From: Elusimicrobiota bacterium | Lineage (GTDB): Bacteria > Elusimicrobiota > Elusimicrobia > UBA1565 > UBA9628 | Length of the DNA stretch: 64,000 nucleotides | Direction of reading: 5' to 3' | Assembly: GCA_027451985.1 (NCBI GenBank) | Contig: DAIDHS010000005.1 | Coordinates: 267-64,266, forward strand | Shown here: one piece after another, positions 1 to 64,000 of the stretch | How positions within the stretch are numbered: the first letter of the stretch is position 1 | Layout of the letters: the number at the start of each line of letters is the position of its first letter | Position numbers and translations under genes: made by a program | The notes under the pieces: model-generated | Database searches by the model: none | What the model was told of the DNA's origin: nothing | The model's input: the letters and a program-made list of their open reading frames with translations, nothing else

Positions 1-835
1 CGATTAAATCCAGCGCGCCCGCGATGATCGCGCGCATCGCGCGCAGGGGGATGTCCAAGCCAGCCGTCAAGGCCAGCGTTTCCAGGCGCAGGAGCGCCTC
101 GCGGCAGCTTCCCGCGTGGAGCGTGCACAGCGCTCCATCGTGGCCGACGCTCATGGCCTGCAGAAAATCAAAGGCCTCGGGGCCCCGGCACTCGCCCACC
201 AGAATCCGGTCCGGGCGCATGCGCAGGCTGTTTTTGAGCAGATCGCGCAGGGTTACGTCGGCGAGTCCGCTTGCGTCCCGCATCCGGGTGCGCAGGTAGA
301 GGGCGTGCGGCTGGGGCAGCGTGATTTCCGGCGTGTCTTCGAGCACCAGAATCCGCTCCTGCGCCGGGATGAAGGAGGCCAGGGCGTTCATCAGCGTGGT
401 CTTGCCCGAACTGGTTCCTCCGGCGACGAGGACGTTCCTTCTGTTTTCAACCGCGTAGCGCAGGAAGGCGGATGCCGCGGGCGAGAGCGCACCCAGGCGG
501 ATCAAGTCGTCTAAGGAAGGCCGGCGCTCCGGACGCCTGCGCACCGTGATGCAGAGCCCCCCGCGCCCCAGCAACGGAGGGGTCAGAACGTGGACACGGG
601 AGCCGTCTTGCGCGGTCAGGTCCGCATAGGGCCGCGCAGGGCTGAGGTCCGCCTTCGTTCCGATGAGAAATTCCAGGAAACGGATTTTGTCGTCCTCCGA
701 AGCCGCGAACGGCAGCTTCTCAAGCCGTCCGCCTTGGCGTTCAACGTAAATCGAGCCGTCGGCGTTGGCCATAATTTCCGTCGCGGCTGCGTCCCGGGAG
801 AGGGATTGCAGGGCTTGGACCTCGGAGGCGCCCAC
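1..835 (-). CDS. CpaF/TadA-type (VirB11-family) type II/IV secretion ATPase, partial; the 3' end runs off the window
   Basis: My own minus-strand translation. The ORF is absent from the track because it is open at the window edge. It reads ...AATEIMANADGSIYVERQGGRLEKLPF..., with Walker A GGTSSGKTT, RILVGECRGPEAFDFLQAM, and His-box SVGHDGALCTLHAGS. The start is tentative: GTG at 835, just after the upstream stop, or ATG at 772. The upstream frame looks non-coding (Arg/Gly-rich). Confidence 0.8.
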   Translation of the reverse strand, partial: MGASEVQALQSLSRDAAATEIMANADGSIYVERQGGRLEKLPFAASEDDKIRFLEFLIGTKADLSPARPYADLTAQDGSRVHVLTPPLLGRGGLCITVRRRPERRPSLDDLIRLGALSPAASAFLRYAVENRRNVLVAGGTSSGKTTLMNALASFIPAQERILVLEDTPEITLPQPHALYLRTRMRDASGLADVTLRDLLKNSLRMRPDRILVGECRGPEAFDFLQAMSVGHDGALCTLHAGSCREALLRLETLALTAGLDIPLRAMRAIIAGALDLI

Positions 836-837
836 GG

Positions 838-2241
838 CTAGCTCTTCTTGCCGTCTTTGCCGGACGCCGGCTTGGAGACCACGAGTCGAGAGAATGCTGC
901 AAAAAGATCCGTCGCGCTGGGAAAGCGCTTTTCCGGCTCCGCCGCGAGAGCCTTGGCGAAGAGTCCATCCATGGCCGGCCCCAACTCCGGGACATTTTGG
1001 GAGGGCGGGGCGAAAAGCGCCGAGCCGGCGGGATCGCGGCTTTCGAAGAAGGCCGTTTTTCCCGTGAGCATCTCGTAGAGGCAGGCGGCCAGGGAGAAAA
1101 GATCGGATGCGGGCGTGGAGTCTCCTTGTTCCAGGGAGAACTCCGGCGCGGCGTAAGCCAATGCGGCGACCGGCCAGAGCCCGAAACCGCGCATCTTGAC
1201 CTGGGAGGACCCGATGATGATTTCCCCCGGGGCCAGCGGGCCGTGGCAGAAGCCCAAGGCGTGCGCGGCGTCCAGGGCCTCACAGAGGTTCTTCAGGAGC
1301 CGCAAGGCCTGTTCCGGCGAATATCGCCGTTCGGGCAGGCGTTCTAGGGTTTGGCGCAGGGAGTCTCCGCGGAGCGATTCGTAAGCCGCGAAGATATGCA
1401 CGCCGTAGGGAAATACTCCGCGCAGGAGGGCGACGGAGGGGTGCTTGAAGTCAACGGCCTTGCGGGCGCGCTCGAGAGCGCCGGGGACCCCGGGATAGCG
1501 CACGATGGTCATGGACTCGTCGTGCAAGTCACGTCCGTCGTAAACGCAGACGCCGTCGGTCTCTTCCTTGAGGGAGCCCAAGATGAAGCGCCCGCCCAGT
1601 ACGGCGCCGGCCCTGGGCAGCGGCGCCGTCGGGGGGATTTCGGAGGCCGGAACGTGGCCCTGCCCGGGATCCCGGCGGGGCTTGGACTTGGATGAAGATT
1701 TCGGAATCAGCGCGATAAGGAGGACCAGAAGGAGGAGTCCTCCCAGGCCGAGGGCGGCCAGCGGACGCTTGCGGATGGCGCGGCCGCGCAAGAAGGATCC
1801 GGCTCCCGCTGCGGCCCCGGCCGACGGCGGACCCGCCGCGGGTTTTGCGGCCGCGGCAGACGACGGGGCGCGCTTCTTCAAAACGGCCTTGGCCGTGGCT
1901 GTGGACGCGGCGACGTTCTCTTCGGCCATGGCGCTGGTCCAGGCGCGGACTTTCAAGGCTGCGACGGCGGGATCTTGGGAGCCCAGGCGCAGGGCGTTCT
2001 CGGCGTCGCGCCAGGCGCTCCAGTATTCGCGGCGGCCGAACTCGGCCTGGGCTTGGCGCGCGTAGGCCGCGGCCTGCGCCGCGTTCGTGGAGACGGCGAC
2101 GCCCACCGCCGGGGCGCTCGACTTGGCGACCGCGGGGCGCGGCTTGGCCGTCGCGGTGGATTTGGCGACGCCCGCGGCAAAAGCGGGCGCGGCCAAGGGC
2201 CCGAGCGCCAGGAAAAGCCCCAGGAGGCAGTTTGATACAAT
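838..2241 (-). CDS. Membrane-anchored Ser/Thr-kinase-like pseudokinase (hydrophobic N-terminal segment, Ala-rich exported region, TM helix, C-terminal kinase fold)
   Basis: This is the C-terminal about 465 aa of track ORF 838..3063. The kinase fold is retained (AYAAPEF, SDLFSLAACLYEMLTG) but the catalytic motifs are lost. HRDLKPxN reads CHGPLAPGE, DFG reads GFG, there is no GxGxxG loop, and there is no VAIK lysine. A TM segment is PLAALGLGGLLLLVLLIALIP and a signal-like segment is CLLGLFLALGPLAAPAFAAG. The 5' part of the track ORF overlaps tilS and was discarded. The true start is unresolved because there is no canonical start next to the hydrophobic segment. Candidates are ATT 2241, CTG 2223 and GTG 2382. 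Confidence 0.6.
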   Translation of the reverse strand: MVSNCLLGLFLALGPLAAPAFAAGVAKSTATAKPRPAVAKSSAPAVGVAVSTNAAQAAAYARQAQAEFGRREYWSAWRDAENALRLGSQDPAVAALKVRAWTSAMAEENVAASTATAKAVLKKRAPSSAAAAKPAAGPPSAGAAAGAGSFLRGRAIRKRPLAALGLGGLLLLVLLIALIPKSSSKSKPRRDPGQGHVPASEIPPTAPLPRAGAVLGGRFILGSLKEETDGVCVYDGRDLHDESMTIVRYPGVPGALERARKAVDFKHPSVALLRGVFPYGVHIFAAYESLRGDSLRQTLERLPERRYSPEQALRLLKNLCEALDAAHALGFCHGPLAPGEIIIGSSQVKMRGFGLWPVAALAYAAPEFSLEQGDSTPASDLFSLAACLYEMLTGKTAFFESRDPAGSALFAPPSQNVPELGPAMDGLFAKALAAEPEKRFPSATDLFAAFSRLVVSKPASGKDGKKS

Positions 2242-2247
2242 GCGGGC

Positions 2248-3018
2248 GTGAGAAAAGAGTCCTTCGCGGCGCGAGTATGGTCGAAGATCCGGAGCCTGGA
2301 GAAGGAGCGCGGATTTTTCGCCTCCGGAGATCGCGTTCTCGCCGCGATTTCGGGAGGGCCGGATTCGGTCTGCCTGGGGCACTATCTCTGGTCGCAAAGC
2401 CGCCGCCGGGGGTTCGAACTGCATTTCGTCCATTTTCATCACGGCCTGCGCGGGCGCGCCGCCGACGCGGACGCGCGCTTCGTTCTGGAACTGGGCCGGG
2501 TCTGGGGCGTGCCTACGCGCATTATTCGCCTTCCCGTCGCCAAGGCCGCCGCGCGCCGGGGTTTGGGGCTCGAGGAGGCCGGGCGCAAGCTGCGCTACCG
2601 GGCTTTGACCCGGGAGGCCAGGCGCCTGGGCTGCGGCAAGGCCGCCACCGCGCACCACTTGGACGATCAGGCCGAAAGCGTGATGCTGAGCCTGCTGCGC
2701 GGGAGCCGTCTCGAATCCCTGGCCGGAATTTTTCCCGAGCGGCCCTTGGCGCCCGGCGTGACGTTGGTCCGCCCTTTTCTGCGCCTGCGAAAATCCGAGA
2801 TTCTGGACTACGCACGGTTCCACGGCCTCAAGTTCCGGGTGGATCGGACCAACGCCTCGCTCCGCTTTTCCCGCAACTGGGTGCGGCGGGAGGTCCTGCC
2901 GCTTTTGGAGCGCAAAAATCCCCGCGTCCGGGAACGCCTTTCCGCCATCGCCGATGAGGTTCGCCATGAGTTCTTCAGCGCGAAGGCTCCTCACCGAGCG
3001 GAGCGAGCGAAGCGATGA
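2248..3018 (+). CDS. tilS: tRNA(Ile)-lysidine synthase (short form)
   Basis: PP-loop motif AISGGPDSVCL, followed by TAHHLDDQAESVMLSLLRGS, and RPFLRLRKSEILDY. It uses a GTG start and overlaps the 3' end of the convergent gene by 44 nt. Confidence 0.8.
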   Translation: MRKESFAARVWSKIRSLEKERGFFASGDRVLAAISGGPDSVCLGHYLWSQSRRRGFELHFVHFHHGLRGRAADADARFVLELGRVWGVPTRIIRLPVAKAAARRGLGLEEAGRKLRYRALTREARRLGCGKAATAHHLDDQAESVMLSLLRGSRLESLAGIFPERPLAPGVTLVRPFLRLRKSEILDYARFHGLKFRVDRTNASLRFSRNWVRREVLPLLERKNPRVRERLSAIADEVRHEFFSAKAPHRAERAKR

Positions 3019-3730
3019 GCTCTCTCGGGTAGCCGATATCGAGGACTTTAAGCCGGCCGACATATTTGGCGGCGTGGGGCGCCAGAAGCCCGCGCTTGGC
3101 CAGTCCCAACGCCAGGGTCAGTTCGGCCGTCACGTAGACGCCGCTGTGATGTCCCGTGTCCGGGTTGAGGCCGGAGGGCAAATCCAAGGCGACGACCGGC
3201 TTGCCGGAACGGGCCACGGCTTGGATCATGTCCCGGGCCGGGCCGGCGGGCTTGCCGCTGGATCCGGTTCCTAAAATCGCGTCCAAGACGGCATCGGCGC
3301 CGGAGAGGGCGGCCGCGGCGTCTTCCGGCGAGGACCAGGTCGAAACGGGCACCGAGACTTGGCGCGCCTTTTCCAACTGAGCCCGTGTCAGCCCGGGATA
3401 ATCGCCCGCGCCCTCGCCGTCTTTGCGCGGCGGACACAAGAAAACGGAGACCGCAGCGCCGGCGTCTTTGAGGTGCCGGGCTGCGGCCAGGCCGTCGCCG
3501 CCGTTGGCGCCGCGCCCGCAGAAGACGGCTACGCGCTTGAGGGCTCCGCCCGGTTTTTTTTCGTCCAAAAACTTGAGCGTCTCCCGCGCGACCGCGCGTC
3601 CCGCATTCTCCATCAACTCCCGCGATGGCACGCCGTATTTCTGCTCGCAGAGGCCGTCGAGCGCACGCATGTCCTGTGCCGTCGTGGTCGGCAGGCCCTC
3701 GTAAGAAAGCGGCAGCGGCCCGCGGCTCAC
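2975..3730 (-). CDS. NAD(P)H-hydrate epimerase (YjeF N-terminal domain family)
   Basis: Motifs are AQDMRALDGLCEQKYGVPSRELMENAGRAVA, VFCGRGANGGDGLAAARHL and AVLDAILGTG. The start was moved to GTG 3730, which overlaps the upstream stop as GTGA. Confidence 0.8.
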   Translation of the reverse strand: MSRGPLPLSYEGLPTTTAQDMRALDGLCEQKYGVPSRELMENAGRAVARETLKFLDEKKPGGALKRVAVFCGRGANGGDGLAAARHLKDAGAAVSVFLCPPRKDGEGAGDYPGLTRAQLEKARQVSVPVSTWSSPEDAAAALSGADAVLDAILGTGSSGKPAGPARDMIQAVARSGKPVVALDLPSGLNPDTGHHSGVYVTAELTLALGLAKRGLLAPHAAKYVGRLKVLDIGYPRELIASLAPLGEEPSR

Positions 3731-4239
3731 AGGGCTAGGACCTCCGCGTGAAATTGGGAAATCACGGCCGCGACGGACCCGAAGGCGAGCGCGAGACCGA
3801 AGCCGGCCAACGCGAGGCAGGGCCAAAGAAAGGCCAGGGCCGCCGCCAAGCGGCTCACGCTACGGCTGCGCGCAAGAGCTCGGGCGCGCAGCCCGGTATT
3901 GAGGAGCCAAGCCGCGAAGAGAAGGCCGAAGGCCAGAGACAAGGAGCCGGGCGCCGCCCAGCGCGCCAACAGGGCCGCGGGAAGGAGTAGCGTCCAGGAC
4001 AGCTCCGTTTCTGAGGCAATCTTGAAAACATCCAACGCGCTGCCAGGACGGGAAAAAAATTCGAGCATGAGATGCGCCGTCGCGGCGGTGAGAAAGCACG
4101 ACCCCAGGCGCCAGGCGGCCAAGGCGAGAATCAGCGCGGTCAGGCCTCCCCAAGAGAGATGCGCACCGAAGAGAAGGGCCGTACCCGCGGCGAGGCTGGC
4201 GCCGGCCGCGGCGAAGTCGAGAGTGAAATCCGCGCTCAC
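3727..4239 (-). CDS. Hypothetical polytopic membrane protein (about 170 aa)
   Basis: This is the 3' part of track ORF 3727..5190, with hydrophobic helices such as LLFGAHLSWGGLTALILALAAW and LSLAFGLLFAAWLL. It uses a GTG start at 4239, overlapping the sppA stop as GTGA. I did not recognise a family motif. Confidence 0.5.
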   Translation of the reverse strand: MSADFTLDFAAAGASLAAGTALLFGAHLSWGGLTALILALAAWRLGSCFLTAATAHLMLEFFSRPGSALDVFKIASETELSWTLLLPAALLARWAAPGSLSLAFGLLFAAWLLNTGLRARALARSRSVSRLAAALAFLWPCLALAGFGLALAFGSVAAVISQFHAEVLAL

Positions 4240-5237
4240 GGCTGCCACCCGGGCCAGAGGTACTCGAGCCCCATGCGCGGCGGTGCGAGTTCGGAGCTTA
4301 AGGACGCCAAGGGGCCGGGTCCCTCGAAGCGCGACTGAAGCAGGTTGAGGATGTCGCTGAAATGGTCGCCCGCGCGCTGCACATGAGGCGTGCCCCGGAT
4401 GCCGCCCAGCTTGGCCGCCAGATCGAGCGCGTCGGTCGAGTCGCCGAGCTCGTCGACTAAGTGATCTTTGAGAGCCTGATCCCCGGAGAAGATGCGCCCA
4501 TCGGCCAGAGGCTTCAATTGAGTGAGTGGGATGTGTCGTCCGGCGCTGACCGCGGCGAGGAACTGCCCGTAGGCGTCCGAGACCAGGTTCTGCAGCAGCT
4601 GTTTCTCGGCGGGGGTCAAGGGCCGCGCTGGCGAGCCGATGTCCTTGAATTTGCCGGATTTTATGGGCGTCATCTGGTAGCCGATTTTCTTGAAAAGGCC
4701 CTGCAGGTTGCTGATGGGAAAAATCACGCCGATGGATCCGGTGAGCGTTCCCGGGTGGGCTACGATGCGGTCGCAGGCCGTGGCGATGTAGTAGCCGCCC
4801 GAAGCGGCCACGTCGTCGAAAAGGGCCACGACGGGCAGATGATCCTTCCGCTTGATCCGCTCGATTTGGCTGTAGAGTTCCTGCACGGCGCCGACGCTGC
4901 CGCCGGGAGAGTTGATGTCGAGCACGATGGCGCGCACGCCGGGCGTCGCGGCCAGGTCCTTGAGCTTGCGCGTCCACTGCCCGACGCCGCCTTGCGACCA
5001 CGGCGCGGAGCCGTCCGAGGTGTAGATGGGGCCGCGGATGTCGAGCCATCCGACGGAGTCCTGCGGCGAGAGCTCCGAGAGCGGGCCGCCGGAGGCCGCG
5101 CGGTTCTTGGCGCCTCTGGTGATAAGGACGGCCGCGGCCGCCAGGGACAGAAGATAGAGCGAGGCGAGCAGCAAGGGAGTCCTGCGGCACGGCTCGTGCT
5201 TTTCGGGAACGTGCGTCGGTTCGGTATTTTCAGGCAT
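4236..5237 (-). CDS. sppA: Signal peptide peptidase SppA, 36K type
   Basis: Motifs are VRAIVLDINSPGGSVGAVQELY, ASGGYYIATACDRIVAHPGTLTGSIGV and IKSGKFKD, plus an N-terminal TM anchor. Confidence 0.85.
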   Translation of the reverse strand: MPENTEPTHVPEKHEPCRRTPLLLASLYLLSLAAAAVLITRGAKNRAASGGPLSELSPQDSVGWLDIRGPIYTSDGSAPWSQGGVGQWTRKLKDLAATPGVRAIVLDINSPGGSVGAVQELYSQIERIKRKDHLPVVALFDDVAASGGYYIATACDRIVAHPGTLTGSIGVIFPISNLQGLFKKIGYQMTPIKSGKFKDIGSPARPLTPAEKQLLQNLVSDAYGQFLAAVSAGRHIPLTQLKPLADGRIFSGDQALKDHLVDELGDSTDALDLAAKLGGIRGTPHVQRAGDHFSDILNLLQSRFEGPGPLASLSSELAPPRMGLEYLWPGWQP

Positions 5238-5240
5238 ATC

Positions 5241-6524
5241 TTAGCTCCGGCCGCGCGCGGAGGCGCTTTCCACCCGGTTGCGTCCGCCCGCTTTGGCGCG
5301 GTAAAGGGCCGCGTCGGCCTGGGAAATGAGCTCTTCCGGCGTGGTCGCGTCGGCCGGGAAGTGGGCCAGGCCGATGGAGACGCTCACGTGCACTTGGTTG
5401 AAGCCTAGGGAAAATCGCTCTTGTTCGACGGTTTTGCGGATGGCTTCGGCCTTGCGCACGGCGCCCTGGGCCTGGGCGCGGGGGAGGATGACCGCGAATT
5501 CCTCGCCGCCGTAGCGCGCCACGAAGTCGGTTTCGTAGACCGAGGAGTTCAAGAGTTCGCCCAAGCGCTTGAGAACTTGATCCCCGAAGGGATGGCCGTA
5601 GCGGTCATTTAACTCCTTGAAATGATCGATGTCAAGGAGCAGGAGGGACACGGGCGTCTTGAAGGCTTGCGCCCGGACAAGTTCGTCCTTCAAGCGCTCG
5701 TCGAAGCCGCCGCGGCGGTGCACGCCGGTCAGTCCGTCGATGCGCGAGAGGCTCTCCATCTCCTGGAAGATGCGGATGCGCCGGAACGCGAAGGCGATTT
5801 CCTGGGCGAAGGATAGGGCTTTGCCCAGAAGCTCGGGCGCGGGCAGGCCCGCAGGGCAGCGCGCGTAGAAACTGCCCAGGATTTCCCCGTCCGAGATGGG
5901 CACTACGGCCGCCTTTTCCGGGTTCTCGATGACGTGGGCCTGGGCCGGCGAAAGTCCGTGCTCCTGAAGGTATCGCTCCAAAGTGATCCAGGAGGAGCCG
6001 GGGGAAGCCGAAAGCCCGCGGACCAAGAGCGGCCGGAAAGTTCCGGACGGCTCGGCCAGGTAGAAAGCGAAATCCGAGATGCCCAGATACTCCTCCACGG
6101 CCGATTCCAGGCGAGGCCGCACGTCCTCCCAGCCCAGCGCTTCGGTCAGACCCTTGATGAGGCCGTAGAGGGCCAGGGCCTGCTTCTGCTCCCGTCCCGC
6201 GGCCATGCCGCGGCTCTTGGCCTGGGCCAAATCGAGGCGCGCTTTTTCTCCTGAGGCGCGGATTTTCTCGAGGCGGGCCAGCCGCGCGCGTTCCGCGCGG
6301 CGCGCACGGGAGAGCGCGAACCAGGAATAGGCCGAGGCCGCCGCAATCCAGGCGGCCATAATCCAGGCGGGAGAGCCCGCAGGATTTTTGCTCAGGAGCC
6401 ACAGCGCGGCGCCGGCTGCCGCTGGCGCCAGCGCGACCGCGGTCCAGGGCCGGCGGGGGTAGCCCGCCCAGAGCGCCGCCGCGGGCAAAAGCGCCGCCGC
6501 CGCCAAAAGCCAGGCTCCGTTCAC
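5241..6524 (-). CDS. Membrane-bound diguanylate cyclase (GGDEF domain)
   Basis: N-terminal TM helices are followed by RIDGLTGVHRRGGFDE, LLLLDIDHFKELNDRYGHPFGD, ARYGGEEFAVIL and ALYRAKAGGRNR. It uses a GTG start overlapping the upstream stop (GTGA). Confidence 0.85.
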   Translation of the reverse strand: MNGAWLLAAAALLPAAALWAGYPRRPWTAVALAPAAAGAALWLLSKNPAGSPAWIMAAWIAAASAYSWFALSRARRAERARLARLEKIRASGEKARLDLAQAKSRGMAAGREQKQALALYGLIKGLTEALGWEDVRPRLESAVEEYLGISDFAFYLAEPSGTFRPLLVRGLSASPGSSWITLERYLQEHGLSPAQAHVIENPEKAAVVPISDGEILGSFYARCPAGLPAPELLGKALSFAQEIAFAFRRIRIFQEMESLSRIDGLTGVHRRGGFDERLKDELVRAQAFKTPVSLLLLDIDHFKELNDRYGHPFGDQVLKRLGELLNSSVYETDFVARYGGEEFAVILPRAQAQGAVRKAEAIRKTVEQERFSLGFNQVHVSVSIGLAHFPADATTPEELISQADAALYRAKAGGRNRVESASARGRS

Positions 6525-7840
6525 GAGATCACCCTGTCGCGCCCGCCTTCCTTGGCGCGGTAGAGCCTTTGATCCGCCGCGCGCACCAGCTGCGAGGCCG
6601 TGGTGGCGTCCGCGGGAAATCCGGCCACGCCCAGGCTGATGGTGACCGAGGTCTTGGTCCCGCCGAACATGAAGGATTCGGAAGCCACGCGCCGGCGGAT
6701 TTTTTCCGCGGTCTCGCGCGCCTGCTCGATCGAGGCCGAGGGCAGGATGAGCGCGAACTCCTCGCCGCCGTAGCGGGCGGGAAAATCCACGGGCCGGGAG
6801 AAATCCGCGAAGACCGCGGCCACGCTGCGCAGCAGAGCGTCTCCCGCCTGGTGGCCGTAGCGATCGTTGTAGGTCTTGAAGTGATCGATGTCGCCCATGA
6901 TGAGGGCCGCCGTCGTCTGATTGCGGCCGGCGCGCAGGATTTCCTCGGCCAGGCGCTCCTGGAAGGCCTTGTGGCTATAGAGCCGGGTCAGCGGATCGCG
7001 CACGGCCTGGGCGTGGATCTGCTCGTGAAAGCGGATGTTTTCGAGGCTCAGGGACGCGACCGTGGCCAGCACGTCGACGGTCTTCAAGTCCTCGGGGCCG
7101 AAGGCCCCCGGCGCGTCGGCCTCGAGCTTGACGAAGCCGATGACTTGGCGCATGACCGAGAGCGGCACGGCCATGCCGGAACCGAAGGCCGGTTTGGCTC
7201 CGGCCGGAAAGAGGGGGGACTGCCGCGCGTCCTTGACGAGGAGCGGCCCGCCCTTGGCCGCGGCCGCGGCCAAGAGCGCGTCGCCGCGGGGAGCGTCCTG
7301 CACGCCCACCCGGCATCCGGGAAAGCGCGAAGTGAGGATGGACACCAGCCGCGCGCGCACCTCGGCCGCGTCCAAGGCGCTGCCGATGCTCTTGGCGCTC
7401 TCGGTCATCTCGCGTCGCACGCGGACCTGCGCGGCGGCGTCCTTGTGGTAGGCGAGGTAGTAGGATTTCTCGCGCTCGCGGTCGAGAGTCGCCGCCTCGA
7501 TATCCTGGGTTTCCTTGGCGGCGGCGCGCTGGGCGGCGAACTCCAAGCCGCGCAGGGCCGAGAACCCCCAGTTGAGCGCCCAGAGTCCCGCGATTTCGAG
7601 GGCCAGGGGAAGAGCCTGCGCGGAAGGCAGACGCGAGGCCAGGAAGAGCCCCGCGAAGGTCGCCAAAACGATAAAAATGAGAGGCGTCTCGGATTCTCCG
7701 CGCAGATCCGACCAGATGAAGACGGCCCCGTAGAGGGGATAGAAAAAGAGGCCGGCGCCGGGTCTGAGAAACAAAAGGAGAGACACGCCGACGAAGAGGG
7801 AGTCGGAGCCCAAGAGCGTGAGCGTGCGCGCGTAGTTCAT
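6521..7840 (-). CDS. Membrane-bound GAF-like/GGDEF diguanylate cyclase
   Basis: TM N-terminus, then RDPLTRLYSHKAF, MGDIDHFKTYNDRYGHQAGD, ARYGGEEFALIL and RLYRAKEGGRDR. The start ATG overlaps the upstream stop (ATGA). Confidence 0.85.
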   Translation of the reverse strand: MNYARTLTLLGSDSLFVGVSLLLFLRPGAGLFFYPLYGAVFIWSDLRGESETPLIFIVLATFAGLFLASRLPSAQALPLALEIAGLWALNWGFSALRGLEFAAQRAAAKETQDIEAATLDREREKSYYLAYHKDAAAQVRVRREMTESAKSIGSALDAAEVRARLVSILTSRFPGCRVGVQDAPRGDALLAAAAAKGGPLLVKDARQSPLFPAGAKPAFGSGMAVPLSVMRQVIGFVKLEADAPGAFGPEDLKTVDVLATVASLSLENIRFHEQIHAQAVRDPLTRLYSHKAFQERLAEEILRAGRNQTTAALIMGDIDHFKTYNDRYGHQAGDALLRSVAAVFADFSRPVDFPARYGGEEFALILPSASIEQARETAEKIRRRVASESFMFGGTKTSVTISLGVAGFPADATTASQLVRAADQRLYRAKEGGRDRVIS

Positions 7841-8784
7841 GACGAGACGCCGATGTCCTCGGTTTTGACCGCCAAGGCCGAAACTCCGGGCCAGGCCGCT
7901 CCATCGTCTCCCTTGAGCTGGTCCGCAAGCCAGGTGACGGGTTGCGGCTTGTGCGCGACCTCGAGAAATTTCCGACAGCCCGCGGCGTAGGCCGCGCGCA
8001 CGGCCTCCAAGTGCCGCTCGGGGGAGTCCGCCTGCTCGGCCAAGAGGCTCTTGATGCGGCCCGGATCGGTTTCCATTCGGCCCGATGTTCCCATGAACAC
8101 CGGGACGCGGGGGGATTTGACGTCGAGGCTTGAAAGCGCGCTCTCAAGCTCGGCCCGGCAGGAGGAGAATGCGGGCGTGTGGTAGGGCCCCTCGACTTTA
8201 AGCAGGGAAATCTTGACCGGCCAGTCCTCGTCGCGGGCTTTTTGCTTGAAGGCCTCCAAGTCCGCCATGGCCCCGCCCAGGACGCCGCGGCCCACGGTGT
8301 TGTGCAGGGCGACCTTGACGCCGGGGAACGCCGCCAGTTCGTCGGCCACGTCCTGGAAATTCTCGGTCGAGACCGCGGCCAAGCCCATGGGCGCCTGGAA
8401 CGCCTTGCAGGCGCGCGAAAAAGATTCCGCGCGCGCACGAATGAACTTGCCGGAGTCCTCGACGTTCATGGCTCCGGCCGCCACCAGCGCCGCGACCACG
8501 CCCATGGAATGGCCGACGGCTCCGTCAAGCTCGAGGCCGGGATGCGCGGCTTGGTAGGCGAAGAAATTAGCGAGATGATGCGCGTGGATGGCGCGCTGGG
8601 CGTTGAGGGTCAGGGCCAGCTCAGCCTCGGGCGTTTCGGTGAGCAGGCGCTCGAGGTCTTCTCCTAAGAAGGGCGTTAGGCGCCCGACAATCTCTCGCGC
8701 GGCCGGGATTTTAAGGAGGTTTTTGCCCATGCCGGACTCCTGCACGGACTGCCCGGCGAACATCACGCAGTATTTTTCGGGCAA
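7837..8784 (-). CDS. ACP S-malonyltransferase (FabD)-like acyltransferase
   Basis: N-terminal FAGQSVQESGMG, nucleophile elbow GHSMG, and a later GPYHTPAF. It is the first gene of a translationally coupled minus-strand operon. Confidence 0.7.
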   Translation of the reverse strand: MPEKYCVMFAGQSVQESGMGKNLLKIPAAREIVGRLTPFLGEDLERLLTETPEAELALTLNAQRAIHAHHLANFFAYQAAHPGLELDGAVGHSMGVVAALVAAGAMNVEDSGKFIRARAESFSRACKAFQAPMGLAAVSTENFQDVADELAAFPGVKVALHNTVGRGVLGGAMADLEAFKQKARDEDWPVKISLLKVEGPYHTPAFSSCRAELESALSSLDVKSPRVPVFMGTSGRMETDPGRIKSLLAEQADSPERHLEAVRAAYAAGCRKFLEVAHKPQPVTWLADQLKGDDGAAWPGVSALAVKTEDIGVSS

Positions 8785-8803
8785 TAGAATATCCTGGCTA
8801 AAC

Positions 8804-9159
8804 TGGTGGAGGTGGCGGGAATCGCACCCGCGTCCAAACGCCGCCGGCCCGGGCTACTACAGGCTTAGCCCGCCCTTGGTTTCATCCGGAGAAAACGGCG
8901 GACGGCTGCCTCCGGACTATCCCCGTTCGGTCTTTGGATTCCCGCCGACGGTGACCGCGGGAGAATCCGCATCCTGCTTCTTGACACCGGGACCCCCCAG
9001 CAGGAGTCAGGGACCGGCGTGCGCCGACCGCTGTTTAGGCGACGGCCCAGGCCAATGGTGAGTTGGCTTTTGTGTTTTGGCCGGATTTTGTCCTGGCTCT
9101 GGCCAACCAGGGCCTGCAACCACGGGTTCAACGACGCCTGTCGAACCTAATTCACCCCC
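8804..9159 (-). ncRNA. ssrA: tmRNA (SsrA), 356 nt including the encoded CCA
   Basis: On the minus strand the 5' end reads GGGGGUGAAUUAGGUUCGACAGG. The 3' end reads GGACGCGGGUGCGAUUCCCGCCACCUCCACCA. The acceptor stem pairs GGGGGUG with CACCUCC, including a G3:U pair. The candidate tag ORF is GCC AAC UCA CCA UUG GCC UGG GCC GUC GCC UAA, giving ANSPLAWAVA (9035-9067). Confidence 0.9.
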
Positions 9160-9169
9160 GTCTGCAAGC

Positions 9170-9198
9170 AGTATAACAGATGCCCATCGGGGATGCAA
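9170..9198 (-). promoter_or_regulatory. Sigma70-like promoter for ssrA
   Basis: The minus strand reads TTGCAT, then a 17-nt spacer, then TATACT, then 10 nt to the mature tmRNA 5' end. Confidence 0.5.
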
Positions 9199-9228
9199 TG
9201 GACGGGGATTTCCTATAATAGAACGGTG

Positions 9229-9873
9229 ATGATCCTGGCGCCGCTTTTGGCTGGATGGCTTTTGGCGCTGAACGCCTCAGCGGCCGTGGTGCAGTCGCCG
9301 GTTCTTTGGCAGGAGCGCTACTATTTCGACGCGCTTCTGGAGGCTCGCGATCGGCAACAGCGCGAGGAAAGCGACCCGGAGATGGTCCCGGTGCTCCGCG
9401 CCATCGCCGGGCAGGTGGCCCAGCAGGGCTTGAACCTCAACCGCCTCGGACTCTACGTCGCGGCGCAGAAGAGCAACGTGCGTTTCGCCTTCGCGCAGAA
9501 GGACCCGGATCCGAGCCTGAAGGTCATTCTGTCCAACTTGATGACGCTCACGCGCGGCGCCGGGCAAATCCGCGACAACCTCGACTATCTTGCGGTGCGC
9601 TGCCGCCTGGCGTCTTCGCAGGCCCTTTCGGATCCTAAAATGGAGCAGGCCAGCCTCGTCATCCTTGCTGAAATCCGGCAACTCCAACTCGATCTCAACG
9701 CCGTCTACCTGAACGCGGTCGCCGTGCAGAAGGACGCTTGGAAATTTTCCCGACCGAAGGACCGCTATTTGAGAAGCTCCTTATGGATGCTGGTCAGAAG
9801 CATGCGCCGCATCCAAAACTCCGTTTATTCCATCTACAATTCCGCCCGTGATCTTGCGCTGCGCTGCCGCTAG
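9229..9873 (+). CDS. Hypothetical secreted protein
   Basis: Signal-peptide-like MILAPLLAGWLLALNASAAV. The track start at 9193 lies inside the ssrA -35 box. A TATAAT at 9214-9219 sits just upstream of GTG 9226 and ATG 9229, so I prefer the downstream start. I did not recognise a family motif. Confidence 0.5.
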   Translation: MILAPLLAGWLLALNASAAVVQSPVLWQERYYFDALLEARDRQQREESDPEMVPVLRAIAGQVAQQGLNLNRLGLYVAAQKSNVRFAFAQKDPDPSLKVILSNLMTLTRGAGQIRDNLDYLAVRCRLASSQALSDPKMEQASLVILAEIRQLQLDLNAVYLNAVAVQKDAWKFSRPKDRYLRSSLWMLVRSMRRIQNSVYSIYNSARDLALRCR

Positions 9874-10588
9874 CCTGGCCGCCGTCCTGTGCGCCGCTTC
9901 CCCGGGCGCCGCGCGCGCCGCCGCGGCCGCGGAATCCGTCTCGTTCAAGACGTCCGACGGCTGGACCATCTCAGCGCTCTACCATCCGCCCCGCCCCGGC
10001 GCCGAAACAGCCGTGCTCATTCATGGCCTGGGGTCGAGCAACAACGAGTGGGGCGGCTTTGCCCCGAAGCTTTGGCGACTGGGGCTGGGCACCTTGGCCA
10101 TCGATTTGCGCGGCCACGGCAAAAGCCTTTCGGGACCGCACGGCACCGAGGGCTGGCAGGATTTCGACCGGAAGGACGAATGGCCCAAGGCCGTGCGCGA
10201 TCTGCTGGCCGCGGCAGCCTATCTGCGTCGGCGCGGCATCCCGGACCGGCGCATCGTCTTCATCGGCGCTTCCATCGGCGCGAACTTGGCCTCCGAGGCC
10301 GCGGCCAGGCTCAAGTCCTCGCCCTGGGTGGTGCTTCTCTCGCCGGGCGAGGACTACCACAATATTTTGCCGGCCGACGTTTCGGGGCGGCGCGTTCTCC
10401 TCGCGGCCTCGCCTCCCGATCCCTACGCCTACGGGACCTGCCTTGAAATGGCGGGGCGAACGAGAGGCGCCGCTTTCTTGGCCGCCCGCGCCGGCCACGG
10501 CGTGCAGATGTTCAAGGACGCGCGCTTTGCCAAGGCCCTGCTGGAATGGATCCGCCGAGTTTCGGCCTCCGGGCCGCGCCGTCGCTGA
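9848..10588 (+). CDS. Secreted alpha/beta hydrolase
   Basis: Signal-like N-terminus, then VLIHGLGSS, DLRGHGKS, nucleophile elbow GASIGA, and a late AGHG. The start is uncertain (GTG 9848 overlaps the preceding ORF). Confidence 0.7.
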   Translation: MILRCAAASLAAVLCAASPGAARAAAAAESVSFKTSDGWTISALYHPPRPGAETAVLIHGLGSSNNEWGGFAPKLWRLGLGTLAIDLRGHGKSLSGPHGTEGWQDFDRKDEWPKAVRDLLAAAAYLRRRGIPDRRIVFIGASIGANLASEAAARLKSSPWVVLLSPGEDYHNILPADVSGRRVLLAASPPDPYAYGTCLEMAGRTRGAAFLAARAGHGVQMFKDARFAKALLEWIRRVSASGPRRR

Positions 10589-10617
10589 TTTTGCTAAAAT
10601 AATTCGGAGGCCATACG

Positions 10618-11271
10618 ATGCCCGCCCCCCTTAGAACCTTGGAGTTTTTCGCCGGCGCCTGCCTAACGGCAGAGTTCGTCGGCTACTGGCTGCACATCCT
10701 GCTCCACAGCGACAAGATTAAGTTTCTAAGCCGCAGCCATATGATCCACCACCTGATCAGCTATCCGCCGGACAAGCCCATGCGGCCGTCCGAGGAGTAC
10801 ATGCTTTCGACCCAGGGCCGCGCGAGCCTGTTAGGCATCGGCATGGAGTGGCTCTTTCCCATCGCCGTCATCATGTCGGCTCTGGAGTTCGGTCTGCGGG
10901 CAGCGGGCGCTTCGGGCATCCATCAGGCCGTCTTTGTGGTCACCGCGCTGGGCTGGGGCACGGCGATGTTCTGGTACATGCACGACGCCATGCACTTGAA
11001 GCGCTTTTGGATGGAAAAAAATTCCCTTTTGGGCCGCTGGTTTCTTCGTGCCCGCAAGCGCCATGACATCCACCACATGCGCATCGCGGACTCCGGGCTC
11101 ATGAACCGCAATTTCGGGATATGTTTTTTCTTCTTCGACCGCGTGTTCGGCACCTTGCAGGCCGAGCATGAGACATTTAATCGCCCGGGCTATGAGGGGG
11201 CCAAACGGCGGTTCTCCTATCTCTATGAGATATACAACGCGCGCGTCGGCCGCCAAAAAGCGGCCTACTAA
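10618..11271 (+). CDS. Fatty acid hydroxylase / sterol desaturase superfamily membrane protein
   Basis: Histidine boxes HILLH, SHMIHH, HDAMH and HDIHH lie within hydrophobic segments. Confidence 0.7.
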   Translation: MPAPLRTLEFFAGACLTAEFVGYWLHILLHSDKIKFLSRSHMIHHLISYPPDKPMRPSEEYMLSTQGRASLLGIGMEWLFPIAVIMSALEFGLRAAGASGIHQAVFVVTALGWGTAMFWYMHDAMHLKRFWMEKNSLLGRWFLRARKRHDIHHMRIADSGLMNRNFGICFFFFDRVFGTLQAEHETFNRPGYEGAKRRFSYLYEIYNARVGRQKAAY

Positions 11272-11295
11272 GCCGGAAGGCCGCGCTCCGAATTT

Positions 11296-11634
11296 ATGTC
11301 CAACGCCATCTCTCCCGACTCTCTGGAGCGCATCGGAGGCGAAGCCCTGCGCGTGCGCTGGCAGGATGGCCACGCGAGCCTCTATCCCGCTCGATACTTG
11401 CGCCAGCGTTGCCCGTGCGCCGGCTGCGTGGATGAGCTTTCCGGAGAGCGGATGCTGGCGCCGGAGAGCGTTCCGAGCGATGTGCGCGCGCTCGGCGCGT
11501 CCCTTGTGGGCAACTACGCCGTGAGCTTTTCCTTCTCCGATGGGCACGGCTCGGGAATCTACACCTTCGAGGCGCTGCGGCGCTTGTGTCCCTGCGCCGA
11601 ATGCGCCGCGGAAATTGGAGCGCAGCAGCCATGA
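11296..11634 (+). CDS. DUF971 (gamma-butyrobetaine hydroxylase N-terminal-like) protein
   Basis: Motifs are LRVRWQDGHASLYPARYLRQRCPCAGC, then SDGHGSGIYTFEALRRLCPCAEC. Confidence 0.7.
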   Translation: MSNAISPDSLERIGGEALRVRWQDGHASLYPARYLRQRCPCAGCVDELSGERMLAPESVPSDVRALGASLVGNYAVSFSFSDGHGSGIYTFEALRRLCPCAECAAEIGAQQP

Positions 11635-13016
11635 GCGGCGAATACAAGACCATCATCGAGCCCTTCAAGATTAAGTGCGTCGAGCCTTTGGGATTTGCGG
11701 AGCCGGCGGAGCGGGAGGACGTCTTGCGCCGCGCGGGCTACAACCTCTTCAACGTCCCGGCCGACAAGGTCCTCATCGATTTGCTGACCGACTCCGGCAC
11801 GGCGGCCATGTCCGCGGAGCAATGGAGCGCGGTCATGCGCGGCGACGAATCCTACGCCGGGGCCAAGAGCTTCTTCCGCTTCGAAGCGGCCGTGCGGGAC
11901 TTGACGGGCTACGCGCACGTCCTGCCCACGCATCAGGGCCGCGCCGCGGAAAGAATCTTGATGGGGGTCATCGCGGGGCCGGGCAAGGTCGTCATCTCCA
12001 ATTCCCATTTCGACACGACCCGCGCCAACGTGGAAGCCGCGGGCGCACAGGCGCTTGATTTGCCTGCGCCCGGTGCGCTTGAGTTCGGGCGAAGCGCCCC
12101 TTTCAAGGGCGACATGGACGTTGCGGCCCTGGAGAAGGAAATCAGTAAGCGCGGCGCGGCCGGCATCCCGCTCATCATCATGACGGTGACCAATAATTCT
12201 TTGGGTGGCCAGCCGGCGTCCTTGAAAAATCTCCACGAGGTTTCCGAAGTCGCCCGCGCGCACAAAATTCCGCTCTTCCTGGACGCCGCGCGCTTCGCGG
12301 AGAACGCCTATTTCATCAAGCTGAGAGAAAGGGGTCAGGAGAGCCGCAGCGCCGGCGACATCGCGCGCGAAATGTTCTCCTGCGCGTCTGGCTGTCTTAT
12401 GAGCGCCAAGAAGGACGCCCTGGTCAACATCGGCGGTTTCCTGGCCTTAAACGACGACGAGTGGGCGGGCGCTGCGCGGGCGCTGCTGATTTTGGGCGAG
12501 GGCTTCTCCACCTATGGAGGCTTGGCCGGCCGCGATTTGGAGGCCATGGCCCAGGGTCTTTCCGAGGTCTTGGACGAGAAGTACCTCTCCTACCGCCTGC
12601 GTTCTGTCGAGTATCTAGGCGAGGGACTGCGCCGGGCCGGCGTTCCCATCGTGGAGCCTCCGGGCGGCCACGCCGTCTATGTGGACGCACGACGCTTTTT
12701 GCCGCAGATTCCGCCTGAGCGATATCCCGCCCAGGCCCTTGCGTGCGAGCTCTATCGGCTGGCCGGCATCCGGTCGGTCGAAATCGGCTCGCTGATGTTC
12801 GGGCAGGAGGGGCCGGGAGGGTTCGTTCCGGCGCCCATGGAACTCGTGCGCCTAGCCGTGCCGCGGCGGGTCTATACCCAGAGCCACATCGATTTCGTCA
12901 TCGAAGTCTTCGCGGACTTGGCCCGCCGCCGCAAGAGCGTCCGCGGGCTGCGCGTGGTCGAGAATCCCCGCGTTCTGCGCCATTTTACGGCTCGTCTCGA
13001 GCCCGTTCCGGCCTGA
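11631..13016 (+). CDS. Tryptophanase / tyrosine phenol-lyase family beta-eliminating lyase (PLP-dependent)
   Basis: Starts MSGEYKTIIEPFKIKCVEP, with LIDLLTDSGTAAMS, THQGRAAE, the PLP-lysine region SAKKDALVNIGG, and PPGGHAVYVDA. The start ATG at 11631 overlaps the DUF971 stop (ATGA). Confidence 0.85.
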   Translation: MSGEYKTIIEPFKIKCVEPLGFAEPAEREDVLRRAGYNLFNVPADKVLIDLLTDSGTAAMSAEQWSAVMRGDESYAGAKSFFRFEAAVRDLTGYAHVLPTHQGRAAERILMGVIAGPGKVVISNSHFDTTRANVEAAGAQALDLPAPGALEFGRSAPFKGDMDVAALEKEISKRGAAGIPLIIMTVTNNSLGGQPASLKNLHEVSEVARAHKIPLFLDAARFAENAYFIKLRERGQESRSAGDIAREMFSCASGCLMSAKKDALVNIGGFLALNDDEWAGAARALLILGEGFSTYGGLAGRDLEAMAQGLSEVLDEKYLSYRLRSVEYLGEGLRRAGVPIVEPPGGHAVYVDARRFLPQIPPERYPAQALACELYRLAGIRSVEIGSLMFGQEGPGGFVPAPMELVRLAVPRRVYTQSHIDFVIEVFADLARRRKSVRGLRVVENPRVLRHFTARLEPVPA

Positions 13017-14941
13017 TGGAAGAAGCCGCCGGCAAAATCCTCATCGTCACCACTGATCGCGCTCTGGCGACGGAGGCCTCGTCCCTGTTCTCTCCCAAAG
13101 GCGCCGAAGTTCTGATCGCGGCCAACCTCGCCGGCGCCCAGTCCAGAATTTCATCCGACAAGATCATCGCCGTGATCGTGGACGCGGCGCGCATCGGCGC
13201 CGCGGAAAGAAACGGGCTGGTTCAGATTCATGCCCAGAAAAAATTCCCGCTCTTTATCCTGGAGACGCTGGGCACGCTCTCCCCGCTGGAGACGTCGTCC
13301 TTGCGGCGCCTGCCGTGGCCGTTGCCTCAGGGATTCGCGGATCTCGTTCGCACCGCGGCAAAGCCCGTGATTTTTCTGGCGGATCAAACCATGTTCGCCA
13401 GCCGCGCCCTGCAGATTTTGCTGCAGCAGGCGGGCCTGCAACCGCTCATTCTGGACTCGACCGTCGGCTTGGGCGAGACGATGACCGCGACGCCCGCGCG
13501 GACCAAGAGCTTTTGGGAAAAACTGACGGGCTCGGGATCTGGAGAGGAGAATGAAGATCGGGCCCGCGTCGCGGTGGCGCAGTTCTCAGGCGACTTGAAC
13601 GCCGCTGCGGCTTTCGACACACGCCTGCGCCAGGCGCTTCCCAACGCGGCCTGCTATCATGTCTCGGGCGTCGAAACGATGCGCGCCGCCGCCGTGGCCG
13701 TGCAAGAAAGGCGTCCGGCCATTTTGCTGCGCGAGGAACTGCGCCGCATCCCGGCCATTCTCTTCGGGAGGGAAACCGCGGCGCGGCCCCGCCCGGAGCG
13801 GGGCGCCCGGATCCTCTTGGTCGACAACTACAAGCCTTCCCTCGATTCTCTGGCCCAAGCCCTGGCGGCGGCCAAATACGAGGTCGCGGCCACAATGGAC
13901 GGCAACCAAGCCCTGGCCGCGGCGCAAAAGCCCGGCAGCTTCCACTTGGCCGTCATCGGCGCGGCCTTGGCCTACACCCAGCGCACAGGCGCGGACCTAG
14001 CCCTGGCCCTGCGCGAGCGGGATCCTGATTTGCGCATTATCTTCATGGTCGATCAATACCCCCTGCAGTCCGCGCTCAAGGGCATGAGCCAAGTCGTTGA
14101 GCTGGGTTTAGACGACGCGCTTCTGAAGCCCGTGGAGTCCTCTCGCCTCATCTTCTCCGTGCAACGCGCGCTTGAACGGCGATTCCTGATCATGGAGAAC
14201 GCGCGGCTTTTGAAGGAAGTCCAGGAGTCCAACCGCCAGCTGGCGCAGATCAACGCCTTCCAGAAGAAATTCTTCGCCATGGTGGCGCACGACGTCAAGA
14301 ATCCCCTGACCGCGATTTTGGGCTATGCGGAAATCCTGCAGTCCAAGCTTTCCGACCGGGCCTCCGAACTCAAGAGCGCCTCGCACGTCTACTCCGCGGC
14401 CAAGACTTTAAATGTGCTCATTTCCGATTTAGTCGATTTAGCCGCCATCGAGTCGGGCAAGCTGCGCGTGACCCTTGCGCCGATGGATCTGGCCGTCGTC
14501 GTTTCCGAGGTGCGCTCACGCATCGAAATCGCCGCCGCCCAGCGGAAAATTGTCTTCGGGGTCGAGATGCCGCCGGCTCTGCCGGCGCTCGTTGGCGATG
14601 CCTCTCGTATCGGACAGGTCATCCAGAACCTCTGCACCAACGCCATCCAGTATACCAAGGAAGGCGGCAAGGTCACCGTCATCGTCCAACCGGGACCGGA
14701 CAAGGTCGTCGTGAGCGTCAAGGACACCGGCATCGGCATCTCAAAGCAGGACCTGCCGCGCGTCTTCGAGATGTTCTTCCAGAGCGAGCAGGCGCAGGCG
14801 ATGCGGAAGGCCGGCTTCGGTTTGGGCCTTAAGATTTCCCGCGAAATCGTACAGAGGCATAACGGGACCATCGGCGTCGAATCGGAGCTGGGCGTGGGCA
14901 CCCGCTTTTACTTCACGCTACCCGTTCCCGCGCCGAAGTGA
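13016..14941 (+). CDS. Sensor histidine kinase with three N-terminal receiver-like (apparently degenerate) modules
   Basis: H-box FFAMVAHDVKNPLTAI, N-box IQNLCTNAIQYT, G1 VKDTGIGI and G2 GFGLGLKI. Receiver-like segments begin KILIVTTD, PVIFLADQ and RILLVDN. The third has HLAVIGAAL where a phospho-accepting Asp is expected. The start ATG at 13016 overlaps the upstream stop (TGATG). Confidence 0.85.
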   Translation: MEEAAGKILIVTTDRALATEASSLFSPKGAEVLIAANLAGAQSRISSDKIIAVIVDAARIGAAERNGLVQIHAQKKFPLFILETLGTLSPLETSSLRRLPWPLPQGFADLVRTAAKPVIFLADQTMFASRALQILLQQAGLQPLILDSTVGLGETMTATPARTKSFWEKLTGSGSGEENEDRARVAVAQFSGDLNAAAAFDTRLRQALPNAACYHVSGVETMRAAAVAVQERRPAILLREELRRIPAILFGRETAARPRPERGARILLVDNYKPSLDSLAQALAAAKYEVAATMDGNQALAAAQKPGSFHLAVIGAALAYTQRTGADLALALRERDPDLRIIFMVDQYPLQSALKGMSQVVELGLDDALLKPVESSRLIFSVQRALERRFLIMENARLLKEVQESNRQLAQINAFQKKFFAMVAHDVKNPLTAILGYAEILQSKLSDRASELKSASHVYSAAKTLNVLISDLVDLAAIESGKLRVTLAPMDLAVVVSEVRSRIEIAAAQRKIVFGVEMPPALPALVGDASRIGQVIQNLCTNAIQYTKEGGKVTVIVQPGPDKVVVSVKDTGIGISKQDLPRVFEMFFQSEQAQAMRKAGFGLGLKISREIVQRHNGTIGVESELGVGTRFYFTLPVPAPK

Positions 14942-16938
14942 AGTCTTCCTGGGAGGCCTTGGGGCGGCGCCTCTCATCAGACGCGCTCAAGCTTTCCCCT
15001 GCGGACTTAGACGCCTACTCTTACGACGCGGCTCCCATCCGCGCCCGGCCGGACGCCGTGGTTTTGGCGCGCGAACCGGAGGATGTGGCCGAGACCGTGC
15101 GCTTCTGCATCGAGAGCGGCCAAGCCTACACCGCCCGCGGCGCGGGAACCAATCTCTCCGGCGGTGCGGTGGCGCTTTCAGGTGGGGCGATCATTTCCCT
15201 GGCGCGGATGAACCGGGTCCTGGCGGTCGATACGGCCTCGCGGGAGGCCGTGGTTGAGAGCGGAACGGTCAACGCCGCCTTGCAAAAAGAACTTGAGAAG
15301 GAAAGTTATTTCTACGCTCCGGATCCCGCCAGTTGGAAGGTCTCCACCCTCGGTGGCAACATCGCGGAGAACGCCGGCGGGCCACGCTGCTTGAAGTACG
15401 GCGTCACCACCAACCACATTTTGGGCGTCGAGGCGGTGATGCCGGACGGAACCTCGGCCGCGTTTTCCTCGGACGATCCGGGTCCCGACCTGATGAGCCT
15501 GCTGGTGGGATCCGAGGGCACGTTGGGCTTGGTCACCAAAGCCCGCCTCAAGATTGCACCGGCGCCGGTGGGGGTGGCGACATTTTTAGCGGGTTTCCCA
15601 TCCATTGAGAGCGCGATGGACTGCGTTTCGGCCGTCATTGCGGCGGGCGTCATCCCACGCGCCATGGAGGCGATGGACGACGTTCTGCTCAGGCTCATCG
15701 AAGCGCGTTCTCCCTGCGGCTATCCTAAAACACCGGCGGTGTTGCTCATCGAGCTTGACGGCGAAGCCGCGCAAGTCGCCGAGGAGTCGGCCAAGGTCGA
15801 GGCTTTGTGCCGCGCCCAGGGCGCCGTGGATCTGCGTTCGGCCCGCGACGCGCGCGAGCGCGACCGGCTGTGGGAGGGCCGCCGCGGCGCCTACGCGTCC
15901 ATGGCTCGGCTAGCCCCCAACGTCCTGGTCGAGGACGGCGTCGTGCCCAGGCCCAAGCTCTCCGAGGTCGTGCGCCGCATCCGGCAGGTCGCCGCGCGAC
16001 GCGGGCTGAGCATTCCGCTTTTGTTCCACGCCGGCGACGGCAACATCCATCCGCACCTAACTTACGACGAGCGCGACGCGGCGGCGGCACGCACAGCGCA
16101 CGAGGCCGGCCAAGAAATGCTCCAGGCGTGCATCGATTTGGGCGGCTCCATTTCAGGCGAGCACGGCATCGGCTGCGACAAGCGCGCGGCCATGGCTCGG
16201 CTTTTCGGTCACGCGGAGCTGGAGTGCTTCCGCCGCGTCAAAAAAACCCTGGATCCGGGCCTGCGCGCCAACCCGGACAAGATCATCCCCTTGCCGCAGG
16301 AGGAAGCTGCGGCCGGCCCGGGTCGACGGCCCCGCCCGCTTTCTCCTTATGCGCTCCATCTGGCCGAAAAAATCAGAGCCGGCGCGGCGCAGGGCTGCCG
16401 CTTCGCCGTCATCGGCAGCGGATCTAGGTGGAGAAATCCGCCGCCCGCGGATCTCATTATCCTTGAGACGCCCGGCCTTAATGCGATTTTGGACTTGGAC
16501 GCGGGGAACATGACGCTGAGCGTCGAGGCCGGGATTTCTCTGGAAGTGCTGCACTGGGAACTGGAGAAAAAAGGACTCTTCCTGCGCTTGCCCAAAGCGC
16601 CGGGAACCTTGGGCGGCTTTTTGGCCGCGAAAGCCTGGCCCGAAGCGCGCCAAGAGTTGCTGGGTCTGAGGATTCTCCTGCCCGATGGGCAGGCGGCGGA
16701 TTTCGGCGGGAAAGTGGTCAAAAACGTGGCGGGATACGACATTCCGCGGCTTGTCATTGGCTCTTGGGGCGCCTTCGGCCTCATCGCGGACGTCACTCTT
16801 CGGATTTATGCGCGTCCGCAATCTAAGACCGCGCCGTCCCGGCCGTGCGAGCTGTTTAAGCCCAATGTCTGGCACCGCAGGCTCAAGTCCGCCTTCGACG
16901 CGGAAAACCGCTTCAATCCCTGGATTTTCGCTCCTTAG
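14938..16938 (+). CDS. glcD: Glycolate oxidase FAD-linked subunit GlcD fused to a GlcE-like FAD-binding domain
   Basis: The first about 460 aa contain ARGAGTNLSGG, GGNIAENAGGPRCLKYG and SGEHGIGCDKR. The C-terminal about 200 aa contain a second PCMH-type module (FAVIGSGSRW, VKNVAGYDIPRLVIGSWGAFG). It uses a GTG start overlapping the upstream stop (GTGA). Confidence 0.85.
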   Translation: MKSSWEALGRRLSSDALKLSPADLDAYSYDAAPIRARPDAVVLAREPEDVAETVRFCIESGQAYTARGAGTNLSGGAVALSGGAIISLARMNRVLAVDTASREAVVESGTVNAALQKELEKESYFYAPDPASWKVSTLGGNIAENAGGPRCLKYGVTTNHILGVEAVMPDGTSAAFSSDDPGPDLMSLLVGSEGTLGLVTKARLKIAPAPVGVATFLAGFPSIESAMDCVSAVIAAGVIPRAMEAMDDVLLRLIEARSPCGYPKTPAVLLIELDGEAAQVAEESAKVEALCRAQGAVDLRSARDARERDRLWEGRRGAYASMARLAPNVLVEDGVVPRPKLSEVVRRIRQVAARRGLSIPLLFHAGDGNIHPHLTYDERDAAAARTAHEAGQEMLQACIDLGGSISGEHGIGCDKRAAMARLFGHAELECFRRVKKTLDPGLRANPDKIIPLPQEEAAAGPGRRPRPLSPYALHLAEKIRAGAAQGCRFAVIGSGSRWRNPPPADLIILETPGLNAILDLDAGNMTLSVEAGISLEVLHWELEKKGLFLRLPKAPGTLGGFLAAKAWPEARQELLGLRILLPDGQAADFGGKVVKNVAGYDIPRLVIGSWGAFGLIADVTLRIYARPQSKTAPSRPCELFKPNVWHRRLKSAFDAENRFNPWIFAP

Positions 16939-16942
16939 CGCC

Positions 16943-18220
16943 ATGGCTGAAACCGCGGGGAAACTGCAGACGGACTTGGGCGAGCGCTCGACCTACGACG
17001 CGGCCAGCCAGTGCTCGCGCTGCGGCTACTGCGAGCAGTCCTGCCCGACCTACGTTGCGACGGGCAGAGAGCCGCTGTCTCCGCGCGGACGCAACCAGAT
17101 CGTACGCCTGATGCTGGAGGGCCGCACGCCGGACCGCGATTCTGTCAAGGAGGCGCTTTCGACCTGTCTTTTGTGCGGCGCCTGCTCCACGGCTTGCTAC
17201 GCGCGCGTGCCGACCGCGGATATCGTGCTGGAGGGGCGGCGCATGCTGGAGCCTGAGGCGCCGCTGATCGCCCGGATTCTGGGCCGCTTGGCGATCCGCC
17301 GGCCGCGCCTCCTCGCGTCTCTTTTGAAAATCGGCTACGCTTTCAAGCGCGCCGGGATCTCGCGCCTGGGCCGCCCTTTCCTGCGGGCTGCGGGATTGGG
17401 CGCCCTGGCGGAGGCCGACGCCTCGATGGATGAAGCGCCCCGGGAATTCTTGTGCGACGCGCTTAGGCGTCGGCCGGCGCCGGAAAGTCCAGCGTGGCTT
17501 TATTTCGCCGCCTGCGGGCCCAACTATGTCTTGCCGCGCGTCGGCCTGGCGACATGGGCCGTCTTGGAGAATCGACTGGGTCCGGGCCGCTTCCTTAATA
17601 ACGCGTGCTGCGGGCTGTTGAGCTACAACTACGGAACCCTGGTGGACGCGCGCGACGCGGCGATCCGAACCGTCGAGCGCTGGGAAGCCTTGGGAAACAA
17701 GGACGCTCCCGTGATTGCCGACTGCTCCTCTTGCGCTGATTTCTTGAAGCGCTACCCCCGCCTTTTTCTTGACGACCCGGCCTGGAAAACGAGAACCGAG
17801 GCGTTCTCCGCGCGCGTGCGGGACGTCATCGAGCTTTTAGGCGTGGAGGCCGCGCCTGCGCGCACCGCGGCACCTTTGGTTTATCACGAGTCCTGCCGCG
17901 CCAGGCATGGACAAGGGCTCGCCGCGCCGCAGGAACTTCTTCGGAGCGTCTGCGGCGAAGGCTATAAAACTCTTCCCGAGTCGGACATGTGCTGCGGCGG
18001 AGCAGGCGCCTTCTCGTTTCTGCATCCGGAGCTTTCGGACGAAGTTTTACGGCGGAAGATATCCAATGTCGCGCGCACCGGCGCGCAGGTCGTGCTGGCC
18101 AGCTCCACTTCCTGCCTGCTCCAGCTTGCCCGTGGCCTTCGGAAATACTATCCTCAAGCGCGGGCCTTTCATCTGACCGAATTCCTCGCGCAAAACGATG
18201 GGACGAAGACAAGAGCTTGA
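16943..18220 (+). CDS. glcF: Glycolate oxidase iron-sulfur subunit
   Basis: Ferredoxin-type motifs CSRCGYCEQSCP and CLLCGACSTAC, followed by two CCG-type Cys-rich domains. The start was moved to ATG 16943, 4 nt after the glcD/E stop. Confidence 0.85.
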   Translation: MAETAGKLQTDLGERSTYDAASQCSRCGYCEQSCPTYVATGREPLSPRGRNQIVRLMLEGRTPDRDSVKEALSTCLLCGACSTACYARVPTADIVLEGRRMLEPEAPLIARILGRLAIRRPRLLASLLKIGYAFKRAGISRLGRPFLRAAGLGALAEADASMDEAPREFLCDALRRRPAPESPAWLYFAACGPNYVLPRVGLATWAVLENRLGPGRFLNNACCGLLSYNYGTLVDARDAAIRTVERWEALGNKDAPVIADCSSCADFLKRYPRLFLDDPAWKTRTEAFSARVRDVIELLGVEAAPARTAAPLVYHESCRARHGQGLAAPQELLRSVCGEGYKTLPESDMCCGGAGAFSFLHPELSDEVLRRKISNVARTGAQVVLASSTSCLLQLARGLRKYYPQARAFHLTEFLAQNDGTKTRA

Positions 18221-19394
18221 AAGACGGCAGAATCTCCTGGCCCGGTTCGGGCGGCTGATCGCGGCTGAGACGCGCCTGGAATCCCTGCTTTCTCTCATCT
18301 CGGAGGAACTTAAGAACATCCTTTCGGCCGATCGCTGCCGCGTATTCCTTATTGATCCTTATAAAGGAGAGCTTTGGACTCGCGTTCTCGTGAACAACGA
18401 GGACAAGATTCTGCGCGTCCCCATCGGACGCGGCGTGGCGGGCTTCGTGGCCAAGACCGGCAGCGCCGTCAACCTGCATTCGGCCTACCGTGACGCGCGC
18501 TTTACTGAGGATCTGGACCGGCTGACGGGCTACCAGACCAAGACCGTACTGGCCGTCCCATTGACCGGGCACGACGGCATCATCTTGGGCGTTTTTGAAG
18601 TCTTGAATAAACTCAAGGGCGCCTTTACCGAGGAAGACGAAGGGCTTTTGCGCATCCTGGCAACCATGGCTGCGTCGTTCGTCGAGAACGCGACGCTCTA
18701 TAACGACCTGCGCCGCTCGCATGTGGAGACCATCTACCGCATGGCTTTGGTGGCCGAGTTCCGCGACCAGAAGGATACCGGCCGGCACCTCAGGCGCATG
18801 AGCCGATTCTCCGGGATTTTGGCCCGAGCCATGGGCCTCTCGGACGCCGAGGCGGAGGACATTCGCTGCGCCGCCCCGCTCCACGATATCGGCAAGGTCG
18901 CCATTCCCGATTCCATCCTGAGAAAGCCGGGCGCGCTGACCGCGGACGAATACGAGGAGATGAAGCGGCATACCATTTACGGAGGACGGATGCTGGCAAA
19001 CGCCGAGAGCCGGCTTCTTCGACTAGCCTCCCGCATCGCCATGGGGCACCACGAGCGCTATGACGGTACTGGATACCCGCAGGGCGTCAAAGGAGAGGAG
19101 ATTCCTATGGAGGCGCGCATCGTTTCCGTGGCCGACGTCTTCGACGCGCTCATCTCCAAACGCGTCTACAAGGGCGCCTGGGATATTTCCGAGGTCAAGG
19201 CGTATTTTCAGGAGCAGCGGGGCAAGATTTTCGATCCGCAAGTCGTGGACAAACTCTTCGAGAACCTGGATCGGATTTTGGCCGCGGCGGACGAGGAGAA
19301 CCGCCGCATCCAGGAAGACGAGGCCATGCAAAAGCCGACCCCTACCGCGAACGCCCAACCCGAACAACCTGAAGATCATCACCTGCGCCGCTGA
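18198..19394 (+). CDS. GAF domain / HD-GYP domain cyclic-di-GMP phosphodiesterase
   Basis: GAF-like N-terminus (ADRCRVFLID...GRGVAGFVAKTG), then HD-GYP motifs APLHDIGKVAIPD and HHERYDGTGYPQG. It overlaps the glcF 3' end by 23 nt. Confidence 0.85.
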   Translation: MGRRQELERRQNLLARFGRLIAAETRLESLLSLISEELKNILSADRCRVFLIDPYKGELWTRVLVNNEDKILRVPIGRGVAGFVAKTGSAVNLHSAYRDARFTEDLDRLTGYQTKTVLAVPLTGHDGIILGVFEVLNKLKGAFTEEDEGLLRILATMAASFVENATLYNDLRRSHVETIYRMALVAEFRDQKDTGRHLRRMSRFSGILARAMGLSDAEAEDIRCAAPLHDIGKVAIPDSILRKPGALTADEYEEMKRHTIYGGRMLANAESRLLRLASRIAMGHHERYDGTGYPQGVKGEEIPMEARIVSVADVFDALISKRVYKGAWDISEVKAYFQEQRGKIFDPQVVDKLFENLDRILAAADEENRRIQEDEAMQKPTPTANAQPEQPEDHHLRR

Positions 19395-19411
19395 CGCAGG
19401 CGCTTTCCTTA

Positions 19412-22400
19412 CTATCGCGTTTGATGGAGGCCGCCGGCGCTCTGCATTGAGCCGAACGGCACGGAGGAGAGGGGAGCGGGCCGATTGAATCTGTTCTGAA
19501 TTCCTCCGCCGAAAACGAATAGCCCCCACAAACTCCAGAAGGTCATCGCCGGAATCATAAGTCCCAGGAGCAACCAGCGCAAGGCTCGCGCGGTCCAAAA
19601 ATTAAGCGCCGCGGCAGAATCGGCTTGAGGTGAGTCTTTAAGGCTCGGCCCGCGCCAAAGAAACAGGACGAGCCAGGCCGTCAGGCCCAGGGCGGTGACG
19701 GCCGTACCGAACTTAATCGCAAGAGAATCGTAGGAAAAGACGATCTTGCTCGGACCGGCCGGCACGCGCACCGCACGAAACGCGAGATCGGCGCGGTGGA
19801 TGCGTGAGCTTTTTCCGTCGACCGAGGCTTCCCATCCTGGGAAATCGTTGTCTGCCAGAAAAACATACCCGCTGGCGGGAGCCTTGACGCTTAGAATGAC
19901 GCGATTGGGCTCGTAGGAAAGAATTTGGACCGGAGTCTTTCCACCTTTGCCGCCGACCGCGTTCGATTCAGCGAGCTTTTCTCCGGGCGGATCGTTGAGG
20001 ATGAGCGTTTTCTGCGGATTGAAGCCCGGCGTGGAGAGAAGCTGCGGCACATCCTTGAAGGCGAGTTCGCGGCCGGCGTTCCAATCGCGGATGTCAGCGA
20101 TGGGAACCTCGACGGCTTTCGAGAAAAACGAGGCGCGCGGCATGGAAAAAGCGTTTTCATGGATGGACATGTCCGGGCCGCTGTAGACTTCTTTTAGGGA
20201 GGGAGAGGCTGCGTGAACGTTCGGGGCATCCACAAAATACTTGATGTTGGCCAGGCCTAGGAGGCGCAGCCCTTGGGCCTGGCTGGCGCTATTGGATGAC
20301 GGATCGCCGATGAGGCTGCGGGTCAGGAAATTGAAATAAACGGTCGGCAGGACGTCCAGGTTGTCGCCGCCGTTCCGGATGTCTGGAATTCCGTACAAGT
20401 TGGCGTAATCGGCCTCAAGAAAGGAGTAATCGAAGGAGTCTATGCGGAACAAGGAGGGGTCGCCTTGGAGGCGTTTTATGCCGGGCAATTGAAAAGGAAA
20501 CTGGCTGGGTGAAGTCGGCAGGGGAGCTTCAGCGGCGGCCCAGGAGACGGCGCTTGCGGCGTAAAGGGCCACTCCCGCGGCCGGAACGACGGCGGCCAGG
20601 GGCACGGTTATGGCTGCGGCCGCCAGCGGCCAAATGGGAACCTTCAATGTGGCGACTTCGGGACCTATGAGGATGCGGGACGAGCCATTGGGCAAGGCGA
20701 TCTTGGCGAGAATTTCAAAATCTCCGGGTTGCACCGGCAGAGGCAGAAGCCCGTACAGGTCGCACTCGCCGAAGGAGGAAAGAATTTCCGCGGGCACCGA
20801 GGCGCGGACCTGCCCTCCTGAGACGGCGGCGATAGCCGCCGAGACGCACGAGAGGGGGCTCCACGCTCGGAAAGGCTCCGTGGCGCCGGCGAAGGCTTTG
20901 GCCGATTCCGGCCCCATGAACGAGTTCGAGGCTTCGGAGCCGGCGGGCGAATAAATCGCGGTGGGGAGCGCGCGGGTCATAAAAGGCCCTATCGCGCGGG
21001 CGAAAAAACAACCGCCCGCCAGAAGAATCAGGCATAGGAAAATTTTTGCCGCCGCGGCGGTCCGCTTTCGGAAGTCTTCTTTCGCCAGCCGCGCAAGCGC
21101 GGCCGCGGCCAAAAAACAGATGGAGAGCGTCAGCTCGGGCGTGGTTCCTGTGTTGTCGAAAAGCTTGACGATGGGCAGGAAGGCGATGAGATTGGAGAGG
21201 GGGGGCGCCTTGATTTGGATCAGCGCTCCCACGGTCAGAAGAGCGGCAAGCGCCTTAAACTCCGGCTCCAGATCGATAACGAGTGCCGCGCCAAGCGCCA
21301 GCAGAAGAAGAAAAACAGCGGAAAACTCGCCGCGCCACGTGGCCGAAACCATCTCGCCGTGAAGCAGCCCGGAGGCGGTCGCGTCGAGCCCGAGGCGCGA
21401 TAAGGCGGCGACGGCTAACCCCAGCGCCGCAACGCCGGCGACCAGAAGGCCTCCGGCCTTTTGCGGCCTACGCTCGCGCATGAGTTTGCGGAAGATCCAA
21501 GCTAGGGTCGCGGCGGAGCCGAGCCCCAGAATGAGCAGCGGAAGATCGGAAAGGCCCAGGTGCTTGCCGATAGTATGGTAAATCCACCGGTATTCGAGCC
21601 GAGTGCGCCAGACGCGGTTGTAGCTCCAGCGAACGTATTCCATGCCCGGCAGGACCTGCACGGCGGCGAGCAGCACGCCTAGGGCTTGGGCCCCGGCGAA
21701 AATGGCCGCCTGCCGCAGCCTTCGGGCGTTTGTCTGAGGTTTCTGGAAAGAGCGTACGACAAAATAAAGGCCAGCCATCGCGGAGATGCGGAAGGCCGTT
21801 TCGAAGTGCCCGGCGAAAAATGCCAGCGCAGTCACGGGAGGCAGGAGCCATAGGGCGAATGAGCGCAGCTTGTCTTCGCGATGGTAGAGTTCGGCCAGGG
21901 CCAGCAGCACGGGGAAAAAAAGCGCCGTGACGGGATTCGGGGAGAGTTGGCTGGTCCCGGTCGAGAAAACCAGGGCCGCACCCGCCAGGAGGGAAAGAAA
22001 AAACGGGAGGCCCAAGAGCCTGGCGAAAAGGTAGAGGCAGGCGAAGGCGAACGTTTGGCTTAAGAATGGGACCGCGGTGAAAGCCCACGCCCGCCAGCGT
22101 GCGGAGGCCAGATAATAAAGGATGTGGAAGGGATAGAAAATCCCATTCTGCATCTTGCCGATAAGCGGCGTCCCGCCTTCCGGATAGGGCGTCCAGGCGG
22201 GGAAATAACCTGCGCGGATGATGTCGGCCGCGGTCCAGCGGACGGGAATTTCCTGATAGACCATCTCCCAGATGTGCCCAACGGCGGCATAGCCGGGCAA
22301 GGCGGGCGTGCCGAACGAATTGACCCGGCCGGAGAAGATGTAGAAGTTGGCGCAGGCCCAGAGGCCGATGAAGGCAAGAACGGCGGCGGCGAAATCCCGG

Positions 22401-22414
22401 TTTCTGGGCTGCAT
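19412..22414 (-). CDS. Large polytopic membrane protein, YfhO-like (putative glycosyl-transfer/glycan-assembly membrane protein)
   Basis: A 1000-aa protein with many TM helices in the N-terminal about 550 aa. The C-terminal beta-rich part ends YVFLADNDFPGWEASVDGKSSRIHRADLAFRAVRVPAGPSKIVFSY plus a final TM, which is typical of YfhO-family tails. Confidence 0.65.
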   Translation of the reverse strand: MQPRNRDFAAAVLAFIGLWACANFYIFSGRVNSFGTPALPGYAAVGHIWEMVYQEIPVRWTAADIIRAGYFPAWTPYPEGGTPLIGKMQNGIFYPFHILYYLASARWRAWAFTAVPFLSQTFAFACLYLFARLLGLPFFLSLLAGAALVFSTGTSQLSPNPVTALFFPVLLALAELYHREDKLRSFALWLLPPVTALAFFAGHFETAFRISAMAGLYFVVRSFQKPQTNARRLRQAAIFAGAQALGVLLAAVQVLPGMEYVRWSYNRVWRTRLEYRWIYHTIGKHLGLSDLPLLILGLGSAATLAWIFRKLMRERRPQKAGGLLVAGVAALGLAVAALSRLGLDATASGLLHGEMVSATWRGEFSAVFLLLLALGAALVIDLEPEFKALAALLTVGALIQIKAPPLSNLIAFLPIVKLFDNTGTTPELTLSICFLAAAALARLAKEDFRKRTAAAAKIFLCLILLAGGCFFARAIGPFMTRALPTAIYSPAGSEASNSFMGPESAKAFAGATEPFRAWSPLSCVSAAIAAVSGGQVRASVPAEILSSFGECDLYGLLPLPVQPGDFEILAKIALPNGSSRILIGPEVATLKVPIWPLAAAAITVPLAAVVPAAGVALYAASAVSWAAAEAPLPTSPSQFPFQLPGIKRLQGDPSLFRIDSFDYSFLEADYANLYGIPDIRNGGDNLDVLPTVYFNFLTRSLIGDPSSNSASQAQGLRLLGLANIKYFVDAPNVHAASPSLKEVYSGPDMSIHENAFSMPRASFFSKAVEVPIADIRDWNAGRELAFKDVPQLLSTPGFNPQKTLILNDPPGEKLAESNAVGGKGGKTPVQILSYEPNRVILSVKAPASGYVFLADNDFPGWEASVDGKSSRIHRADLAFRAVRVPAGPSKIVFSYDSLAIKFGTAVTALGLTAWLVLFLWRGPSLKDSPQADSAAALNFWTARALRWLLLGLMIPAMTFWSLWGLFVFGGGIQNRFNRPAPLSSVPFGSMQSAGGLHQTR

Positions 22415-22486
22415 GGCCTGCGGTTTGAGAGCTTAGGACTCTTGAGTGGAAGATGTCAATGCGATTTACCGATTGAAAAATCCCGG

Positions 22487-22516
22487 TTGCCTCTCTTCGA
22501 ATTCATTTTGTAAGAT
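22487..22516 (+). promoter_or_regulatory. Sigma70-like promoter, possibly giving a leaderless transcript
   Basis: TTGCCT, an 18-nt spacer, then TAAGAT. The ATG at 22524 lies 7 nt after the -10 box, and there is no Shine-Dalgarno sequence. Confidence 0.35.
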
Positions 22517-22523
22517 TCCGCCG

Positions 22524-23996
22524 ATGATCAAGTTCGGCACATCAGGCTGGCGGGCCGTTGTTTCGGAGGAGTTCACCTTTCAGAACGTGCGGCGCGTGGC
22601 GCACGCCATCGCCGGGTTCGTAAAGGAGAATCCGGAAACCGGAATTCTGAGCCCGGATTATCAGTCCCATATCAAGGGGGATCCTCCGGTCATTCCCGAG
22701 GTGGTCGTGGGCTACGACACACGGTTCTTGTCCCATGAGTTCGCTCAGGAGTTGGCTGGCGTTCTGGCCATGTCCGGGGTCAAGAGTTATTTTTCACAGG
22801 AGGAAGTCCCCACGCCGGCGCTGGCTTGGGCCGTTCTGGAGCGCAAGGCTGTTGGCGGGGCCATGATTACGGCCTCGCACAACGGCTCCTACTACAACGG
22901 CGTCAAGTGGATGCCGTATTGGGGCGGCGCCGCAACACCGGCCGTGACGGATGATTTGGAGCGCCGCATCGAGTTTTTGGGAGAACAGTCTCCCCGCATC
23001 ATGGCCTGGGACAAGGCCATCCGGGAATCTCTTGTCGAACCGCAGGATTTTCGCAAGGGTTACCTGCGCAAGATTTCATCCCTGCTGGACTTGAAAGCCA
23101 TCAAGAATGCCCGCTTGAAGATCGGGGTCGATTCCCTGCACGGCGCGGGGCGACATTATTTGGGGCCCTTTCTGGAAAGCCTGGGCGTCGAGGTGGTGGA
23201 GATTAATGAGAACCGCGACGTTCTCTTCGGCGGACGCTCCCCCGAGCCGACCGAGGAGTCCTTGCAGGATTTGGCGGCCATCATGCGCAAGAAAAAACTG
23301 TCCCTGGGGCTGGCGATGGACGGCGACGCGGATCGCTTTGGGATTTTAGACGCAGGTGGAACGTGGATTGGCCCTAACGACGTCTTGGCGCTGACCTTGG
23401 AGCATCTGGTCGCGCACAAGGGCATGAAGGGCAAGGTCGCCCGGACCGTGATGACCTCCCATTTCGTCGACGCCGTGGCCAAATCCTACGGGTTTGAAAC
23501 TCGGGAAACCCCGGTCGGATTTAAGTACATCGGCGAGCTTTTGCGCACCGGGCATTTCATCCTGGGCGGAGAGGAGTCGGGTGGGCTGTCCATCCAGGGC
23601 CACGTTCCAGAGAAAGACGGCATCCTGGCCTGCCTGCTTATGGTGGAATTGGCGGCGCAGGAGAAGAAGTCCCTGTCCGCGGTGAGGGACCGCCTTTTCA
23701 AACGCGTGGGCCATTTCTGCAGCGCGCGCATCAATTTCCGCATTGAGAAGTTGCGGCAGATGATCGAGGTGCAGGAGCGGCTTCGCATCAAGCCTCCACT
23801 GGATTTGGCCGGCGGCTCGGTCTGGCGCATCGATGAATCGGACGGCTTCAAGTTTATTCTTCGTGATGGAAGCTGGCTTGGCCTGCGGCCCTCGGGCACG
23901 GAATCCGCCGTCCGGGTTTACGCTGAGGCCGCCACGCCCAAAGCCCTGAGCGGCCTGATGGAGGCCGGCAAAAAGCTGCTGCAGGGCAAGTTCTAG
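22524..23996 (+). CDS. Alpha-D-phosphohexomutase (phosphoglucomutase/phosphomannomutase family)
   Basis: Starts MIKFGTSGWRA, with active-site ITASHNGSYYNGVK, metal loop AMDGDADRFG and GGEESGG. The start was moved to ATG 22524. Confidence 0.85.
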   Translation: MIKFGTSGWRAVVSEEFTFQNVRRVAHAIAGFVKENPETGILSPDYQSHIKGDPPVIPEVVVGYDTRFLSHEFAQELAGVLAMSGVKSYFSQEEVPTPALAWAVLERKAVGGAMITASHNGSYYNGVKWMPYWGGAATPAVTDDLERRIEFLGEQSPRIMAWDKAIRESLVEPQDFRKGYLRKISSLLDLKAIKNARLKIGVDSLHGAGRHYLGPFLESLGVEVVEINENRDVLFGGRSPEPTEESLQDLAAIMRKKKLSLGLAMDGDADRFGILDAGGTWIGPNDVLALTLEHLVAHKGMKGKVARTVMTSHFVDAVAKSYGFETRETPVGFKYIGELLRTGHFILGGEESGGLSIQGHVPEKDGILACLLMVELAAQEKKSLSAVRDRLFKRVGHFCSARINFRIEKLRQMIEVQERLRIKPPLDLAGGSVWRIDESDGFKFILRDGSWLGLRPSGTESAVRVYAEAATPKALSGLMEAGKKLLQGKF

Positions 23997-23999
23997 GCC

Positions 24000-24302
24000 G
24001 TGAAGCGGGCGCATTCGTTCCTCCAAGACCACTGGCCCCGGCTCCTTATTTCAGCCGCGATTCTGGCCGTCTTCTTCGGAAACGGCGGATTTCGGAGCTT
24101 GGTCGGAAATTTTCTCGAATTGCGACGTCTGCGCGGAGAGATCGCGCAGCTCAGCAGCCAGCAAGTGCGGCTGTCCGAGCGCCTGAAGCTAATTTCCGCG
24201 GGGGGGTCCTCCTTGGAGCGTTTGGCTCGGGTTCAACTGGGCTATGTCAAGAAAGGGGAAATCGAATACCGCTTTCCTCCTCCGCCCCCCGCCGCTCCCT
24301 GA
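24000..24302 (+). CDS. FtsB/DivIC-family septum formation initiator-like protein
   Basis: 100 aa with an N-terminal TM (LLISAAILAVFF), a coiled coil (LRRLRGEIAQLSSQQVRLSERLK), and RLARVQLGYVKKGEIEY. Confidence 0.6.
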   Translation: MKRAHSFLQDHWPRLLISAAILAVFFGNGGFRSLVGNFLELRRLRGEIAQLSSQQVRLSERLKLISAGGSSLERLARVQLGYVKKGEIEYRFPPPPPAAP

Positions 24303-24311
24303 GGCGGCGCA

Positions 24312-24947
24312 GTGATCTTCGAACAAATTGAGCTGGGGCCGATGGCGAACTATGTCTACCTTATCGGCGATGAAAACAGCCGCGAGTGCACCCTTGTCGA
24401 TCCGGGCTGGGAGGCCGAGGCTATCTTGGCCGTTCTCCGCCAGCGCGAGGTTAGACTCGCCTCGATTCTCGTGACCCACAATCATTTTGATCACGTGGGC
24501 GCCATCGGTGAACTGCTTAAAGCGGCGGACGTGCCCGTCTATGCACACAAAAATGACGCGTCCGCGCTCATAAAAACCGCCGGAGGGAACTTGCGGCCTG
24601 TCTCGGGCGGCGAAAAAACCAACATCGGCAAAATCGAGATTTCTTTCCTTCATACCCCCGGACATACGGCGGGGTCTCAGTGCCTTTTGGTTGCGGGGCG
24701 GATTTTGACTGGCGACACGCTCTTCATCGACGGCTGCGGGCGCGTGGATTTGCCGACGTCCGATCCGGAGGCCATGGCTGGGAGCCTTAGAAAAATTTCC
24801 GAACTGTCCTCGGAAACGATTGTCTGGCCCGGCCACAACTACGCCCCGGCCGCCAGCGACACCGTGGGACGGCAGTTGCGCAGCAACGCCTATCTTTCCG
24901 CCGCCCGCAAAAATCTCGCCGACTTCATGCGTTTAGTCGGCGCCTAA
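24312..24947 (+). CDS. MBL-fold metallo-hydrolase (glyoxalase II-like)
   Basis: Motifs are VTHNHFDHVG, HTPGHTAGS, GDTLFIDGCGR and PGHNY. Confidence 0.8.
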   Translation: MIFEQIELGPMANYVYLIGDENSRECTLVDPGWEAEAILAVLRQREVRLASILVTHNHFDHVGAIGELLKAADVPVYAHKNDASALIKTAGGNLRPVSGGEKTNIGKIEISFLHTPGHTAGSQCLLVAGRILTGDTLFIDGCGRVDLPTSDPEAMAGSLRKISELSSETIVWPGHNYAPAASDTVGRQLRSNAYLSAARKNLADFMRLVGA

Positions 24948-24972
24948 AGTCGTATAATCATTTCCGCCGCCC

Positions 24973-25758
24973 ATGCATCCGGTCCTTCTGCAGTTCGGAC
25001 AGTTTCGTCTTTACACCTACGGAGTGATGATCGCCGTGGGCGGCGTCTTTTCTGTTTTCTTTTGGCGGCGCCGCTGGGCCAAGATGGGCCTAGCCTGCGA
25101 GGAGGATCTCTGGCTCCTCGTCAACATTCTGATCGTAAGCGCCTTTTTCGGCGGCCGGATTCTCGATCAGTTCGAAGACGTCGGCATCCATAACCCGAAT
25201 TTCTGGAAAGACGCATTCGCCTTCGGCCAGGGCTTCGCCGTCATGGGTGCGTTCGTCGCCGTTTTGCTCGCGGTTTGCGGGTTTTGCCGGTGGAAGAAAA
25301 TTCCATTCCTCCATCTGGCGGATTATCTTTGTCTTGGGGTGCCGTTCTGGCAGTTTTTCGGCCGTTGGGGCTGCTTCGCGGCCGGATGCTGCTACGGCCT
25401 GCCGATGTCCCGCCCGTGGCCTTGGGGTGTGACCTTCACCAACCCGCTCTCGCAAATCAATCCGTTGTTCCTGGGCCGACTCGTCCATCCCACGCAGCTC
25501 TATGAAGCTTTCGGCGATTTGGCCATCGGTTTGGCGCTTTATTTCTTCGTCATTGACCGCGTAGAGAAAAAGGAACTCCCCCGCGGCTCGGTCTGCGCGA
25601 TTTACTTGGCGTCCTACGGGGTGCTGCGATTCATGATCGAGTTTTACCGCGGGGACGTGACGATGCTGCCCATAGGGATCACCGTAGCGCAGGCGTTCTG
25701 CCTGGGGCTCTTGGCGCTTTCAGGCGGGATATTCGTTTCCATCCGCCGCAAATCATGA
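24973..25758 (+). CDS. lgt: Prolipoprotein diacylglyceryl transferase
   Basis: Motifs are FRLYTYGVMIAVG, GRWGCFAAGCCYG, HPTQLYEA and RFMIEFYRGD. A perfect TATAAT at 24953-24958 lies upstream. Confidence 0.85.
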   Translation: MHPVLLQFGQFRLYTYGVMIAVGGVFSVFFWRRRWAKMGLACEEDLWLLVNILIVSAFFGGRILDQFEDVGIHNPNFWKDAFAFGQGFAVMGAFVAVLLAVCGFCRWKKIPFLHLADYLCLGVPFWQFFGRWGCFAAGCCYGLPMSRPWPWGVTFTNPLSQINPLFLGRLVHPTQLYEAFGDLAIGLALYFFVIDRVEKKELPRGSVCAIYLASYGVLRFMIEFYRGDVTMLPIGITVAQAFCLGLLALSGGIFVSIRRKS

Positions 25759-26702
25759 AAATCTTGGCGCGTTCGGGCATGGAGTTTATCGCGGATTGGG
25801 GCGGCGTGCGGCTCGATCAGTTCCTCACGCAAAAAATGCCGCGGCACAGCCGCGCGGCGCTTCAGGAGATGATCCGCTTGGGGCAGGTCTTGGTCGGGGG
25901 CGCTTCGGTCAAGCCCGGCCGCCGCTTGAAGCCGGGCGAGCGTGTCAGCGTGAGTTTCCCGGAGCGCGCCTGGAACCGAAGCTTCGATTTCGAAGCCAGG
26001 GTCGTCTATGAGGACAAGCACGTCCTGGTTTTCGACAAGCCCGCGGATCTGCTCATGCATCCGACGCGGCCGGACTGGCTTAAGAATCCGCGCGCCGCGC
26101 AGGACGAGCCGTGCCGAAATTTTGCGGGTTTGATGGCCGTGCATCGGCCGGAGGTCCTTGCCTCGGGCGCCGGGCGCTGCGGCATTGTCCACCGCTTGGA
26201 CGCGGAAACCAGCGGCGTGTTCGTCGCCGCCAAGACGGAAGAAGCGTGGCGCCGCTTGACCGCAGCGTTTGAGGAGCGGGAGGTGGAGAAAGTCTACCGC
26301 GCCATCGTCCGGGGGCGCGTGCCGGAAAATTTATCGGAAATTGACGCTCCGGTCGGGCGCTTGACCGGATCCAGACGCATCAAGGCTACGCCGTTCGGAC
26401 GCCCGGCTCGGACCGCGCTGCGCCTCATCGAAGAGTTTCCGGACGCAAGCTACGTGGAGGCGAGGCCGCTGACCGGCCGCACCCACCAGATTCGCGCGCA
26501 TCTGGATTTCGTTGGCCATCCCGTGGTGGGCGATCCCGATTTCGATCGGAACGCGAAGCTGCGTCCGCCGAGGCTCATGCTGCATGCCTACGCGCTGCGC
26601 TTCAAGCATCCCATCAGCGGCAAGACGCTGTCTTTTCGCAGAAATCCTCCGGCTGATTTCATCCGCTTCCTGGATCTGTGCCGTAAAGGCGGCCCGCAAT
26701 GA
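25755..26702 (+). CDS. RluA/RluD-family 23S rRNA pseudouridine synthase
   Basis: S4-like N-terminus (RLDQFL...), catalytic HRLDAETSGVFVAAK, and GRTHQIRAHL. ATGA overlap with lgt. Confidence 0.85.
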   Translation: MKILARSGMEFIADWGGVRLDQFLTQKMPRHSRAALQEMIRLGQVLVGGASVKPGRRLKPGERVSVSFPERAWNRSFDFEARVVYEDKHVLVFDKPADLLMHPTRPDWLKNPRAAQDEPCRNFAGLMAVHRPEVLASGAGRCGIVHRLDAETSGVFVAAKTEEAWRRLTAAFEEREVEKVYRAIVRGRVPENLSEIDAPVGRLTGSRRIKATPFGRPARTALRLIEEFPDASYVEARPLTGRTHQIRAHLDFVGHPVVGDPDFDRNAKLRPPRLMLHAYALRFKHPISGKTLSFRRNPPADFIRFLDLCRKGGPQ

Positions 26703-27079
26703 CCGGAATCCGCGGTTGGAGATTCTGGGCCAAGGCCGGCAGCGCTGCGATGTTCCTGGCTGTGGCCTTGGGGGCGTTCGGCGCGCACGGGCTCAAGGAC
26801 GTCCTGAGCCAGACGATGCGCGAGGTCTATGAAACGGCCGTGCGCTACCAGGTTTATCACGCTTTGGCCCTGTTCGCCGTGGCCTGGCTCGCGCACGTCA
26901 ACCCCTCTTCGCGGGCCGTCTGCGCAGCCGGCTGGTGTTTTGTTCTCGGCATCGTGCTTTTTTCCGGCAGCCTCTACGCGCTTAGCGTAACGGGGTATAA
27001 AATCCTCGGGATTATTACTCCGATCGGCGGTCTTCTGTTTTTATCCGGATGGGCGTGCCTTTTTTTCGCTAAACTCTAG
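26699..27079 (+). CDS. DUF423 (YgdD-like) small membrane protein
   Basis: 126 aa with four TM helices and GAFGAHGLK...YQVYHALAL. ATGA overlap with the upstream gene. Confidence 0.7.
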   Translation: MTGIRGWRFWAKAGSAAMFLAVALGAFGAHGLKDVLSQTMREVYETAVRYQVYHALALFAVAWLAHVNPSSRAVCAAGWCFVLGIVLFSGSLYALSVTGYKILGIITPIGGLLFLSGWACLFFAKL

Positions 27080-27098
27080 ACGGAGGACGACAAGTGCG

Positions 27099-29093
<1,995 letters not shown>

Positions 29094-29120
29094 GCCAAGT
29101 CCCTCCTAACCGGATCGGCG

Positions 29121-30014
29121 CTAGTATCCGAATTCCTTGAGAGCGCGAGGGTCTTTGCGCCAGTCCTTGCGGACCTTGACCCAGATTTCCAGATCGACGG
29201 GCCGGCCCAAGAATCTCTCGATGGAAAGCCGCGATTTTTTTTGCAGTTCGCGCAGGGCCGCGCCCTTGGATCCGATGATGATGCCTTTTTGCCCTTCTTT
29301 TTCGACGTAGAGGACGGCCTGAATGGCGTCCGGTCGACCGGGTTTTTCCTTGAACTCCTCAATGGTCACGGCCGTAGCGTGTGGGATTTCCTCGCGGTAA
29401 AGCGCGAAGACCTGCTCGCGGATGAACTCGGCCGTGAAGAATCGCTCCCAGCGATCGGAGGCTTGATCCGGAGGGTAAAACGGAGGCGACGGGGGCAGCC
29501 GTGCGACGATCTCCTTAATCAGCTCAGGCGTTCCGGCTCCGGAGAGCGCACAGACGCGCAGGACGGCGTCCGGATTAAGGGCCGTGCGATAAGCTTCGAG
29601 CGCGGATTCTTGGGCGGCCGCATCTGCGGCGAGATCAATCTTATTGAGAACCAGAATCGCGGGAATTTCGGGGCGGCGGAGGAGAGAAAGGTCGTCAAGA
29701 GCCGCCGCCGGAGTCCGCGGTTCCACCACGATGACGGCGATATCCGCGTCTTCGCGCGCCGAGATCTCGGAATGGCGGCGGAGCGCCTTCTGCAGCGGAT
29801 CTTTGGGGCGGGTGATGAAGCCGGGCGTATCAAGAAAGGCGATTTGATAGAAAGGCCCATTGAGGAGCCCCAGGATCTTGTGGCGCGTGGTCTGCGGCTT
29901 GGGCGATACGATGGAGAGCTTGGTCCCCAAAAGGGCGTTGAGAAGCGTCGATTTACCGGCGTTGGGGCGGCCCAGAATCGAGGCGAATCCAGACTTAAAT
30001 GGCGGAGTCTCCAC
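29121..30014 (-). CDS. era: GTPase Era
   Basis: G1 GRPNAGKST, G2 PQTTR, G3 DTPG, G4 NKID, and a C-terminal KH domain (GQKGIIIGSKGAALREL). Confidence 0.9.
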   Translation of the reverse strand: METPPFKSGFASILGRPNAGKSTLLNALLGTKLSIVSPKPQTTRHKILGLLNGPFYQIAFLDTPGFITRPKDPLQKALRRHSEISAREDADIAVIVVEPRTPAAALDDLSLLRRPEIPAILVLNKIDLAADAAAQESALEAYRTALNPDAVLRVCALSGAGTPELIKEIVARLPPSPPFYPPDQASDRWERFFTAEFIREQVFALYREEIPHATAVTIEEFKEKPGRPDAIQAVLYVEKEGQKGIIIGSKGAALRELQKKSRLSIERFLGRPVDLEIWVKVRKDWRKDPRALKEFGY

Positions 30015-30112
30015 GCGGCCATCTTAACAAATGCGCGCCCTCGGCGCAGGCGCTTGTCCGCTTCCAGGCGGAAAAGGTAACATTAGAAGAGTATTTTTGG
30101 GGAGAAAAGGAA

Positions 30113-30394
30113 ATGAAGCTGTTTCTGGCGCATTGCGGCTTTTACGATCAGACTTTGGCCGAGGGTGGCCGCAATATTTTCGAGAGCCACCATAATTTTT
30201 ACGTCGCAGCCTCGGATGCTGCGGAGGCCAAGGCCCGGGTGAAGGAAAAAGCCCTCTTTAAGGACAAGAAAATGCATGTCGACGGCCTGCATGAAATTTC
30301 TGCCGTCGACGGCTACCGCGTCGTTCTCGAACCTGAGGCCGCGGCCGGCGGCGGTGTGCGCTCCGTCAGTTACGACGAGGCAAGGTCGCTTTAA
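30113..30394 (+). CDS. DUF1543-like small protein
   Basis: Starts [12 protein letters not shown], with [39 protein letters not shown], and a GGAGAAAAGG-type RBS upstream of ATG 30113. The family call rests on remembered motif pattern only. Confidence 0.5.
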
Positions 30395-30417
30395 GCCGTG
30401 TTCTGGGGGATAAACTG

Positions 30418-31170
30418 ATGCCTGTGCTGGCGCCTCTAATCGTTCTGGTCGGCCTGATCGCCGTTTCCGTCAAGATTGTGGCGGAGTACGATCGCCTGGT
30501 CATCTTCGTGCTAGGGCGCATCTGGAAGGTCGGGGGCCCTGGCCCCTGCGTGGTCGTTCCGGTGCTCATGAGCGCCCAGCGGGTCACCATGAGGACGCTG
30601 GTGCTCGAGGTCCCGCCGCAAGACATTATTACGCGCGACAACGTGTCCATCAAGGTCAACGCCGTGGTTTATTTCCGCGTCATCGACGCGGAAAAGGCCG
30701 TGTTGCAGGTCGAGAACTACGCTTACGCGACGAGTCAAATCGCCCAGACCACTCTTCGCAGCGTGCTGGGCAAGATGGAGTTGGACGACCTTCTGGCCAA
30801 TCGGGACAAGATCAACATGGAGCTCCAGCAGATTCTGGACTCCCACACCGAGCCCTGGGGCGTCAAGGTCTCCAACGTCGAGGTCAAAAACGTGGACATC
30901 CCGGCCGACATGCAGGGCGCCATCGCCGCCCAAGCCGAGGCCGAGCGGGAGCGGCGCGCCAAGATCATCCACGCCGAGGGGGAGCTGCAGGCCTCGGAAA
31001 AGCTCAGCCAGGCGGCCGAGGTCTTGTCCGCCAACCCGGCGTCCATGCAGCTGCGCTACCTGCAGACCCTTTCCGAAATTTCCACCGACAAGAACACCAT
31101 CACCGTCTTTCCGGTGCCCGTGGACATCCTTTCCTCGTTCATGGACTTCGTTAAGACGAAGAAAGGCTAG
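30418..31170 (+). CDS. SPFH/Band-7 (stomatin-like) membrane protein
   Basis: N-terminal TM, then [19 protein letters not shown], a [16 protein letters not shown]-type motif, and an [12 protein letters not shown] coiled coil. Confidence 0.85.
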
Positions 31171-31183
31171 GAGGCCGCGCGCG

Positions 31184-32284
31184 GTGCAGCCGAAGCTGGG
31201 CCTTTACGTCCATATCCCCTTCTGCTCGGTCAAGTGCTTTTACTGCGACTTCGCGTCCTATGCCGGACGCAGGGACGTTGCTGCGCGCTACTTGAGCGCC
31301 CTCAAGACCGAGGCGGCCATGCTCGGGCCGCGGACGCCCGACACGCTCTATATCGGAGGGGGCACGCCGTCGGAGTTGGACGCAGGGGACATCGACAAGC
31401 TTTTTTCGCTGATTCACGAGTCTTATCCTAAATCGCGCTTCGCCGAAGTCACCTTCGAGGCCAATCCGGAAAGCTTGAGCGAAGAAAAGCTGGAGGTCTT
31501 GAAGCGCTGGGGGGTGTCCCGCCTGAGCCTCGGCCTGCAGACCACCGACGCCGCCCTGCTCAAATCCATCGGTCGGCGCCATTCTCCAGAGGACTTCTTC
31601 TCGATTTTTCGCCGGGCCCGCGCGCTGGGGGGCTGGGCCATTTCGGTCGATTTGATGTACGGCCTGCCCGGCCAGACGGCGGCCTCGCACCGCAAGAGCC
31701 TCGAGGACGTCCTGGCGCTGGAACCGGAGCACCTCTCTCTTTACGGCCTTCACGTGGAGGACAAGACGGTCTTCGGGCGGCGGAGCGTGGAGACGGACGA
31801 GGATTTGGGGCGCGAGATGTATGAAACGAGCCTCGACCTCATCGAGCGGGCGGGCTTAGCCCGCTACGAAATCTCCAATTTCGCCCGGCCGGGCTTCGAG
31901 TCGCTCCATAACGCCATTTACTGGCGCGACGGGGAGTATGTCGGCCTGGGCTGCGGCGCGGCCTCCCACTTGGACGGCGTGCGCGGCTCCAACACGCCGG
32001 CTCTTATCCCCTACTGCGCCAAGATCGAATCGGGAGTCCGTCCGACCGTGGAGCAGGAGTCGCTCTCGGGCAAGGAAAAACTGGGGGAGAGAATTCTTCT
32101 CGGCTTGCGCTTAGTCGAGGGCATCGATTTGGAGGAGCCGGCGCGGCGCGAGTTCGCTAGGGAGTGGAGCGAGCTCGAGGATCTGTGCTTGGTGGAGCGA
32201 GCCGGATCACGCGTGCGACTTTCTCGCGAGGGCGTGTTTTTGGCCAACGAAGTGTTCTGCCGCTTCGTTTCGCCTTTCACCTGA
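31184..32284 (+). CDS. hemW: Radical SAM heme chaperone HemW (HemN-like)
   Basis: Motifs are LYVHIPFCSVKCFYCDF, LYIGGGTPS, EANPESL, RLSLGLQT and DLMYGLPGQT. Confidence 0.85.
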   Translation: MQPKLGLYVHIPFCSVKCFYCDFASYAGRRDVAARYLSALKTEAAMLGPRTPDTLYIGGGTPSELDAGDIDKLFSLIHESYPKSRFAEVTFEANPESLSEEKLEVLKRWGVSRLSLGLQTTDAALLKSIGRRHSPEDFFSIFRRARALGGWAISVDLMYGLPGQTAASHRKSLEDVLALEPEHLSLYGLHVEDKTVFGRRSVETDEDLGREMYETSLDLIERAGLARYEISNFARPGFESLHNAIYWRDGEYVGLGCGAASHLDGVRGSNTPALIPYCAKIESGVRPTVEQESLSGKEKLGERILLGLRLVEGIDLEEPARREFAREWSELEDLCLVERAGSRVRLSREGVFLANEVFCRFVSPFT

Positions 32285-32299
32285 GCGCTTGGAGACTTT

Positions 32300-32707
32300 A
32301 TGAGCGAAAACAAGACGGACGGAGCCGGGAAAAAGAAAGTTCTCATCATCGACGACGATGAGATGATCCGGGTGACGCTCAAGATCGCCCTGGACTATGC
32401 GGGTTTCAAGTCCTTGGATTCGGGCGACGCCGCGGGCGCACGCGACCTGGCGGAGAAGTCCTCGCCAGACGTCATCCTGCTCGATCTTTATATGCCGGGA
32501 ATCAACGGTATCGAGATACTCAAAAGCCTCAAGGCGGAGAAGGCTACCGCGCGCATCCCCGTCATCATCTTCACCGGCTCAGGCGAGGTCAAGGACGTGA
32601 TGGAAGGCATCAACGCCGGGGCTTTCGACTACATCGTCAAGCCCGTAGATTCCAAGCTCCTGGTGGAGAAAATCCGCAAGGCGCTCAAGGTCAGCCCCCA
32701 GCCATGA
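32300..32707 (+). CDS. Single-domain response regulator (CheY-like receiver)
   Basis: Motifs are KVLIIDDDE, DVILLDLYMPGINGIE, VIIFTGSG and YIVKP. Confidence 0.85.
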   Translation: MSENKTDGAGKKKVLIIDDDEMIRVTLKIALDYAGFKSLDSGDAAGARDLAEKSSPDVILLDLYMPGINGIEILKSLKAEKATARIPVIIFTGSGEVKDVMEGINAGAFDYIVKPVDSKLLVEKIRKALKVSPQP

Positions 32708-35415
32708 GCCTGGACAAGGCCTACGCGCCCCAGTCCGTCGAGGAGCGCTGGATATCCGCTTGGAAGGAGGCCGGTCTCTTCTCTCCCAAGCCGGATTCCG
32801 TCGCCGCGCCGAAGTTCGTGGTGGTCATCCCGCCCCCGAACGTGACGGGCGCGCTGCACCTGGGGCACGCGCTCAACAACACGCTCCAGGACGTCCTGGT
32901 CCGCTGGCGGCGGATGTCCGGAGATAAGACCTGCTGGATTCCAGGCACCGATCACGGCGGCATTGCGACGCAAAACGTCATGGAGAAGCAGCTCAAGGCC
33001 GAGAATTTGTCTCGACACGACTTGGGCCGCGACAAATTTCTGGAGCGCATGCAGGAGTGGACGCGCGAGTGCAAGAAGACCATCTTAGGCCAGTTGGAAA
33101 AACTGGGCTGCTCGCTCGATTTTTCCCGCGAGGCCTTCACCATGGACGAGGTGCGGGCCCGCGCCGTGCGCGCGGCCTTCAAGGCGCTCTGGGACAAGAA
33201 ACTGATTTATCGCGGCCGCCGCATGGTCAACTGGTGCGTGCGCTGCGGCACGGCTCTTTCCGACATCGAGGTGGAGTATGAGGAGCGGAAAGGGCGGCTC
33301 TGGCACATCCATTACCCTCTGGCCGATAACTCGGAGGGCGTGGTTGTGGCTACGACGCGTCCGGAGACGCTCCTGGGCGACACGGCCGTGGCGGTCAATC
33401 CCAAGGATGCGCGCTACGCGCATCTAGTCGGCAAGAAGCTGCGGCTTCCGCTTCTGGGGCGTGAAATCCTGGTCGTGGCCGATGAGGCCGTCGACATGGC
33501 CTTTGGGACCGGCGCGGTCAAGGTGACGCCGGCCCACGACCCGGCTGACTTCGAGATCGGCGAGCGGCACGGACTGCCTTCCATTGCGGTCATTGCCTTC
33601 GACGGCCGCATCTCGGCCGAGGGCGGGCTCTACGCGGGCTTGTCCCGCGAGCAGGCGCGCCAGAAAATCGTCGAGGACTTGAAGGCCTCGGCGCTTTTGC
33701 GCAAGGAGGAGGACTACAAGCACTCGATCGGCGTCTGCTACCGGTGCGCGAGCCCCATCGAACCGCTGGTATCCCTGCAGTGGTTCGTGCGCATGAAGGA
33801 TTTGGCCCGCCCCGCCTTGGACGCCCTGGACGGCGGCCGCTTCGTCATCCATCCCAAGAGCTGGGCCAAGCCATACAAGGACTGGCTCTCGGGCATCAAG
33901 GATTGGTGCGTCTCCCGGCAGATCTGGTGGGGGCACCGCATCCCGGTCTGGTACTGTCTGGACTGCAACGACGTGTCGAGCCGCCCGTTCCACCAGGCGG
34001 AGGATTTAAAAGGCGTCGTTTCCGACGCGAAGCCCGCGTCCTGTCCTTATTGCTGTTCGACGAAGGGAAACTTTATGCAGGATCCGGACGTTCTCGACAC
34101 CTGGTTCTCCTCGTCTTTGTGGCCGATGTCCGTCTTCGGCTGGCCGGAGAAGACGCCCGATTTTGAGGCCTACTACCCGACGTCCGTTTTGGTCACGGGA
34201 TACGAGATTCTTTATTTGTGGGTCGCGCGGATGCAGATGATGGGTCTTGAGTTCACCGGCCGCCCGCCGTTTTCGTCGGCCGTCATCCACGGCATCGTGC
34301 GCGACAAGAGCGGGCGCAAGATGTCGAAGTCCCTGGGCAACGTCATCGATCCTTTGGTGGTGATGGCGAAGTTCGGAACCGACGCGCTGCGCTTTTCCTT
34401 GATGCGCGACGCCAGGCTGGGCAAGGACATCCACTTTTCAGAAGACGGCGTCACCGGAGCGCGCAATTTCGTCAATAAAATCTGGAACACGGCCCGCTTC
34501 GCGCTCATGAATTTGCCGGAGCGCCCGGAGCAGGCTTACTCTCTCGAGACCCTTGAGCGCGAGTCCTTGGAACTCGCCGATCGGTGGATCTTGTCCCGCT
34601 ATGGGGCGCTCGCCGAGGACGTCGCGGCCAAGATGGGCGCCTACCAGGTCGCGGAAGCGGCCGAGTCTATCTACGGATTTATGTGGGACGAGTTTTGCGA
34701 CTGGTACGTCGAACTGGCGAAAATCAGGCTGGGGAGCCAGGACGAGGGCGAGAAGGATTCCTGTCGGGCTATTCTGGCGCACGTCTTGAACGGGACGCTC
34801 AAGTTGCTCCATCCCTTCATGCCCTTCATCACGGAGGAACTCTACGCGCAGTTGAAGCCATATGTCGGCGAGCGGGCTGACTTTCTGCTGGACGCGGGCT
34901 TTCCCGTGCCGCCGCCGCAGTGGCGCGATGCCGAGGCCGAAGAGCGCATGGCCGCCGTCATGGAGATCACGGGTTCCATCCGGGCGGTGCGCGCGCAGTT
35001 GAACATTCCGCCGGGGCTTCGCATCCGCGCGGTGGCCGTGGGGGGAAGCCCGGAGATGCGGGCCTTGGCTCGCGAGCGGATGGATTATATCCTGGTCTTG
35101 GCCAGACTTGAAGATGTGGAGTTCCCGGTGGGATCCGAGGAGCGCCGGCCGCAGAGCGCCACGGCGTTGGCGCGCGGCATGACGTTTTTAATTCCGCTTG
35201 CCGGCATCATCGATTTCACCAGGGAGCGCGCCCGGCTGGAAAAGGAACTGGTCAAAGCCGAAACGGAGATCGAAAAAATATCGGCCAAAGTCGAGAATCC
35301 TAACTTTCTCAGGCATGCCGGCGCGGACGAGGTTCAAACGGCCCAGGCTCAATATCGGGCGGCGCTGGAAAAAAAGGCGCGCCTCAAAGAGACGCTGTCC
35401 GCAGTTCTGAATTAA
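32704..35415 (+). CDS. valS: Valine--tRNA ligase
   Basis: 903 aa with PPPNVTGALHLGHA (HIGH), KMSKSLGN (KMSKS), an editing domain, and a C-terminal coiled coil. ATGA overlap with the upstream regulator. Confidence 0.95.
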   Translation: MSLDKAYAPQSVEERWISAWKEAGLFSPKPDSVAAPKFVVVIPPPNVTGALHLGHALNNTLQDVLVRWRRMSGDKTCWIPGTDHGGIATQNVMEKQLKAENLSRHDLGRDKFLERMQEWTRECKKTILGQLEKLGCSLDFSREAFTMDEVRARAVRAAFKALWDKKLIYRGRRMVNWCVRCGTALSDIEVEYEERKGRLWHIHYPLADNSEGVVVATTRPETLLGDTAVAVNPKDARYAHLVGKKLRLPLLGREILVVADEAVDMAFGTGAVKVTPAHDPADFEIGERHGLPSIAVIAFDGRISAEGGLYAGLSREQARQKIVEDLKASALLRKEEDYKHSIGVCYRCASPIEPLVSLQWFVRMKDLARPALDALDGGRFVIHPKSWAKPYKDWLSGIKDWCVSRQIWWGHRIPVWYCLDCNDVSSRPFHQAEDLKGVVSDAKPASCPYCCSTKGNFMQDPDVLDTWFSSSLWPMSVFGWPEKTPDFEAYYPTSVLVTGYEILYLWVARMQMMGLEFTGRPPFSSAVIHGIVRDKSGRKMSKSLGNVIDPLVVMAKFGTDALRFSLMRDARLGKDIHFSEDGVTGARNFVNKIWNTARFALMNLPERPEQAYSLETLERESLELADRWILSRYGALAEDVAAKMGAYQVAEAAESIYGFMWDEFCDWYVELAKIRLGSQDEGEKDSCRAILAHVLNGTLKLLHPFMPFITEELYAQLKPYVGERADFLLDAGFPVPPPQWRDAEAEERMAAVMEITGSIRAVRAQLNIPPGLRIRAVAVGGSPEMRALARERMDYILVLARLEDVEFPVGSEERRPQSATALARGMTFLIPLAGIIDFTRERARLEKELVKAETEIEKISAKVENPNFLRHAGADEVQTAQAQYRAALEKKARLKETLSAVLN

Positions 35416-35427
35416 GGCAATTGCCGC

Positions 35428-36312
35428 TTAGGGCTGAGGGGCAGGGTAGTAAATCTGCAGGTTTCCACGGCGGTCGACGCGCAGGCCCAGGGTGAGGCCG
35501 TTTCCAGAAGCATTTTGATCCGAGGACTCCTCTGCGGGCGTCGAGACAAGAATCTGCCGCGTGCCATGGGGAATTCTGCTTTCGAAAAACTGGAATCCCT
35601 TGGCGCTGTCCCCGTCTTTATACAGGAAGACGATGGAGCGTTCCCCGGTATAGCCGCCGAAGTCACCGGAGGCGTTTTGGGTGAAGTCCCGGTTATAGAA
35701 AACCCGGTAGTCCTGGCCCGCGATGCGCACTGGATATCCGGCCTCGTAGGCGTTCTCGACGATCTGGGCAATCGTGAATGCGGAGCGCGGGCCGTGCTTA
35801 GGCGAAAGGATCACGTCGCTTTGCATGGGCGATAAAATCTTCGCCTCAATGTAGACACTGTAGGGTTGGCCGTTGATCCATGGATGGAGCGTTCCGGACC
35901 AGAACGGCCAGTGGTGAATCATCTCCTTGCCGCGCGCCAAGATGGGGTTGGCGCTGTTTTCCGGCCAGAACCCGAGAAACCACGAGTTCTGGAGGCTCTT
36001 GATCCCGAAAACATGCACGCGCACGCCGCCCGACATGAAGATGCTGTTGGTGTTTTTAATAGCGTCGAGAATCCGGGGCAGAGGAACCTCGGTAAGCGGC
36101 CTCTGCGCCGCGGTCAGCGGGACGTCGTGAGGCTGCGAGAGGGAAATCTCCGCGAGCCTTTGGCGGAAACGGGCGACGTTGATGGGGTGCTGGGAAAACC
36201 CTGCTTGGGCCTGCAGCGACTCAAGCGCGGCAAATCCGGAAGGCTGTGCCGCCGCCGCAAGAGGCAGACAAGCGCAGGCCAAGAGTCCCCAAACCGCTCG
36301 TGAAATTCGCAT
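35428..36312 (-). CDS. Hypothetical secreted protein
   Basis: Signal peptide MRISRAVWGLLACACLPLAAAAQP. I chose the third in-frame Met of the track ORF as the start. I did not recognise a family motif. Confidence 0.5.
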   Translation of the reverse strand: MRISRAVWGLLACACLPLAAAAQPSGFAALESLQAQAGFSQHPINVARFRQRLAEISLSQPHDVPLTAAQRPLTEVPLPRILDAIKNTNSIFMSGGVRVHVFGIKSLQNSWFLGFWPENSANPILARGKEMIHHWPFWSGTLHPWINGQPYSVYIEAKILSPMQSDVILSPKHGPRSAFTIAQIVENAYEAGYPVRIAGQDYRVFYNRDFTQNASGDFGGYTGERSIVFLYKDGDSAKGFQFFESRIPHGTRQILVSTPAEESSDQNASGNGLTLGLRVDRRGNLQIYYPAPQP

Positions 36313-36424
36313 AGAGGCATTATGCCTCATGTCTTCTCGCGGGCGCATGGGTCGACGGGGCCGCGCGGCCAGGCCCGAAGGGCCTAGAATGGAGTGGAAT
36401 GTGTTCCGCTGAAAGCAAAATCCG

Positions 36425-36498
36425 AGGTGCGAACGGGATTCGAACCCGTGAATAACGGTTTTGCAGACCGTCCCCTTGGACCACTTGGGTATCGCACC
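36425..36498 (-). tRNA. tRNA-Cys (anticodon GCA)
   Basis: The minus strand reads GGTGCGA...ACGGT-CTGCAAA-ACCGT...ACGGG-TTCGAAT-CCCGT-TCGCACC-T. It forms a cloverleaf with anticodon loop CU-GCA-AA and a T-loop TTCGAAT. CCA is not encoded. Confidence 0.9.
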
Positions 36499-36555
36499 AA
36501 AAAATGGGGGAAGACGGCGGATAGTTTACAATTTTTTTGAACGGCCGGCGGCGGC

Positions 36556-37566
36556 CTAAAGCCCGCGGGCCCGCACATCGTGTATTTGGATCATGCCCAC
36601 GGAGCGCCGGGCTCGATCCACGACGGGAAGGACGTTGAACGGATTCCTGCGGTTCTCCATGAGCGCGATGGCCTTGGATGCGGGCTGGTTTTCCTCGATG
36701 GCGGTGGGACGAGGGTTCATGATATCCCGGATATTTTTGGAGAAAATGTTTCCTCCTGCTTCCAGCGCCTTGCGAATGTCATAGTCCGTCACCAAGCCGA
36801 TCAGATGTGCGCGCCTATCAACGATGGCGGCCGCGCCGGCCTGCTTTTGGGTGATTTCCAAGATCAGACTCTTGACGGAGGCGGTCGCCAGTACGCGGGG
36901 GTTGGCGTCGCCGCCGCGCATGATGTCACGGACGCGCAGAGTCAGCCGACGGCCCAGCTGCCCTGCCGGATGGTTTGCCGCGAAATGCTCCGCTTTGAAG
37001 TTTCGGCGCTTCATGAGCGCAATGGCCAGGGCGTCTCCCGCGGCCAAGGCCGCGGTCGTGCTGGCGGTGGGCGCCAAGTTCAAAGGGCAGGCTTCTTCGA
37101 TGGCCGGCATCTCCAGCACCACGGCCGCGTGTCTGGCCAGGGTCGAGCGCGGGTTCGCGGTCATGGCGATGAGGCGCGCGCCGATGGAGCGCAGGGCCGG
37201 CAGAAGCCGGTTGAGTTCCTCCGACTCCCCTGATTTCCCGATGGCTAGGACCAAATCCTGCTTTTGAATGAAGCCGAGCCCTCCGTGCAGCGCGTCGCCT
37301 GGGTCCAAGTGGGCTGCCGGGGTTCCGGTTGAAGATAGCGTCGCCGCGATTTTCTGGGCGATGAGGCCTGATTTTCCCACGCCCATGACCACAACCTTGC
37401 CGCGGCAGCGAGCCAAAAGCTCCACCGCTTCGGCGTAGCTACGGCCGATGGAGCGCCGCAAAAGTGCCAGAGCCCTGGCTTCGACGGCGATGACCCGCCG
37501 TATTTCTTGGCGCGCCGCGGCGCCGGAAGGGCGTTTTTGGGGCATCGTGCGCATAGTGTAATCCAT
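36556..37566 (-). CDS. kdsD: Arabinose-5-phosphate isomerase (KdsD/KpsF/GutQ family; SIS plus tandem CBS)
   Basis: Motifs are VVVMGVGKSGLIAQKIAATLSSTGTPA, AIGKSGESEEL and LAPTASTTAALAAGDALA, followed by CBS repeats. The start was trimmed to ATG 37566; 37554 is also possible. Confidence 0.85.
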   Translation of the reverse strand: MDYTMRTMPQKRPSGAAARQEIRRVIAVEARALALLRRSIGRSYAEAVELLARCRGKVVVMGVGKSGLIAQKIAATLSSTGTPAAHLDPGDALHGGLGFIQKQDLVLAIGKSGESEELNRLLPALRSIGARLIAMTANPRSTLARHAAVVLEMPAIEEACPLNLAPTASTTAALAAGDALAIALMKRRNFKAEHFAANHPAGQLGRRLTLRVRDIMRGGDANPRVLATASVKSLILEITQKQAGAAAIVDRRAHLIGLVTDYDIRKALEAGGNIFSKNIRDIMNPRPTAIEENQPASKAIALMENRRNPFNVLPVVDRARRSVGMIQIHDVRARGL

Positions 37567-37597
37567 TGCCTCGTCCGACCGCAAGGCGGGGCCTTGC

Positions 37598-37627
37598 TTG
37601 CTCCTGCGCCCTTCTTCAAGGTAAGGT
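37598..37627 (+). promoter_or_regulatory. Sigma70-like promoter in the kdsD-divergent intergenic region
   Basis: TTGCTC, an 18-nt spacer, then TAAGGT. The ATG at 37639 lies 11 nt downstream. Confidence 0.3.
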
Positions 37628-37638
37628 AGAATTAAAAG

Positions 37639-38283
37639 ATGCCCCAAGCGATATCCGGCGAATACGTTCATTTGCGGCGGGGAATCATTACGGCCCGGGA
37701 GCGCTTCGATGTGCGAGAAGACGGCGGTTGGAGAGTGTCCTGCGCCCTGGATTCTACCGATCCGAAAAAGCCGGAACACCTTGAGATACAGGCCTTTTTT
37801 GCGCCGGATTGGAAAATCTCGGAGTTGGAAGCAAGGCGCAAAACCTCCGCGCTTCAAATATCCATATCATCGTGCCGATGGCGCGAAGGAGGATGGAGCA
37901 CCGTTATTTCCGGGGGCGGTCAAAGCCCCAGGGACGTCCATATTCCAATGGTGGAAGGCTTGGAGTTGTCCTGCACCCTGGCGTTTTTCGACGGTCTACT
38001 TTTTCGGCGCTTGGGGCTTCCTCCGGCCAGCCAGGTGCGAGCCGAGCTTCTGGGTTTTGAGACGGAGAGCTTGGAGACGGTGCAGACCTACCGCATCATC
38101 GAGCGGCTCGATGACGAACGCGTGCGCTGGTCCGGGCAGGACATAGCCGCCGGGCGCTATCGCGTGACCGATCCTTCGGGAGTGACGGAGGCCGTTTGGG
38201 TCCACCCGGAAGGCCTATGCCTGTTTAGGCGCGCGGAAGACGGCGGAGAACGCTACCGGCTCCTTGGACCGAACAAAGCTTAG
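37639..38283 (+). CDS. Hypothetical protein
   Basis: A 214-aa ORF with normal, non-shadow composition and no recognised motif. It is transcribed divergently from kdsD. Confidence 0.5.
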   Translation: MPQAISGEYVHLRRGIITARERFDVREDGGWRVSCALDSTDPKKPEHLEIQAFFAPDWKISELEARRKTSALQISISSCRWREGGWSTVISGGGQSPRDVHIPMVEGLELSCTLAFFDGLLFRRLGLPPASQVRAELLGFETESLETVQTYRIIERLDDERVRWSGQDIAAGRYRVTDPSGVTEAVWVHPEGLCLFRRAEDGGERYRLLGPNKA

Positions 38284-38290
38284 AAACTCG

Positions 38291-38320
38291 TTGCTCGACG
38301 GGAGCGCGTTTCTGTAGAAT
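38291..38320 (+). promoter_or_regulatory. Sigma70-like promoter at the head of the radical-SAM array
   Basis: TTGCTC, an 18-nt spacer, then TAGAAT. It lies in the only AT-rich gap (38284-38359) upstream of the array. Confidence 0.4.
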
Positions 38321-38359
38321 ACCCAATCGCTGACAACCGACAACATAAAACGCCCTGAA

Positions 38360-40321
38360 ATGTCGACATCATCATTGCCAAAAATGCGCCCCAAGACGCT
38401 GGTTCTGCTTCCGGCTTGGCGGGGCTGGCGCGCGGACGAGGAGGCGTGGGTTTCCGCACTGCTAAGCCTACTCAGCAGGACTTTGGGCGCCGTGACCATC
38501 TACGATCCGGGATTCCCCGGAGAGCAACGAGGCGGGCTGCGATTTCCTTTGCGAGGCTGGAGAGACTTCCGTGAACAGTGCAAGGAGGCGATTTTTGAGA
38601 ATCCAATCGAGGTCATCATCGCGATCAGTGAAGCCGCGAAGCCTGAAAACCTCGATATTCTGGCCGGATGGGCGCCCGGTATTCCCCGTGTCTCCGTGTT
38701 CCTGGAATCGGATTTGTTCGGCCAGCGCCCGCCGCGCCTCAAGCCCGTTTCCGACTGTTCGGATATCATCCTGCATCGAGGAGACTGGAAGAGCGGTAGG
38801 GGCCGCGATGCGTGCGTGGAATTCGTGCGCGAGCCGATGGACGTGGTGGAGTCCATAAGCAAGCGCTTTTGCTTGAGGTGGACTCACGCGGACATTGAGC
38901 CTGAAAAAAAACAGCCGACTGTGGATGTCGTCACGGCTAAGAATGCCGTAGTGCGGCCGCGGGTTAGGGAACTCATTCGTGAGGCACGCCCGATTGCACA
39001 TGTGCGCCATATGGAGATTGGCGGGCACATAGAGACTAATAAAGGCCGCGCCGCGTTTTGGAATGAAGGACTGCGCCAGTCCTGCGCGGATTACGTGTTA
39101 TTTTGGGACGAGCCGCTGTGGTTGCCGGAGAAAGCCTTGGCCAGAATGCTGGAATACTTCAGCATGGGCGCGTCCTTAGCGGTGGTCTCCGCTCCATGCA
39201 GGGACGCGGATGACATGAAAGAAGTGCGCCGTTTAGCCGCGCTGCATCAAGCGTCTGGTGGACACCGAGAATGCGGCCGGTTCCTGCATGGAGATTTTTG
39301 GATGCTCCGCCGTAAAGCAATGAGGCAGGTCGGCTTTTTTGACGAGAGATTCCTCTGCCATCGTTTTGCGCTTTACGACTACGGGTTTCGTCTGCGTCAA
39401 TCCGGATTCCGGCTGTTTACCGCTACGGATGTGACGGCTTGGCGCATTGCTGGAAAAACGGATGAAACTCCTGGGACGCGCGGGCCCGAAGTGCGCGACT
39501 TGGGCCTCCTGCAGGAAAAGTGGTGTGAAAACGGAATTGGGGCTATACTAAGGCTTTCTCGCCCGGTCGGGCGAAAGGATCGGGCAGCCGCAGCTCGAGT
39601 TGCGGACGGGGGCTCGAACTTGGACATCGCAGAGCTGCTTGGAAGTCGCGGACTTCCCAGTGGCAATGATGCGCGCGCTCGCCTCGTGAATTTTAGCGCC
39701 GACTACGGGCGCGTGAGCCCCGAGATGAAAATCTTGATGGATGAGTCGTTGCGCGAAACCGAGCGGCGGAACGACGGTTTCCGCCGGGCCATGGAAGAGC
39801 GGTCAGAACGGCTCAGTCAGGAGTTCCGCAAGACTTTGGAAGAGCGGTATGACCGGCTAATCCGCGAAATCCGCAAGACTGTTGATGAACGGCACGATCA
39901 TTTGGTCCGCGATGTTTGGAGCGCGGCGGAAAGTCTGCGCGAACAATCTAATCAGATGCAGCGCGACATCCAGAAATCCATTAGGCCTGAATTGGCCACC
40001 CTGCTGTTCCACCTGCAAAAGCAAGAATCTAAAATTCAAGAAGGGAGGCTTGAAAGCCATGCTCGGGCTTTTGGATTGCATGAAGACTTAGTGAAGCGAT
40101 GTGGCAAACTCGGCAGCGAATTGGGAAAAATCGCCGCCCAGTTTGAAACCTTGGGGACTGAATCGTTGGGCACGATCTTAAACACCCTTCAAGCCTCGCT
40201 AGCCGCATTAAGACGGGAGCCTCTTCCGGGCCTTAAGGACGGCAAGGCTGGTGCAGCCAACGGAACCAAAATGAAAAAAACAGAGCAGACAGATAGTTCC
40301 GTCCTCCGCGCAAATGGGTAG
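38360..40321 (+). CDS. GT-A/GT2-like glycosyltransferase-domain protein with a C-terminal coiled-coil repeat region
   Basis: The central region resembles GT2: NKGRAAFWNEGLRQSCADYVLFWDEPLWLPEKAL and GDFWMLRRKAMRQVGFFDERF...DYGFRLRQSGFRL. The C-terminal about 200 aa are charged heptad-like and include 15-aa repeats. Confidence 0.55.
   Translation: MSTSSLPKMRPKTLVLLPAWRGWRADEEAWVSALLSLLSRTLGAVTIYDPGFPGEQRGGLRFPLRGWRDFREQCKEAIFENPIEVIIAISEAAKPENLDILAGWAPGIPRVSVFLESDLFGQRPPRLKPVSDCSDIILHRGDWKSGRGRDACVEFVREPMDVVESISKRFCLRWTHADIEPEKKQPTVDVVTAKNAVVRPRVRELIREARPIAHVRHMEIGGHIETNKGRAAFWNEGLRQSCADYVLFWDEPLWLPEKALARMLEYFSMGASLAVVSAPCRDADDMKEVRRLAALHQASGGHRECGRFLHGDFWMLRRKAMRQVGFFDERFLCHRFALYDYGFRLRQSGFRLFTATDVTAWRIAGKTDETPGTRGPEVRDLGLLQEKWCENGIGAILRLSRPVGRKDRAAAARVADGGSNLDIAELLGSRGLPSGNDARARLVNFSADYGRVSPEMKILMDESLRETERRNDGFRRAMEERSERLSQEFRKTLEERYDRLIREIRKTVDERHDHLVRDVWSAAESLREQSNQMQRDIQKSIRPELATLLFHLQKQESKIQEGRLESHARAFGLHEDLVKRCGKLGSELGKIAAQFETLGTESLGTILNTLQASLAALRREPLPGLKDGKAGAANGTKMKKTEQTDSSVLRANG
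39794..39928 (+). repeat. In-frame 45-nt tandem repeat (two clear units plus one degenerate) encoding EERSERLSQEFRKTL / EERYDRLIREIRKTV / DERHDHLVRDVWSAA
   Basis: Units 39794-39838 and 39839-39883 match at 33 of 45 positions by hand alignment. The third unit is recognisable only at the protein level. Confidence 0.6.
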
Positions 40322-41483
40322 GATGAATCCGCGCCTCAGCACGATTTTCGAGCTTCTCGGCGAGCGGGTCAGTTCGGGCCTCGCGCGCCTGGATGAAAAG
40401 AAGGACGGCCAGCCAATTCGCGAACTGCACCTGGAATTGACCCACCGCTGCAACCTCAAATGCGTCATGTGCCACCACTGGGAAATGCCCTTCAAAGACA
40501 GGGAGTCGGTCAAGCGCGAGATGGACTTGGCGCAAATTCGCGCCTTCGTCGAAGGCTCCGAGAGGCTTAAAGACGTCGAGATTGTGGTCTTGACCGGCGG
40601 CGAGCCGTGGCTTCGGGCCGATATCGTGGACATTGCCGCGTTCTTGTCCGGGCACTTTCCGAAGGCCTCGCTCGGCATCCTGAGCAATTTCTGGAACACG
40701 GAGATGGTGCGCCGCCGCCTTAACGATTTGCGGGCGCGCGGCGTTAAAAATTTGTGGCTCGGCTCATCCCTTGACGGCCTCGAAGAGACGCACGACGATG
40801 TGCGCGGACAAAAAGGCGCCTTCAAGGGCTTGATGGAAACCGCGCGCATGATGCGGGACGAGTTCCCGGACGTGCACTTCAGCTTCAGCTTCACCATCAC
40901 GCCCAAAAACTATCGCGAGCTTTGGCCCACTTATCAGCTCGTTTCGGGAATGGGGCTGTGGTTCGGGGCCCAGATGGTGGTCGAGCATCAGAAGTTCGAG
41001 GCCCCGGAGACGTTCTCGTGGACCGACGCGCAGATTGCCGAGGTCGAGGACCAGATCGAGAAAATCCTGCTTCATCTGGCCGAAGAAAACGGAGCCTTGG
41101 CGCGCCTCATTGGAGGCAAGGATCGGGACTCCTTGTGGCTTTGGACGAGGCTTCTGTACTGGTGGTACTTGCGCAAATACGCGCGCAAGCCCGAGCGGTA
41201 TTTCAAGGATTGCTTGGCCGGCCAGAGATACGCCATGCTCAGCCCCGAGGGCGACCTGTTTTTTTGCCCGGTGAACAAGCACCGCACCGTCGGCAACGTT
41301 AAGGAAATGCCGTTCGATCAGATTTGGACCTCGCGGAAGGCTGGCGAAGAACGGAGCTACGTGGACTCCTGCCAATGCGACTGCTGGCTGAACTGCATCG
41401 CCAATCCGGTTCTGGATCGCGCCGTTGAACTCGGCACGCGCCCCGAACCGGCCCCGGCCGGTTCGGGAGGCCCTGCCCGGTGA
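40314..41483 (+). CDS. Radical SAM protein with SPASM/twitch-like C-terminal domain
   Basis: Motif LELTHRCNLKCVMCHHW (CxxxCxxC). The C-terminus reads CLAGQRYAMLSPEGDLFFCP...GNV...IW...CQCDCWLNC. The start overlaps the upstream stop; ATG 40323 is an alternative. Confidence 0.8.
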   Translation: MGRMNPRLSTIFELLGERVSSGLARLDEKKDGQPIRELHLELTHRCNLKCVMCHHWEMPFKDRESVKREMDLAQIRAFVEGSERLKDVEIVVLTGGEPWLRADIVDIAAFLSGHFPKASLGILSNFWNTEMVRRRLNDLRARGVKNLWLGSSLDGLEETHDDVRGQKGAFKGLMETARMMRDEFPDVHFSFSFTITPKNYRELWPTYQLVSGMGLWFGAQMVVEHQKFEAPETFSWTDAQIAEVEDQIEKILLHLAEENGALARLIGGKDRDSLWLWTRLLYWWYLRKYARKPERYFKDCLAGQRYAMLSPEGDLFFCPVNKHRTVGNVKEMPFDQIWTSRKAGEERSYVDSCQCDCWLNCIANPVLDRAVELGTRPEPAPAGSGGPAR

Positions 41484-44380
41484 AAGTCGCCCTGGTCCAG
41501 GCGCCCTACGGCTACCGAGGCCGGGAAGCCCCGCCTTTCTCCGTCGCCTGCTTGGCCGGTTATGTGCGCGGCCGGGGCCACGAGCCGGTGTCCGTCGATT
41601 TCAGCAACGCCCTTTATCACGCCAGCTCTCCGGAGTTGCGCGTCATGTGGAACGTGGACCGGTATTCATTCTGGGAGAATCCGGATGCCGTCGAGCGGCT
41701 GCTCCATGAAACCCGGCAAACCACGGACGCGCTCGTTCGGCGCATCTTGGACAGCGGCGCGCGCGTCGTGGGCTTCGCGACGCACACGACGTCTTTTTTG
41801 GCGAGTCTGGCGCTGGCCGAGCGGATCAAGCGCGAGGACCCATCGCGGCTCATCGTTTTTGGCGGCTACCAGTGCGCGCGCGAGAAAGCCGCATTTTCGT
41901 TCATGGCCGACTCCCGCGTCGACGGCGTCGCCATTGGGGAGGGAGAACAGACTTTGGTCGAAGCCTTGGCGGGCGTGGAACGCACGGGCCGGCTGCCGGC
42001 CATTCCCGGCCTCCTCGTCAAGGACGAGAAAGGGCGCGTCATCGACTCGGGCGACCGGGAGCCCATCATGGACATGGACTCGATGCCCTTCCCGGACTAT
42101 TCCGATTTTAAGGAGGACATACGGGCGGGGCTTTACTCCGATCCGCACCGCCTGGACGTCTTCGACGGCCGCAGCTGCGTGCGGCGCTGCGCCTTCTGCA
42201 ACGAGTGGCAGTTCTGGGGGCGGTTCCGTTCCCGCAGCGGGCGGCGCATCTTGGAAGAAATCAAGCATCAAATGGCGGAGCATCCGACCATCAATCATTT
42301 TTACTTTACAGGACTTCTCGTCAACGGTAACCTGCGCGAACTTTCGCGCTTTTGTGATTTGGTCTTGGAGAGCGGCCTCAAGTTCACTTGGGGCGGCCAA
42401 GCCATCATCCAGCCCGGCATGGACGGCAAGATGCTCAAGAAGATGGCCGCGGCCGGGTGCCGGTGGCTCGGCTACGGCGTCGAGAGCGGTTCGGAGGCGG
42501 TGCGTTGGCGCATCAACAAGAAGTTCACCAATGAGAACGCCTACAAGACGTTGCGCGCCACCGCTGAGGCCGGCGTCAAGGCTCAGATCAACGTCATGTT
42601 CGGCATGCCTAGCGAGACCAAAGACGAGTTTCAGCAAACGCTGTCATTCTTGACCCGCGTCAGGCCTTATTTGGACTCCATCCTGGCCAGCCAGTCGTTC
42701 TGCGTCATTGACAAGGATACGCCGCTGCATCAGCATCCCGAACGCTACGGAATCACGAACCATGATCACCACTTGTTCTGGGAGTCCAATGGCGGGGAAA
42801 ACAACTATGCCGAGCGCTTCCGCCGCTACGAAGAGTTCTGCAAATTGGCGCTGTTTTTGAAAGTTCCGGAGACCTCGGGCGTCCTCTCGCGCAAGCCGGA
42901 CAAATGGTTCTTGCTGGGTTCCTATTACGAGTACAGAAAGGAGTTCTCCAGAGCCATTCTTTGCTACCGGCGTTCGCTGTTGCGGGAATCGCTCGCCAAG
43001 GCTCAGCTGGCTGGCTTAGCGCGGTGCTACAGGGAGATGGGGAAGCCGGGAAAGGCCGCTGGGTACTTGAATCGGGCGCTGGCTCTGACTCCGCCGGGAA
43101 CTTCGGATCCGCAAGACGAAGAGTTGAGACGCGAACTCGCCGCGTGCGAGAAGGCGGCGTCTTCTTCGGCGCGGCAGCCCGAACCGGCAAAACCTCAAAT
43201 GAGCGAACGCGCGCTTAACGTGGCCCTGAATTATCGGGAATTCGAGCAGCGCAAGGACAAGCTGTTCTCGACGCCGCGCCTCGTCACTCTGGGCACGCAC
43301 AACGCCTGCAACGCCAAATGCGTGTTTTGCCTGGAGGGCAAGTATTCGCGCTTCAGCCTCGACCTCTATAAGAATTTTTTCGAGGCCAAGATGGGGCATT
43401 TCATCCGGGGCGCCGAAAAAGTCACGTTCACGGGCTTCGGGGAAATCCTGTGGGTGCCCGGCATCGAGGAGTTCTTGGACTACATCAATGAGACCCTCCC
43501 GGAGACGGAAAAAATATTCACGACTAACGGCACGCCCCTTCGCCCCGCGATTATCGAACGCATCGCCCAAAGCCGCTACGTGCTGCAGATCTCGCTGCAC
43601 GCCTCGCGCGCCGATTTGCACCAAAAGCTGACGCAATTGGACGGCCAGTTCGATCAAGTCATCGCGAACATCCGCGGTCTTGTCGATACGCGCGACCGGC
43701 TCAATCTCGGGCACCGCATCCATGTCGAACTGGTGAACGTCCTGACCAACGACAATCTTTCCGATCTTCCGGATTTCATGCGCTTGGCCTGGGACTTGCG
43801 CGTCCAGTCCGTGCGCTGCCAATACGTGACCATGTTTGTTCCCGACCACATCGTCATGTCGCCGTTCTTCAATCAGCGCTCGGCCAACGAGGCGGTCGAG
43901 GCGGCTGGGCACGCGGTGGAGGAGCTGCGCGCCCAAGACGTCTCCCGGCCGTTTCACGTTCAACTGCCGCCGCTTTTCGGCTCCCGCGCCAACCCGCAAA
44001 ATAGCGTCTGCTACGATCCCTGGCAGCATGTCTATGTCGAACTTCAGGGGTCGGTCATTCCTTGCTGCATGTGGGGGGACCACATCGGAAATTTGAAGAA
44101 GGGCGACGATTTGGACCAGGTGTGGAACAGCCCGTTCTACCAAGAGTTGCGCCGCGGCATGGCTTCCGGAGATCCGCACCCGTGGTGCAAGAGCTGCGTG
44201 CGCTACGCCGGCTACAACGTGGACAGCATTTTCTGCCACATCACCAACCGCCCGGAGGCGCAGAAGATGGTTTTGCAGGACGTGATGCGCCGAGGACTCC
44301 ATTTGGATGATGCGGACAGGGCCGCGGCGGCGAAGATGCTCGGCAAGGGAGCGCAGGCCGGCCCCGGGGTCCTGGCGTGA
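41480..44380 (+). CDS. Fusion protein: B12-binding (class B) radical SAM domain, TPR-like linker, then radical SAM/SPASM domain
   Basis: The N-terminus VKVALVQAPYG...VVGFATHT...IVFGGYQ is B12-domain-like, followed by the first cluster motif CVRRCAFC. The middle has TPR-like LGSYYEYRKEFSRAILCYRRSL...CYREMGKPGKAAGYLNRALAL. The second cluster motif is THNACNAKCVFC. A SPASM-like CYDPWQHVYVELQGSVIPCC...CKSC follows. GTGA overlap with the upstream gene. Confidence 0.8.
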   Translation: MKVALVQAPYGYRGREAPPFSVACLAGYVRGRGHEPVSVDFSNALYHASSPELRVMWNVDRYSFWENPDAVERLLHETRQTTDALVRRILDSGARVVGFATHTTSFLASLALAERIKREDPSRLIVFGGYQCAREKAAFSFMADSRVDGVAIGEGEQTLVEALAGVERTGRLPAIPGLLVKDEKGRVIDSGDREPIMDMDSMPFPDYSDFKEDIRAGLYSDPHRLDVFDGRSCVRRCAFCNEWQFWGRFRSRSGRRILEEIKHQMAEHPTINHFYFTGLLVNGNLRELSRFCDLVLESGLKFTWGGQAIIQPGMDGKMLKKMAAAGCRWLGYGVESGSEAVRWRINKKFTNENAYKTLRATAEAGVKAQINVMFGMPSETKDEFQQTLSFLTRVRPYLDSILASQSFCVIDKDTPLHQHPERYGITNHDHHLFWESNGGENNYAERFRRYEEFCKLALFLKVPETSGVLSRKPDKWFLLGSYYEYRKEFSRAILCYRRSLLRESLAKAQLAGLARCYREMGKPGKAAGYLNRALALTPPGTSDPQDEELRRELAACEKAASSSARQPEPAKPQMSERALNVALNYREFEQRKDKLFSTPRLVTLGTHNACNAKCVFCLEGKYSRFSLDLYKNFFEAKMGHFIRGAEKVTFTGFGEILWVPGIEEFLDYINETLPETEKIFTTNGTPLRPAIIERIAQSRYVLQISLHASRADLHQKLTQLDGQFDQVIANIRGLVDTRDRLNLGHRIHVELVNVLTNDNLSDLPDFMRLAWDLRVQSVRCQYVTMFVPDHIVMSPFFNQRSANEAVEAAGHAVEELRAQDVSRPFHVQLPPLFGSRANPQNSVCYDPWQHVYVELQGSVIPCCMWGDHIGNLKKGDDLDQVWNSPFYQELRRGMASGDPHPWCKSCVRYAGYNVDSIFCHITNRPEAQKMVLQDVMRRGLHLDDADRAAAAKMLGKGAQAGPGVLA

Positions 44381-45114
44381 GCGAGTGGTCGGGAAGGCTT
44401 GACGGCGACGCCGTTTGGAGCGGAGAGGTCCTCGTCAGCGGGGACGTTGTTGTTCCACGCGGAGCGCGTCTGCGCGTGGAGGCCGGCACGCGGGTCAGCT
44501 TTGCTTCCCGCCCGAAATGGTCTTGCGCGGTTTTTCGCGCGGCCCCCGAGGGCTATCCCATTGAGGCCTCTGAACGCGAGGCGTGCGACCTCGTGGTTCT
44601 GGGCCGCCTGGAGGCGGCGGGAACCCCGAATGCTCCGATTCTTATGGGAGGCGGGGGCGTCCCGTGGGGCGGAATTCTTTTCCTGGAGAGAGCCGCCGGC
44701 GTCCTGCGGCATTGCGTCATTGGGGTGAAAACCGAGTACGCCCTGCAGACTTTTGACGATTCGAGCCTGGTTTTGGAGGACTGCCGCTTGGGAGAGGCTC
44801 AGGTGGGAATCGCCGCTCGGGGGCTTTCGTGCGTGAGGGTTTCGGGTGGCTGCGTGCGCGCCACGCGTTGCGGCGCGGTGGCCTGCGAGGGCTCTCGCAT
44901 GGTTTTGGATCATCTCCAGATTGAAGATTCGCCCCAGGGCGTCTGCGCCGAGGATTGGGCCCTGGTGCGGGTCGCGGGCTCCCGATTCGCGTCCAATAGG
45001 GATTTTGCCGTTTCGGCCCGAGGGCATTCCTGGGCCAGACTTGATGGCTGCGGGTTCGAACGCTCCGGAGAGCCGGCCCTCGGGCGGGAGCAGGCCAGAA
45101 TCGATGTCCGCTAA
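44377..45114 (+). CDS. Right-handed parallel beta-helix repeat protein
   Basis: A periodicity of about 22 aa with hydrophobic/Gly/Cys rungs, for example LVLEDCRLGEAQVGIAARGLSCVRVSGGCVRATRCGAVACEGSRMVLDHLQIEDSPQGVCAEDWALVRVAGSRF. GTGA overlap with the upstream gene. Confidence 0.6.
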   Translation: MSEWSGRLDGDAVWSGEVLVSGDVVVPRGARLRVEAGTRVSFASRPKWSCAVFRAAPEGYPIEASEREACDLVVLGRLEAAGTPNAPILMGGGGVPWGGILFLERAAGVLRHCVIGVKTEYALQTFDDSSLVLEDCRLGEAQVGIAARGLSCVRVSGGCVRATRCGAVACEGSRMVLDHLQIEDSPQGVCAEDWALVRVAGSRFASNRDFAVSARGHSWARLDGCGFERSGEPALGREQARIDVR

Positions 45115-46462
45115 GCTTTTCCGCCTGCTTTTCCCGTACGCCGAGCCGCCGGTGGCGCGCCGGCTCCGGCGCTTGGGCCTTTGGCGCAAGCTCGCCAACT
45201 ATCTCTGGGTTGAATTCCTCATCGGACGCGGATCGGTCCGCATGTGGGGGGGCAAACCTTATTGGCTGACCGTCGATCCAACGAATTTTTGCCAGCTCCA
45301 CTGCCCGTTCTGTCCCACGGGCGCCAATCGCGGCGTGCGGACCAAATCCTCCATGTCTTTGGAGCACTTTAAAAAGTTTTTGGATCGCGTCGGACCCTGC
45401 GTCATCCACATGGACATGATGAATTGGGGCGAGTCGCTGCTCAATAAGAACCTGCCGGACATGATCGCCCACGCGAAGCGCTACGGCATCGATGTCAAGC
45501 TCGACGCCAACTTCAACGATGTCTCGGAAGAAACCATCGAGAGCCTTATTCTTTCCGGTCTCGACGTGCTGAGCATCTCCATCGACGGCATTTCCCAGGA
45601 GACTTACGGGAAATACCGGGTCGGAGGGCGGTTCGAGAAGGTCCTCGCGAACTTGGAAGTTTTGACGCGCAAACGCCGGGAGTTGGGACGGTCGGCTCCT
45701 CACATCATCTGGCAGTTCTTGGTGTTCCGCCACAATGAGCATGAGGTGGGCGCGGTCGAGTCCTTCGCCAGAGCGCGCGGCGTCGACCAGGTGAGCCTTG
45801 TGGCGCCGTTCTTGCCCAACGAGCCGGGCTATCTTTGGGAGTGGTCGGCCCGAAACCCTAATTCCCGCCTTTATCCCTTGCCGGACAAGGAGCCTGCGGC
45901 CCAGGAACTCGCGCGCGCCGCGGGCGGCGCCCATGTGAAAAACACCCTTTCTTCCGAGGCGTTCCACGCGCGTCGGTTCCAGACTCGCCAACTGCTGAGC
46001 CTGCCCTATCTGTCCGGCCTGCCGGCGCAGGCGCGCGGCCTTGAAGGCGGCAAGACGGCGCTTTTGCGGCAAGTCAGGGATGTTGTTTCATTTGCGGGAG
46101 CGGCCGGAGCGGGACTGGACGCGGCGCCTTTTTTCCGCGCCAAGGGAGGCGCCGCCCGCGCCGTCTGCAAATGGCCGTGGGCCGGGATGGCGGTCAACCC
46201 CAACGGCAGCGTGTCGCCCTGCTGCAGCATCGAAAGCGAGGCGGATGATTTCGGGAACGCTTTCGAGCGCGTCTGGACCGGGCTCTGGAACGGGAAAAAA
46301 TACCGGACTTCTCGGCGGCACGTGCGCCGCTACGTCCAGAATAAGCGCGGCGTCCTTGCTCATTCGGATCACGCTTGCGAGCGGTGCACGGCCATCGGCT
46401 ACGCGAATTTCAAGTTTCCCATCACCTGGCTCAAGGACGCCCCGGGGAGCAAGAACGCGTGA
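45104..46462 (+). CDS. Radical SAM/SPASM domain protein
   Basis: Motif VDPTNFCQLHCPFCPTG. SPASM-like CKWPWAGMAVNPNGSVSPCC...FGN...CERC. The start was moved to ATG 45104, an 11-nt overlap with the upstream gene. Confidence 0.8.
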   Translation: MSAKLFRLLFPYAEPPVARRLRRLGLWRKLANYLWVEFLIGRGSVRMWGGKPYWLTVDPTNFCQLHCPFCPTGANRGVRTKSSMSLEHFKKFLDRVGPCVIHMDMMNWGESLLNKNLPDMIAHAKRYGIDVKLDANFNDVSEETIESLILSGLDVLSISIDGISQETYGKYRVGGRFEKVLANLEVLTRKRRELGRSAPHIIWQFLVFRHNEHEVGAVESFARARGVDQVSLVAPFLPNEPGYLWEWSARNPNSRLYPLPDKEPAAQELARAAGGAHVKNTLSSEAFHARRFQTRQLLSLPYLSGLPAQARGLEGGKTALLRQVRDVVSFAGAAGAGLDAAPFFRAKGGAARAVCKWPWAGMAVNPNGSVSPCCSIESEADDFGNAFERVWTGLWNGKKYRTSRRHVRRYVQNKRGVLAHSDHACERCTAIGYANFKFPITWLKDAPGSKNA

Positions 46463-48426
46463 AAGTCGCCCTTGTTCAGCCGCCCGTCTGGTGGACCGTA
46501 GACCCGCCGCTCGGCTTGGCGCAAATCGCGGGCTGCCTCAAGCATCACGGCCACGAAGTCGCGGTGTTCGACTTGAACATTCTGCTGTGGAAGGATCGCC
46601 TGAAAAAATACGAAAGCCTGTGGGGTTGGGAGCAGTTTCACTTCTGGAACCAGCCGGAGTTCGTCTCCCGCTTCTTCTCGGAGAATGAAGCGCTCGTCGG
46701 CCGATACGTGGAGGCCATCCTGCGCACGGGCGCGCCCGTCATCGGGCTTTCCGTGCACAACGGATCGCATTTGGCCGCCTTGGAGATCGCGCGCCGGATC
46801 AAGGCCGGCGACAAGCGCCGGAAAATCGTCCTGGGCGGTCAGTACTTCTTTTTCGGCGACCAGGTCGAAGAGATGCTCCGCGAACCCTGTGTCGATGCCA
46901 TCGTGCGGGGAGAGGGGGACGAGTCGTTCCCCGAACTCGTCAAGCGCTTGGATGCGTCCGGAGCCCTCGAGCCTTTGCCCGGAGTCTGGATCAAGCGAGG
47001 CCAGGAGCTTGCTTCCGGGGGCGAGCCCGTCGCCATCCGAAATTTAGACCGCGTCCCCTTCGCCGACTTCACCAGTTTCCCGATGGAACTCTACACCGAC
47101 CCCGAGCGACTGCCCATGGCCGGCAGCCGCGGTTGCGTCTGGCAGTGCCGCTTCTGCAGCGCGCGCGCCTTCTGGACCGGGTACCGTTATATGGGTGGCG
47201 AGCGCATTTTCGCCGAGGTCCTGCATCACCGCAAGCTCTATCCGCCGCGCGGCCACGTCGAGTTCTACGACATCACGGCCAACGGCGACGTGAAAGCGCT
47301 TCATCTTTTCAGCCGGCTCTGGGTGGATCATGTTTCGGCGCATCCGGAGCACGCGACTGGCTGGAAAATCAACGCCATCATCCGCCCCGAGATGACGCCC
47401 GAGGTGCTGCGCGACCTGCGCAAGGCCAACTGCCACGACATCATCTACGGCATCGAGAGCGGATCCCCGAGGCTGCTCAAGGCGATGAACAAGGGCTTTG
47501 TGGTTCCCGTGGCCGAAGAGGTGCTCAAGAATACGCATGAGGCCGGTATCGTCACCGTCGGCAACTTCATGTTCGGGTTTCCGGGCGAGACCGAGGAGGA
47601 CTTCGCGCAGACTCTCGAGTTCCTGCGCCGCAATCACGGCAGCTTCAACCGGGTCTACGCGAGCGCCACGTTCACGAGCCTAGAGGAAAAAAGCTATCTT
47701 AAGGATCATCAAAAGGATTTCGGCATCAAGGAAGCCGCGCCGGAGCGGTTCCACAACCTCTACTGGGAAAGCGAGGACGGCGCCAACACTTACCCCGTGC
47801 GGCTCGATCGCTACAAGAGGTTTCGCGCCTTGGCGATTTCCTTGGGCATCGACGCGTACAAGGGGGTGAACGGTTCCTTGGAACAAGATCATCTGGCTAA
47901 TCTGGCCCAATACCATCATTACGCGGGCAAGCCGTTTTCTGCCATCGCGAACTATTTGGAGTATCTGGAGGGGGATTTCTATCATGAGCCGACCCGCCGC
48001 CATTTGATGGAACAGGAGCCGGCGCTTTGCGCTCTCCTGCGGGCCCAAAAAGCGCTGGCGAAAGCCAATCTTTTAACGGAAGCCGTTCACGAGGCGGAGA
48101 CGATTGGTCAGGCCGTGGAGCGCCTGGTGTTGGATGGCGCCGGGTTCGCGTCTGCTTTGGCCGAATTTCAAAATAGGACGGAAAAAGCCTTTCAATTGGC
48201 CCGTTCCCTGGCGCGGGCGTGGTATTCCCTCAAAAGCCTGCCGGAACAGGCTTTTAGGATCGTTTGGGATGGAGGTTCGTTCGTTCTGTATTGGTCCCAG
48301 GAAAAGGCGCCCGGAATCGCCGATTTGCGCGCTTTTAAGGACCGGCTGGGCCTCCATTTAAGGCTTGCCGAGGCGGAAATTCGGCGCGGTGAAGATAAGA
48401 AGCCGGCGCCAGCCTGCGTCCGGTGA
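46459..48426 (+). CDS. B12-binding domain radical SAM protein (class B)
   Basis: Begins VKVALVQPPVWWTVDPPLGLAQIAGCLKHHGHEV, with IGLSVHN, IVLGGQYF, cluster motif GSRGCVWQCRFC, YGIESGSPRLL, and NLYWESEDGANTYPVRLDRYKRF. It uses GTG 46459 overlapping the upstream stop (GTGA). Confidence 0.8.
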   Translation: MKVALVQPPVWWTVDPPLGLAQIAGCLKHHGHEVAVFDLNILLWKDRLKKYESLWGWEQFHFWNQPEFVSRFFSENEALVGRYVEAILRTGAPVIGLSVHNGSHLAALEIARRIKAGDKRRKIVLGGQYFFFGDQVEEMLREPCVDAIVRGEGDESFPELVKRLDASGALEPLPGVWIKRGQELASGGEPVAIRNLDRVPFADFTSFPMELYTDPERLPMAGSRGCVWQCRFCSARAFWTGYRYMGGERIFAEVLHHRKLYPPRGHVEFYDITANGDVKALHLFSRLWVDHVSAHPEHATGWKINAIIRPEMTPEVLRDLRKANCHDIIYGIESGSPRLLKAMNKGFVVPVAEEVLKNTHEAGIVTVGNFMFGFPGETEEDFAQTLEFLRRNHGSFNRVYASATFTSLEEKSYLKDHQKDFGIKEAAPERFHNLYWESEDGANTYPVRLDRYKRFRALAISLGIDAYKGVNGSLEQDHLANLAQYHHYAGKPFSAIANYLEYLEGDFYHEPTRRHLMEQEPALCALLRAQKALAKANLLTEAVHEAETIGQAVERLVLDGAGFASALAEFQNRTEKAFQLARSLARAWYSLKSLPEQAFRIVWDGGSFVLYWSQEKAPGIADLRAFKDRLGLHLRLAEAEIRRGEDKKPAPACVR

Positions 48427-48434
48427 ATTTGCCA

Positions 48435-48463
48435 TTGACAAGGGGGACGCCCCCCGCTATCCT
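48435..48463 (+). promoter_or_regulatory. Possible internal sigma70-like promoter within the radical-SAM array
   Basis: TTGACA, a 17-nt spacer, then TATCCT, in the only internal gap longer than 25 nt (48427-48481). The spacer contains a small GGGGG-ACG-CCCCC inverted repeat. Confidence 0.35.
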
Positions 48464-48481
48464 TAATGAGATTATCACTTG

Positions 48482-49654
48482 ATGAAAACTTTGACCCGTG
48501 AAGCCCAAGAATTAGCCGCGGCCGCGCAAAAAACGGCCCCCTCCTTCCCCGCGTTACGGCGTCGCTTTTTAGAGCAGCGCCAGCGCGAAAATGTCGCTCT
48601 CAATAATAGAGAATGGGAAGAGAAAAAAACGATTTTATCCAGCACCCCGCAACGAATCTTCCTGCAGATCAACGCCGTGTGCAACGCGGACTGTGTTTTT
48701 TGCTCCAAGGGCTACGATTATCCGCTCTTCCGCATCGACGAATACAGGGAAAAATATGGGGAGCAGGTGACCCCCGTCCTGCAGAAAGCGCGGGAGGTCA
48801 TTCTGACCGGATCCGGGGAATTCCTGGGCCTTCCGGACGCGCCTAAAATCATCCGCTACTTCAACGAAGAATTCCCTCATGTTGAGAAATACATCGCGAC
48901 CAACGCCTCGCACCTGAAGCCGGAAATCGTGGATTTGATCGCGGGCTCCGGCAGCCGCTACACCCTGCAGCTCTCCCTGCACGGCAGCGACGAGGCGACC
49001 CACAAGCAGATGATGCGCTACAACGCCTATCCTCGCGTCATGGAGAACGTCCGCCGGCTCATAGAAGCGCGCGGCCGCAGCGGGAATATCTCGGTGTCCT
49101 TCATGTTCGTCATGACGACCTTGAACGTGGAAAACCTTCCGGATTTCGTACGCTTCGCCAAAGAGATGGGCGCCGAGCGCGTCTTGGCGGGCTACTTCTA
49201 CATTTACGAGTCCCAGCAGAAATACCTGTCCCTCTACTTCAAACAGGATTTGGCCAACCGCATCATCGACGAGGCCCGGCGCGTGGCCGAAGAGGTGGGC
49301 ATCGAGGTCCGCCTGCCGCACAAGTTCGGGCAGCCGCCCGAGACGGCGGCCAAGCCGACCTCGTGCATCGAGCCATGGCACCAGGTGATGATCAACCCCG
49401 ATGGGGCGATTCTTCCCTGCGACGTGTACGGCGGCTTCAATGAGAACTTGAACCAGAAAAGCTTCATGGAAATCTGGAACGGACCGGCCTACCGCGCCAT
49501 CCGAACGGCTCTGCGCAGCGGCGGAGGCTGCCTGACGACCTGTCCGCGCCACAATCCCATCGGCATCAACGACTGGCGCGCGCACGTCATCCACCGTCCC
49601 AAGGAAGACCGCCAGATCGCGAAGGAGTACCGGGAGGCCTTGAGAAAGCCATGA
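48482..49654 (+). CDS. Radical SAM/SPASM domain protein
   Basis: Motif LQINAVCNADCVFCSKG. SPASM-like CIEPWHQVMINPDGAILPCD...IWNGPAYRAIR...CLTTC. The ATG at 48482 is preferred over the TTG at 48479. Confidence 0.8.
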   Translation: MKTLTREAQELAAAAQKTAPSFPALRRRFLEQRQRENVALNNREWEEKKTILSSTPQRIFLQINAVCNADCVFCSKGYDYPLFRIDEYREKYGEQVTPVLQKAREVILTGSGEFLGLPDAPKIIRYFNEEFPHVEKYIATNASHLKPEIVDLIAGSGSRYTLQLSLHGSDEATHKQMMRYNAYPRVMENVRRLIEARGRSGNISVSFMFVMTTLNVENLPDFVRFAKEMGAERVLAGYFYIYESQQKYLSLYFKQDLANRIIDEARRVAEEVGIEVRLPHKFGQPPETAAKPTSCIEPWHQVMINPDGAILPCDVYGGFNENLNQKSFMEIWNGPAYRAIRTALRSGGGCLTTCPRHNPIGINDWRAHVIHRPKEDRQIAKEYREALRKP

Positions 49655-50613
49655 ACGCCGAAACCTCCCTGAACATGGCCTCCGCCCTGCCCAAGCGGAC
49701 CGTGGTTTTCGCCTGGGACATGCACTACAGCTGCAACTACCGCTGTCCCTATTGCTGGTACACCACGACCGGCTGGACGGAGCTGGCCAAGAAAAGCGTC
49801 TACAAGACCGCCCAGGAGTGGGCCGAAGTCTGGGAGCGGATGCACCGCAAATACGGCCGCTGCCAGCTGCGCATCACCGCGGGCGAGCCTTTCACCTACC
49901 CCGATTTCCCGCAAATCATCACCACGCTGACCCAGTGGCACGACGTGCAGGTGACCAGCAACTGTTCCAACACCGAGGCCATGGAGAAATTCGCCGCGCA
50001 GGCCGATCCGAAGCGGGTCGAGGTGGACTGTACCTTTCATCCTCTGCAGGGCGAATTCGAGCCTTTCGTGGAAAACGTTCTGCGCCTGCGCCGGAGCAAG
50101 TTCACCGCCAACGTCTGCTACCTTGCCTATCCCCCGCAGATGCCTCAGATGGGCGAGTTCAAGAAGCGCTTCAAGGAGCGCGGCGTCTACATGAACATGG
50201 CCATTTTTTGGGGGCGCTACAAGGACAAAGATTATCCGTTCGCCTACACGGATCAGGAGAAGGCGTGGATCAAAGAAGTCATCGGCTACGAGACGGGACC
50301 GGAAACTGTCAACCTCGACCCGCTCGTCATCCGGGGCAAGGTCTGCGGCGCGGGGCAGCGCTATGCCGTGGTGCAGGCGGACGGCAAGGTCTACCGCTGC
50401 GGCCAGCTCTGCCACGAGGGCATGTCCTTGGGCAGCATTTTCGATCCGGCGTTCGAGCTTTTCCCGACCGGCCGCGCCTGCTCCGTGGACTACTGCAAGT
50501 CCAAGGAATTCCAGGCGGCTTGGGAGGATGAGGAAAAGCAGGCGATGCTTGAGAAAAATAAATTCTCGTCCGCGGGCGCGGCCTCCGTTGGGGCGCCCTC
50601 ACAGGGCTCATGA
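49651..50613 (+). CDS. Radical SAM protein, tandem 'CNYRC' family, paralog A
   Basis: Motifs are WDMHYSCNYRCPYCWY, AGEPFTYPDF, TFHP, DKDYPFAYTDQEKAWI, and the C-terminus CGAGQRYAVVQADGKVYRCG...CSVDYCKS. ATGA overlap with the upstream gene. Confidence 0.75.
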   Translation: MNAETSLNMASALPKRTVVFAWDMHYSCNYRCPYCWYTTTGWTELAKKSVYKTAQEWAEVWERMHRKYGRCQLRITAGEPFTYPDFPQIITTLTQWHDVQVTSNCSNTEAMEKFAAQADPKRVEVDCTFHPLQGEFEPFVENVLRLRRSKFTANVCYLAYPPQMPQMGEFKKRFKERGVYMNMAIFWGRYKDKDYPFAYTDQEKAWIKEVIGYETGPETVNLDPLVIRGKVCGAGQRYAVVQADGKVYRCGQLCHEGMSLGSIFDPAFELFPTGRACSVDYCKSKEFQAAWEDEEKQAMLEKNKFSSAGAASVGAPSQGS

Positions 50614-51611
50614 GCGAGACGGGCGCTGGCTCCGCGCTGAGCCAAACACGAGGCTCTTTGTGGCCCTGGTGGAGCAACGAGGCCTGGGATCGGACCTCGT
50701 TTACCTGGGATTTGTGGTACGGCTGCAACTATCGCTGCTCCTACTGCTGGTGGGAGATGGGCGATTTGTGGGCGGATTTGGCGAAGAAGCACCTCATTCT
50801 TCCTCCAGAGAAATGGCTCACGTGCTGGGACCGGATTTATGATCGCTATGGAACGGTGCGCGTGGACGTGCTTGGCGGCGAGCCGATGCGCTACCCGTCT
50901 TGGAAGGAGCTTTTCGAGGGGCTCTCGCGGCGGCATTTGGTTTCCATCACGACCAACTTGTCCATCTCGATGGCGGATTTGCGGGACATCACGGACAAAA
51001 TTTCTCCGGAACGCATTCATTTTGCGGCCAGCTACCATCCGCAGTTTGCCAAGTGGGAGGATTTCGTCGAAAAAGTGGGCTTTCTAAAAAGCCGCGGCTA
51101 CGCGCCCCATGTCCTGGTCGTGGCGTGGCCGCCGCTTCTTGGGGATCTTTCCCGCTGGAGCGAGGCCTTTAAAAAAATGGACGTTCCCTTCACCACGAGC
51201 GTTTTCCAGGGCAAGCACGAGGGACGCGAGTATCCGGATTCCTATACCAACGAGCAAAAGGCCTTGCTGGGCCTGACGATTCCGGTCGCAGAGGAGCAGC
51301 GCTACCGCCTGGAGCGGGAAAGCACGCGGGGCAAGCTCTGCGGCGCCGGACACGTCTACGCGAACATCAAGGCCAATGGCGACGTCTATCGCTGCGGCCA
51401 GGATTGCCTGGGCGGAGCCAAGCCTTTCGGGAATATTTTCGATGCGAACTTCGGACTTCATGAATCGCCGGAACCCTGCCCCTACCAGCATTGCAGCTGC
51501 GGCGAGTTCGCGTTTTTGTGGGAGGATTGGAGCCGGAAAAAGGGCCGCCGCGAACTCGCGGTCGCCGATTCGCTGCGGCGCGGAGCGGCGCGGGAGGCGG
51601 GGCGTGGCTAA
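50610..51611 (+). CDS. Radical SAM protein, tandem 'CNYRC' family, paralog B
   Basis: Motifs are WDLWYGCNYRCSYCWW, GGEPMRYPSW, SYHPQ, GREYPDSYTNEQKALL, and CGAGHVYANIKANGDVYRCG...CPYQHCSC. ATGA overlap with the upstream gene. Confidence 0.75.
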   Translation: MSETGAGSALSQTRGSLWPWWSNEAWDRTSFTWDLWYGCNYRCSYCWWEMGDLWADLAKKHLILPPEKWLTCWDRIYDRYGTVRVDVLGGEPMRYPSWKELFEGLSRRHLVSITTNLSISMADLRDITDKISPERIHFAASYHPQFAKWEDFVEKVGFLKSRGYAPHVLVVAWPPLLGDLSRWSEAFKKMDVPFTTSVFQGKHEGREYPDSYTNEQKALLGLTIPVAEEQRYRLERESTRGKLCGAGHVYANIKANGDVYRCGQDCLGGAKPFGNIFDANFGLHESPEPCPYQHCSCGEFAFLWEDWSRKKGRRELAVADSLRRGAAREAGRG

Positions 51612-52452
51612 TCCGCAGGTGCGCTTTACCTGGAACATCCATTGGAGCTGCAACTTTCGCTGCTCCTATTGCTTCTTCGACGGGCATTGGGCGGAGTACG
51701 GCCGCCGCAACGTCTACCAGACGGTGGAGCAGTGGATGGGGCACTGGCGGCGCATCTACGAGAAATACGGTCGGTGCTATTTGACCATCAACGGCGGCGA
51801 GCCCTTCGCCTATCCTAATTTCGTGGAGTTGATGGTCCAAGTCTCGGCGCTGCACTGGCCCATCAACGTCACGACCAATACCTCGCTGCATTTGAAGGAA
51901 TTCGTCGAACGCGTCGACCCGGCGAAGGTTTCCATCTCCATCAGCTTTCACCCGCAGTACCACAAAATCAACGAGTTCCTGAAGACCGTGAAGTTTTTGC
52001 GGGATCATAAGGCCAATATCGGCTGCATCAACTTCGTCGCCTGGCCGCCGTTCCTGAACGATTTGTCGGACTATATCCGGCGCTTCCAGGAGATCGGAGA
52101 GAGCCTCAAGGTCATCCCGTTCATCGGAGCCTACGAGGGCGTGAACTACCCCGACCACTATAACGAGGAGCAGAAAAAAATCCTGGGCCTGAGCGATAAC
52201 TGGCTGGAGAGCAAGCGCCACAAAGGCATGCTCTGCCGCGCCGGGAACCAATCGGCGCTTCTTTTGCCGACCGGCAAGGTGGCCCGCTGCGGGCAAATCG
52301 GCGATCGCTATCTTATCGGAGATTTTTTTCAGGAAGGGTTTTCCTTGATGAAGGAGCCCATGCCCTGCGATGAGCAATTTTGTCCCTGTGACGAGTGGAA
52401 AGTCATCCCGGATGAAAAGCCGCCGGAAAAAGCGGGGGCATGGCTGCCATGA
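51604..52452 (+). CDS. Radical SAM protein, tandem 'CNYRC' family, paralog C
   Basis: Motifs are WNIHWSCNFRCSYCFF, GGEPFAYPNF, SFHPQ, GVNYPDHYNEEQKKIL, and CRAGNQSALLLPTGKVARCG...CDEQFCPC. The start was moved to GTG 51604, an 8-nt overlap. Confidence 0.75.
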   Translation: MANPQVRFTWNIHWSCNFRCSYCFFDGHWAEYGRRNVYQTVEQWMGHWRRIYEKYGRCYLTINGGEPFAYPNFVELMVQVSALHWPINVTTNTSLHLKEFVERVDPAKVSISISFHPQYHKINEFLKTVKFLRDHKANIGCINFVAWPPFLNDLSDYIRRFQEIGESLKVIPFIGAYEGVNYPDHYNEEQKKILGLSDNWLESKRHKGMLCRAGNQSALLLPTGKVARCGQIGDRYLIGDFFQEGFSLMKEPMPCDEQFCPCDEWKVIPDEKPPEKAGAWLP

Positions 52453-53762
52453 TCCGCTTGGCTCTGGTGCAATGCCCCGTTTGGGGCGTGGACGACCCGC
52501 CTTTAGGGTTGGCGCAGCTGCTTGGGTGCGTCGCGCACTGCAACCACCATGCGCGCCCGTTCGATCTCAATGTCAGGCTGTGGAAGGAGTGCACGCAGGA
52601 TGAGAAGCGCTTTTGGAGCCGGGAAGCGCTGCCCCTCTGGAACGACCGGGCCTGGACCGTAGAACGAGCGCGAGCTTGGGAGGCTAAACTCGCGCGCTAC
52701 GCGGAGGAGATATTGTCGGATGATCCGCAGGCCGTTCTGTTTTGGGCCGCCGAGGGCTCGCAGTGGTTCAGTCTTGAAGCGGCCAAGCGCGTCAAAGCGA
52801 AGAACGCGGCCGCTAAAATTTTTATCGGCGGTCCGTATTTCAACGCCGCCTCCCGCGTCGACGCCTTTATCGCGGAGCCCTGCCTTGACGGCGTCATCGC
52901 GGGCTCGGCCGACGACTTGTTGGCGAAGCTCCTGGGTCTCTACCAAGCCTGCGGCCGGTGGATGCCTTTGCCCGGGATGACCGTCAAGGAAAAGGGAACG
53001 GTCGAGAGCGGCGGGCGCCCCGTGCCTTTTACGTTCGACTGGGATTTGGCGCCGCTGTGCGATTTCTCCGGCTTCGCGACCGAGCTCTACCGCAAGCCGC
53101 TTCAAATGCCGGTTGCCTCAAGCCGCGGCTGCCATTGGTCTCACCCGTCGTGCGCGCGGGACTATTGGGGCAAGTACTCCTTTAAGAGCGGCGACCGGAT
53201 TTTCACCGAGGTGGCCAAGGCCTTGCAGGGTCAAAAATTCTGGCGGCATGTCCAGTTCTACGATTTGGACGCCAATGGAAAGCCGGACAGCCTCAAGCGT
53301 TTTAGCGAGATGATTCTCGAGAACCGGCTTCCCGAGGCCGGCCTGACTTGGAGCGCGCGCGTTTCTCTCGACTCGGTGCCGGACGCGCAAAGGCTCGAAC
53401 TGTTCGCGCGCGCGGGCTGCCGCGAAATCGTCTACGGCTTGGAAACGGAGCTTTCAACCGATGGGCCCAGTGCGGCGGAACGGATTTTGCGGGAGACGCA
53501 CGCGGCTGGCATCGGCTGCATCGTTTCTGCGGCCGCGCTTGACAGGTTTGGTGCTTGGGTCGACGGCGTCGAAGCCGAGCGCGCGGTTTTGGACGCTCCC
53601 GCCCGGCACCGGGGCTTGGCCGCGGCGTCCGCGGTGCGGCAAAAACGCCTGGAGGCGCCGGGCCGGTCTTCGGAGATGGAGTGGTCTCCGTTTTTTAGCC
53701 AAGGGACGGCGGGGCTTCGCGGCCGCCGTTGCGTTAAGTCCGCCGCGCTAGCGGCGCACTAA
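52449..53762 (+). CDS. B12-binding-domain radical-SAM-like protein with a degenerate cluster motif (likely non-catalytic paralog)
   Basis: The N-terminus MIRLALVQCPVWGVDDPPLGLAQLLGCV parallels the VKVALVQ proteins. The site aligned to GSRGCxxxCxFC reads SSRGCHWSHPSCARDYW, leaving only two Cys with the wrong spacing. GIESGS is replaced by GLETEL. The C-terminal WES..DG region is absent. ATG 52449 overlaps the upstream stop (ATGA); ATG 52440 is an alternative. Confidence 0.65.
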   Translation: MIRLALVQCPVWGVDDPPLGLAQLLGCVAHCNHHARPFDLNVRLWKECTQDEKRFWSREALPLWNDRAWTVERARAWEAKLARYAEEILSDDPQAVLFWAAEGSQWFSLEAAKRVKAKNAAAKIFIGGPYFNAASRVDAFIAEPCLDGVIAGSADDLLAKLLGLYQACGRWMPLPGMTVKEKGTVESGGRPVPFTFDWDLAPLCDFSGFATELYRKPLQMPVASSRGCHWSHPSCARDYWGKYSFKSGDRIFTEVAKALQGQKFWRHVQFYDLDANGKPDSLKRFSEMILENRLPEAGLTWSARVSLDSVPDAQRLELFARAGCREIVYGLETELSTDGPSAAERILRETHAAGIGCIVSAAALDRFGAWVDGVEAERAVLDAPARHRGLAAASAVRQKRLEAPGRSSEMEWSPFFSQGTAGLRGRRCVKSAALAAH

Positions 53763-53781
53763 AGAAAACAGGGAGGAGCTT

Positions 53782-54858
53782 ATGGGATCGTGTGGAACGG
53801 GCGGTTGCAGCGGGTGCGGCACCAAGCATGACGGCCCGCAGGCTCCCGAGGGCGACATGATCGCGCGGGGAGAACTGGATGCGGCCATTCCCCATGAGAA
53901 GCAGGAATACCGGCCTCTTTTGCCCCGCCGCGCGCCGCCCTACAAAGTGCATTGGAATTGGGAAATCATGCTGCCCTGCAACTACCGCTGCAGCTATTGC
54001 GTGGTCCATAACGAGGCGGCGCAATACCTCATTCAAGGAGTGTCCGAGTGGCGTAAGGTCTGGGAGCGGATTTTTAAGCTCTACGGCTGCTGCCAGGTGC
54101 GCTTCGCGGGCGGCGAGCCGACCATCTACCCGCACTTCATTGACTTGGTCGGCATGATTTTGGAAATGCATACCGTGGACATCACGACCAACCTGAGCTT
54201 CGACGTCGAAGAGTGGATTAAGAAAGTTCCCAGTCAGGGTATCGCGATTTCCGGGAGCCTGCACCTGGAGCACCAAAAGCCGGAGGACTTTCTCAAAAAA
54301 CTTCTGATCCTGCGCAACAAGGGCAACCAGCTGATTTCCGCCTCGCTGGTCGCCTATCCGACTTATCTGGATCGAATCGACGCGATTCGGGCCATGTTTG
54401 AAAAGGAGCAGGTCCTTTTCAAGATTATTCCCTTCAACGGCGTCTACCAGGGCAAGCGTTATCCCGGCGCCTACACCGACGACGAGCGGATTCTGCTGGG
54501 CATGCAGGTACAGCGCTCCCAGGACGAACTCGGCAAGACGCTCAACAAGCAGTGGCAGGACTACGCCAATGCCAAGCCTAACGACAAGAACTTCATGGGC
54601 ATGCCCTGCCATATGGGCGAAATGTACGCCAAGATTTATTCCGACGGCACGGTGCGCCGATGCTGCCACACGGGCGTCGACATCTTGGGCCACATCACCG
54701 ATCCGAACCTAAAGCTTTTCGAGGGACCGGAACCTTGTACCGTTATGAGTTGCAGTTGCTGGAAGCCCATGGTCGCCGGGAAATACGAGGAGAAGGTCCA
54801 TATGCTCTGGCAGTCGGCGAATCATCCCGTTTATCCCGAGAAGGCGCCCAATGCCTAA
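53782..54858 (+). CDS. Radical SAM protein, tandem 'CNYRC' family, paralog D, with N-terminal Cys/Gly-rich tail
   Basis: A strong SD (GGGAGGAG) lies 3 nt upstream of the ATG. The tail is MGSCGTGGCSGCGTKHDG. Further motifs are WEIMLPCNYRCSYCVV, GGEPTIYPHF, GKRYPGAYTDDERILL, and CHMGEMYAKIYSDGTVRRCC...CTVMSCSC. Confidence 0.75.
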   Translation: MGSCGTGGCSGCGTKHDGPQAPEGDMIARGELDAAIPHEKQEYRPLLPRRAPPYKVHWNWEIMLPCNYRCSYCVVHNEAAQYLIQGVSEWRKVWERIFKLYGCCQVRFAGGEPTIYPHFIDLVGMILEMHTVDITTNLSFDVEEWIKKVPSQGIAISGSLHLEHQKPEDFLKKLLILRNKGNQLISASLVAYPTYLDRIDAIRAMFEKEQVLFKIIPFNGVYQGKRYPGAYTDDERILLGMQVQRSQDELGKTLNKQWQDYANAKPNDKNFMGMPCHMGEMYAKIYSDGTVRRCCHTGVDILGHITDPNLKLFEGPEPCTVMSCSCWKPMVAGKYEEKVHMLWQSANHPVYPEKAPNA

Positions 54859-55516
54859 GTCGGAGCGTGAGATGCAGGGGTGCTGGCGGTGGCTGGGAAA
54901 AACAGGCGTCCGCCTGAATGGAGAAAAAATTATCTACATCGATCCCATCAGCGTGGAATCGGGCGCCCCTAAGGCCGACCTCATCCTCCTGACCCATGGG
55001 CACGAGGAGCATTTTTCTCCAGCGGACGTGACGAGGGCGGCAGGTCCTCAGACCATCGTGGCCGGACCTGCGGCCTGCATAGGACTTTTTCGCCTCAACC
55101 AGTTGCCTTTCGAGGCGGGGGAATCCAGAACAATTTTGGGCGTTTCCGTTACGGCCACGCCCGCTTATGGCTTGGACAATTCGCGTCATCCGAAAAGCGC
55201 CGCGGGATTGGGATATCTCATTGATCTGGGCGGCATGAGGATTTTCCATGCCGGTGACACGGCCGCCGTACCGGAGTTGCGCGCTCTTAAGGCGGACGCG
55301 GGCTTTCTGCCCGTAGGGCCCGGGCTTATGTCCGCCCGAGAGGCGTCGGCGCTGGCGCGGGACATGGGGCTCCGCGCGGCTGCTCCTACTCACATTGATC
55401 CGGGCTCAAAGGAAGAACAGGATTTTTTCGCGGAAATCGAAAGCATGGGCATTGCAGCGTGGGCGGCGGCGGATATTTTTTCGGCTTGCGGTTTGACGGC
55501 GGCCCGGGGAGGCTGA
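54851..55516 (+). CDS. MBL-fold metal-dependent hydrolase (UPF0173-like)
   Basis: Motifs are IIYIDPIS, ADLILLTHGHEEHFS, FHAGDT and APTHID. The start is uncertain (ATG 54851 or the downstream Met at 54872). Confidence 0.7.
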   Translation: MPKSEREMQGCWRWLGKTGVRLNGEKIIYIDPISVESGAPKADLILLTHGHEEHFSPADVTRAAGPQTIVAGPAACIGLFRLNQLPFEAGESRTILGVSVTATPAYGLDNSRHPKSAAGLGYLIDLGGMRIFHAGDTAAVPELRALKADAGFLPVGPGLMSAREASALARDMGLRAAAPTHIDPGSKEEQDFFAEIESMGIAAWAAADIFSACGLTAARGG

Positions 55517-55517
55517 T

Positions 55518-56882
55518 ATGGGTGGATGCGGAGACAAGTGCGGCGGATGCGGCGGTGGGTGCGGGACCGAGCCTCACCTCCCGGGGAACGAATTCGCCCC
55601 GGTCAATCTGTCCCTGGCGCCAAGCCCGGCGACATCTCTTAAAGCGGCTGCGGTGCTGAAAAAAAACGAGGGTGGCCGGACGCCGGGATTTAGGCGTTAC
55701 TTGCCTCCGTTCAAGGTGTTTTTCACCTGGGACATCCAGTACGCCTGCAACTACCGCTGCAGCTACTGCATCATCTTCAAGAGCCCGCAATGGGATTCAT
55801 TCTTGTCCAAGAAGGATCGTCCGCCCATCCCGGCGGAGCGCTGGATGGAGATTTGGGACGACATCTACGACAAGTACGGCAGCGCGCACATCCATTGCTC
55901 CGGCGGCGAGCCGTTCTACTATCCGCGCTTCATCGACATCCTGGCCCACATCACCAAGAAGCACACGATGGAATGCGACACGAATCTTTCCTTCCCGGTG
56001 GACAGCTTCATCGGCCGGGTCGAGAAAGGGCGCTTTCGCTTCGCCCCGTCGTTTCATCCCGAGTTCGCTGAGCTTGAACCCTACATCGAGAAGTGCGTTA
56101 AGCTTAGGAAAGCAGGATACGATCTGGAGGGGGTCAACTACATTTGTTGGCCGCCGCACTTAAAGCGCATTCCGGAGTTCAAGGCCGCCTTCAACAAGAT
56201 TGGCGTGGTCTTGACGCTCATTCCCTTCCGCGGGCGCTTCGAGGGCAAGGACTATCCCGACGCCTACACGCCCGAGGAGCGGCGCTGGATCAACCGCAAC
56301 AGCGGCAATCCCGTGCTTTCCGAGGATTACGGGAGCTGGTACAACGGAGGAGGGCAGGGATCGAAGAAGCACGAGGACCTCAAGGCGGATCCGCAGCCCC
56401 ATGCCGAAGAGCCCGCGCCGGTCGAGGTATCCTCGCCGGAGCCAAATCCAGCGGCGGAGCCCACGCCTGCGGTGATTGATCGCGTGCCCCAGTCCGTTGC
56501 GGCTCCGGAGCCGCCTCAGCAAGAAGTGCACGGACCGGAGCCCTCCGAAGTGGCATCCGAGACGGCGGCGCGGGCTCTTGAGGAAATCCACGCGCACGAG
56601 GCGGAAAAGTCGGGCGCCGCATGCGCCAGCCACGGGCGCACGGCCGTTCATTGCCGCGCGGGCCAGATGTACGCCAAAATTCATCCGGACGGCAACGCGC
56701 TGCGGTGCTGCTTCATCGACGAGCGGGGCTCGATGGGAAATCTCATCGACGGGACCTTTAAGCTCTATGAGGAGCCGGAATTGTGCGAGTACCCGGCGTG
56801 CAGCTGCTGGAAGAGCATGATCGTGGGCGAGGAGGAGCGCTGGCTGCGCCATTGGGTGGGCGTGGCTAAAAACAAGGCGTGA
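55518..56882 (+). CDS. Radical SAM protein, tandem 'CNYRC' family, paralog E, with N-terminal Cys/Gly-rich tail and an internal Pro/Glu-rich insertion
   Basis: An SD (GGGGAGG) lies upstream. The tail is MGGCGDKCGGCGGGCGTEPH. Further motifs are WDIQYACNYRCSYCII, GGEPFYYPRF, SFHPE, GKDYPDAYTPEERRWI, an acidic/Pro-rich insertion of about 100 aa, and CRAGQMYAKIHPDGNALRCC...CEYPACSC. Confidence 0.75.
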   Translation: MGGCGDKCGGCGGGCGTEPHLPGNEFAPVNLSLAPSPATSLKAAAVLKKNEGGRTPGFRRYLPPFKVFFTWDIQYACNYRCSYCIIFKSPQWDSFLSKKDRPPIPAERWMEIWDDIYDKYGSAHIHCSGGEPFYYPRFIDILAHITKKHTMECDTNLSFPVDSFIGRVEKGRFRFAPSFHPEFAELEPYIEKCVKLRKAGYDLEGVNYICWPPHLKRIPEFKAAFNKIGVVLTLIPFRGRFEGKDYPDAYTPEERRWINRNSGNPVLSEDYGSWYNGGGQGSKKHEDLKADPQPHAEEPAPVEVSSPEPNPAAEPTPAVIDRVPQSVAAPEPPQQEVHGPEPSEVASETAARALEEIHAHEAEKSGAACASHGRTAVHCRAGQMYAKIHPDGNALRCCFIDERGSMGNLIDGTFKLYEEPELCEYPACSCWKSMIVGEEERWLRHWVGVAKNKA

Positions 56883-57433
56883 AAATCTACTTAAGCAGCA
56901 GTCTCTCGGAGGAGGACAAGCCGTTGCGTGAGAGGCTTGTCCAAGTCGCCGCGGATTACGGCGTCACGATCGTGTCCGGCCCGAGGCCGTGGCCTGCCCA
57001 AGACGCCGTGCCTCCTGAGGTCGCCGAAGCCATCGACTCCGCGGACTTCGCTTTTTTTTGGATTTCCGCCGATGGCCCGGACGTCTCATGCATCAACTTG
57101 GAAGCGGGCTATATCCGAAACTCCGCACGGCGCCTTCCTTTTTTAATTTTTTCGCCCAACGGCTTGGAACCCGCCGGTTGCCTGAAATACCGGCCCTTCA
57201 TTGTTTTTTATCTTCGCGACGCCCGCATTACCCTTGAGCAGATGTGGAATCCCATCCATCATGAATACCGCGAGCGGCCGCAGATGGCGGCGGCCATTCA
57301 TGGCGTCCTAATCGCCCTTGTCGGCATGTTGCTGATGCGCCGCGCTCCCGAAGCGCCGGCTTCTGAGGCGGAGGAAAAACGCCAAGATCAGCTGCGCGAT
57401 GCGGCGGCGGCCTTGCGCGGGAGCCAGCCGTGA
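56879..57433 (+). CDS. Hypothetical small protein with a C-terminal TM anchor (possible Rossmann-like TIR / nucleoside deoxyribosyltransferase-like fold)
   Basis: Begins MKIYLSSSLSEED, with AEAIDSADFAFFWIS, LEAGYIRNSARRLPFLIF, and a TM segment AAAIHGVLIALVGMLLM. The fold guess comes from motif resemblance only. GTGA overlaps occur at both ends. Confidence 0.5.
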   Translation: MKIYLSSSLSEEDKPLRERLVQVAADYGVTIVSGPRPWPAQDAVPPEVAEAIDSADFAFFWISADGPDVSCINLEAGYIRNSARRLPFLIFSPNGLEPAGCLKYRPFIVFYLRDARITLEQMWNPIHHEYRERPQMAAAIHGVLIALVGMLLMRRAPEAPASEAEEKRQDQLRDAAAALRGSQP

Positions 57434-58833
57434 CGCCGTCTCGAACCGAAGCTTCGTTGGCGTCTTTAGATTCCGGGCTTTCGCCTCAGGATGTTGCTTT
57501 GCGGCACGAAAAACGGGCGCGCGAGCATTATCTGCGGGGAGACTATCCCTCCACGGTCGAAGACCTCAAGCTCTGCCTGGGAACCGGCGTTGTCCCCGAG
57601 CATAAGGATTTGCGGATGCGCTTGCTCATCATGCAGAGCTTGCGCCGCTTCGGCAAACAAGACGAAGCCTCCGCGGCTCTTCGGGAGATGGAAACCCGCT
57701 ACGGGAAAAGCCGCGAAAAATATATCCAGAACCTTTTGCTTAACGAAAAGGAAATCCAAGAGGGCCGCGTCAAGATCGAGTCGTATCCCACGCGCCTGAC
57801 CATCCGGCCGACCAGCCGTTGCTCCGTCCACTGCATCATGTGCACTTTTTGGAAAGAAACGCCCTGGGATATGCCGCAAAAGACTTTAGACGAGGTGGCC
57901 GATCTGTATCCTTTCATGGAAGACATCTTGTGGCAGGGCGGCGAGCCTTTCGAGATGGAGCGCGGCGTCTTGGAGCGCATCCTCTTGCGCGGGCGGGACT
58001 ATCCCCGAATGCTGCAGAATTTCATCACCAACGGCCAGCACATCGACAAACGGTGGGCCGAGATTCTGGTAAGCATGAATGTTCATATGAAGATATCCAT
58101 CGATGGGACCACGCCGGAGGTTTACGAGAAAATCCGGGTCAAATCGAGCTTCGCAAAGATCATCGCCTCGATTGACAACCTTAACAGTGAGATGGCGCGG
58201 CAGAACCGGCGCATCGGCATGTGGATCCATATGGTGGTCCAGCGCTTCAATTACCACCAGATCACGGACATGATCGAGTTCGCCCGCAAGCACCGCTTCG
58301 ACGGGGTGGCCCTGAGCCCGATGGAGGGGGATCTCTACCGCAAAATCGACGTCTTTAACTACGGTGACTCGGAGATTTGGCGCTCCATCGAGGAACAGCG
58401 CGCGCGGGCCCGGCAGATGTGCCTGAACTACGGGATTTATCTGGAAGACAACATGCCGCCGCCGCCCTCGCCGGACGACGCGCCTCATCCCATCGACGAA
58501 GAGGAAAACCAGAAGCGTTTTTCGCTCTATCCCATGCCTTTTGAAGACGGCGCGCGCTACGTTTCTAAGGAGTACTCATATTTCTGCCTTTCCCCCTGGA
58601 AAAACATGATCCTGCGAAACGGCGGCGGCGTGCTGCCCAACTGGCACTGCGGCGAGCGCTACATCGGGAGCATCCATGAAAATTCGCTCCTGGAAATTTG
58701 GAACGGCGAGCCCATGCAGAAGGTGCGGCGGGGCATCGTGGAGAGGCAATTCGGCGGCGTGTGCCGCCATTTTTGCCTTTCCGGGGCTTTGATGGAAACC
58801 TGGAAGCACCATATGGAGTGGTACTGGTCCTGA
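57430..58833 (+). CDS. Radical SAM/SPASM domain protein with a TPR-like N-terminus
   Basis: Motif IRPTSRCSVHCIMCTFW. SPASM-like CLSPWKNMILRNGGGVLPNWHCGERYIGSIHENSLLEIWNGEPMQKVR...CRHFC. The N-terminal about 100 aa are helical and TPR-like. Confidence 0.8.
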   Translation: MTPSRTEASLASLDSGLSPQDVALRHEKRAREHYLRGDYPSTVEDLKLCLGTGVVPEHKDLRMRLLIMQSLRRFGKQDEASAALREMETRYGKSREKYIQNLLLNEKEIQEGRVKIESYPTRLTIRPTSRCSVHCIMCTFWKETPWDMPQKTLDEVADLYPFMEDILWQGGEPFEMERGVLERILLRGRDYPRMLQNFITNGQHIDKRWAEILVSMNVHMKISIDGTTPEVYEKIRVKSSFAKIIASIDNLNSEMARQNRRIGMWIHMVVQRFNYHQITDMIEFARKHRFDGVALSPMEGDLYRKIDVFNYGDSEIWRSIEEQRARARQMCLNYGIYLEDNMPPPPSPDDAPHPIDEEENQKRFSLYPMPFEDGARYVSKEYSYFCLSPWKNMILRNGGGVLPNWHCGERYIGSIHENSLLEIWNGEPMQKVRRGIVERQFGGVCRHFCLSGALMETWKHHMEWYWS

Positions 58834-58854
58834 CGCGGCGACTGTTGATTAAGC

Positions 58855-60459
58855 ATGAGCCATAAAGCCGAAATCTTTCTCCTGCAAATGCCCCAGGCTT
58901 GTCCTGAGCCCAATATCGCCCTGGCGCAGCTCTACGCTTACGCAAAACAGGAAGGATTCGAGACGCGGGTCATGGACGTCAGCATAGAGCTCTACCACCG
59001 GCATAAAGCTGCCTCCGCCAATTTGTGGGCCGATGAAACGTGGTCGATTTGGATGGATCAGGCTTTTGTCTCCAGGTTCCTGGCGGCAGACAAGGCTTGG
59101 ATGGAGGAGCGGTTCCTTAAGGACATCCTTGCGGCGCCAAAGCCCGTCGTGGGTTTTTCGGTCAGCGGGCCGTCCTTGCGTGCCAGCCAAGAGTTGGCGC
59201 GCTGGATCAAGTCCGCGCGGCCGGACGCTTTAGTGGCCGTCGGGGGACAGGTGTTTGCCGTGGAGCCGTTTTTCTACCGGCAGGCCCTGGAGGACGCTTG
59301 CATCGACGCCGTCATTTTCAGCGATGGAGAGGAAACGCTTTGCGAGCTGGCGTCCCTTTACGGGGAGGGCCGGGATTGGGACGGTTGCCGCGGACTTTAC
59401 GTGCGCAACCCCGAGGGCGGCTTTCGCTTCACGGGTGAGCGCCCGCTCTTGAACCTGGACGACCTGCCGTTCGCCGATTACGCGCCTTTCAACATGGGGC
59501 TCTACGGCAGCAACCATGTGAGCGCCCACGATTTGGTTCTGATGACCAGTCGCGGCTGTGTGCGCCGGTGCTCCTTCTGCGGCAACCGGACGGCGTGGAA
59601 GGGCTTTAGGCAGATGAGCGGAGAAAGGGTGCACGCCGAAATCCAACATCAGCGGCGGGTCATGCCGAGCCTTTCCCACGCCGACAGCGAAATCAAGTTC
59701 TACGACCTTCTCATCAACGGCGACATGCGGAAAATGATCCGCATGGCCGAGCTTCTGGCCGCGGATTCGCAGCCGCCACTGGCCTGGAAAGACGTCAACG
59801 CCGTGGTCCGACCCGAGATGACCTACGAGGCCTGCCGCAAGCTCTATGAGGCAGGCTGCCGCATCCTGATTATCGGCCTCGAATCGGGCTCGCAGAAAGT
59901 CTTGAATGCGATGGACAAAGGCCAGACCGTGGCCCAAATGAAGGAGGTTCTCAAAAACGCCCATCGCGCCGGCCTCAAGGTTCGGGGAAATTTCATGTTC
60001 GGGCACCCCGGCGAGACCGAGGAGGATTTCGCGCTCACCATGGACTTTTTGAGGGAGATGCACCCGTACATCTACCAAGCCTACCCCAGCTATACGTTCA
60101 CACACTTGGAAGGCCGTCTGGCCCAGAACCCGGAGAAATGGGGCGTGCAGAAGAACCAGCATTACCTGTACTGGGAATCGGATGACGGCAGCAGCACCTT
60201 CCCCAAGCGCCTGGAGCGCTACAAGGCCTTCCGCGAGTTGGCCGTTTCGTTGGACAAGCTCCCGCAAGGCGACGGCCTCGTGCTTTCCTTGGATGCCTAT
60301 ATGCACTTTAATTTCGGCGGCTACTATGAGAATTTGGGCAAGCCGAAGGAAGCGCTCGATCACTATTGGGAATACCTGCGGGAAGATCCGGCTAACGCGT
60401 TCGTTAAGGAAAAGATCCTGAAGCTCTCAAGGGCCCTGACGGCCGTCGGCGCCGCTTGA
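58855..60459 (+). CDS. B12-binding domain radical SAM protein (class B)
   Basis: Motifs are IFLLQMPQACPEPNIALAQLYAYAKQEGFE, VGFSVSG, VAVGGQVF, cluster motif TSRGCVRRCSFC, IGLESGSQKVL, and YLYWESDDGSSTFPKRLERYKAF. Confidence 0.8.
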   Translation: MSHKAEIFLLQMPQACPEPNIALAQLYAYAKQEGFETRVMDVSIELYHRHKAASANLWADETWSIWMDQAFVSRFLAADKAWMEERFLKDILAAPKPVVGFSVSGPSLRASQELARWIKSARPDALVAVGGQVFAVEPFFYRQALEDACIDAVIFSDGEETLCELASLYGEGRDWDGCRGLYVRNPEGGFRFTGERPLLNLDDLPFADYAPFNMGLYGSNHVSAHDLVLMTSRGCVRRCSFCGNRTAWKGFRQMSGERVHAEIQHQRRVMPSLSHADSEIKFYDLLINGDMRKMIRMAELLAADSQPPLAWKDVNAVVRPEMTYEACRKLYEAGCRILIIGLESGSQKVLNAMDKGQTVAQMKEVLKNAHRAGLKVRGNFMFGHPGETEEDFALTMDFLREMHPYIYQAYPSYTFTHLEGRLAQNPEKWGVQKNQHYLYWESDDGSSTFPKRLERYKAFRELAVSLDKLPQGDGLVLSLDAYMHFNFGGYYENLGKPKEALDHYWEYLREDPANAFVKEKILKLSRALTAVGAA

Positions 60460-60481
60460 ACTTGGGACTTTGCGGCGACTC

Positions 60482-62119
60482 ATGATGCGCAATCCCTTGC
60501 GGGCGCGCTTGATTCTTGCGGCGTGCGCCGGCGCGGCGGCCGTCCTCGTGAGCGCGGGACTGGGGTGGTGGGGATGGGCGCGCCTCTCCAAGACCGCCGC
60601 GACAAGCTTTGCCACGGACAAGCAGCTTCTGTGGCAGCGGGAGATGGATGAGCCGCTTTTCCATCTCGTGAATCGCAACGGGCGGCAATTCCTGGTGCAT
60701 ACGTATCCGGACACGAGGTTTTCCACCGATCCTGAAAATATTCCGCTTGAGAAAGAAGCGGGAAAAACCCGGCTGCTTTTTATCGGAGAATCGAGCGCCG
60801 GCTTATCGGCCACGGCCGTCCGCCGCATCATCGGCAGCCACGCAGGCTTGAAAAAATTCGAGGTGCTCGACTGCGCCGCCAATGGGGGCAGTTTGGTGAT
60901 GGTGGAGGACCGGTTCAGGGAATGCTCCCGGTACTCGCCCAATATCATCGTTCTGAGTTTCGGACATAACCTGTTTTATCCCTTGAGGCCCATTTCCGCG
61001 TTCTCCTACTGGGCGTTCAGGGTCGCGCGGCGCAGCCCGCTCCTAAGCCGTTTCGCGGCCGTGCTGCATGACAATTATTTCATGTCTCGCTGGGATTCCT
61101 TCGATAATCCCAGCGTCCGCTGGCGGCGCCTCGACGAATTTATCGCGCAGTTGGCCGCCTTCACGCGCGCGAAGCACGAAGCGCTCATCTTGTGCACAAA
61201 TGCGGTCAACCTGTGGGTGCCCCCGGAACTTCCGCCCGATAAAAAAAATGAAATTCTCTATGACGGCGCGTATTTGAAGGCGAGGTATCTCTACGCTTCG
61301 GGCCGCCATAAGGCGGCCATTATGCTTTTAAGCGGCCTCGTCCAAGGCAGACCTTTCGCGTGGTGGCGGTGGACGCTCGGGACGTGGCTCTACCGCCAAG
61401 GAGATTATGCGCGGGCGGCTTTCTTCTTGTCCGAAGCGAGAAATCTCGATCAGGCGCACGGCCGCGCCTCCAGCGCCGTCAATGATCTCATTCGGGAATC
61501 CGCCTATCGCTATGGTGCGCGCCTGGTGGACGCCGATCTCATCGTTCGAGACGAGGCGCCGCATGGGATTCCCGGCTGGGGGCAATTCATCGATCAGGGA
61601 CACCTCAACGATCCGTCCTACCTGCGGCTGGCCGCTGCGATTCTGGGCGCTGTCAAAGGCGGCAGCGAGCCGGATACAAAGGTTCGCTGGGTGATTAATT
61701 TGTCTTTAATCCAACAGATTCAGCACCCGCTTATTCCTATTTGGCAGGGTGAAGACATCCGGTCCAGGTTGTGGCTGGCCATGAGCTACGCGGTGCAGGG
61801 CCGCCTCGGAGAGGTGCTGGCGCGCGGAGAGTCGGCCGCCGCCTCTGCCGCGCCCCGGGGGCCGCAGCGCGCCGTGATCTTCGTCGCCTTTGCCCAGGCC
61901 TGCTGGCGCGCTGGGAAAACGAGTGCGGCCCTTCGCTTTAATGAAGACGCGGCCCATGAGGATCCGGGGTGGGAGGAGCCGCCGGTTCAGCGGGCCTTGT
62001 TTGACATCGGCCTTGGGCGCCGCAAGGACGCCGCGCGGCTTTTGCGCGGGGTCTTGAAAATGAATCCGTCCCGGCTTGACGCGGCCTATTTCCTTAAAAA
62101 GGCGTCAGGAGCTTCTTGA
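60482..62119 (+). CDS. SGNH/GDSL-like hydrolase domain protein with a TM anchor and TPR-like C-terminus
   Basis: N-terminal TM LILAACAGAAAVLVSAG. The SGNH blocks are LLFIGESS (I), DCAANGGS (II), LSFGHN (III) and FIDQGHL (V). The C-terminus is TPR-like. The start ATG at 60482 is preferred over the TTG at 60470. Confidence 0.65.
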   Translation: MMRNPLRARLILAACAGAAAVLVSAGLGWWGWARLSKTAATSFATDKQLLWQREMDEPLFHLVNRNGRQFLVHTYPDTRFSTDPENIPLEKEAGKTRLLFIGESSAGLSATAVRRIIGSHAGLKKFEVLDCAANGGSLVMVEDRFRECSRYSPNIIVLSFGHNLFYPLRPISAFSYWAFRVARRSPLLSRFAAVLHDNYFMSRWDSFDNPSVRWRRLDEFIAQLAAFTRAKHEALILCTNAVNLWVPPELPPDKKNEILYDGAYLKARYLYASGRHKAAIMLLSGLVQGRPFAWWRWTLGTWLYRQGDYARAAFFLSEARNLDQAHGRASSAVNDLIRESAYRYGARLVDADLIVRDEAPHGIPGWGQFIDQGHLNDPSYLRLAAAILGAVKGGSEPDTKVRWVINLSLIQQIQHPLIPIWQGEDIRSRLWLAMSYAVQGRLGEVLARGESAAASAAPRGPQRAVIFVAFAQACWRAGKTSAALRFNEDAAHEDPGWEEPPVQRALFDIGLGRRKDAARLLRGVLKMNPSRLDAAYFLKKASGAS

Positions 62120-63347
62120 ACTCCGCTTTTTTGCCCGGATAGGTTTTGTCGTAATAGCTTAGAACCGCTTTTTCTAAATCGGAACTCCGAAGTTGAATGG
62201 GCTCATCGGCTAGGGCCCTCAGGAAGACGCCTTGTTCAAAATGTTCACCGGTTGAAACGTAGTAAGAGAGGTCGCCCAGTTTCCCGGAATCCTCACCCAG
62301 GCCCTCGGCTTCCCTGACGAACGCCTTTGCCAAAAAATGGCCTGTGAGACCGAGGGTTTTGCTGTAGGCAGATTCCGTTCGGACCCGGCGCCAGCGCCAT
62401 TGCGAGACAGGAGCGATCCATCCCCGATGGGAAAGTCCGTGCGCGACGGCCATGGCCATCAGCCATTGTCCGCGCAGGGATGGGTGCACATAATCGATAA
62501 GGCAGCGGGGAATGTCCGGTCTGCATTCTCCGGAGGCGCTGAAGAATCGCCCCGCGTCAACAAACAATACACCCGGACTCAGAATAGAGCGAAGAAACTT
62601 GTTGTAGGGAGGAGGGGACGCGGGGTTGTACAAAATGGGTGCGTTGACCTGGCTTACGAGAACGACGTGGACGGAGCGGCGTTCGGCGAGAGAAACCATT
62701 TTACGGACGTTCTGCTCATAAAGCGGCATGGTGGCCTCTGGATCAACCCGGGCTATCGGCATGTATTGTGCGGCGAGTCGCACAATGGGGAAATAGTCGC
62801 GCAGCCAAAACAGGAATTCACCGAAATTTTTGCCGAGGTGATTTTGGAGCAGCCGCAGACGGCTGTATAGCTGCTCGTTATTTCCTTCGTAGAGCACGAG
62901 CAGGTCGGGGTGGTAGTTGAGAACTTCCTTAACGAGTGCCAAGTCCCGCGAGCTGTCCGAACCGGAAACGCCGGAGTTTATGACTTCAACGCGCCGTCCC
63001 GGAAGGGTGTCCTTAAGAATGAGACCCAGCCACTCCGGGTAGCCTGCCCGTGGATAGAACGGATAACCTTCCGTCGTGGACTGACCGATGCAGAAGATTC
63101 GATACGTTCCTGGCGGTTTTGCCGCTGGAAATTTCTTCTGGTGCGCGGCGTCGACAAGAATGACTTTTGAGTTGGGAATTTCCCATGTTTTTCCATTCCG
63201 AGTTTCTTGGTGATAGAGCGGTCGCTGGGAAATCATCCATAAGAGGCGCGGATCCGGCGCGGGAAGCCCGAACCTGAGGAAGTGGAGAGGGATGAGAATC
63301 GCCGCCAAGCCCGCACCGGCTAGGGCCAGGCGAAGAAGAGCCCTCAT
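62094..63347 (-). CDS. SGNH/GDSL-like hydrolase family protein (membrane-anchored)
   Basis: N-terminal TM. The SGNH blocks are IFCIGQSTTEG (I), INSGVSGSDS (II), LYEGNNE (III) and IDYVHPS (V). It is convergent with the previous gene, with a 26-nt 3' overlap. Confidence 0.7.
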   Translation of the reverse strand: MRALLRLALAGAGLAAILIPLHFLRFGLPAPDPRLLWMISQRPLYHQETRNGKTWEIPNSKVILVDAAHQKKFPAAKPPGTYRIFCIGQSTTEGYPFYPRAGYPEWLGLILKDTLPGRRVEVINSGVSGSDSSRDLALVKEVLNYHPDLLVLYEGNNEQLYSRLRLLQNHLGKNFGEFLFWLRDYFPIVRLAAQYMPIARVDPEATMPLYEQNVRKMVSLAERRSVHVVLVSQVNAPILYNPASPPPYNKFLRSILSPGVLFVDAGRFFSASGECRPDIPRCLIDYVHPSLRGQWLMAMAVAHGLSHRGWIAPVSQWRWRRVRTESAYSKTLGLTGHFLAKAFVREAEGLGEDSGKLGDLSYYVSTGEHFEQGVFLRALADEPIQLRSSDLEKAVLSYYDKTYPGKKAEFKKLLTPF

Positions 63348-64000
63348 GAGCGAATAGTTTTATTGCGCTTAAAGGCGACGTCCGCGGCTTTTTGCAGGCT
63401 GGAAAACAATTCCTCGTATTTCTGGCTGTCGCGTTGGGCGCGGGCCTCACGGAGGGCCTGCAGTTCATAGGCTACGGCGCCGGGAATCTCGCCCTTTTGT
63501 GCGGCGATGACGGCCAGAAGTCTTAAGATTTCGACCATGCCGCTGGGGTTGGGGTTTTGCTGCGTTTGGGCCAGCGAGGCCAAGTTGCTGAATGAGGGAT
63601 CGTTTTTGAACGCCAGCAGCAGTTTTTCCGCTTCCGGAAGCCTGCCGGACTCCACGTAAATCCGCGTTATTCCGGAAAGCGCGGTGTAGACCGGGATTTG
63701 ATAACGGATTTTCTCGCGCAAATCCAAAACTTGCGAAAAAAGCAGCTCGGCCTCCTCATTGCGGCCCTGCCTGAGCCGAAGATGGCCTAAGAACGCTAGC
63801 CCCAGGATGATTCGCGTGTTGTACGGCCGCCAGCGGGACATGGCGGAGAGCTGAGCGTAGAGTTCCGCCGCTTCGTCCGGCGCGTCCAGGGCCATCAGCG
63901 TGCCGGCATTTTCCTGTAGGCTTTGCGCTTCGCACATGTGATCGTCGCCGAAAGGCCGATCGCGCAGGGCCCGGGATTGGTGGACGAAGCTTAGGGCTTT
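63344..64000 (-). CDS. TPR-repeat protein, partial; the 5' end lies beyond the window
   Basis: TPR-like helices (AELYAQLSAMS..., GRNEEAELLFSQVLDL..., GRLPEAEKLLLAF...). The frame stays open upstream of the first Met to position 64000. Its stop overlaps the next start (ATGA). Confidence 0.65.
   Translation of the reverse strand, partial: KALSFVHQSRALRDRPFGDDHMCEAQSLQENAGTLMALDAPDEAAELYAQLSAMSRWRPYNTRIILGLAFLGHLRLRQGRNEEAELLFSQVLDLREKIRYQIPVYTALSGITRIYVESGRLPEAEKLLLAFKNDPSFSNLASLAQTQQNPNPSGMVEILRLLAVIAAQKGEIPGAVAYELQALREARAQRDSQKYEELFSSLQKAADVAFKRNKTIRS

Follow-up and report, generated by a model that had tools for sequence, protein, structure and literature searches.

A radical-SAM-rich gene array in an Elusimicrobiota genome with a possible role in tailoring a cell-envelope glycan

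The window analysed here, a 64-kb stretch of DNA from an Elusimicrobiota bacterium, contains an array of radical-SAM genes that all run in one direction, are tightly packed and are translationally coupled. Upon translation, 12 proteins of this plus-strand chain carry exactly 13 CxxxCxxC motifs, the same set as given in the initial annotation, and Pfam confirms that the open reading frames (ORFs) encode radical-SAM domains: PF04055 matches 12 of 12 proteins (E 7e-06 to 7e-29), and its gathering score is exceeded in 11. The exception is g09 (50610-51611; 26.7 vs 29.5), which, although below that score, is a clear paralog of the compact-family members described below. Only two other CxxxCxxC matches occur in long ORFs of the window outside the array motifs, namely, one in a housekeeping HemW-like gene (31184-32284) 6 kb upstream, and CGDKCGGC, the Cys/Gly-rich tail at the start of g14. 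The genes had been described as chained by start/stop overlaps of 4-13 nt; such overlaps were found, together with five short gaps of 1-52 nt, and intergenic gaps along the g01-g18 chain are at most 76 nt. The proposed promoter, TTGCTC-N18-TAGAAT, is present in the sequence and matches 8 of 12 consensus positions, but a promoter scan at this site reported nothing.

The operon probably starts at 37639, one gene earlier than its supposed leader, g01. This probable first gene, g00 (37639-38283, on the plus strand like all genes up to g18), encodes a conserved 214-aa protein with no Pfam or NCBIfam match; its orthologs adjoin those of g01, lying directly upstream of them in loci L087 (57% identity) and L086 (38%) despite a differing upstream context. 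The GT2-like character assigned to g01 (38360-40321) stands in part: PF00535 matches residues 224-339 above its cut-off (26.5 vs 23.3 bits), but the match is weak and partial, and the orthologs in L087 and L086 (53% and 44% identity) have no Pfam match on record. The remainder of g01 includes a C-terminal helical-repeat (coiled-coil-like) tail, and no TM segment was found in it. Radical-SAM and SPASM domains are combined in g02 (40314-41483; CNLKCVMC; PF04055 59.8 bits, PF13186 30.6 bits), whose top NCBIfam match is NirJ (78.9 bits vs a cut-off of 515). In g03 (41480-44380), a B12-binding radical-SAM half (CVRRCAFC) is fused via a TPR linker to a radical-SAM-SPASM half (CNAKCVFC), with Pfam matches to PF02310, two PF04055 stretches, TPR_2 and PF13186; in L007 each half is a gene of its own, and in L005 both are fused with g02. 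A small cytoplasmic protein, g04 (44377-45114), is modelled as a right-handed beta-helix (AF2, pLDDT 92.9), with PL3 pectate lyase, polygalacturonases, AlgG and tailspikes as top Foldseek PDB matches; it is kept inside the arrays of at least seven loci (dN/dS 0.16). The SPASM-type g05 (45104-46462; CQLHCPFC; PF04055 51.5 bits, PF13186 39.7 bits) has an uncertain start codon, the longest ORF running from 44846, and shares 81% identity with its ortholog in L003. The B12-binding g06 (46459-48426; CVWQCRFC; PF02310 47.8 bits, PF04055 70.7 bits), with a possible ORF start at 46375, bears a helical C-terminal extension of ~250 aa and matches TIGR03975 best (145 bits vs 282). Next, g07 (48479-49654; CNADCVFC) is again of the SPASM type (PF04055 62.1 bits, PF13186 41.2 bits), and PqqE and BlsE are its nearest PDB sequences (E ~1e-4).

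Five compact, twitch-like paralogs follow, interspersed with other genes. The first, g08 (49651-50613; CNYRCPYC; PF04055 38.3 bits; NF038073 (STM4011) 75.8 bits vs a cut-off of 200), yielded an AF2 model (pLDDT 84) that Foldseek matches to anSME with a TM-score of 0.56. The second, g09 (CNYRCSYC; NF038073 68.9 bits), is 80% identical to its L003 ortholog. For the third, g10 (51604-52452; CNFRCSYC; PF04055 45.2 bits; dN/dS 0.044), we infer that the start lies after the g09 stop. The adjacent g11 (52440-53762) resembles the B12-binding radical-SAM proteins (PF02310 17.9 bits) and has lost its CxxxCxxC; orthologs in L012, L051 and L055 retain CPWSC(H/R)FC or CLWSCRFC, whereas those of the window, L002 and L003 do not have the motif. 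It is probably a non-cleaving subunit; its dN/dS is 0.106. The fourth paralog, g12 (53782-54858; CNYRCSYC), starts with a Cys/Gly-rich tail (MGSCGTGGCSGCG) conserved in L002, L003, L012, L051 and L055, and the fifth, g14 (55518-56882; CNYRCSYC), with a CGDKCGGCGGGCG tail conserved in L002 and L003, in addition to a Pro/Ala/Glu-rich insert. Between them lies g13 (54851-55516), a hydrolase of the metallo-beta-lactamase fold (PF12706 51.4 bits, PF13483 51.0 bits) that recurs in the arrays of L002, L003, L012, L017, L047, L051, L055 and L069. The 184-aa protein g15 (56879-57433; dN/dS 0.17) has one C-terminal TM helix (near residue 134) and no family match in Pfam or NCBIfam; orthologs are found in L002 and L003, and a g15-like gene occupies the same position in L051. 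The array closes with the SPASM-type g16 (57430-58833; CSVHCIMC; PF04055 52.7 bits, PF13186 27.8 bits), which has a TPR-like N-terminal region, and the B12-binding g17 (58855-60459; CVRRCSFC; PF02310 44.2 bits, PF04055 75.2 bits), for which HpnJ is the top NCBIfam match (129.5 bits vs a cut-off of 577.6).

Downstream, two SGNH hydrolases and a TPR protein had been reported, of which the second hydrolase, g19 (62094-63347, minus strand; PF13472 48.4 bits), and the TPR protein g20 (63344-63937, minus strand; several TPR Pfam matches) are well matched. The SGNH domain of g18 (60470-62119) is divergent, with Lipase_GDSL_2 below threshold (22.4 bits vs 32.9), a GES block and SGNH-TPR homologs being present and TPR_19 and TPR_12 above cut-off. 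Both g18 and g19 are membrane-anchored by an N-terminal TM helix, and an ortholog of g18 follows g17 in L003. Judging from gene order in the orthologous genome L083, the locus probably extends beyond base 64000 as a second, convergent operon: in L083, such an operon follows the array, contains two more radical-SAM genes and ends with P0226, the ortholog of g19, which is likewise the last gene of its operon; the position of g20, upstream of g19, is occupied there by two TPR proteins. The array is real and operon-like, but the notion of a single operon for one product oversimplifies it, given the extra upstream gene, the convergent operon and a division into two separable modules (g02-g10 and g11-g16/17).

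The 13 domains fall into the three families recognised earlier. The PF02310 threshold is exceeded in g03, g06 and g17, with the motif-less g11 below it (17.9 vs 32.1), and that of PF13186 in g02, g03 (C-terminal half), g05, g07 and g16. The compact paralogs (g08, g09, g10, g12 and g14) share the invariant Cys 28, 32 and 35 plus four more at 232, 250, 277 and 282. NF038073 is the top curated model for all five, yet at 62-76 bits vs 200, matching near full length in four and as two stretches in g14; the g08 family numbers 596 representatives at E<=1e-30. No array protein reaches a curated NCBIfam cut-off, PDB relatives are distant only, and the literature search returned no description, in agreement with the initial statement that no characterised pathway matches. 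The weak top matches are mixed (RiPP methyltransferase, HpnJ, BchE, NirJ).

The array is no isolated case. The same three radical-SAM families are combined in about 45 loci from Elusimicrobiota, Omnitrophota and relatives, where as many as 18 motifs occur in 20 kb, and the window array belongs to this widespread, modular family. Orthologous Elusimicrobiota arrays are 51-65% identical, and all genes are under purifying selection (dN/dS 0.04-0.19 against the L003 ortholog cluster). The three families are also joined to each other within single polypeptides, and therefore act together.

Pfam domains among 73 non-radical-SAM neighbours include GDSL/SGNH (11), TPR (11), methyltransferases (7), PMT_2 (6) and GT2 (5). 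By a seed-based count of 47 multi-radical-SAM loci, 18 have homologs of glycosyltransferases (GT), PMT_2, Wzm/Wzt or YdjC, 17 have SGNH, 12 have beta-helix proteins and 33 have any of these; roughly 14 have no partner family within the fetched DNA, many being short contigs or filled by the array. Directly after the L004 array comes a PMT_2 (GT-C) gene, as in L013 and L047; downstream, L004 further has an HpnJ-like gene for a B12 radical-SAM enzyme, a GT2 fused to a methyltransferase (top match ArnC-type, 63 bits vs 529) and a YdjC deacetylase (187 bits to HpnK, cut-off 233). ABC-2 permease and ATPase pairs lie beside or within the arrays of L017, L039, L060 and L061, with Wzt_C in L061 and a NodU-type carbamoyltransferase in L039. 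Giant beta-helix proteins precede the arrays of L007 and L020, and in Omnitrophota SGNH(-TPR) genes sit between radical-SAM genes. Omnitrophota proteins 1,200-1,620 aa long with the architecture GT2-GT2-GT4/GT1-radical SAM, which public records label 'glycosyltransferase' only, also match the compact-family profile in their C-terminal domain (E ~1e-66 to 1e-78). The gene of one such fusion, P0147, lies directly 3' of an ABC_tran+Wzt_C gene and has as neighbours GT2, GT4 and two Wzy_C genes as well as genes for a GFO/IDH oxidoreductase, a further radical-SAM protein and a homolog of the SGNH-TPR proteins.

It is about an even chance that the locus encodes a tailoring toolkit for a cell-envelope glycan, whether a surface polysaccharide (O-antigen-like or other) or a sugar linked to a polyprenol. 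Of the three earlier hypotheses (RiPP, envelope glycan and membrane lipid) this is the best supported, having gained most from the GT fusions, Wzm/Wzt, PMT_2, SGNH-TPR and beta-helix proteins. The g04 model is a confident beta-helix whose nearest solved folds are all polysaccharide lyases, hydrolases or epimerases. Every SGNH(-TPR) protein examined has a single N-terminal TM anchor, which makes the membrane or periplasm the probable destination of the product. Counting against glycan tailoring are the weak GT2 assignment of g01, the mixed nature of the weak top family matches, the roughly 14 of 47 loci with no partner family in the fetched DNA, the occurrence of the glycosyltransferase fusions in Omnitrophota, outside the window's own lineage, and the facts that SGNH proteins can be lipases and that neither the beta-helix fold nor TPR repeats are glycan-specific. 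A further point against it is that, next to the array, the 64-kb window lacks genes for Wzm/Wzt, WaaL/Wzy, an initiating phosphoglycosyltransferase or a flippase, and likewise nucleotide-sugar genes. The earlier link to KdsD, YfhO and phosphohexomutase genes found no support, as the L086 operon, in a different upstream context, has no KdsD, and the YfhO-like and phosphohexomutase genes lie ~16 kb from the operon with mostly housekeeping genes in between.

Beginning from the observed domain identities, conservation, purifying selection, fusions and homologous-array neighbourhoods, we infer a substrate class, individual reactions and an order of steps as follows. Sugars would first be built up on a lipid carrier, on the cytoplasmic side, with g01 (GT2-like, coiled-coil tail) and glycosyltransferases encoded elsewhere as candidates. 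The cytoplasmic, oxygen-sensitive radical-SAM enzymes would then take hydrogen from unactivated sugar carbons. For the B12-binding g03 N-terminal half, g06 and g17, methyl addition or ring rearrangement seems most likely (cf. GenK, HpnJ), and for the SPASM and compact twitch-like enzymes oxidation, epimerisation, deoxygenation or cross-linking; BtrN, SpeY, DesII, BlsE and AbmM carry out such reactions on sugars. The beta-helix protein g04 may bind or process the polymer, and the TPR segments together with the motif-less g11 may keep the enzymes together. Following export, acyl groups could be added or removed by the membrane-anchored SGNH and TPR proteins (g18-g20), for which a periplasmic orientation is predicted. 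If true, this would be an uncharacterised radical-chemistry toolkit for a cell-surface sugar polymer, on a scale not documented for glycans; against it, no polysaccharide in the literature searched has a comparable amount of radical chemistry.

Alternatively, the enzymes might methylate, cyclise or couple hydrocarbon chains, be it those of a membrane lipid, of a hopanoid-like lipid or of a polyprenol, much as Tes, Grs, Gms, Gmm and Mss act on tetraether lipids; the SGNH proteins would then serve in lipolysis or acyl remodelling. Archaeal and bacterial pathways to membrane-spanning lipids (Tes, GrsA/B, Gms, Gmm, Mss; PMC11214058) indeed have the same mix of B12-binding and SPASM/twitch enzymes acting repeatedly on one envelope molecule, there are weak matches to the lipid-biosynthesis B12 radical-SAM model TIGR04072, HpnJ, HpnR and Tes, and GDSL/SGNH proteins are membrane-anchored. 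The hopanoid side-chain pathway HpnH/HpnI/HpnJ/HpnK has a GT2, a YdjC deacetylase and a B12-binding radical-SAM enzyme, the last of which rearranges a lipid-linked amino sugar; HpnJ is the top model for g17 and the L004 B12 enzyme, and HpnK-like YdjC and HpnJ-like genes adjoin the L004 array. However, all scores fall below cut-offs, far below for Tes (18-27 bits vs 450) and HpnJ (129-147 vs 578) and at 187 vs 233 for HpnK; neither a squalene-hopene cyclase nor HpnH was found, and the array has many extra radical-SAM families. Lipid tailoring is unlikely, given that the 25 commonest of 85 neighbour families include no squalene/hopene cyclase, polyprenyl synthase, acyltransferase, ether-lipid or other lipid-synthesis gene, while glycosyltransferases are the direct fusion partners and the exporters resemble Wzm/Wzt, the type that handles polysaccharides.

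The enzymes could instead methylate, epimerise or cross-link a ribosomal peptide or a large protein, e.g., a beta-helix protein encoded elsewhere. Proteusin (polytheonamide; PoyB/C/D) and other multi-radical-SAM RiPP clusters likewise hold several B12 C-methyltransferase-like and SPASM-type enzymes per operon, making many modifications on one polymer, and the RiPP C-methyltransferase subfamily TIGR03975 and ApyD are the top NCBIfam matches of three array B12 proteins (g03 N-terminal half, g06 and g11). SPASM enzymes are typical maturases of peptides; anSME, which acts on protein, is the solved fold nearest to the compact family; TPR segments could bind protein; and in L007 the array has a 38-aa ORF behind it. 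Still, these scores are below cut-off (145 vs 282), operon Pfam scans revealed no PqqD/RRE leader-binding domain, leader peptidase or peptide exporter, and no precursor gene fits in the g01-g18 chain because of its small gaps. There is no conserved small ORF across ~45 arrays, and the recurring partners are glycan enzymes. The window lends no support to the earlier RiPP hypothesis, which is quite improbable. Even less probable is a small cofactor or secondary metabolite, such as a modified tetrapyrrole or an aminoglycoside- or nucleoside-like natural product. Radical-SAM-rich neighbourhoods are already known from groundwater Elusimicrobia, where up to 13 radical-SAM genes, some B12-fused, lie beside group VI nitrogenase (NifHDK) paralogs, and a modified tetrapyrrole was proposed as their product (Meheust et al. 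2020, bioRxiv 10.1101/765248). Phylum and habitat are the same, g02 has the tetrapyrrole enzymes NirJ, AhbD and AhbC as top NCBIfam matches, the B12 enzymes match BchE weakly, and antibiotic-pathway sugar enzymes (SpeY, DesII, AbmM, BlsE) are among the structural or sequence neighbours. In contrast to those suites, NifH, NifD and NifK paralogs are absent from the window; no NifH-type Walker motif occurs in its 64 kb or in 79 related loci checked, and ~70 related loci, including one from GWA2_69_24, have no Nif paralog within 10 kb of a compact radical-SAM gene. The only tetrapyrrole gene nearby is the HemW-like one, and a soluble cofactor would leave the membrane-anchored SGNH-TPR proteins, GT-C enzymes and Wzm/Wzt exporters unexplained.

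Compared with known glycan systems, the proposed envelope-glycan tailoring comes close to ABC-transporter-dependent O-antigen assembly, in which Wzm/Wzt cooperate with multi-domain polymerising glycosyltransferases, e.g., E. coli O9a WbdA/WbdD and Klebsiella O-antigens (PMC11231755). Relatives of the compact domain form the C-terminal module of multi-glycosyltransferases near Wzt (Wzt_C) and Wzy_C, and ABC-2 permease/ATPase pairs flank homologous arrays. Such a glycan is completed in the cytoplasm and therefore possibly within reach of radical-SAM enzymes. The chain-length regulators WbdD and WbbB have a coiled-coil tail, which the tail of g01 may resemble. On the other hand, none of these systems is described with radical-SAM modules, let alone 13, and both Wzm/Wzt and a ligase are absent from the window. 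Three-component extracytoplasmic glycosylation relies on a polyprenol-phosphate GT2, a flippase and a GT-C, e.g., ArnC/ArnT (PMC11127046). PMT_2 genes after the arrays of L004, L013 and L047, and the ArnC-like GT2 and deacetylase of L004, recall this arrangement, but ArnC scores are low (63 bits vs 529), no flippase was identified, and the window's only GT-C-like gene, the sub-threshold YfhO-like one, is 16 kb distant. GenK, BtrN, SpeY, DesII, AprD4, BlsE and AbmM are antibiotic-pathway enzymes acting on sugars. They belong to the same classes as the array enzymes (class B methylases; twitch/SPASM dehydrogenases, lyases and decarboxylases), and SpeY, DesII and AbmM are among the Foldseek neighbours of g08, as is BlsE among the sequence neighbours of g07, yet identities are 10-16% and TM-scores 0.3-0.56. 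These enzymes occur singly or paired in small-molecule clusters, whereas the arrays comprise 13-18 domains along with envelope proteins.

Translation of the co-directional chain of ORFs between 38360 and 62119 yields 13 CxxxCxxC motifs in 12 proteins; every motif listed in the initial annotation is reproduced, and four genes of the stretch carry none. Successive genes of the chain overlap, start with stop, by 4-13 nt, apart from five places where a short gap occurs. In Pfam, all 12 motif proteins match PF04055, 11 of them above the gathering score, while the product of 50610-51611 reaches 26.7 against a required 29.5. The radical-SAM array is confirmed and cannot be due to chance. Among the long ORFs elsewhere in the window, there are two further CxxxCxxC matches, namely one in a HemW-like gene and one in the N-terminal tail of g14 (the genes from 37639 to 63937 are here numbered g00-g20, of which g00-g18 lie on the + strand and g19-g20 on the - strand). 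The HemW/HemN-like radical-SAM gene (31184-32284, +; CSVKCFYC, HemN_C domain) is unrelated to the array and has housekeeping neighbours (SPFH, ValRS, Era, SpeA).

The array comprises three radical-SAM families. In the B12-binding enzymes, i.e., the N-terminal half of g03, g06, and g17, PF02310 scores 35.1, 47.8, and 44.2 bits, respectively, against a cut-off of 32.1, and lies N-terminal to the radical-SAM core. The SPASM domain (PF13186/TIGR04085) is recognized in g02, the C-terminal half of g03, g05, g07, and g16 (27.8-43.3 bits; cut-off 21.5). The third family consists of five compact paralogs (g08, g09, g10, g12, and g14) with 30-38% identity among them, which reach 17-18 bits with the SPASM models and thus stay below threshold. 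Common to all five are the three cluster Cys and four further invariant Cys near the C-terminus. The AlphaFold2 (AF2) model of g08 (pLDDT 84) has a generic SPASM/twitch radical-SAM fold, with anSME as the nearest structure (TM 0.56), followed by MoaA, SuiB, AbmM, SpeY, and DesII; the four invariant C-terminal Cys and the anSME/SuiB/SpeY-like fold lead us to regard the compact paralogs as twitch-like.

None of the 20 proteins g01-g20 reaches any curated cut-off in NCBIfam scans. The best models for the B12 enzymes are the RiPP C-methyltransferase subfamily, ApyD, HpnJ, and BchE, at roughly one quarter to one half of the required score; for example, TIGR03975 (RiPP radical SAM C-methyltransferase) gives 132.7, 145.3, 117.1, and 48.5 bits against a cut-off of 281.85. 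For the SPASM enzymes, the best models are NirJ/Ahb, a tungsten-cofactor maturase, and 'Geo_metal', and for the five compact paralogs the uncharacterized STM4011 family (NF038073; 61.6-75.8 bits, cut-off 200). Sequence searches of the PDB returned remote matches only, and nothing useful for g01 and g04.

The closest related loci are found in metagenome-assembled genomes (MAGs) of Elusimicrobiota, and in one of these (L003) g02 to g18 occur in the same order with 65-92% amino-acid identity. Every gene has a dN/dS of 0.04-0.19, including g04, g13, and g15 as well as g11, which lacks the motif. When g08 was used as query in a word-indexed search, 66 clusters were returned, in which all organism-named matches belong to Elusimicrobiota or Omnitrophota and the sole functional name is 'radical SAM protein'. 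Scanning species-representative genomes with a compact-family profile gave 231 relatives, hosted by Elusimicrobiota, Omnitrophota, Planctomycetes-labelled MAGs, Sumerlaeota, and Endomicrobiales; those in Patescibacteria are distant and occur as single copies. An exhaustive profile search gave 2,227 representatives (one per cluster at 50% identity) at E<=1e-10, of which 596 also satisfy E<=1e-30. About 45 of the fetched loci contain at least four co-directional radical-SAM genes of the same three families, the densest reaching 18 motifs per 20 kb; counts of arrays and of their partners are approximate, as the final gene caller reproduces the chain of the window but errs in some loci. Three Endomicrobiales MAGs (L043, L054, and L060) are among the carriers of arrays. 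The recurrent core of these arrays is a module formed by g02-g10, whereas the six genes from g11 to g16 (52440-58833) stand without g02-g10 in two loci, L051 (10885-) and L055, and the array of the window is therefore considered a composite of two modules.

At the upstream end, g00 (37639-38283, +) is a 214-aa ORF without family match. Together with g01, it is kept directly upstream of g02 in two relatives (g00 identities of 57% and 38%) that have differing upstream neighbours, so that the operon most likely starts at 37639 and g00 is probably its true first gene. The promoter proposed initially, TTGCTC-N18-TAGAAT, does exist, but it lies between g00 and g01, i.e., downstream of g00, it matches the consensus at 8 of 12 positions, and a promoter scan reports no site. 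The proposed GT2-like leader g01 retains a weak, partial GT2 match of 26.5 bits, the remainder being a helical-repeat tail without membrane segment; a single-query genome scan with g01 found no relative, and its orthologs were located through the neighbours of g04. At the downstream end, two SGNH hydrolases had been proposed, of which g19 clearly is one, whereas g18 is mainly TPR with a divergent SGNH block; each has one N-terminal membrane anchor. In DATLUA010000014.1, which carries an orthologous locus (L083 1-11257, equivalent to sequence beyond base 64000 of the window), the g19 and g20 orthologs end a second, convergent operon. This operon encodes a B12 radical-SAM protein (443 aa), a Sel1-SPASM radical-SAM protein (645 aa), several TPR proteins, and one SGNH/TPR protein, and a GT2 lies on its far side; by this comparison the system of the window probably continues past base 64000 and is cut by the window end. 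The suggested link to nearby KdsD, YfhO, and phosphohexomutase genes was not borne out. Of two relatives, just one keeps KdsD as a neighbour, the upstream context being different in L086, and about 16 kb of mostly housekeeping genes lie between the operon and the phosphohexomutase and YfhO-like genes, so that none of the three was retained as a member. The YfhO label is itself tentative, since the 1,000-aa ORF concerned (19412-22414, -) matches YfhO at its C-terminal end only, below threshold (27.6 bits vs 28.5), and has no NCBIfam match.

Within the operon, three further features stand out. The AF2 model of g04 is a right-handed beta-helix (pLDDT 92.9), with pectate lyase, polygalacturonases, the alginate epimerase AlgG, and phage tailspike depolymerases as the nearest solved folds. 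The second feature, g11 (52440-53762, +), has a class B architecture, but its PF02310 match is below threshold and the cluster motif is absent. The motif is lost (the sequence reads CHWSHPSC) in the window and in the related loci L002 and L003, and is kept in the orthologs of L012, L051, and L055. As dN/dS is low (0.106) despite this loss, g11 is regarded as conserved rather than decaying in this clade and as a probable non-cleaving subunit; a pseudo-enzyme or a scaffold would fit. Lastly, the compact paralogs g12 and g14 carry N-terminal Cys/Gly-rich tails (53782-53830, MGSCGTGGCSGCG, and 55518-55570, MGGCGDKCGGCGGGCG; both +) that are conserved in orthologs of other genomes and may serve as an additional metal site or as a carrier handle.

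Fusions and neighbourhoods of the related proteins point to glycan assembly. In Omnitrophota, the compact domain forms the C-terminal module of proteins of 1,200-1,620 aa (P0109, P0147, P0154, and P0162), where it follows GT2-GT2-GT4/GT1 domains; public annotation names these fusions only 'glycosyltransferase'. One such fusion (L081 10001-14719) comes directly after an ABC ATPase with an O-antigen-recognising Wzt_C domain, and is surrounded by GT2, GT4, two Wzy_C genes, a sugar-type oxidoreductase, another radical-SAM gene, and an SGNH-TPR homolog. Elsewhere, compact, B12, and SPASM domains are also joined to each other in single polypeptides, so that the three families act in one process. Among the orthologous Elusimicrobiota arrays, that of L004 is followed by a PMT_2 (GT-C) enzyme, an HpnJ-like B12 enzyme, an ArnC-like GT2-methyltransferase fusion, and a YdjC deacetylase (187 bits to HpnK), and PMT_2 enzymes are next downstream of the L013 and L047 arrays. 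ABC-2 permease and ATPase pairs are located beside or inside the arrays L017, L039, L060, and L061; the Elusimicrobia array L039 includes such a pair together with a NodU/CmcH-type carbamoyltransferase (8056-9789). Wzm/Wzt exporter genes are present at these four loci and at L081, and are absent from the 64-kb window. The weak GT2 match of g01 is the only glycosyltransferase candidate of the window, and relatives have both the multi-glycosyltransferase fusions to the compact domain and GT2, GT4, and GT9 neighbours. In a set of 73 neighbours that are not radical-SAM genes, the Pfam families seen most often are GDSL/SGNH, TPR, methyltransferases, PMT_2, and GT2, and at least one glycan-type, SGNH, or beta-helix partner occurs in 33 of 47 arrays (an approximate, seed-based count on the fetched DNA). 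In Omnitrophota arrays, SGNH(-TPR) genes are embedded between radical-SAM genes, and all those examined have one N-terminal helix anchor, from which the SGNH catalytic domains are predicted to face the periplasm. Giant beta-helix proteins of 1,660 and 1,817 aa are encoded directly upstream of two arrays (L007 1038-6020 and L020 559-6012, respectively); they are made up of numerous parallel beta-helix repeats with Cys residues, and their initial turns resemble g04. By eye, the N-terminus of the L007 protein looks signal-peptidase (S24/S26)-like and is followed by hydrophobic segments, and a similar segment is seen deeper within the called ORF of L020. Another related array, L009, contains a radical-SAM domain fused to an aldo/keto reductase domain (10837-12654), with a 2,095-aa multi-glycosyltransferase upstream and a GT9 heptosyltransferase-like gene downstream.

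Several independent lines thus agree with a locus that tailors a glycan, a reading to which we give an even chance. From the observed domain content, conservation, fusions, and neighbourhoods, we infer the substrate class and each of the following reactions. Sugars would be built up on a lipid carrier on the cytoplasmic side of the membrane, in the manner of ABC-transporter-dependent or three-component pathways, and the oxygen-sensitive radical-SAM enzymes could reach them there. Methylation or rearrangement of sugar carbons would probably fall to the B12 enzymes, and oxidation, epimerisation, deoxygenation, or cross-linking probably to the SPASM and twitch enzymes; g11 and the TPR segments may keep the enzymes assembled. 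Once the product is exported, acyl groups would be added or removed by the SGNH and TPR proteins. A more specific and rather doubtful proposal is that surface polysaccharides of Elusimicrobiota and Omnitrophota are remodelled during or after polymerisation by 10-18 radical-SAM enzymes, with the compact family as signature enzyme. Such remodelling would cover C-methylation, epimerisation, deoxygenation, and perhaps the cross-linking of sugars through carbon-carbon or thioether bonds, and would be a glycan counterpart of RiPP maturation, i.e., a class of carbohydrate chemistry not yet described. Against a glycan substrate, no exporter, ligase, initiating transferase, or nucleotide-sugar genes were found beside the array in the window, g01 gives no more than a weak GT2 signal, the fusions with glycosyltransferases belong to a different phylum (Omnitrophota), and about 14 of the 47 loci are without any partner family. 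SGNH, beta-helix, and TPR domains are, moreover, not exclusive to glycan biology.

Other substrates were weighed against the same data. The enzyme mix is also common to archaeal tetraether pathways (PMC11214058), but tailoring of a lipid is unlikely: lipid models score far below cut-off, e.g., 18-27 bits against 450 for the tetraether lipid synthase Tes (NF045702) and 129.5 (g17) and 110.1 bits (g03) against 577.6 for HpnJ (TIGR03471), no cyclase gene that would give HpnJ a hopanoid context was found in the window, and lipid genes are not found among the 25 commonest of the 85 neighbour families. A RiPP or protein substrate, which would fit the best weak family matches and the anSME-like fold, is held to be quite improbable, as Pfam and NCBIfam scans of g01-g20 found no PqqD/RRE, leader peptidase, or peptide exporter; there is also no precursor gene, the chain having gaps of at most 76 nt and no small ORF being conserved across arrays. 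Synthesis of a cofactor or small metabolite, including the tetrapyrrole idea attached to Elusimicrobia radical-SAM suites by Meheust et al. 2020, is judged very improbable. The GKGGxGK motif (NifH Walker motif) was found neither in the window nor in the 79 related loci fetched at that point, for which reason the tetrapyrrole idea is ranked low; nitrogenase paralogs are absent from the window and from the surroundings of about 70 related loci, the families Oxidored_nitro and Fer4_NifH do not figure in the 25 found most often among the neighbours, and the membrane-anchored partners argue against a cofactor as well.

In the literature searched, which covered STM4011, radical SAM in combination with O-antigen or Wzt, and Omnitrophota and Elusimicrobiota radical-SAM clusters, the system is not described. 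The enzyme superfamilies are known, and earlier work mentions in passing that Elusimicrobia have neighbourhoods rich in radical-SAM genes, but neither this type of array nor its link to glycan assembly is described there. We regard the locus as a cluster for tailoring a glycan or a natural product, with a density of radical-SAM genes that is unprecedented; no member of this type is characterized. To our knowledge, radical-SAM sugar chemistry so far comprises single steps in antibiotic or hopanoid pathways. If the proposed glycan role is true, bacteria would be making large-scale use of radical chemistry to diversify surface sugars, and three large unannotated radical-SAM families would become targets for function discovery. 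This would also partly explain why groundwater Elusimicrobia and Omnitrophota are so rich in radical-SAM genes, and would suggest that ultra-small, uncultivated bacteria bear new glycan structures. Even with a lipid or protein substrate, a conserved modular system of 13-18 radical-SAM domains without a characterized member would be a worthwhile target for enzymology.

Some minor observations concern small ORFs and the remainder of the window. In L007, a 38-aa basic ORF (15341-15457; MLRKKKKGNRRKTARYRKPTLTKHGPLEAGAGAFSTLY) follows the last compact radical-SAM gene, and the same sequence is present there in L008; no small ORF was seen at this position in other arrays. As precursor candidates, this ORF and a 99-aa ORF in L005 were both rejected, neither being conserved and the latter corresponding to an MBL fragment. 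The GC content of the window is 64-69% in 1-18000 and 57-63% in 18000-64000, and the former part encodes signalling proteins (a Ser/Thr kinase, two tandem GGDEF proteins, and a hybrid histidine kinase) together with a FabD-like acyltransferase and a fatty-acid hydroxylase.

Follow-up and report, generated by a model that had tools for sequence, protein, structure and literature searches.

Genes at the locus

The window, that is, the whole 64-kb stretch of DNA that was analysed, comes from an Elusimicrobiota MAG and contains a translationally coupled operon of 24 kb on the + strand (38360–62119), which holds 13 radical-SAM (rSAM) domains. Besides the five compact proteins studied here (par1 to par5), it encodes three B12-rSAM domains predicted to be active, five SPASM-rSAM domains and one degenerate B12-rSAM. 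The genes, with the convergent one that follows, are:

38360–40321, + strand: GT2-like glycosyltransferase, soluble, 653 aa, first gene of the operon (Pfam Glycos_transf_2, 26.5 bits vs GA 23.3)
40314–41483, + strand: rSAM/SPASM protein, 389 aa (Pfam Radical_SAM and SPASM; CNLKCVMC motif)
41480–44380, + strand: three-part fusion of B12-binding rSAM, TPR and rSAM/SPASM, 966 aa
44377–45114, + strand: protein of 245 aa with neither signal peptide nor Pfam match
45104–46462, + strand: rSAM/SPASM protein (Pfam Radical_SAM and SPASM on ORF 44846–46462; putative start ATG 45104, overlapping the preceding stop)
46459–48426, + strand: B12-binding rSAM (Pfam B12-binding and Radical_SAM; putative start GTG 46459, GTGA overlap)
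48479–49654, + strand: rSAM/SPASM protein, 391 aa (Pfam Radical_SAM and SPASM)
49651–50613, + strand: par1, compact twitch-type rSAM, 320 aa
50610–51611, + strand: par2, compact twitch-type rSAM, 333 aa
51604–52452, + strand: par3, compact twitch-type rSAM, 282 aa, GTG start
52440–53762, + strand: degenerate B12-rSAM homolog, 440 aa (TIGR03975, 48 bits; no Pfam match)
53782–54858, + strand: par4, compact twitch-type rSAM, 358 aa, with an N-terminal Cys/Gly-rich extension
54851–55516, + strand: metallo-beta-lactamase-fold hydrolase, 221 aa, inside the paralog array (Pfam Lactamase_B_2/B_3)
55518–56882, + strand: par5, compact twitch-type rSAM, 454 aa
56879–57433, + strand: protein of 184 aa with one C-terminal TM helix (TM-like segment 134–157)
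57430–58833, + strand: rSAM/SPASM protein, 467 aa (Pfam Radical_SAM and SPASM; N-terminal extension TPR-like by eye)
58855–60459, + strand: B12-binding rSAM, 534 aa (Pfam B12-binding and Radical_SAM; CVRRCSFC motif)
60470–62119, + strand: membrane-anchored SGNH/GDSL-like protein with TPR, 549 aa, last gene on this strand (Pfam TPR_19/TPR_12)
62094–63347, − strand: membrane-anchored GDSL/SGNH hydrolase, convergent, 417 aa (Pfam Lipase_GDSL_2, 48.4 bits)

The glycosyltransferase lacks a TM segment on inspection of its sequence, its C-terminal region (about residues 440–640) looks coiled-coil by eye, and its stop overlaps the next gene start by 8 nt; a fragment 60% identical to it occupies the same position in a related locus, L003 (related loci and proteins are given L and P numbers). 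The protein encoded at 40314 has orthologs in L003 (77%) and in L001 and L006 (37–41%). The fusion at 41480 matches Pfam B12-binding, two Radical_SAM, TPR and SPASM domains and has two CX3CX2C motifs; with orthologs of 896–985 aa in L001, L003, L004 and L006, it can be regarded as the hallmark gene of the cluster across phyla. The 44377 product is probably a right-handed beta-helix; its L003 ortholog (55% identity) has a weak Beta_helix match, and a Beta_helix/NosD protein of 637 aa lies at its position in L092. The 45104 protein has an ortholog of 438 aa in L003, and the best NCBIfam match of the 46459 protein is TIGR03975 (145 bits vs a cutoff of 282). In every related locus a gene of the 48479 type stands ahead of the compact modules, orthologs being found immediately 5' of them in L003, L010, L091, L001 and L006.

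The degenerate homolog at 52440 has no CX3CX2C motif, presenting CHWSHPSC, which is that motif minus the middle Cys; in an alignment with the operon's three B12-rSAMs, its ESGS region is deleted and its C-terminus truncated. Its orthologs in L010 and L091 are 43–48% identical. L003 and L091 have homologs of the metallo-beta-lactamase-fold hydrolase in the corresponding place. The 56879 protein gave neither Pfam nor NCBIfam matches, and two homologs of it lie 3' of the par5 ortholog in L010. In L001, L006, L012 and L014 the cluster ends with paralogs of the 57430 type, in which Pfam detects TPR, Radical_SAM and SPASM. The 60470 protein has a sub-threshold Lipase_GDSL_2 match and an N-terminal TM-like segment, and GDSL-TPR proteins also occur in L004, L003 and L088. 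The convergent 62094 product likewise has an N-terminal TM-like segment, with weak homologs in L003; whether this gene belongs to the system is uncertain.

A family of compact radical-SAM paralogs

The five ORFs were verified on the + strand at the coordinates given by an earlier note on this DNA, which had proposed that they form one family, and this proposal holds. In BLASTP the copies share 29–36% identity pairwise, with E values of 1e-38 to 1e-60; 42 columns of their MAFFT alignment are invariant, among them the CNxRCxYC and GEP motifs, and an HMM built from them scores 433–479 bits on themselves and at most 12.6 bits on all other ORFs of the window. Against the eight other rSAM proteins of the operon the best E value is 8e-06, most being above 0.001. 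The five are true paralogs of one family, to which the eight others are unrelated at this level of similarity. The overlaps said to chain the first three genes are also present: ATGA at 49651 and 50610 for par1 and par2, and 8 nt between the par2 stop and GTG 51604. The par3 ORF extends upstream as far as ATG 51376, but the paralogs, together with orthologs of 287–296 aa, align in a way that supports GTG 51604 as its start.

The family core comprises about 280 aa. The N-terminal extension of par4 is conserved, and par5 carries an N-terminal Cys/Gly stretch resembling CX3CX2C and, upstream of the twitch domain, an insertion of about 95 aa rich in Pro and Glu; its orthologs P0114 (74%, 323 aa) and in L010 (76–84%) lack the insertion. 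Each copy has the rSAM CX3CX2C motif and a C-terminal module of four or five Cys, which the earlier note took for a probable auxiliary cluster and which is an auxiliary-cluster domain of the twitch/SPASM type, and the catalytic and auxiliary Cys are intact in all five. The motif chain drawn up in the earlier note is colinear and real, but its exact patterns fit only four of the five copies for most motifs; the deviations are WEIMLP... and SLHL in par4, AGEP, SNCS and CxxxxCxS in par1, and GNALRCC in par5. Nor are the motifs generic ones uniting members of different known families: of 205 homologous modules found in other genomes, at least 194 retain each of W22, N29, Y34, W61, Y83-P84, N104/S106, P161, Y195-P196-x-x-Y199, R249 and the auxiliary C232, C250, C277 and C282 (par1 numbering). 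Judged by these residues, the signature exceeds generic rSAM features. The catalytic and auxiliary Cys are retained in at least 202 of the 205, both halves of fusions included.

By profile scores, no characterised family claims the five copies; the earlier note had not recognised the family either. The best NCBIfam model for all of them is NF038073 (STM4011 family), whose proteins are similarly compact; the match is near full length (model positions 11–253 of 278, C-terminal Cys region included; E 1e-17 to 1e-21). The scores are only 62–76 bits, where the curated cutoff is 200, which makes the copies a sister family of NF038073 rather than members of it. Literature searches on STM4011 function found a sole paper, which names it in an expression table, and they found no biochemical data on any member of the compact family. 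Pfam SPASM stays under its gathering score in all five and is absent at E ≤ 0.1 in par3 and par4.

An AlphaFold2 model of par3 (pLDDT 87.3, pTM 0.85) has SPASM/twitch rSAMs as its nearest solved structures, with query TM of at most 0.64; the neighbours are SkfB, BlsE, anSME, CteB, PqqE, MoaA, SpeY, EpeE and BtrN, and the best sequence match in the PDB is anSME (5.7e-08). The best structural matches (query TM 0.58–0.64) are anSME (4K36-39), SkfB (6EFN), CteB (5WGG) and PqqE (6C8V). The compact family shares the start of the SPASM motif with the peptide-modifying SPASM enzymes, but these have seven C-terminal Cys, and the compact family has neither an RRE domain nor a precursor gene. From four invariant twitch-domain Cys (C232, C250, C277, C282) and a frequent fifth we infer the number and type of clusters: four or five rather than seven Cys point to one auxiliary cluster, not two, which would be a [4Fe-4S] cluster held by the twitch domain. 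BtrN (PDB 4M7T) and SpeY (7WZV) also combine a compact rSAM core with a short C-terminal domain and one Cys-ligated auxiliary cluster, their CX9-15GX4C motif is present in the compact family (C232...G245-x4-C250), and Foldseek matches them at E 1e-5 to 1e-6. However, identity to them is 12–21% and query TM 0.37–0.44, the conserved residues of the compact family are others (W22, H130, YPxxY, R249), and BtrN and SpeY work singly on small molecules, whereas the compact enzymes occur in arrays of 3–9 copies.

Relatives and origin of the array

Copy number was expected by the earlier note to be worth checking among relatives, and it does vary, from one to nine compact modules per locus. Near Elusimicrobiota relatives have 1, 3, 3, 4–5 or 7 copies in differing orders. 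Orthologs of individual copies are 60–95% identical in other Elusimicrobiota (par1 60–95%, par4 73–81%). Moreover, par1, par3, par4 and par5 each group with modules of loci attributed to Omnitrophota and Planctomycetia, to which they are nearer (41–54% identity) than to their neighbouring copies. In such loci the modules are commonly joined into constant pairs or triples. About 85 distinct natural two-module fusion proteins were found, comprising par3::par1 (n = 46), par1/2::par4 (about 30) and par4::par5 (n = 3), and L006 has triple-module fusions. The N-modules of the 46 fused proteins are about 50% identical to par3, par1 groups with their C-modules, and par4-like modules of fusions reach 42–46%. 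The deepest branch is par2, with its best relatives in L091 (51%) and L010 (42%) and no clear cross-phylum ortholog among the compared modules. The gene order conserved across phyla is GT, SPASM, B12+TPR+SPASM, B12, SPASM, compact modules, TPR-SPASM.

The earlier note had seen in the array a local expansion of the gene family. The genes are indeed tandem, on one strand and overlapping, as a recent, lineage-specific burst of redundant copies would leave them, but we give this explanation next to no credence, since the tree and the best-hit pattern already contradict it. The identity of only 29–36% among the copies, their cross-phylum grouping and the varied number and order in relatives argue for an ancient, distinct paralog set that has been reshuffled.

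Substrate of the enzymes

In our opinion there is about an even chance that the five enzymes tailor a glycan or glycoconjugate in non-redundant ways, together with the B12-rSAM and SPASM-rSAM enzymes. Family modules that score 280–340 bits with the window profile and show 29–43% identity to the window copies have as fusion partners GT2+GT2+GT1 (P0186), two Wzt_C carbohydrate-binding domains (P0157), an aldo-keto reductase (P0135) and O-methyltransferases (P0145, P0132, P0326). L086 reads GT4, WecA-like, Wzm, Wzt and then rSAM-Wzt_C; L087 reads Wzm, Wzt, GT2-GT2-GT1-rSAM, GT2, Wzy_C and WecG. In L088, DegT, GT2, GT4, PMT_2 and GT9 flank a double fusion and a single module, L004 contains a 1869-aa multi-GT protein, GDSL-TPR proteins and a phosphodiesterase/sulfatase, and L003 has PMT and GDSL genes. 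In the window itself, a GT2 gene opens the operon and membrane-anchored SGNH proteins close it. Against a glycan stand the weak GT2 match, the restriction of the rSAM-Wzt_C fusion to one protein cluster, and the lack of Wzm/Wzt, Wzx/Wzy, a flippase or an initiating transferase in the 64-kb window. Substrate class shifts easily within rSAM families, which makes any argument from the company that other members keep an indirect one.

Family members can be compared with the chain modifiers and terminators of ABC-transporter-dependent O-polysaccharide pathways, of the WbdD/WbbB type and read by the carbohydrate-binding domain of Wzt, whose places they also take. The L086 member, fused to Wzt_C, directly follows Wzm-Wzt, the L087 member ends a multi-GT polymerase-like protein after Wzm-Wzt, and the window glycosyltransferase appears to have a long C-terminal coiled coil; the window differs in having no Wzm/Wzt. 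To our knowledge, the known chain terminators are kinases, methyltransferases or Kdo transferases, none of them an rSAM.

The main rival, which we consider rather unlikely, is a RiPP-like or protein-modifying operon in which one precursor would receive several cross-links, epimerisations or oxidations from the five rSAMs, be C-methylated by the B12-rSAMs and be glycosylated by the GT. Several points that favour it also speak against a glycan: the B12-rSAMs score best, below cutoff, with RiPP C-methyltransferase models (TIGR03975, 133–145 bits, and ApyD); the solved structural neighbours are mostly peptide-acting (SkfB, anSME, CteB, SuiB, PqqE, EpeE); and a distant relative from Nocardia gamkensis has a RiPP-like locus (L019) as its setting, with an NHLP-type peptidase/ABC exporter, a methyltransferase and an MftE/creatininase-like peptidase as neighbours. 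Several rSAMs are also fused to TPR domains, which mediate protein-protein contacts. However, the operon is gap-free and has no small ORF, the sole nearby candidate (111 aa, 37948–38283) is without homologs in the loci fetched, Pfam scanning across the cluster revealed no PqqD/RRE, leader peptidase or peptide exporter, every NCBIfam RiPP model falls far under its cutoff, and near family members (about 300 bits) have glycan-handling domains as fusion partners and Wzm/Wzt loci as settings. A hetero-oligomer was another suggestion of the earlier note; here it would be an obligate one, with pairs such as par3+par1 or par4+par5 making one enzyme. The recurrent, ordered two-module fusions lend it indirect support, as do the triple fusions, the par3 and par1 genes of L091, adjacent in this order but separate, and the translational coupling in the window; still, we judge it distinctly unlikely. 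The AlphaFold2 model of the natural fusion P0008 (from a 40-sequence alignment) has confident modules, a pTM of 0.50 and no defined interface between them, the linker (residues 283–314) being disordered with pLDDT < 50. Neither module looks like a scaffold, because no catalytic or auxiliary Cys is missing from either; among relatives the number of copies ranges from 1 to 9 and the partner sets differ, which speaks against a fixed stoichiometry, and the window order (1-2-3) is unlike the fusion order (3-1).

Highly improbable, in our view, is that the cluster makes or modifies a lipid or cofactor and equals the rSAM suite near group VI nitrogenase paralogs of groundwater Elusimicrobia, for which a tetrapyrrole substrate was proposed. 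Lineages IV and V of the Elusimicrobia are reported to have as many as 13 rSAM genes near nif paralogs, several of these rSAM genes being B12-fused (Meheust et al. 2020; bioRxiv 10.1101/765248); phylum, many rSAM genes per locus, several of them B12-binding, and variable copy number agree, but the rSAM families are unresolved in that paper, so the comparison is at suite level and not one of locus identity. The B12-rSAMs weakly match HpnJ, HpnR, BchE and ladderane-type models, and GDSL/SGNH proteins can act on lipids. On the other hand, no NifH/D/K-like gene is present in the 64-kb window or in the twelve related loci that were annotated, fatty-acid, isoprenoid and tetrapyrrole genes are all missing from the operon, housekeeping genes separate it from the HemN-like gene at 31184, which is 6 kb upstream, and lipid and cofactor NCBIfam models all score far under cutoff.

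Stepwise processing of one substrate, also put forward in the earlier note, is compatible with the data and is what we prefer, with a glycan as a more likely substrate than the peptide of SPASM lore; BtrN and SpeY act on aminocyclitol or sugar substrates, and a carbohydrate-type substrate is the favoured reading for the compact family. We infer the chemistry, the glycan substrate and the step order as follows. Judging from motifs and fold, the N-terminal CX3CX2C [4Fe-4S] cluster would cleave SAM to a 5'-deoxyadenosyl radical, and the compact enzymes would each abstract an H atom from a position or residue of their own in a sugar-based substrate, possibly a lipid-linked glycan or activated sugar precursors at the cytoplasmic face. 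By analogy with BtrN and SpeY, the auxiliary cluster may take the second electron, giving an oxidation, epimerisation or cross-link type of outcome. The B12-rSAMs may add C-methyl groups, and the product may then be exported to the envelope. The operon most likely decorates a cell-surface sugar polymer.

Compact radical-SAM paralogs and their family

All five open reading frames that an earlier note had proposed for a compact radical-SAM (rSAM) family were found on the + strand, and are called par1 to par5 here.

Table. Compact rSAM paralogs of the window
49651-50613, +, par1, 320 aa
50610-51611, +, par2, 333 aa
51604-52452, +, par3, 282 aa, GTG start
53782-54858, +, par4, 358 aa
55518-56882, +, par5, 454 aa

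The overlaps described for the first genes are also present, as ATGA at 49651 and 50610 and as the GTG at 51604, which overlaps the par2 stop by 8 nt. A longer par3 frame from ATG 51376 was rejected because paralogs and orthologs align from GTG 51604 only. By sequence comparison, the five proteins clearly form one family, to which their neighbours do not belong. They show 30-33% identity to par1, with 42 invariant columns in the MAFFT alignment of the five, and pairwise BLASTP E values of 1e-38 to 1e-60, whereas the best value of the operon's eight other rSAM proteins against them is 8e-06. A profile built from par1-par5 gives 433-479 bits on its own members, and no other ORF of the window exceeds 12.6 bits.

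The motif CN[YF]RC[SP]YC, which is the CX3CX2C for the SAM-cleaving [4Fe-4S] cluster, occurs in the five copies, and G-E-P is invariant in all of them. Pfam PF04055 (gathering score 29.5) matches only the first ~100 residues, with 33.9-45.2 bits for par1, par3, par4 and par5 and 26.7 bits, just below the cutoff, for par2. The proteins belong to the Radical SAM superfamily and, within it, to the SPASM/twitch subgroup; the invariant C232-x12-G245-x4-C250 (par1 numbering) corresponds to CX9-15GX4C, with which the SPASM/twitch motif begins. A full SPASM domain has seven Cys and two auxiliary clusters, and here four C-terminal Cys are invariant and one more is frequent. Because there are only four or five, one auxiliary cluster per domain is expected, and the C-terminal domain appears twitch-like rather than full SPASM. 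PF13186 (SPASM) scores 14.7-18.4 bits against a cutoff of 21.5, par3 and par4 having no match at E <= 0.1, and TIGR04085 scores 20.3 bits against 27. The invariant CX9-15GX4C and the SPASM/twitch neighbours retrieved by Foldseek agree with the earlier proposal that this Cys module is an auxiliary-cluster domain.

The motif chain reported for the five genes is real and colinear, but most of its exact patterns fit only four copies. The deviations are WEIMLP and SLHL in par4, GNALRCC in par5, and AGEP, SNCS and the missing last Cys of CxxxxCxC in par1. The possibility that the chain reflects generic rSAM features was discarded by comparison with 205 homologous modules from other genomes, in which the signature is family-specific. 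The SAM-cluster Cys C28, C32 and C35 and the C-terminal C232, C250, C277 and C282 are each kept in at least 202 of these modules, the fifth C-terminal Cys in 184, and W22, N29, Y34, W61, GEP, YP, N104/S106, P161, YPxxY and R249 in at least 194.

The best NCBIfam model for the five copies, nearly end to end, is NF038073 (STM4011 family radical SAM protein), at 61.6-75.8 bits against a curated cutoff of 200. The scores make the family a sister of NF038073, which is itself uncharacterised. Apart from generic Radical_SAM, all Pfam and NCBIfam models stay below their cutoffs, and the family lies outside NF038073 as well as any curated RiPP maturase family. PADLOC pVip and NF038283 match the N-terminal 70-120 residues only (20-55 bits), so that viperin/pVip was rejected and, as far as PADLOC models go, a defence system as well. 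The AlphaFold2 model of par3 (pLDDT 87.3, pTM 0.85) predicts a partial TIM-barrel, whose nearest solved folds are SkfB, BlsE, anSME, CteB, PqqE, viperin, MoaA, SpeY, EpeE and BtrN, at identities of 11-21%. The query TM is at most 0.64, a generic SPASM/twitch likeness that discards a close solved homolog. The best PDB sequence match is anSME (5.7e-08). The predicted fold class is clear, without a close characterised relative, and the family, which the earlier note did not recognise, is not among the characterised ones. Literature searches on STM4011, Omnitrophota with rSAM, rSAM with polysaccharide, B12 and SPASM, and rSAM with O-antigen and Wzt returned nothing on this family; STM4011 is mentioned only in an expression table, and the Xanthomonas matches were irrelevant.

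Two copies carry additional elements. Cys/Gly-rich stretches open par4 (53782-53840, +; MGSCGTGGCSGCG) and par5 (55518-55570, +; MGGCGDKCGGCGGGCG, itself a CX3CX2C), and may form an extra metal or cluster site. The par4 stretch is kept in 10 of 11 Elusimicrobiota orthologs and is absent from the fused Omnitrophota-type homologs examined. Between its rSAM core and twitch domain, par5 has a Pro/Glu/Ala-rich, probably disordered insertion of ~95 aa (residues ~285-375, window ~56370-56640), with no DNA tandem repeat found under it; the orthologs P0114 and the one in locus L010 lack it.

The operon and its surroundings

The paralogs are part of a gap-free run of 18 genes at 38360-62119 on the + strand, with many overlapping stop/start codons and 13 intact CX3CX2C rSAM motifs.

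Table. Genes of the operon, in order (all +)
Gene 1, 38360-40321, soluble GT2-like protein, apparent coiled-coil tail
Gene 2, rSAM/SPASM protein
Gene 3, 41480-44380, B12-rSAM+TPR+rSAM/SPASM fusion, 966 aa
Gene 4, probable beta-helix protein
Gene 5, rSAM/SPASM
Gene 6, B12-rSAM
Gene 7, rSAM/SPASM
Genes 8-10, par1, par2, par3
Gene 11, 52440-53762, degenerate B12-rSAM homolog
Gene 12, par4
Gene 13, MBL-fold hydrolase
Gene 14, par5
Gene 15, 184-aa membrane-anchored protein of unknown function
Gene 16, TPR-like rSAM/SPASM protein
Gene 17, B12-rSAM
Gene 18, membrane-anchored SGNH/TPR protein

For the neighbours of par1-par5, all curated NCBIfam systems score below cutoff. Counts of promoter-like sites (3 against a shuffled mean of 4.2) and terminator-like sites (32 against 24.9 ± 5.4) inside the operon are at or near shuffled expectation. 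The gene at 41480-44380 encodes one protein in which a B12-binding rSAM and TPR repeats are followed by a second, complete rSAM/SPASM enzyme; within the cluster, no gene is better conserved in loci L001, L003, L004 and L006 of other genomes, where this three-part fusion has 896-985 aa. The product of 52440-53762 reads CHWSHPSC, with the middle Cys of the CX3CX2C required of class B (cobalamin-dependent) rSAM enzymes replaced; the stretch with ESGS and the C-terminal region are missing as well. Homologs nevertheless keep this position in L010 (48%) and L091 (43%), and the protein could be either a scaffold without catalytic activity or an enzyme of a non-canonical type. The C-terminal ~200 aa of the GT2-like protein have a coiled-coil look, with repeated E/R/K heptad-like sequence, and recall the coiled-coil 'rulers' of O-polysaccharide chain-length systems.

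The remaining genes of the window are housekeeping and signalling genes. At 0.5-19 kb upstream of the operon there are three envelope-sugar genes that might act in the same pathway. One encodes a membrane protein of 1000 aa that matches YfhO below threshold (19412-22414, -); the others are a phosphoglucomutase/phosphomannomutase gene divergent from it (22446-23996, +) and a SIS+CBS (KpsF-like) gene (36556-37857, -). A HemN/HemW-like rSAM gene (31184-32284, +; Radical_SAM + HemN_C) stands apart from the cluster, adjoins valyl-tRNA synthetase and looks like a housekeeping gene. The sole sizeable intergenic gap, upstream of the operon, holds a 111-aa ORF (37948-38283, +), rejected as a precursor peptide; no homolog of it turned up in the fetched loci, most of which do not reach that position.

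Relatives, fusions and age of the copies

A full scan of 1.84 billion representatives (clusters at 50% identity) gave 686 clusters of the family at E <= 1e-30, and 3137 when the limit was E <= 1e-10. The window comes from an Elusimicrobiota MAG, and the par1 ortholog P0089, 95% identical, is labelled Elusimicrobia. The top matches are proteins of 550-690 aa with two complete modules, many of them labelled Candidatus Omnitrophica/Omnitrophota. When these proteins were split and their halves scored against the window copies, recurrent ordered architectures were obtained: par3-like::par1-like (46 occurrences, ~50% and ~41% identity to the window copy), par1/2-like::par4-like (~30 occurrences, par4 half 42-46% identical) and par4-like::par5-like (3 occurrences). 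Fusions to B12-rSAM and SPASM-rSAM domains are found in other members, and L006, labelled Planctomycetia, has both a par1::par4::par5 triple fusion and a B12-rSAM::par3::SPASM fusion.

The number of modules varies among related genomes, a point that the earlier note had wished to see checked, from one to nine per locus. There are three in the Elusimicrobiota loci L003 and L005, four to five in L010, five in the window and seven in L091, also from Elusimicrobiota; unlabelled loci with Omnitrophota-type proteins have eight (L004) and nine (L001), and L006 has nine. A JGI metagenome contig, L092 (par1 ortholog 60%), has one compact module only; there it is the B12-rSAM that is multiplied, in three tandem copies (10989-16422) that are 56-60% identical to window 46459-48426. 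Different rSAM classes are expanded in different genomes.

In a neighbour-joining tree of 25 modules, par1, par3, par4 and par5 each group with Omnitrophota-type modules, and par2 forms its own deep branch. Gene order is also shared across phyla: a glycosyltransferase (GT), SPASM, B12+TPR+SPASM, B12, SPASM, the compact modules and then TPR-SPASM proteins. By the tree grouping, the gene order and the varied copy number, the duplications are old, and the local gene-family expansion suggested before is not a recent one. The copies are distinct orthologous classes in an array that is reshuffled between genomes.

A proposed glycan substrate and its rivals

We infer substrate and chemistry from context only, and the evidence points to sugars. 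Some modules are fused to glycan-related domains: P0186 (1623 aa) to GT2+GT2+GT1, P0157 to two Wzt_C carbohydrate-binding domains, P0135 to an aldo-keto reductase, and P0145, P0132 and P0326 to O-methyltransferases. Against the window profile, these glycan-domain-fused modules reach 280-340 bits; their identity to par1-par5 is 29-43%, a range that the five copies also show among themselves. The rSAM-Wzt_C fusion was found in a single cluster, so it carries less weight.

Family members are also found in textbook glycan loci. L086 has, in order, GT4, a WecA-like transferase, Wzm, Wzt and the rSAM-Wzt_C fusion with an overlapping start, and L087 has Wzm, Wzt, a GT-GT-GT-rSAM giant, GT2, a Wzy_C/WaaL-like protein and WecG; both show features of O-PS-type ABC-transporter loci. 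In L088, DegT, GT2, GT4, two PMT_2 proteins and GT9 surround a double fusion and a single module. In L004 there are a multi-GT protein of 1869 aa and two GDSL-TPR proteins, along with a phosphodiesterase/sulfatase, and L003 has PMT and GDSL genes. The Omnitrophica Wzt protein P0338 and the double fusion P0078 are probably on one contig, since both are listed with a longest contig of 57,596. The operon itself starts with a GT and ends with membrane-anchored SGNH proteins; within the 64-kb window, Wzm/Wzt or another exporter was not found, the glycan-related genes being the weak GT2 match and the SGNH proteins. Further downstream in L087 (12947-17979) lies a separate RiPP-like set made up of an rSAM/SPASM protein, PqqD, an S24-like peptidase, an ABC exporter and two further rSAMs, so that glycan-type and peptide-type rSAM systems stand next to each other in that contig.

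Peptide (RiPP) modification is a possible alternative. The B12-rSAMs are nearest, below threshold, to RiPP C-methyltransferases, the structural neighbours act mostly on peptides, and a distant relative occurs in a RiPP-like locus of Nocardia gamkensis. Against it, the gap-free operon leaves no room for a small precursor gene, and no PqqD/RRE, peptidase, ABC or peptide exporter match was found in it. In the Nocardia locus (L019, 6100-11808, strain NBRC 108242), the window profile matches a compact rSAM at 60 bits, and NF038073 matches it at 69 bits. Its flanking genes code for an NHLP-type peptidase/ABC exporter, a creatininase/MftE-like peptidase and a class I methyltransferase, a RiPP-like context within the wider superfamily.

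The earlier note had offered either stepwise processing of one substrate or a hetero-oligomer. The second option, as an obligate complex, is suggested by the natural fusions, but the AlphaFold2 model of one of them, P0008, has a pTM of only 0.50 and a disordered linker, which lends no support to a fixed heterodimer, and module sets vary too much for a fixed complex. In Elusimicrobia, rSAM suites adjoin nif paralogs (Meheust et al., bioRxiv 10.1101/765248); a link to them is not supported here, as no nif-like or nitrogenase-like gene was found in the window or the related loci.

Coming back to the glycan reading, both Cys sets are kept in every window copy and in both halves of the fusions, and for this reason all modules are probably catalysts. 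By analogy with the twitch enzymes BtrN and SpeY, the family would work like twitch-type rSAM tailoring enzymes. Each enzyme would make a 5'-deoxyadenosyl radical and take one hydrogen from its own site on the sugar substrate. The second electron would then pass to the fully Cys-ligated auxiliary cluster, and a keto-sugar or a similar product would result. The B12-rSAMs would C-methylate, and the SPASM-rSAMs would add further radical steps. Since neither TM segments nor signal peptides occur in the enzymes, modification would take place in the cytoplasm, with export and SGNH-type processing afterwards. Five conserved classes would mean five different sites or residues, and module sets that differ between genomes would give variable glycans, like O-antigen loci.

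To our knowledge, the known sugar-acting rSAM enzymes work singly, on small molecules or nucleotide sugars, and the literature searches gave no polymer-acting example. What is new is the family itself, large and unstudied, together with its stacking in 3-9 copies per locus and arrays of up to nine modules, its fixed-order fusions in pairs or triples, and its coupling to B12-rSAM, SPASM-rSAM and glycosyltransferase genes in at least three phyla. We tentatively put forward, as a proposal that may well prove wrong, that this is the first rSAM family acting on polysaccharide chains or lipid-linked precursors. Its clusters in Elusimicrobiota, Omnitrophota and Planctomycetia, with at least 13 rSAM domains and up to nine, often fused, compact modules, would be 'radical tailoring lines' for C-H functionalisation of a surface glycan (oxidation, epimerisation, C-methylation, cross-links), and some members would make a chain-end mark read by the Wzt carbohydrate-binding domain.

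Even with a peptide substrate, an operon that combines 13 intact rSAM motifs with five classes of conserved paralogs is a good entry to enzyme discovery, and the natural fusions indicate which modules to pair. If the substrate is a glycan, there would be so far unexplored radical chemistry on cell-surface polymers of Elusimicrobiota, Omnitrophota and Planctomycetota, and the family would offer many new biocatalysts for C-H functionalisation. Should the tailoring lines exist as proposed, their products would be hyper-modified glycans of a new class, and rSAM chemistry would gain a new role in building the envelope of largely uncultured phyla.
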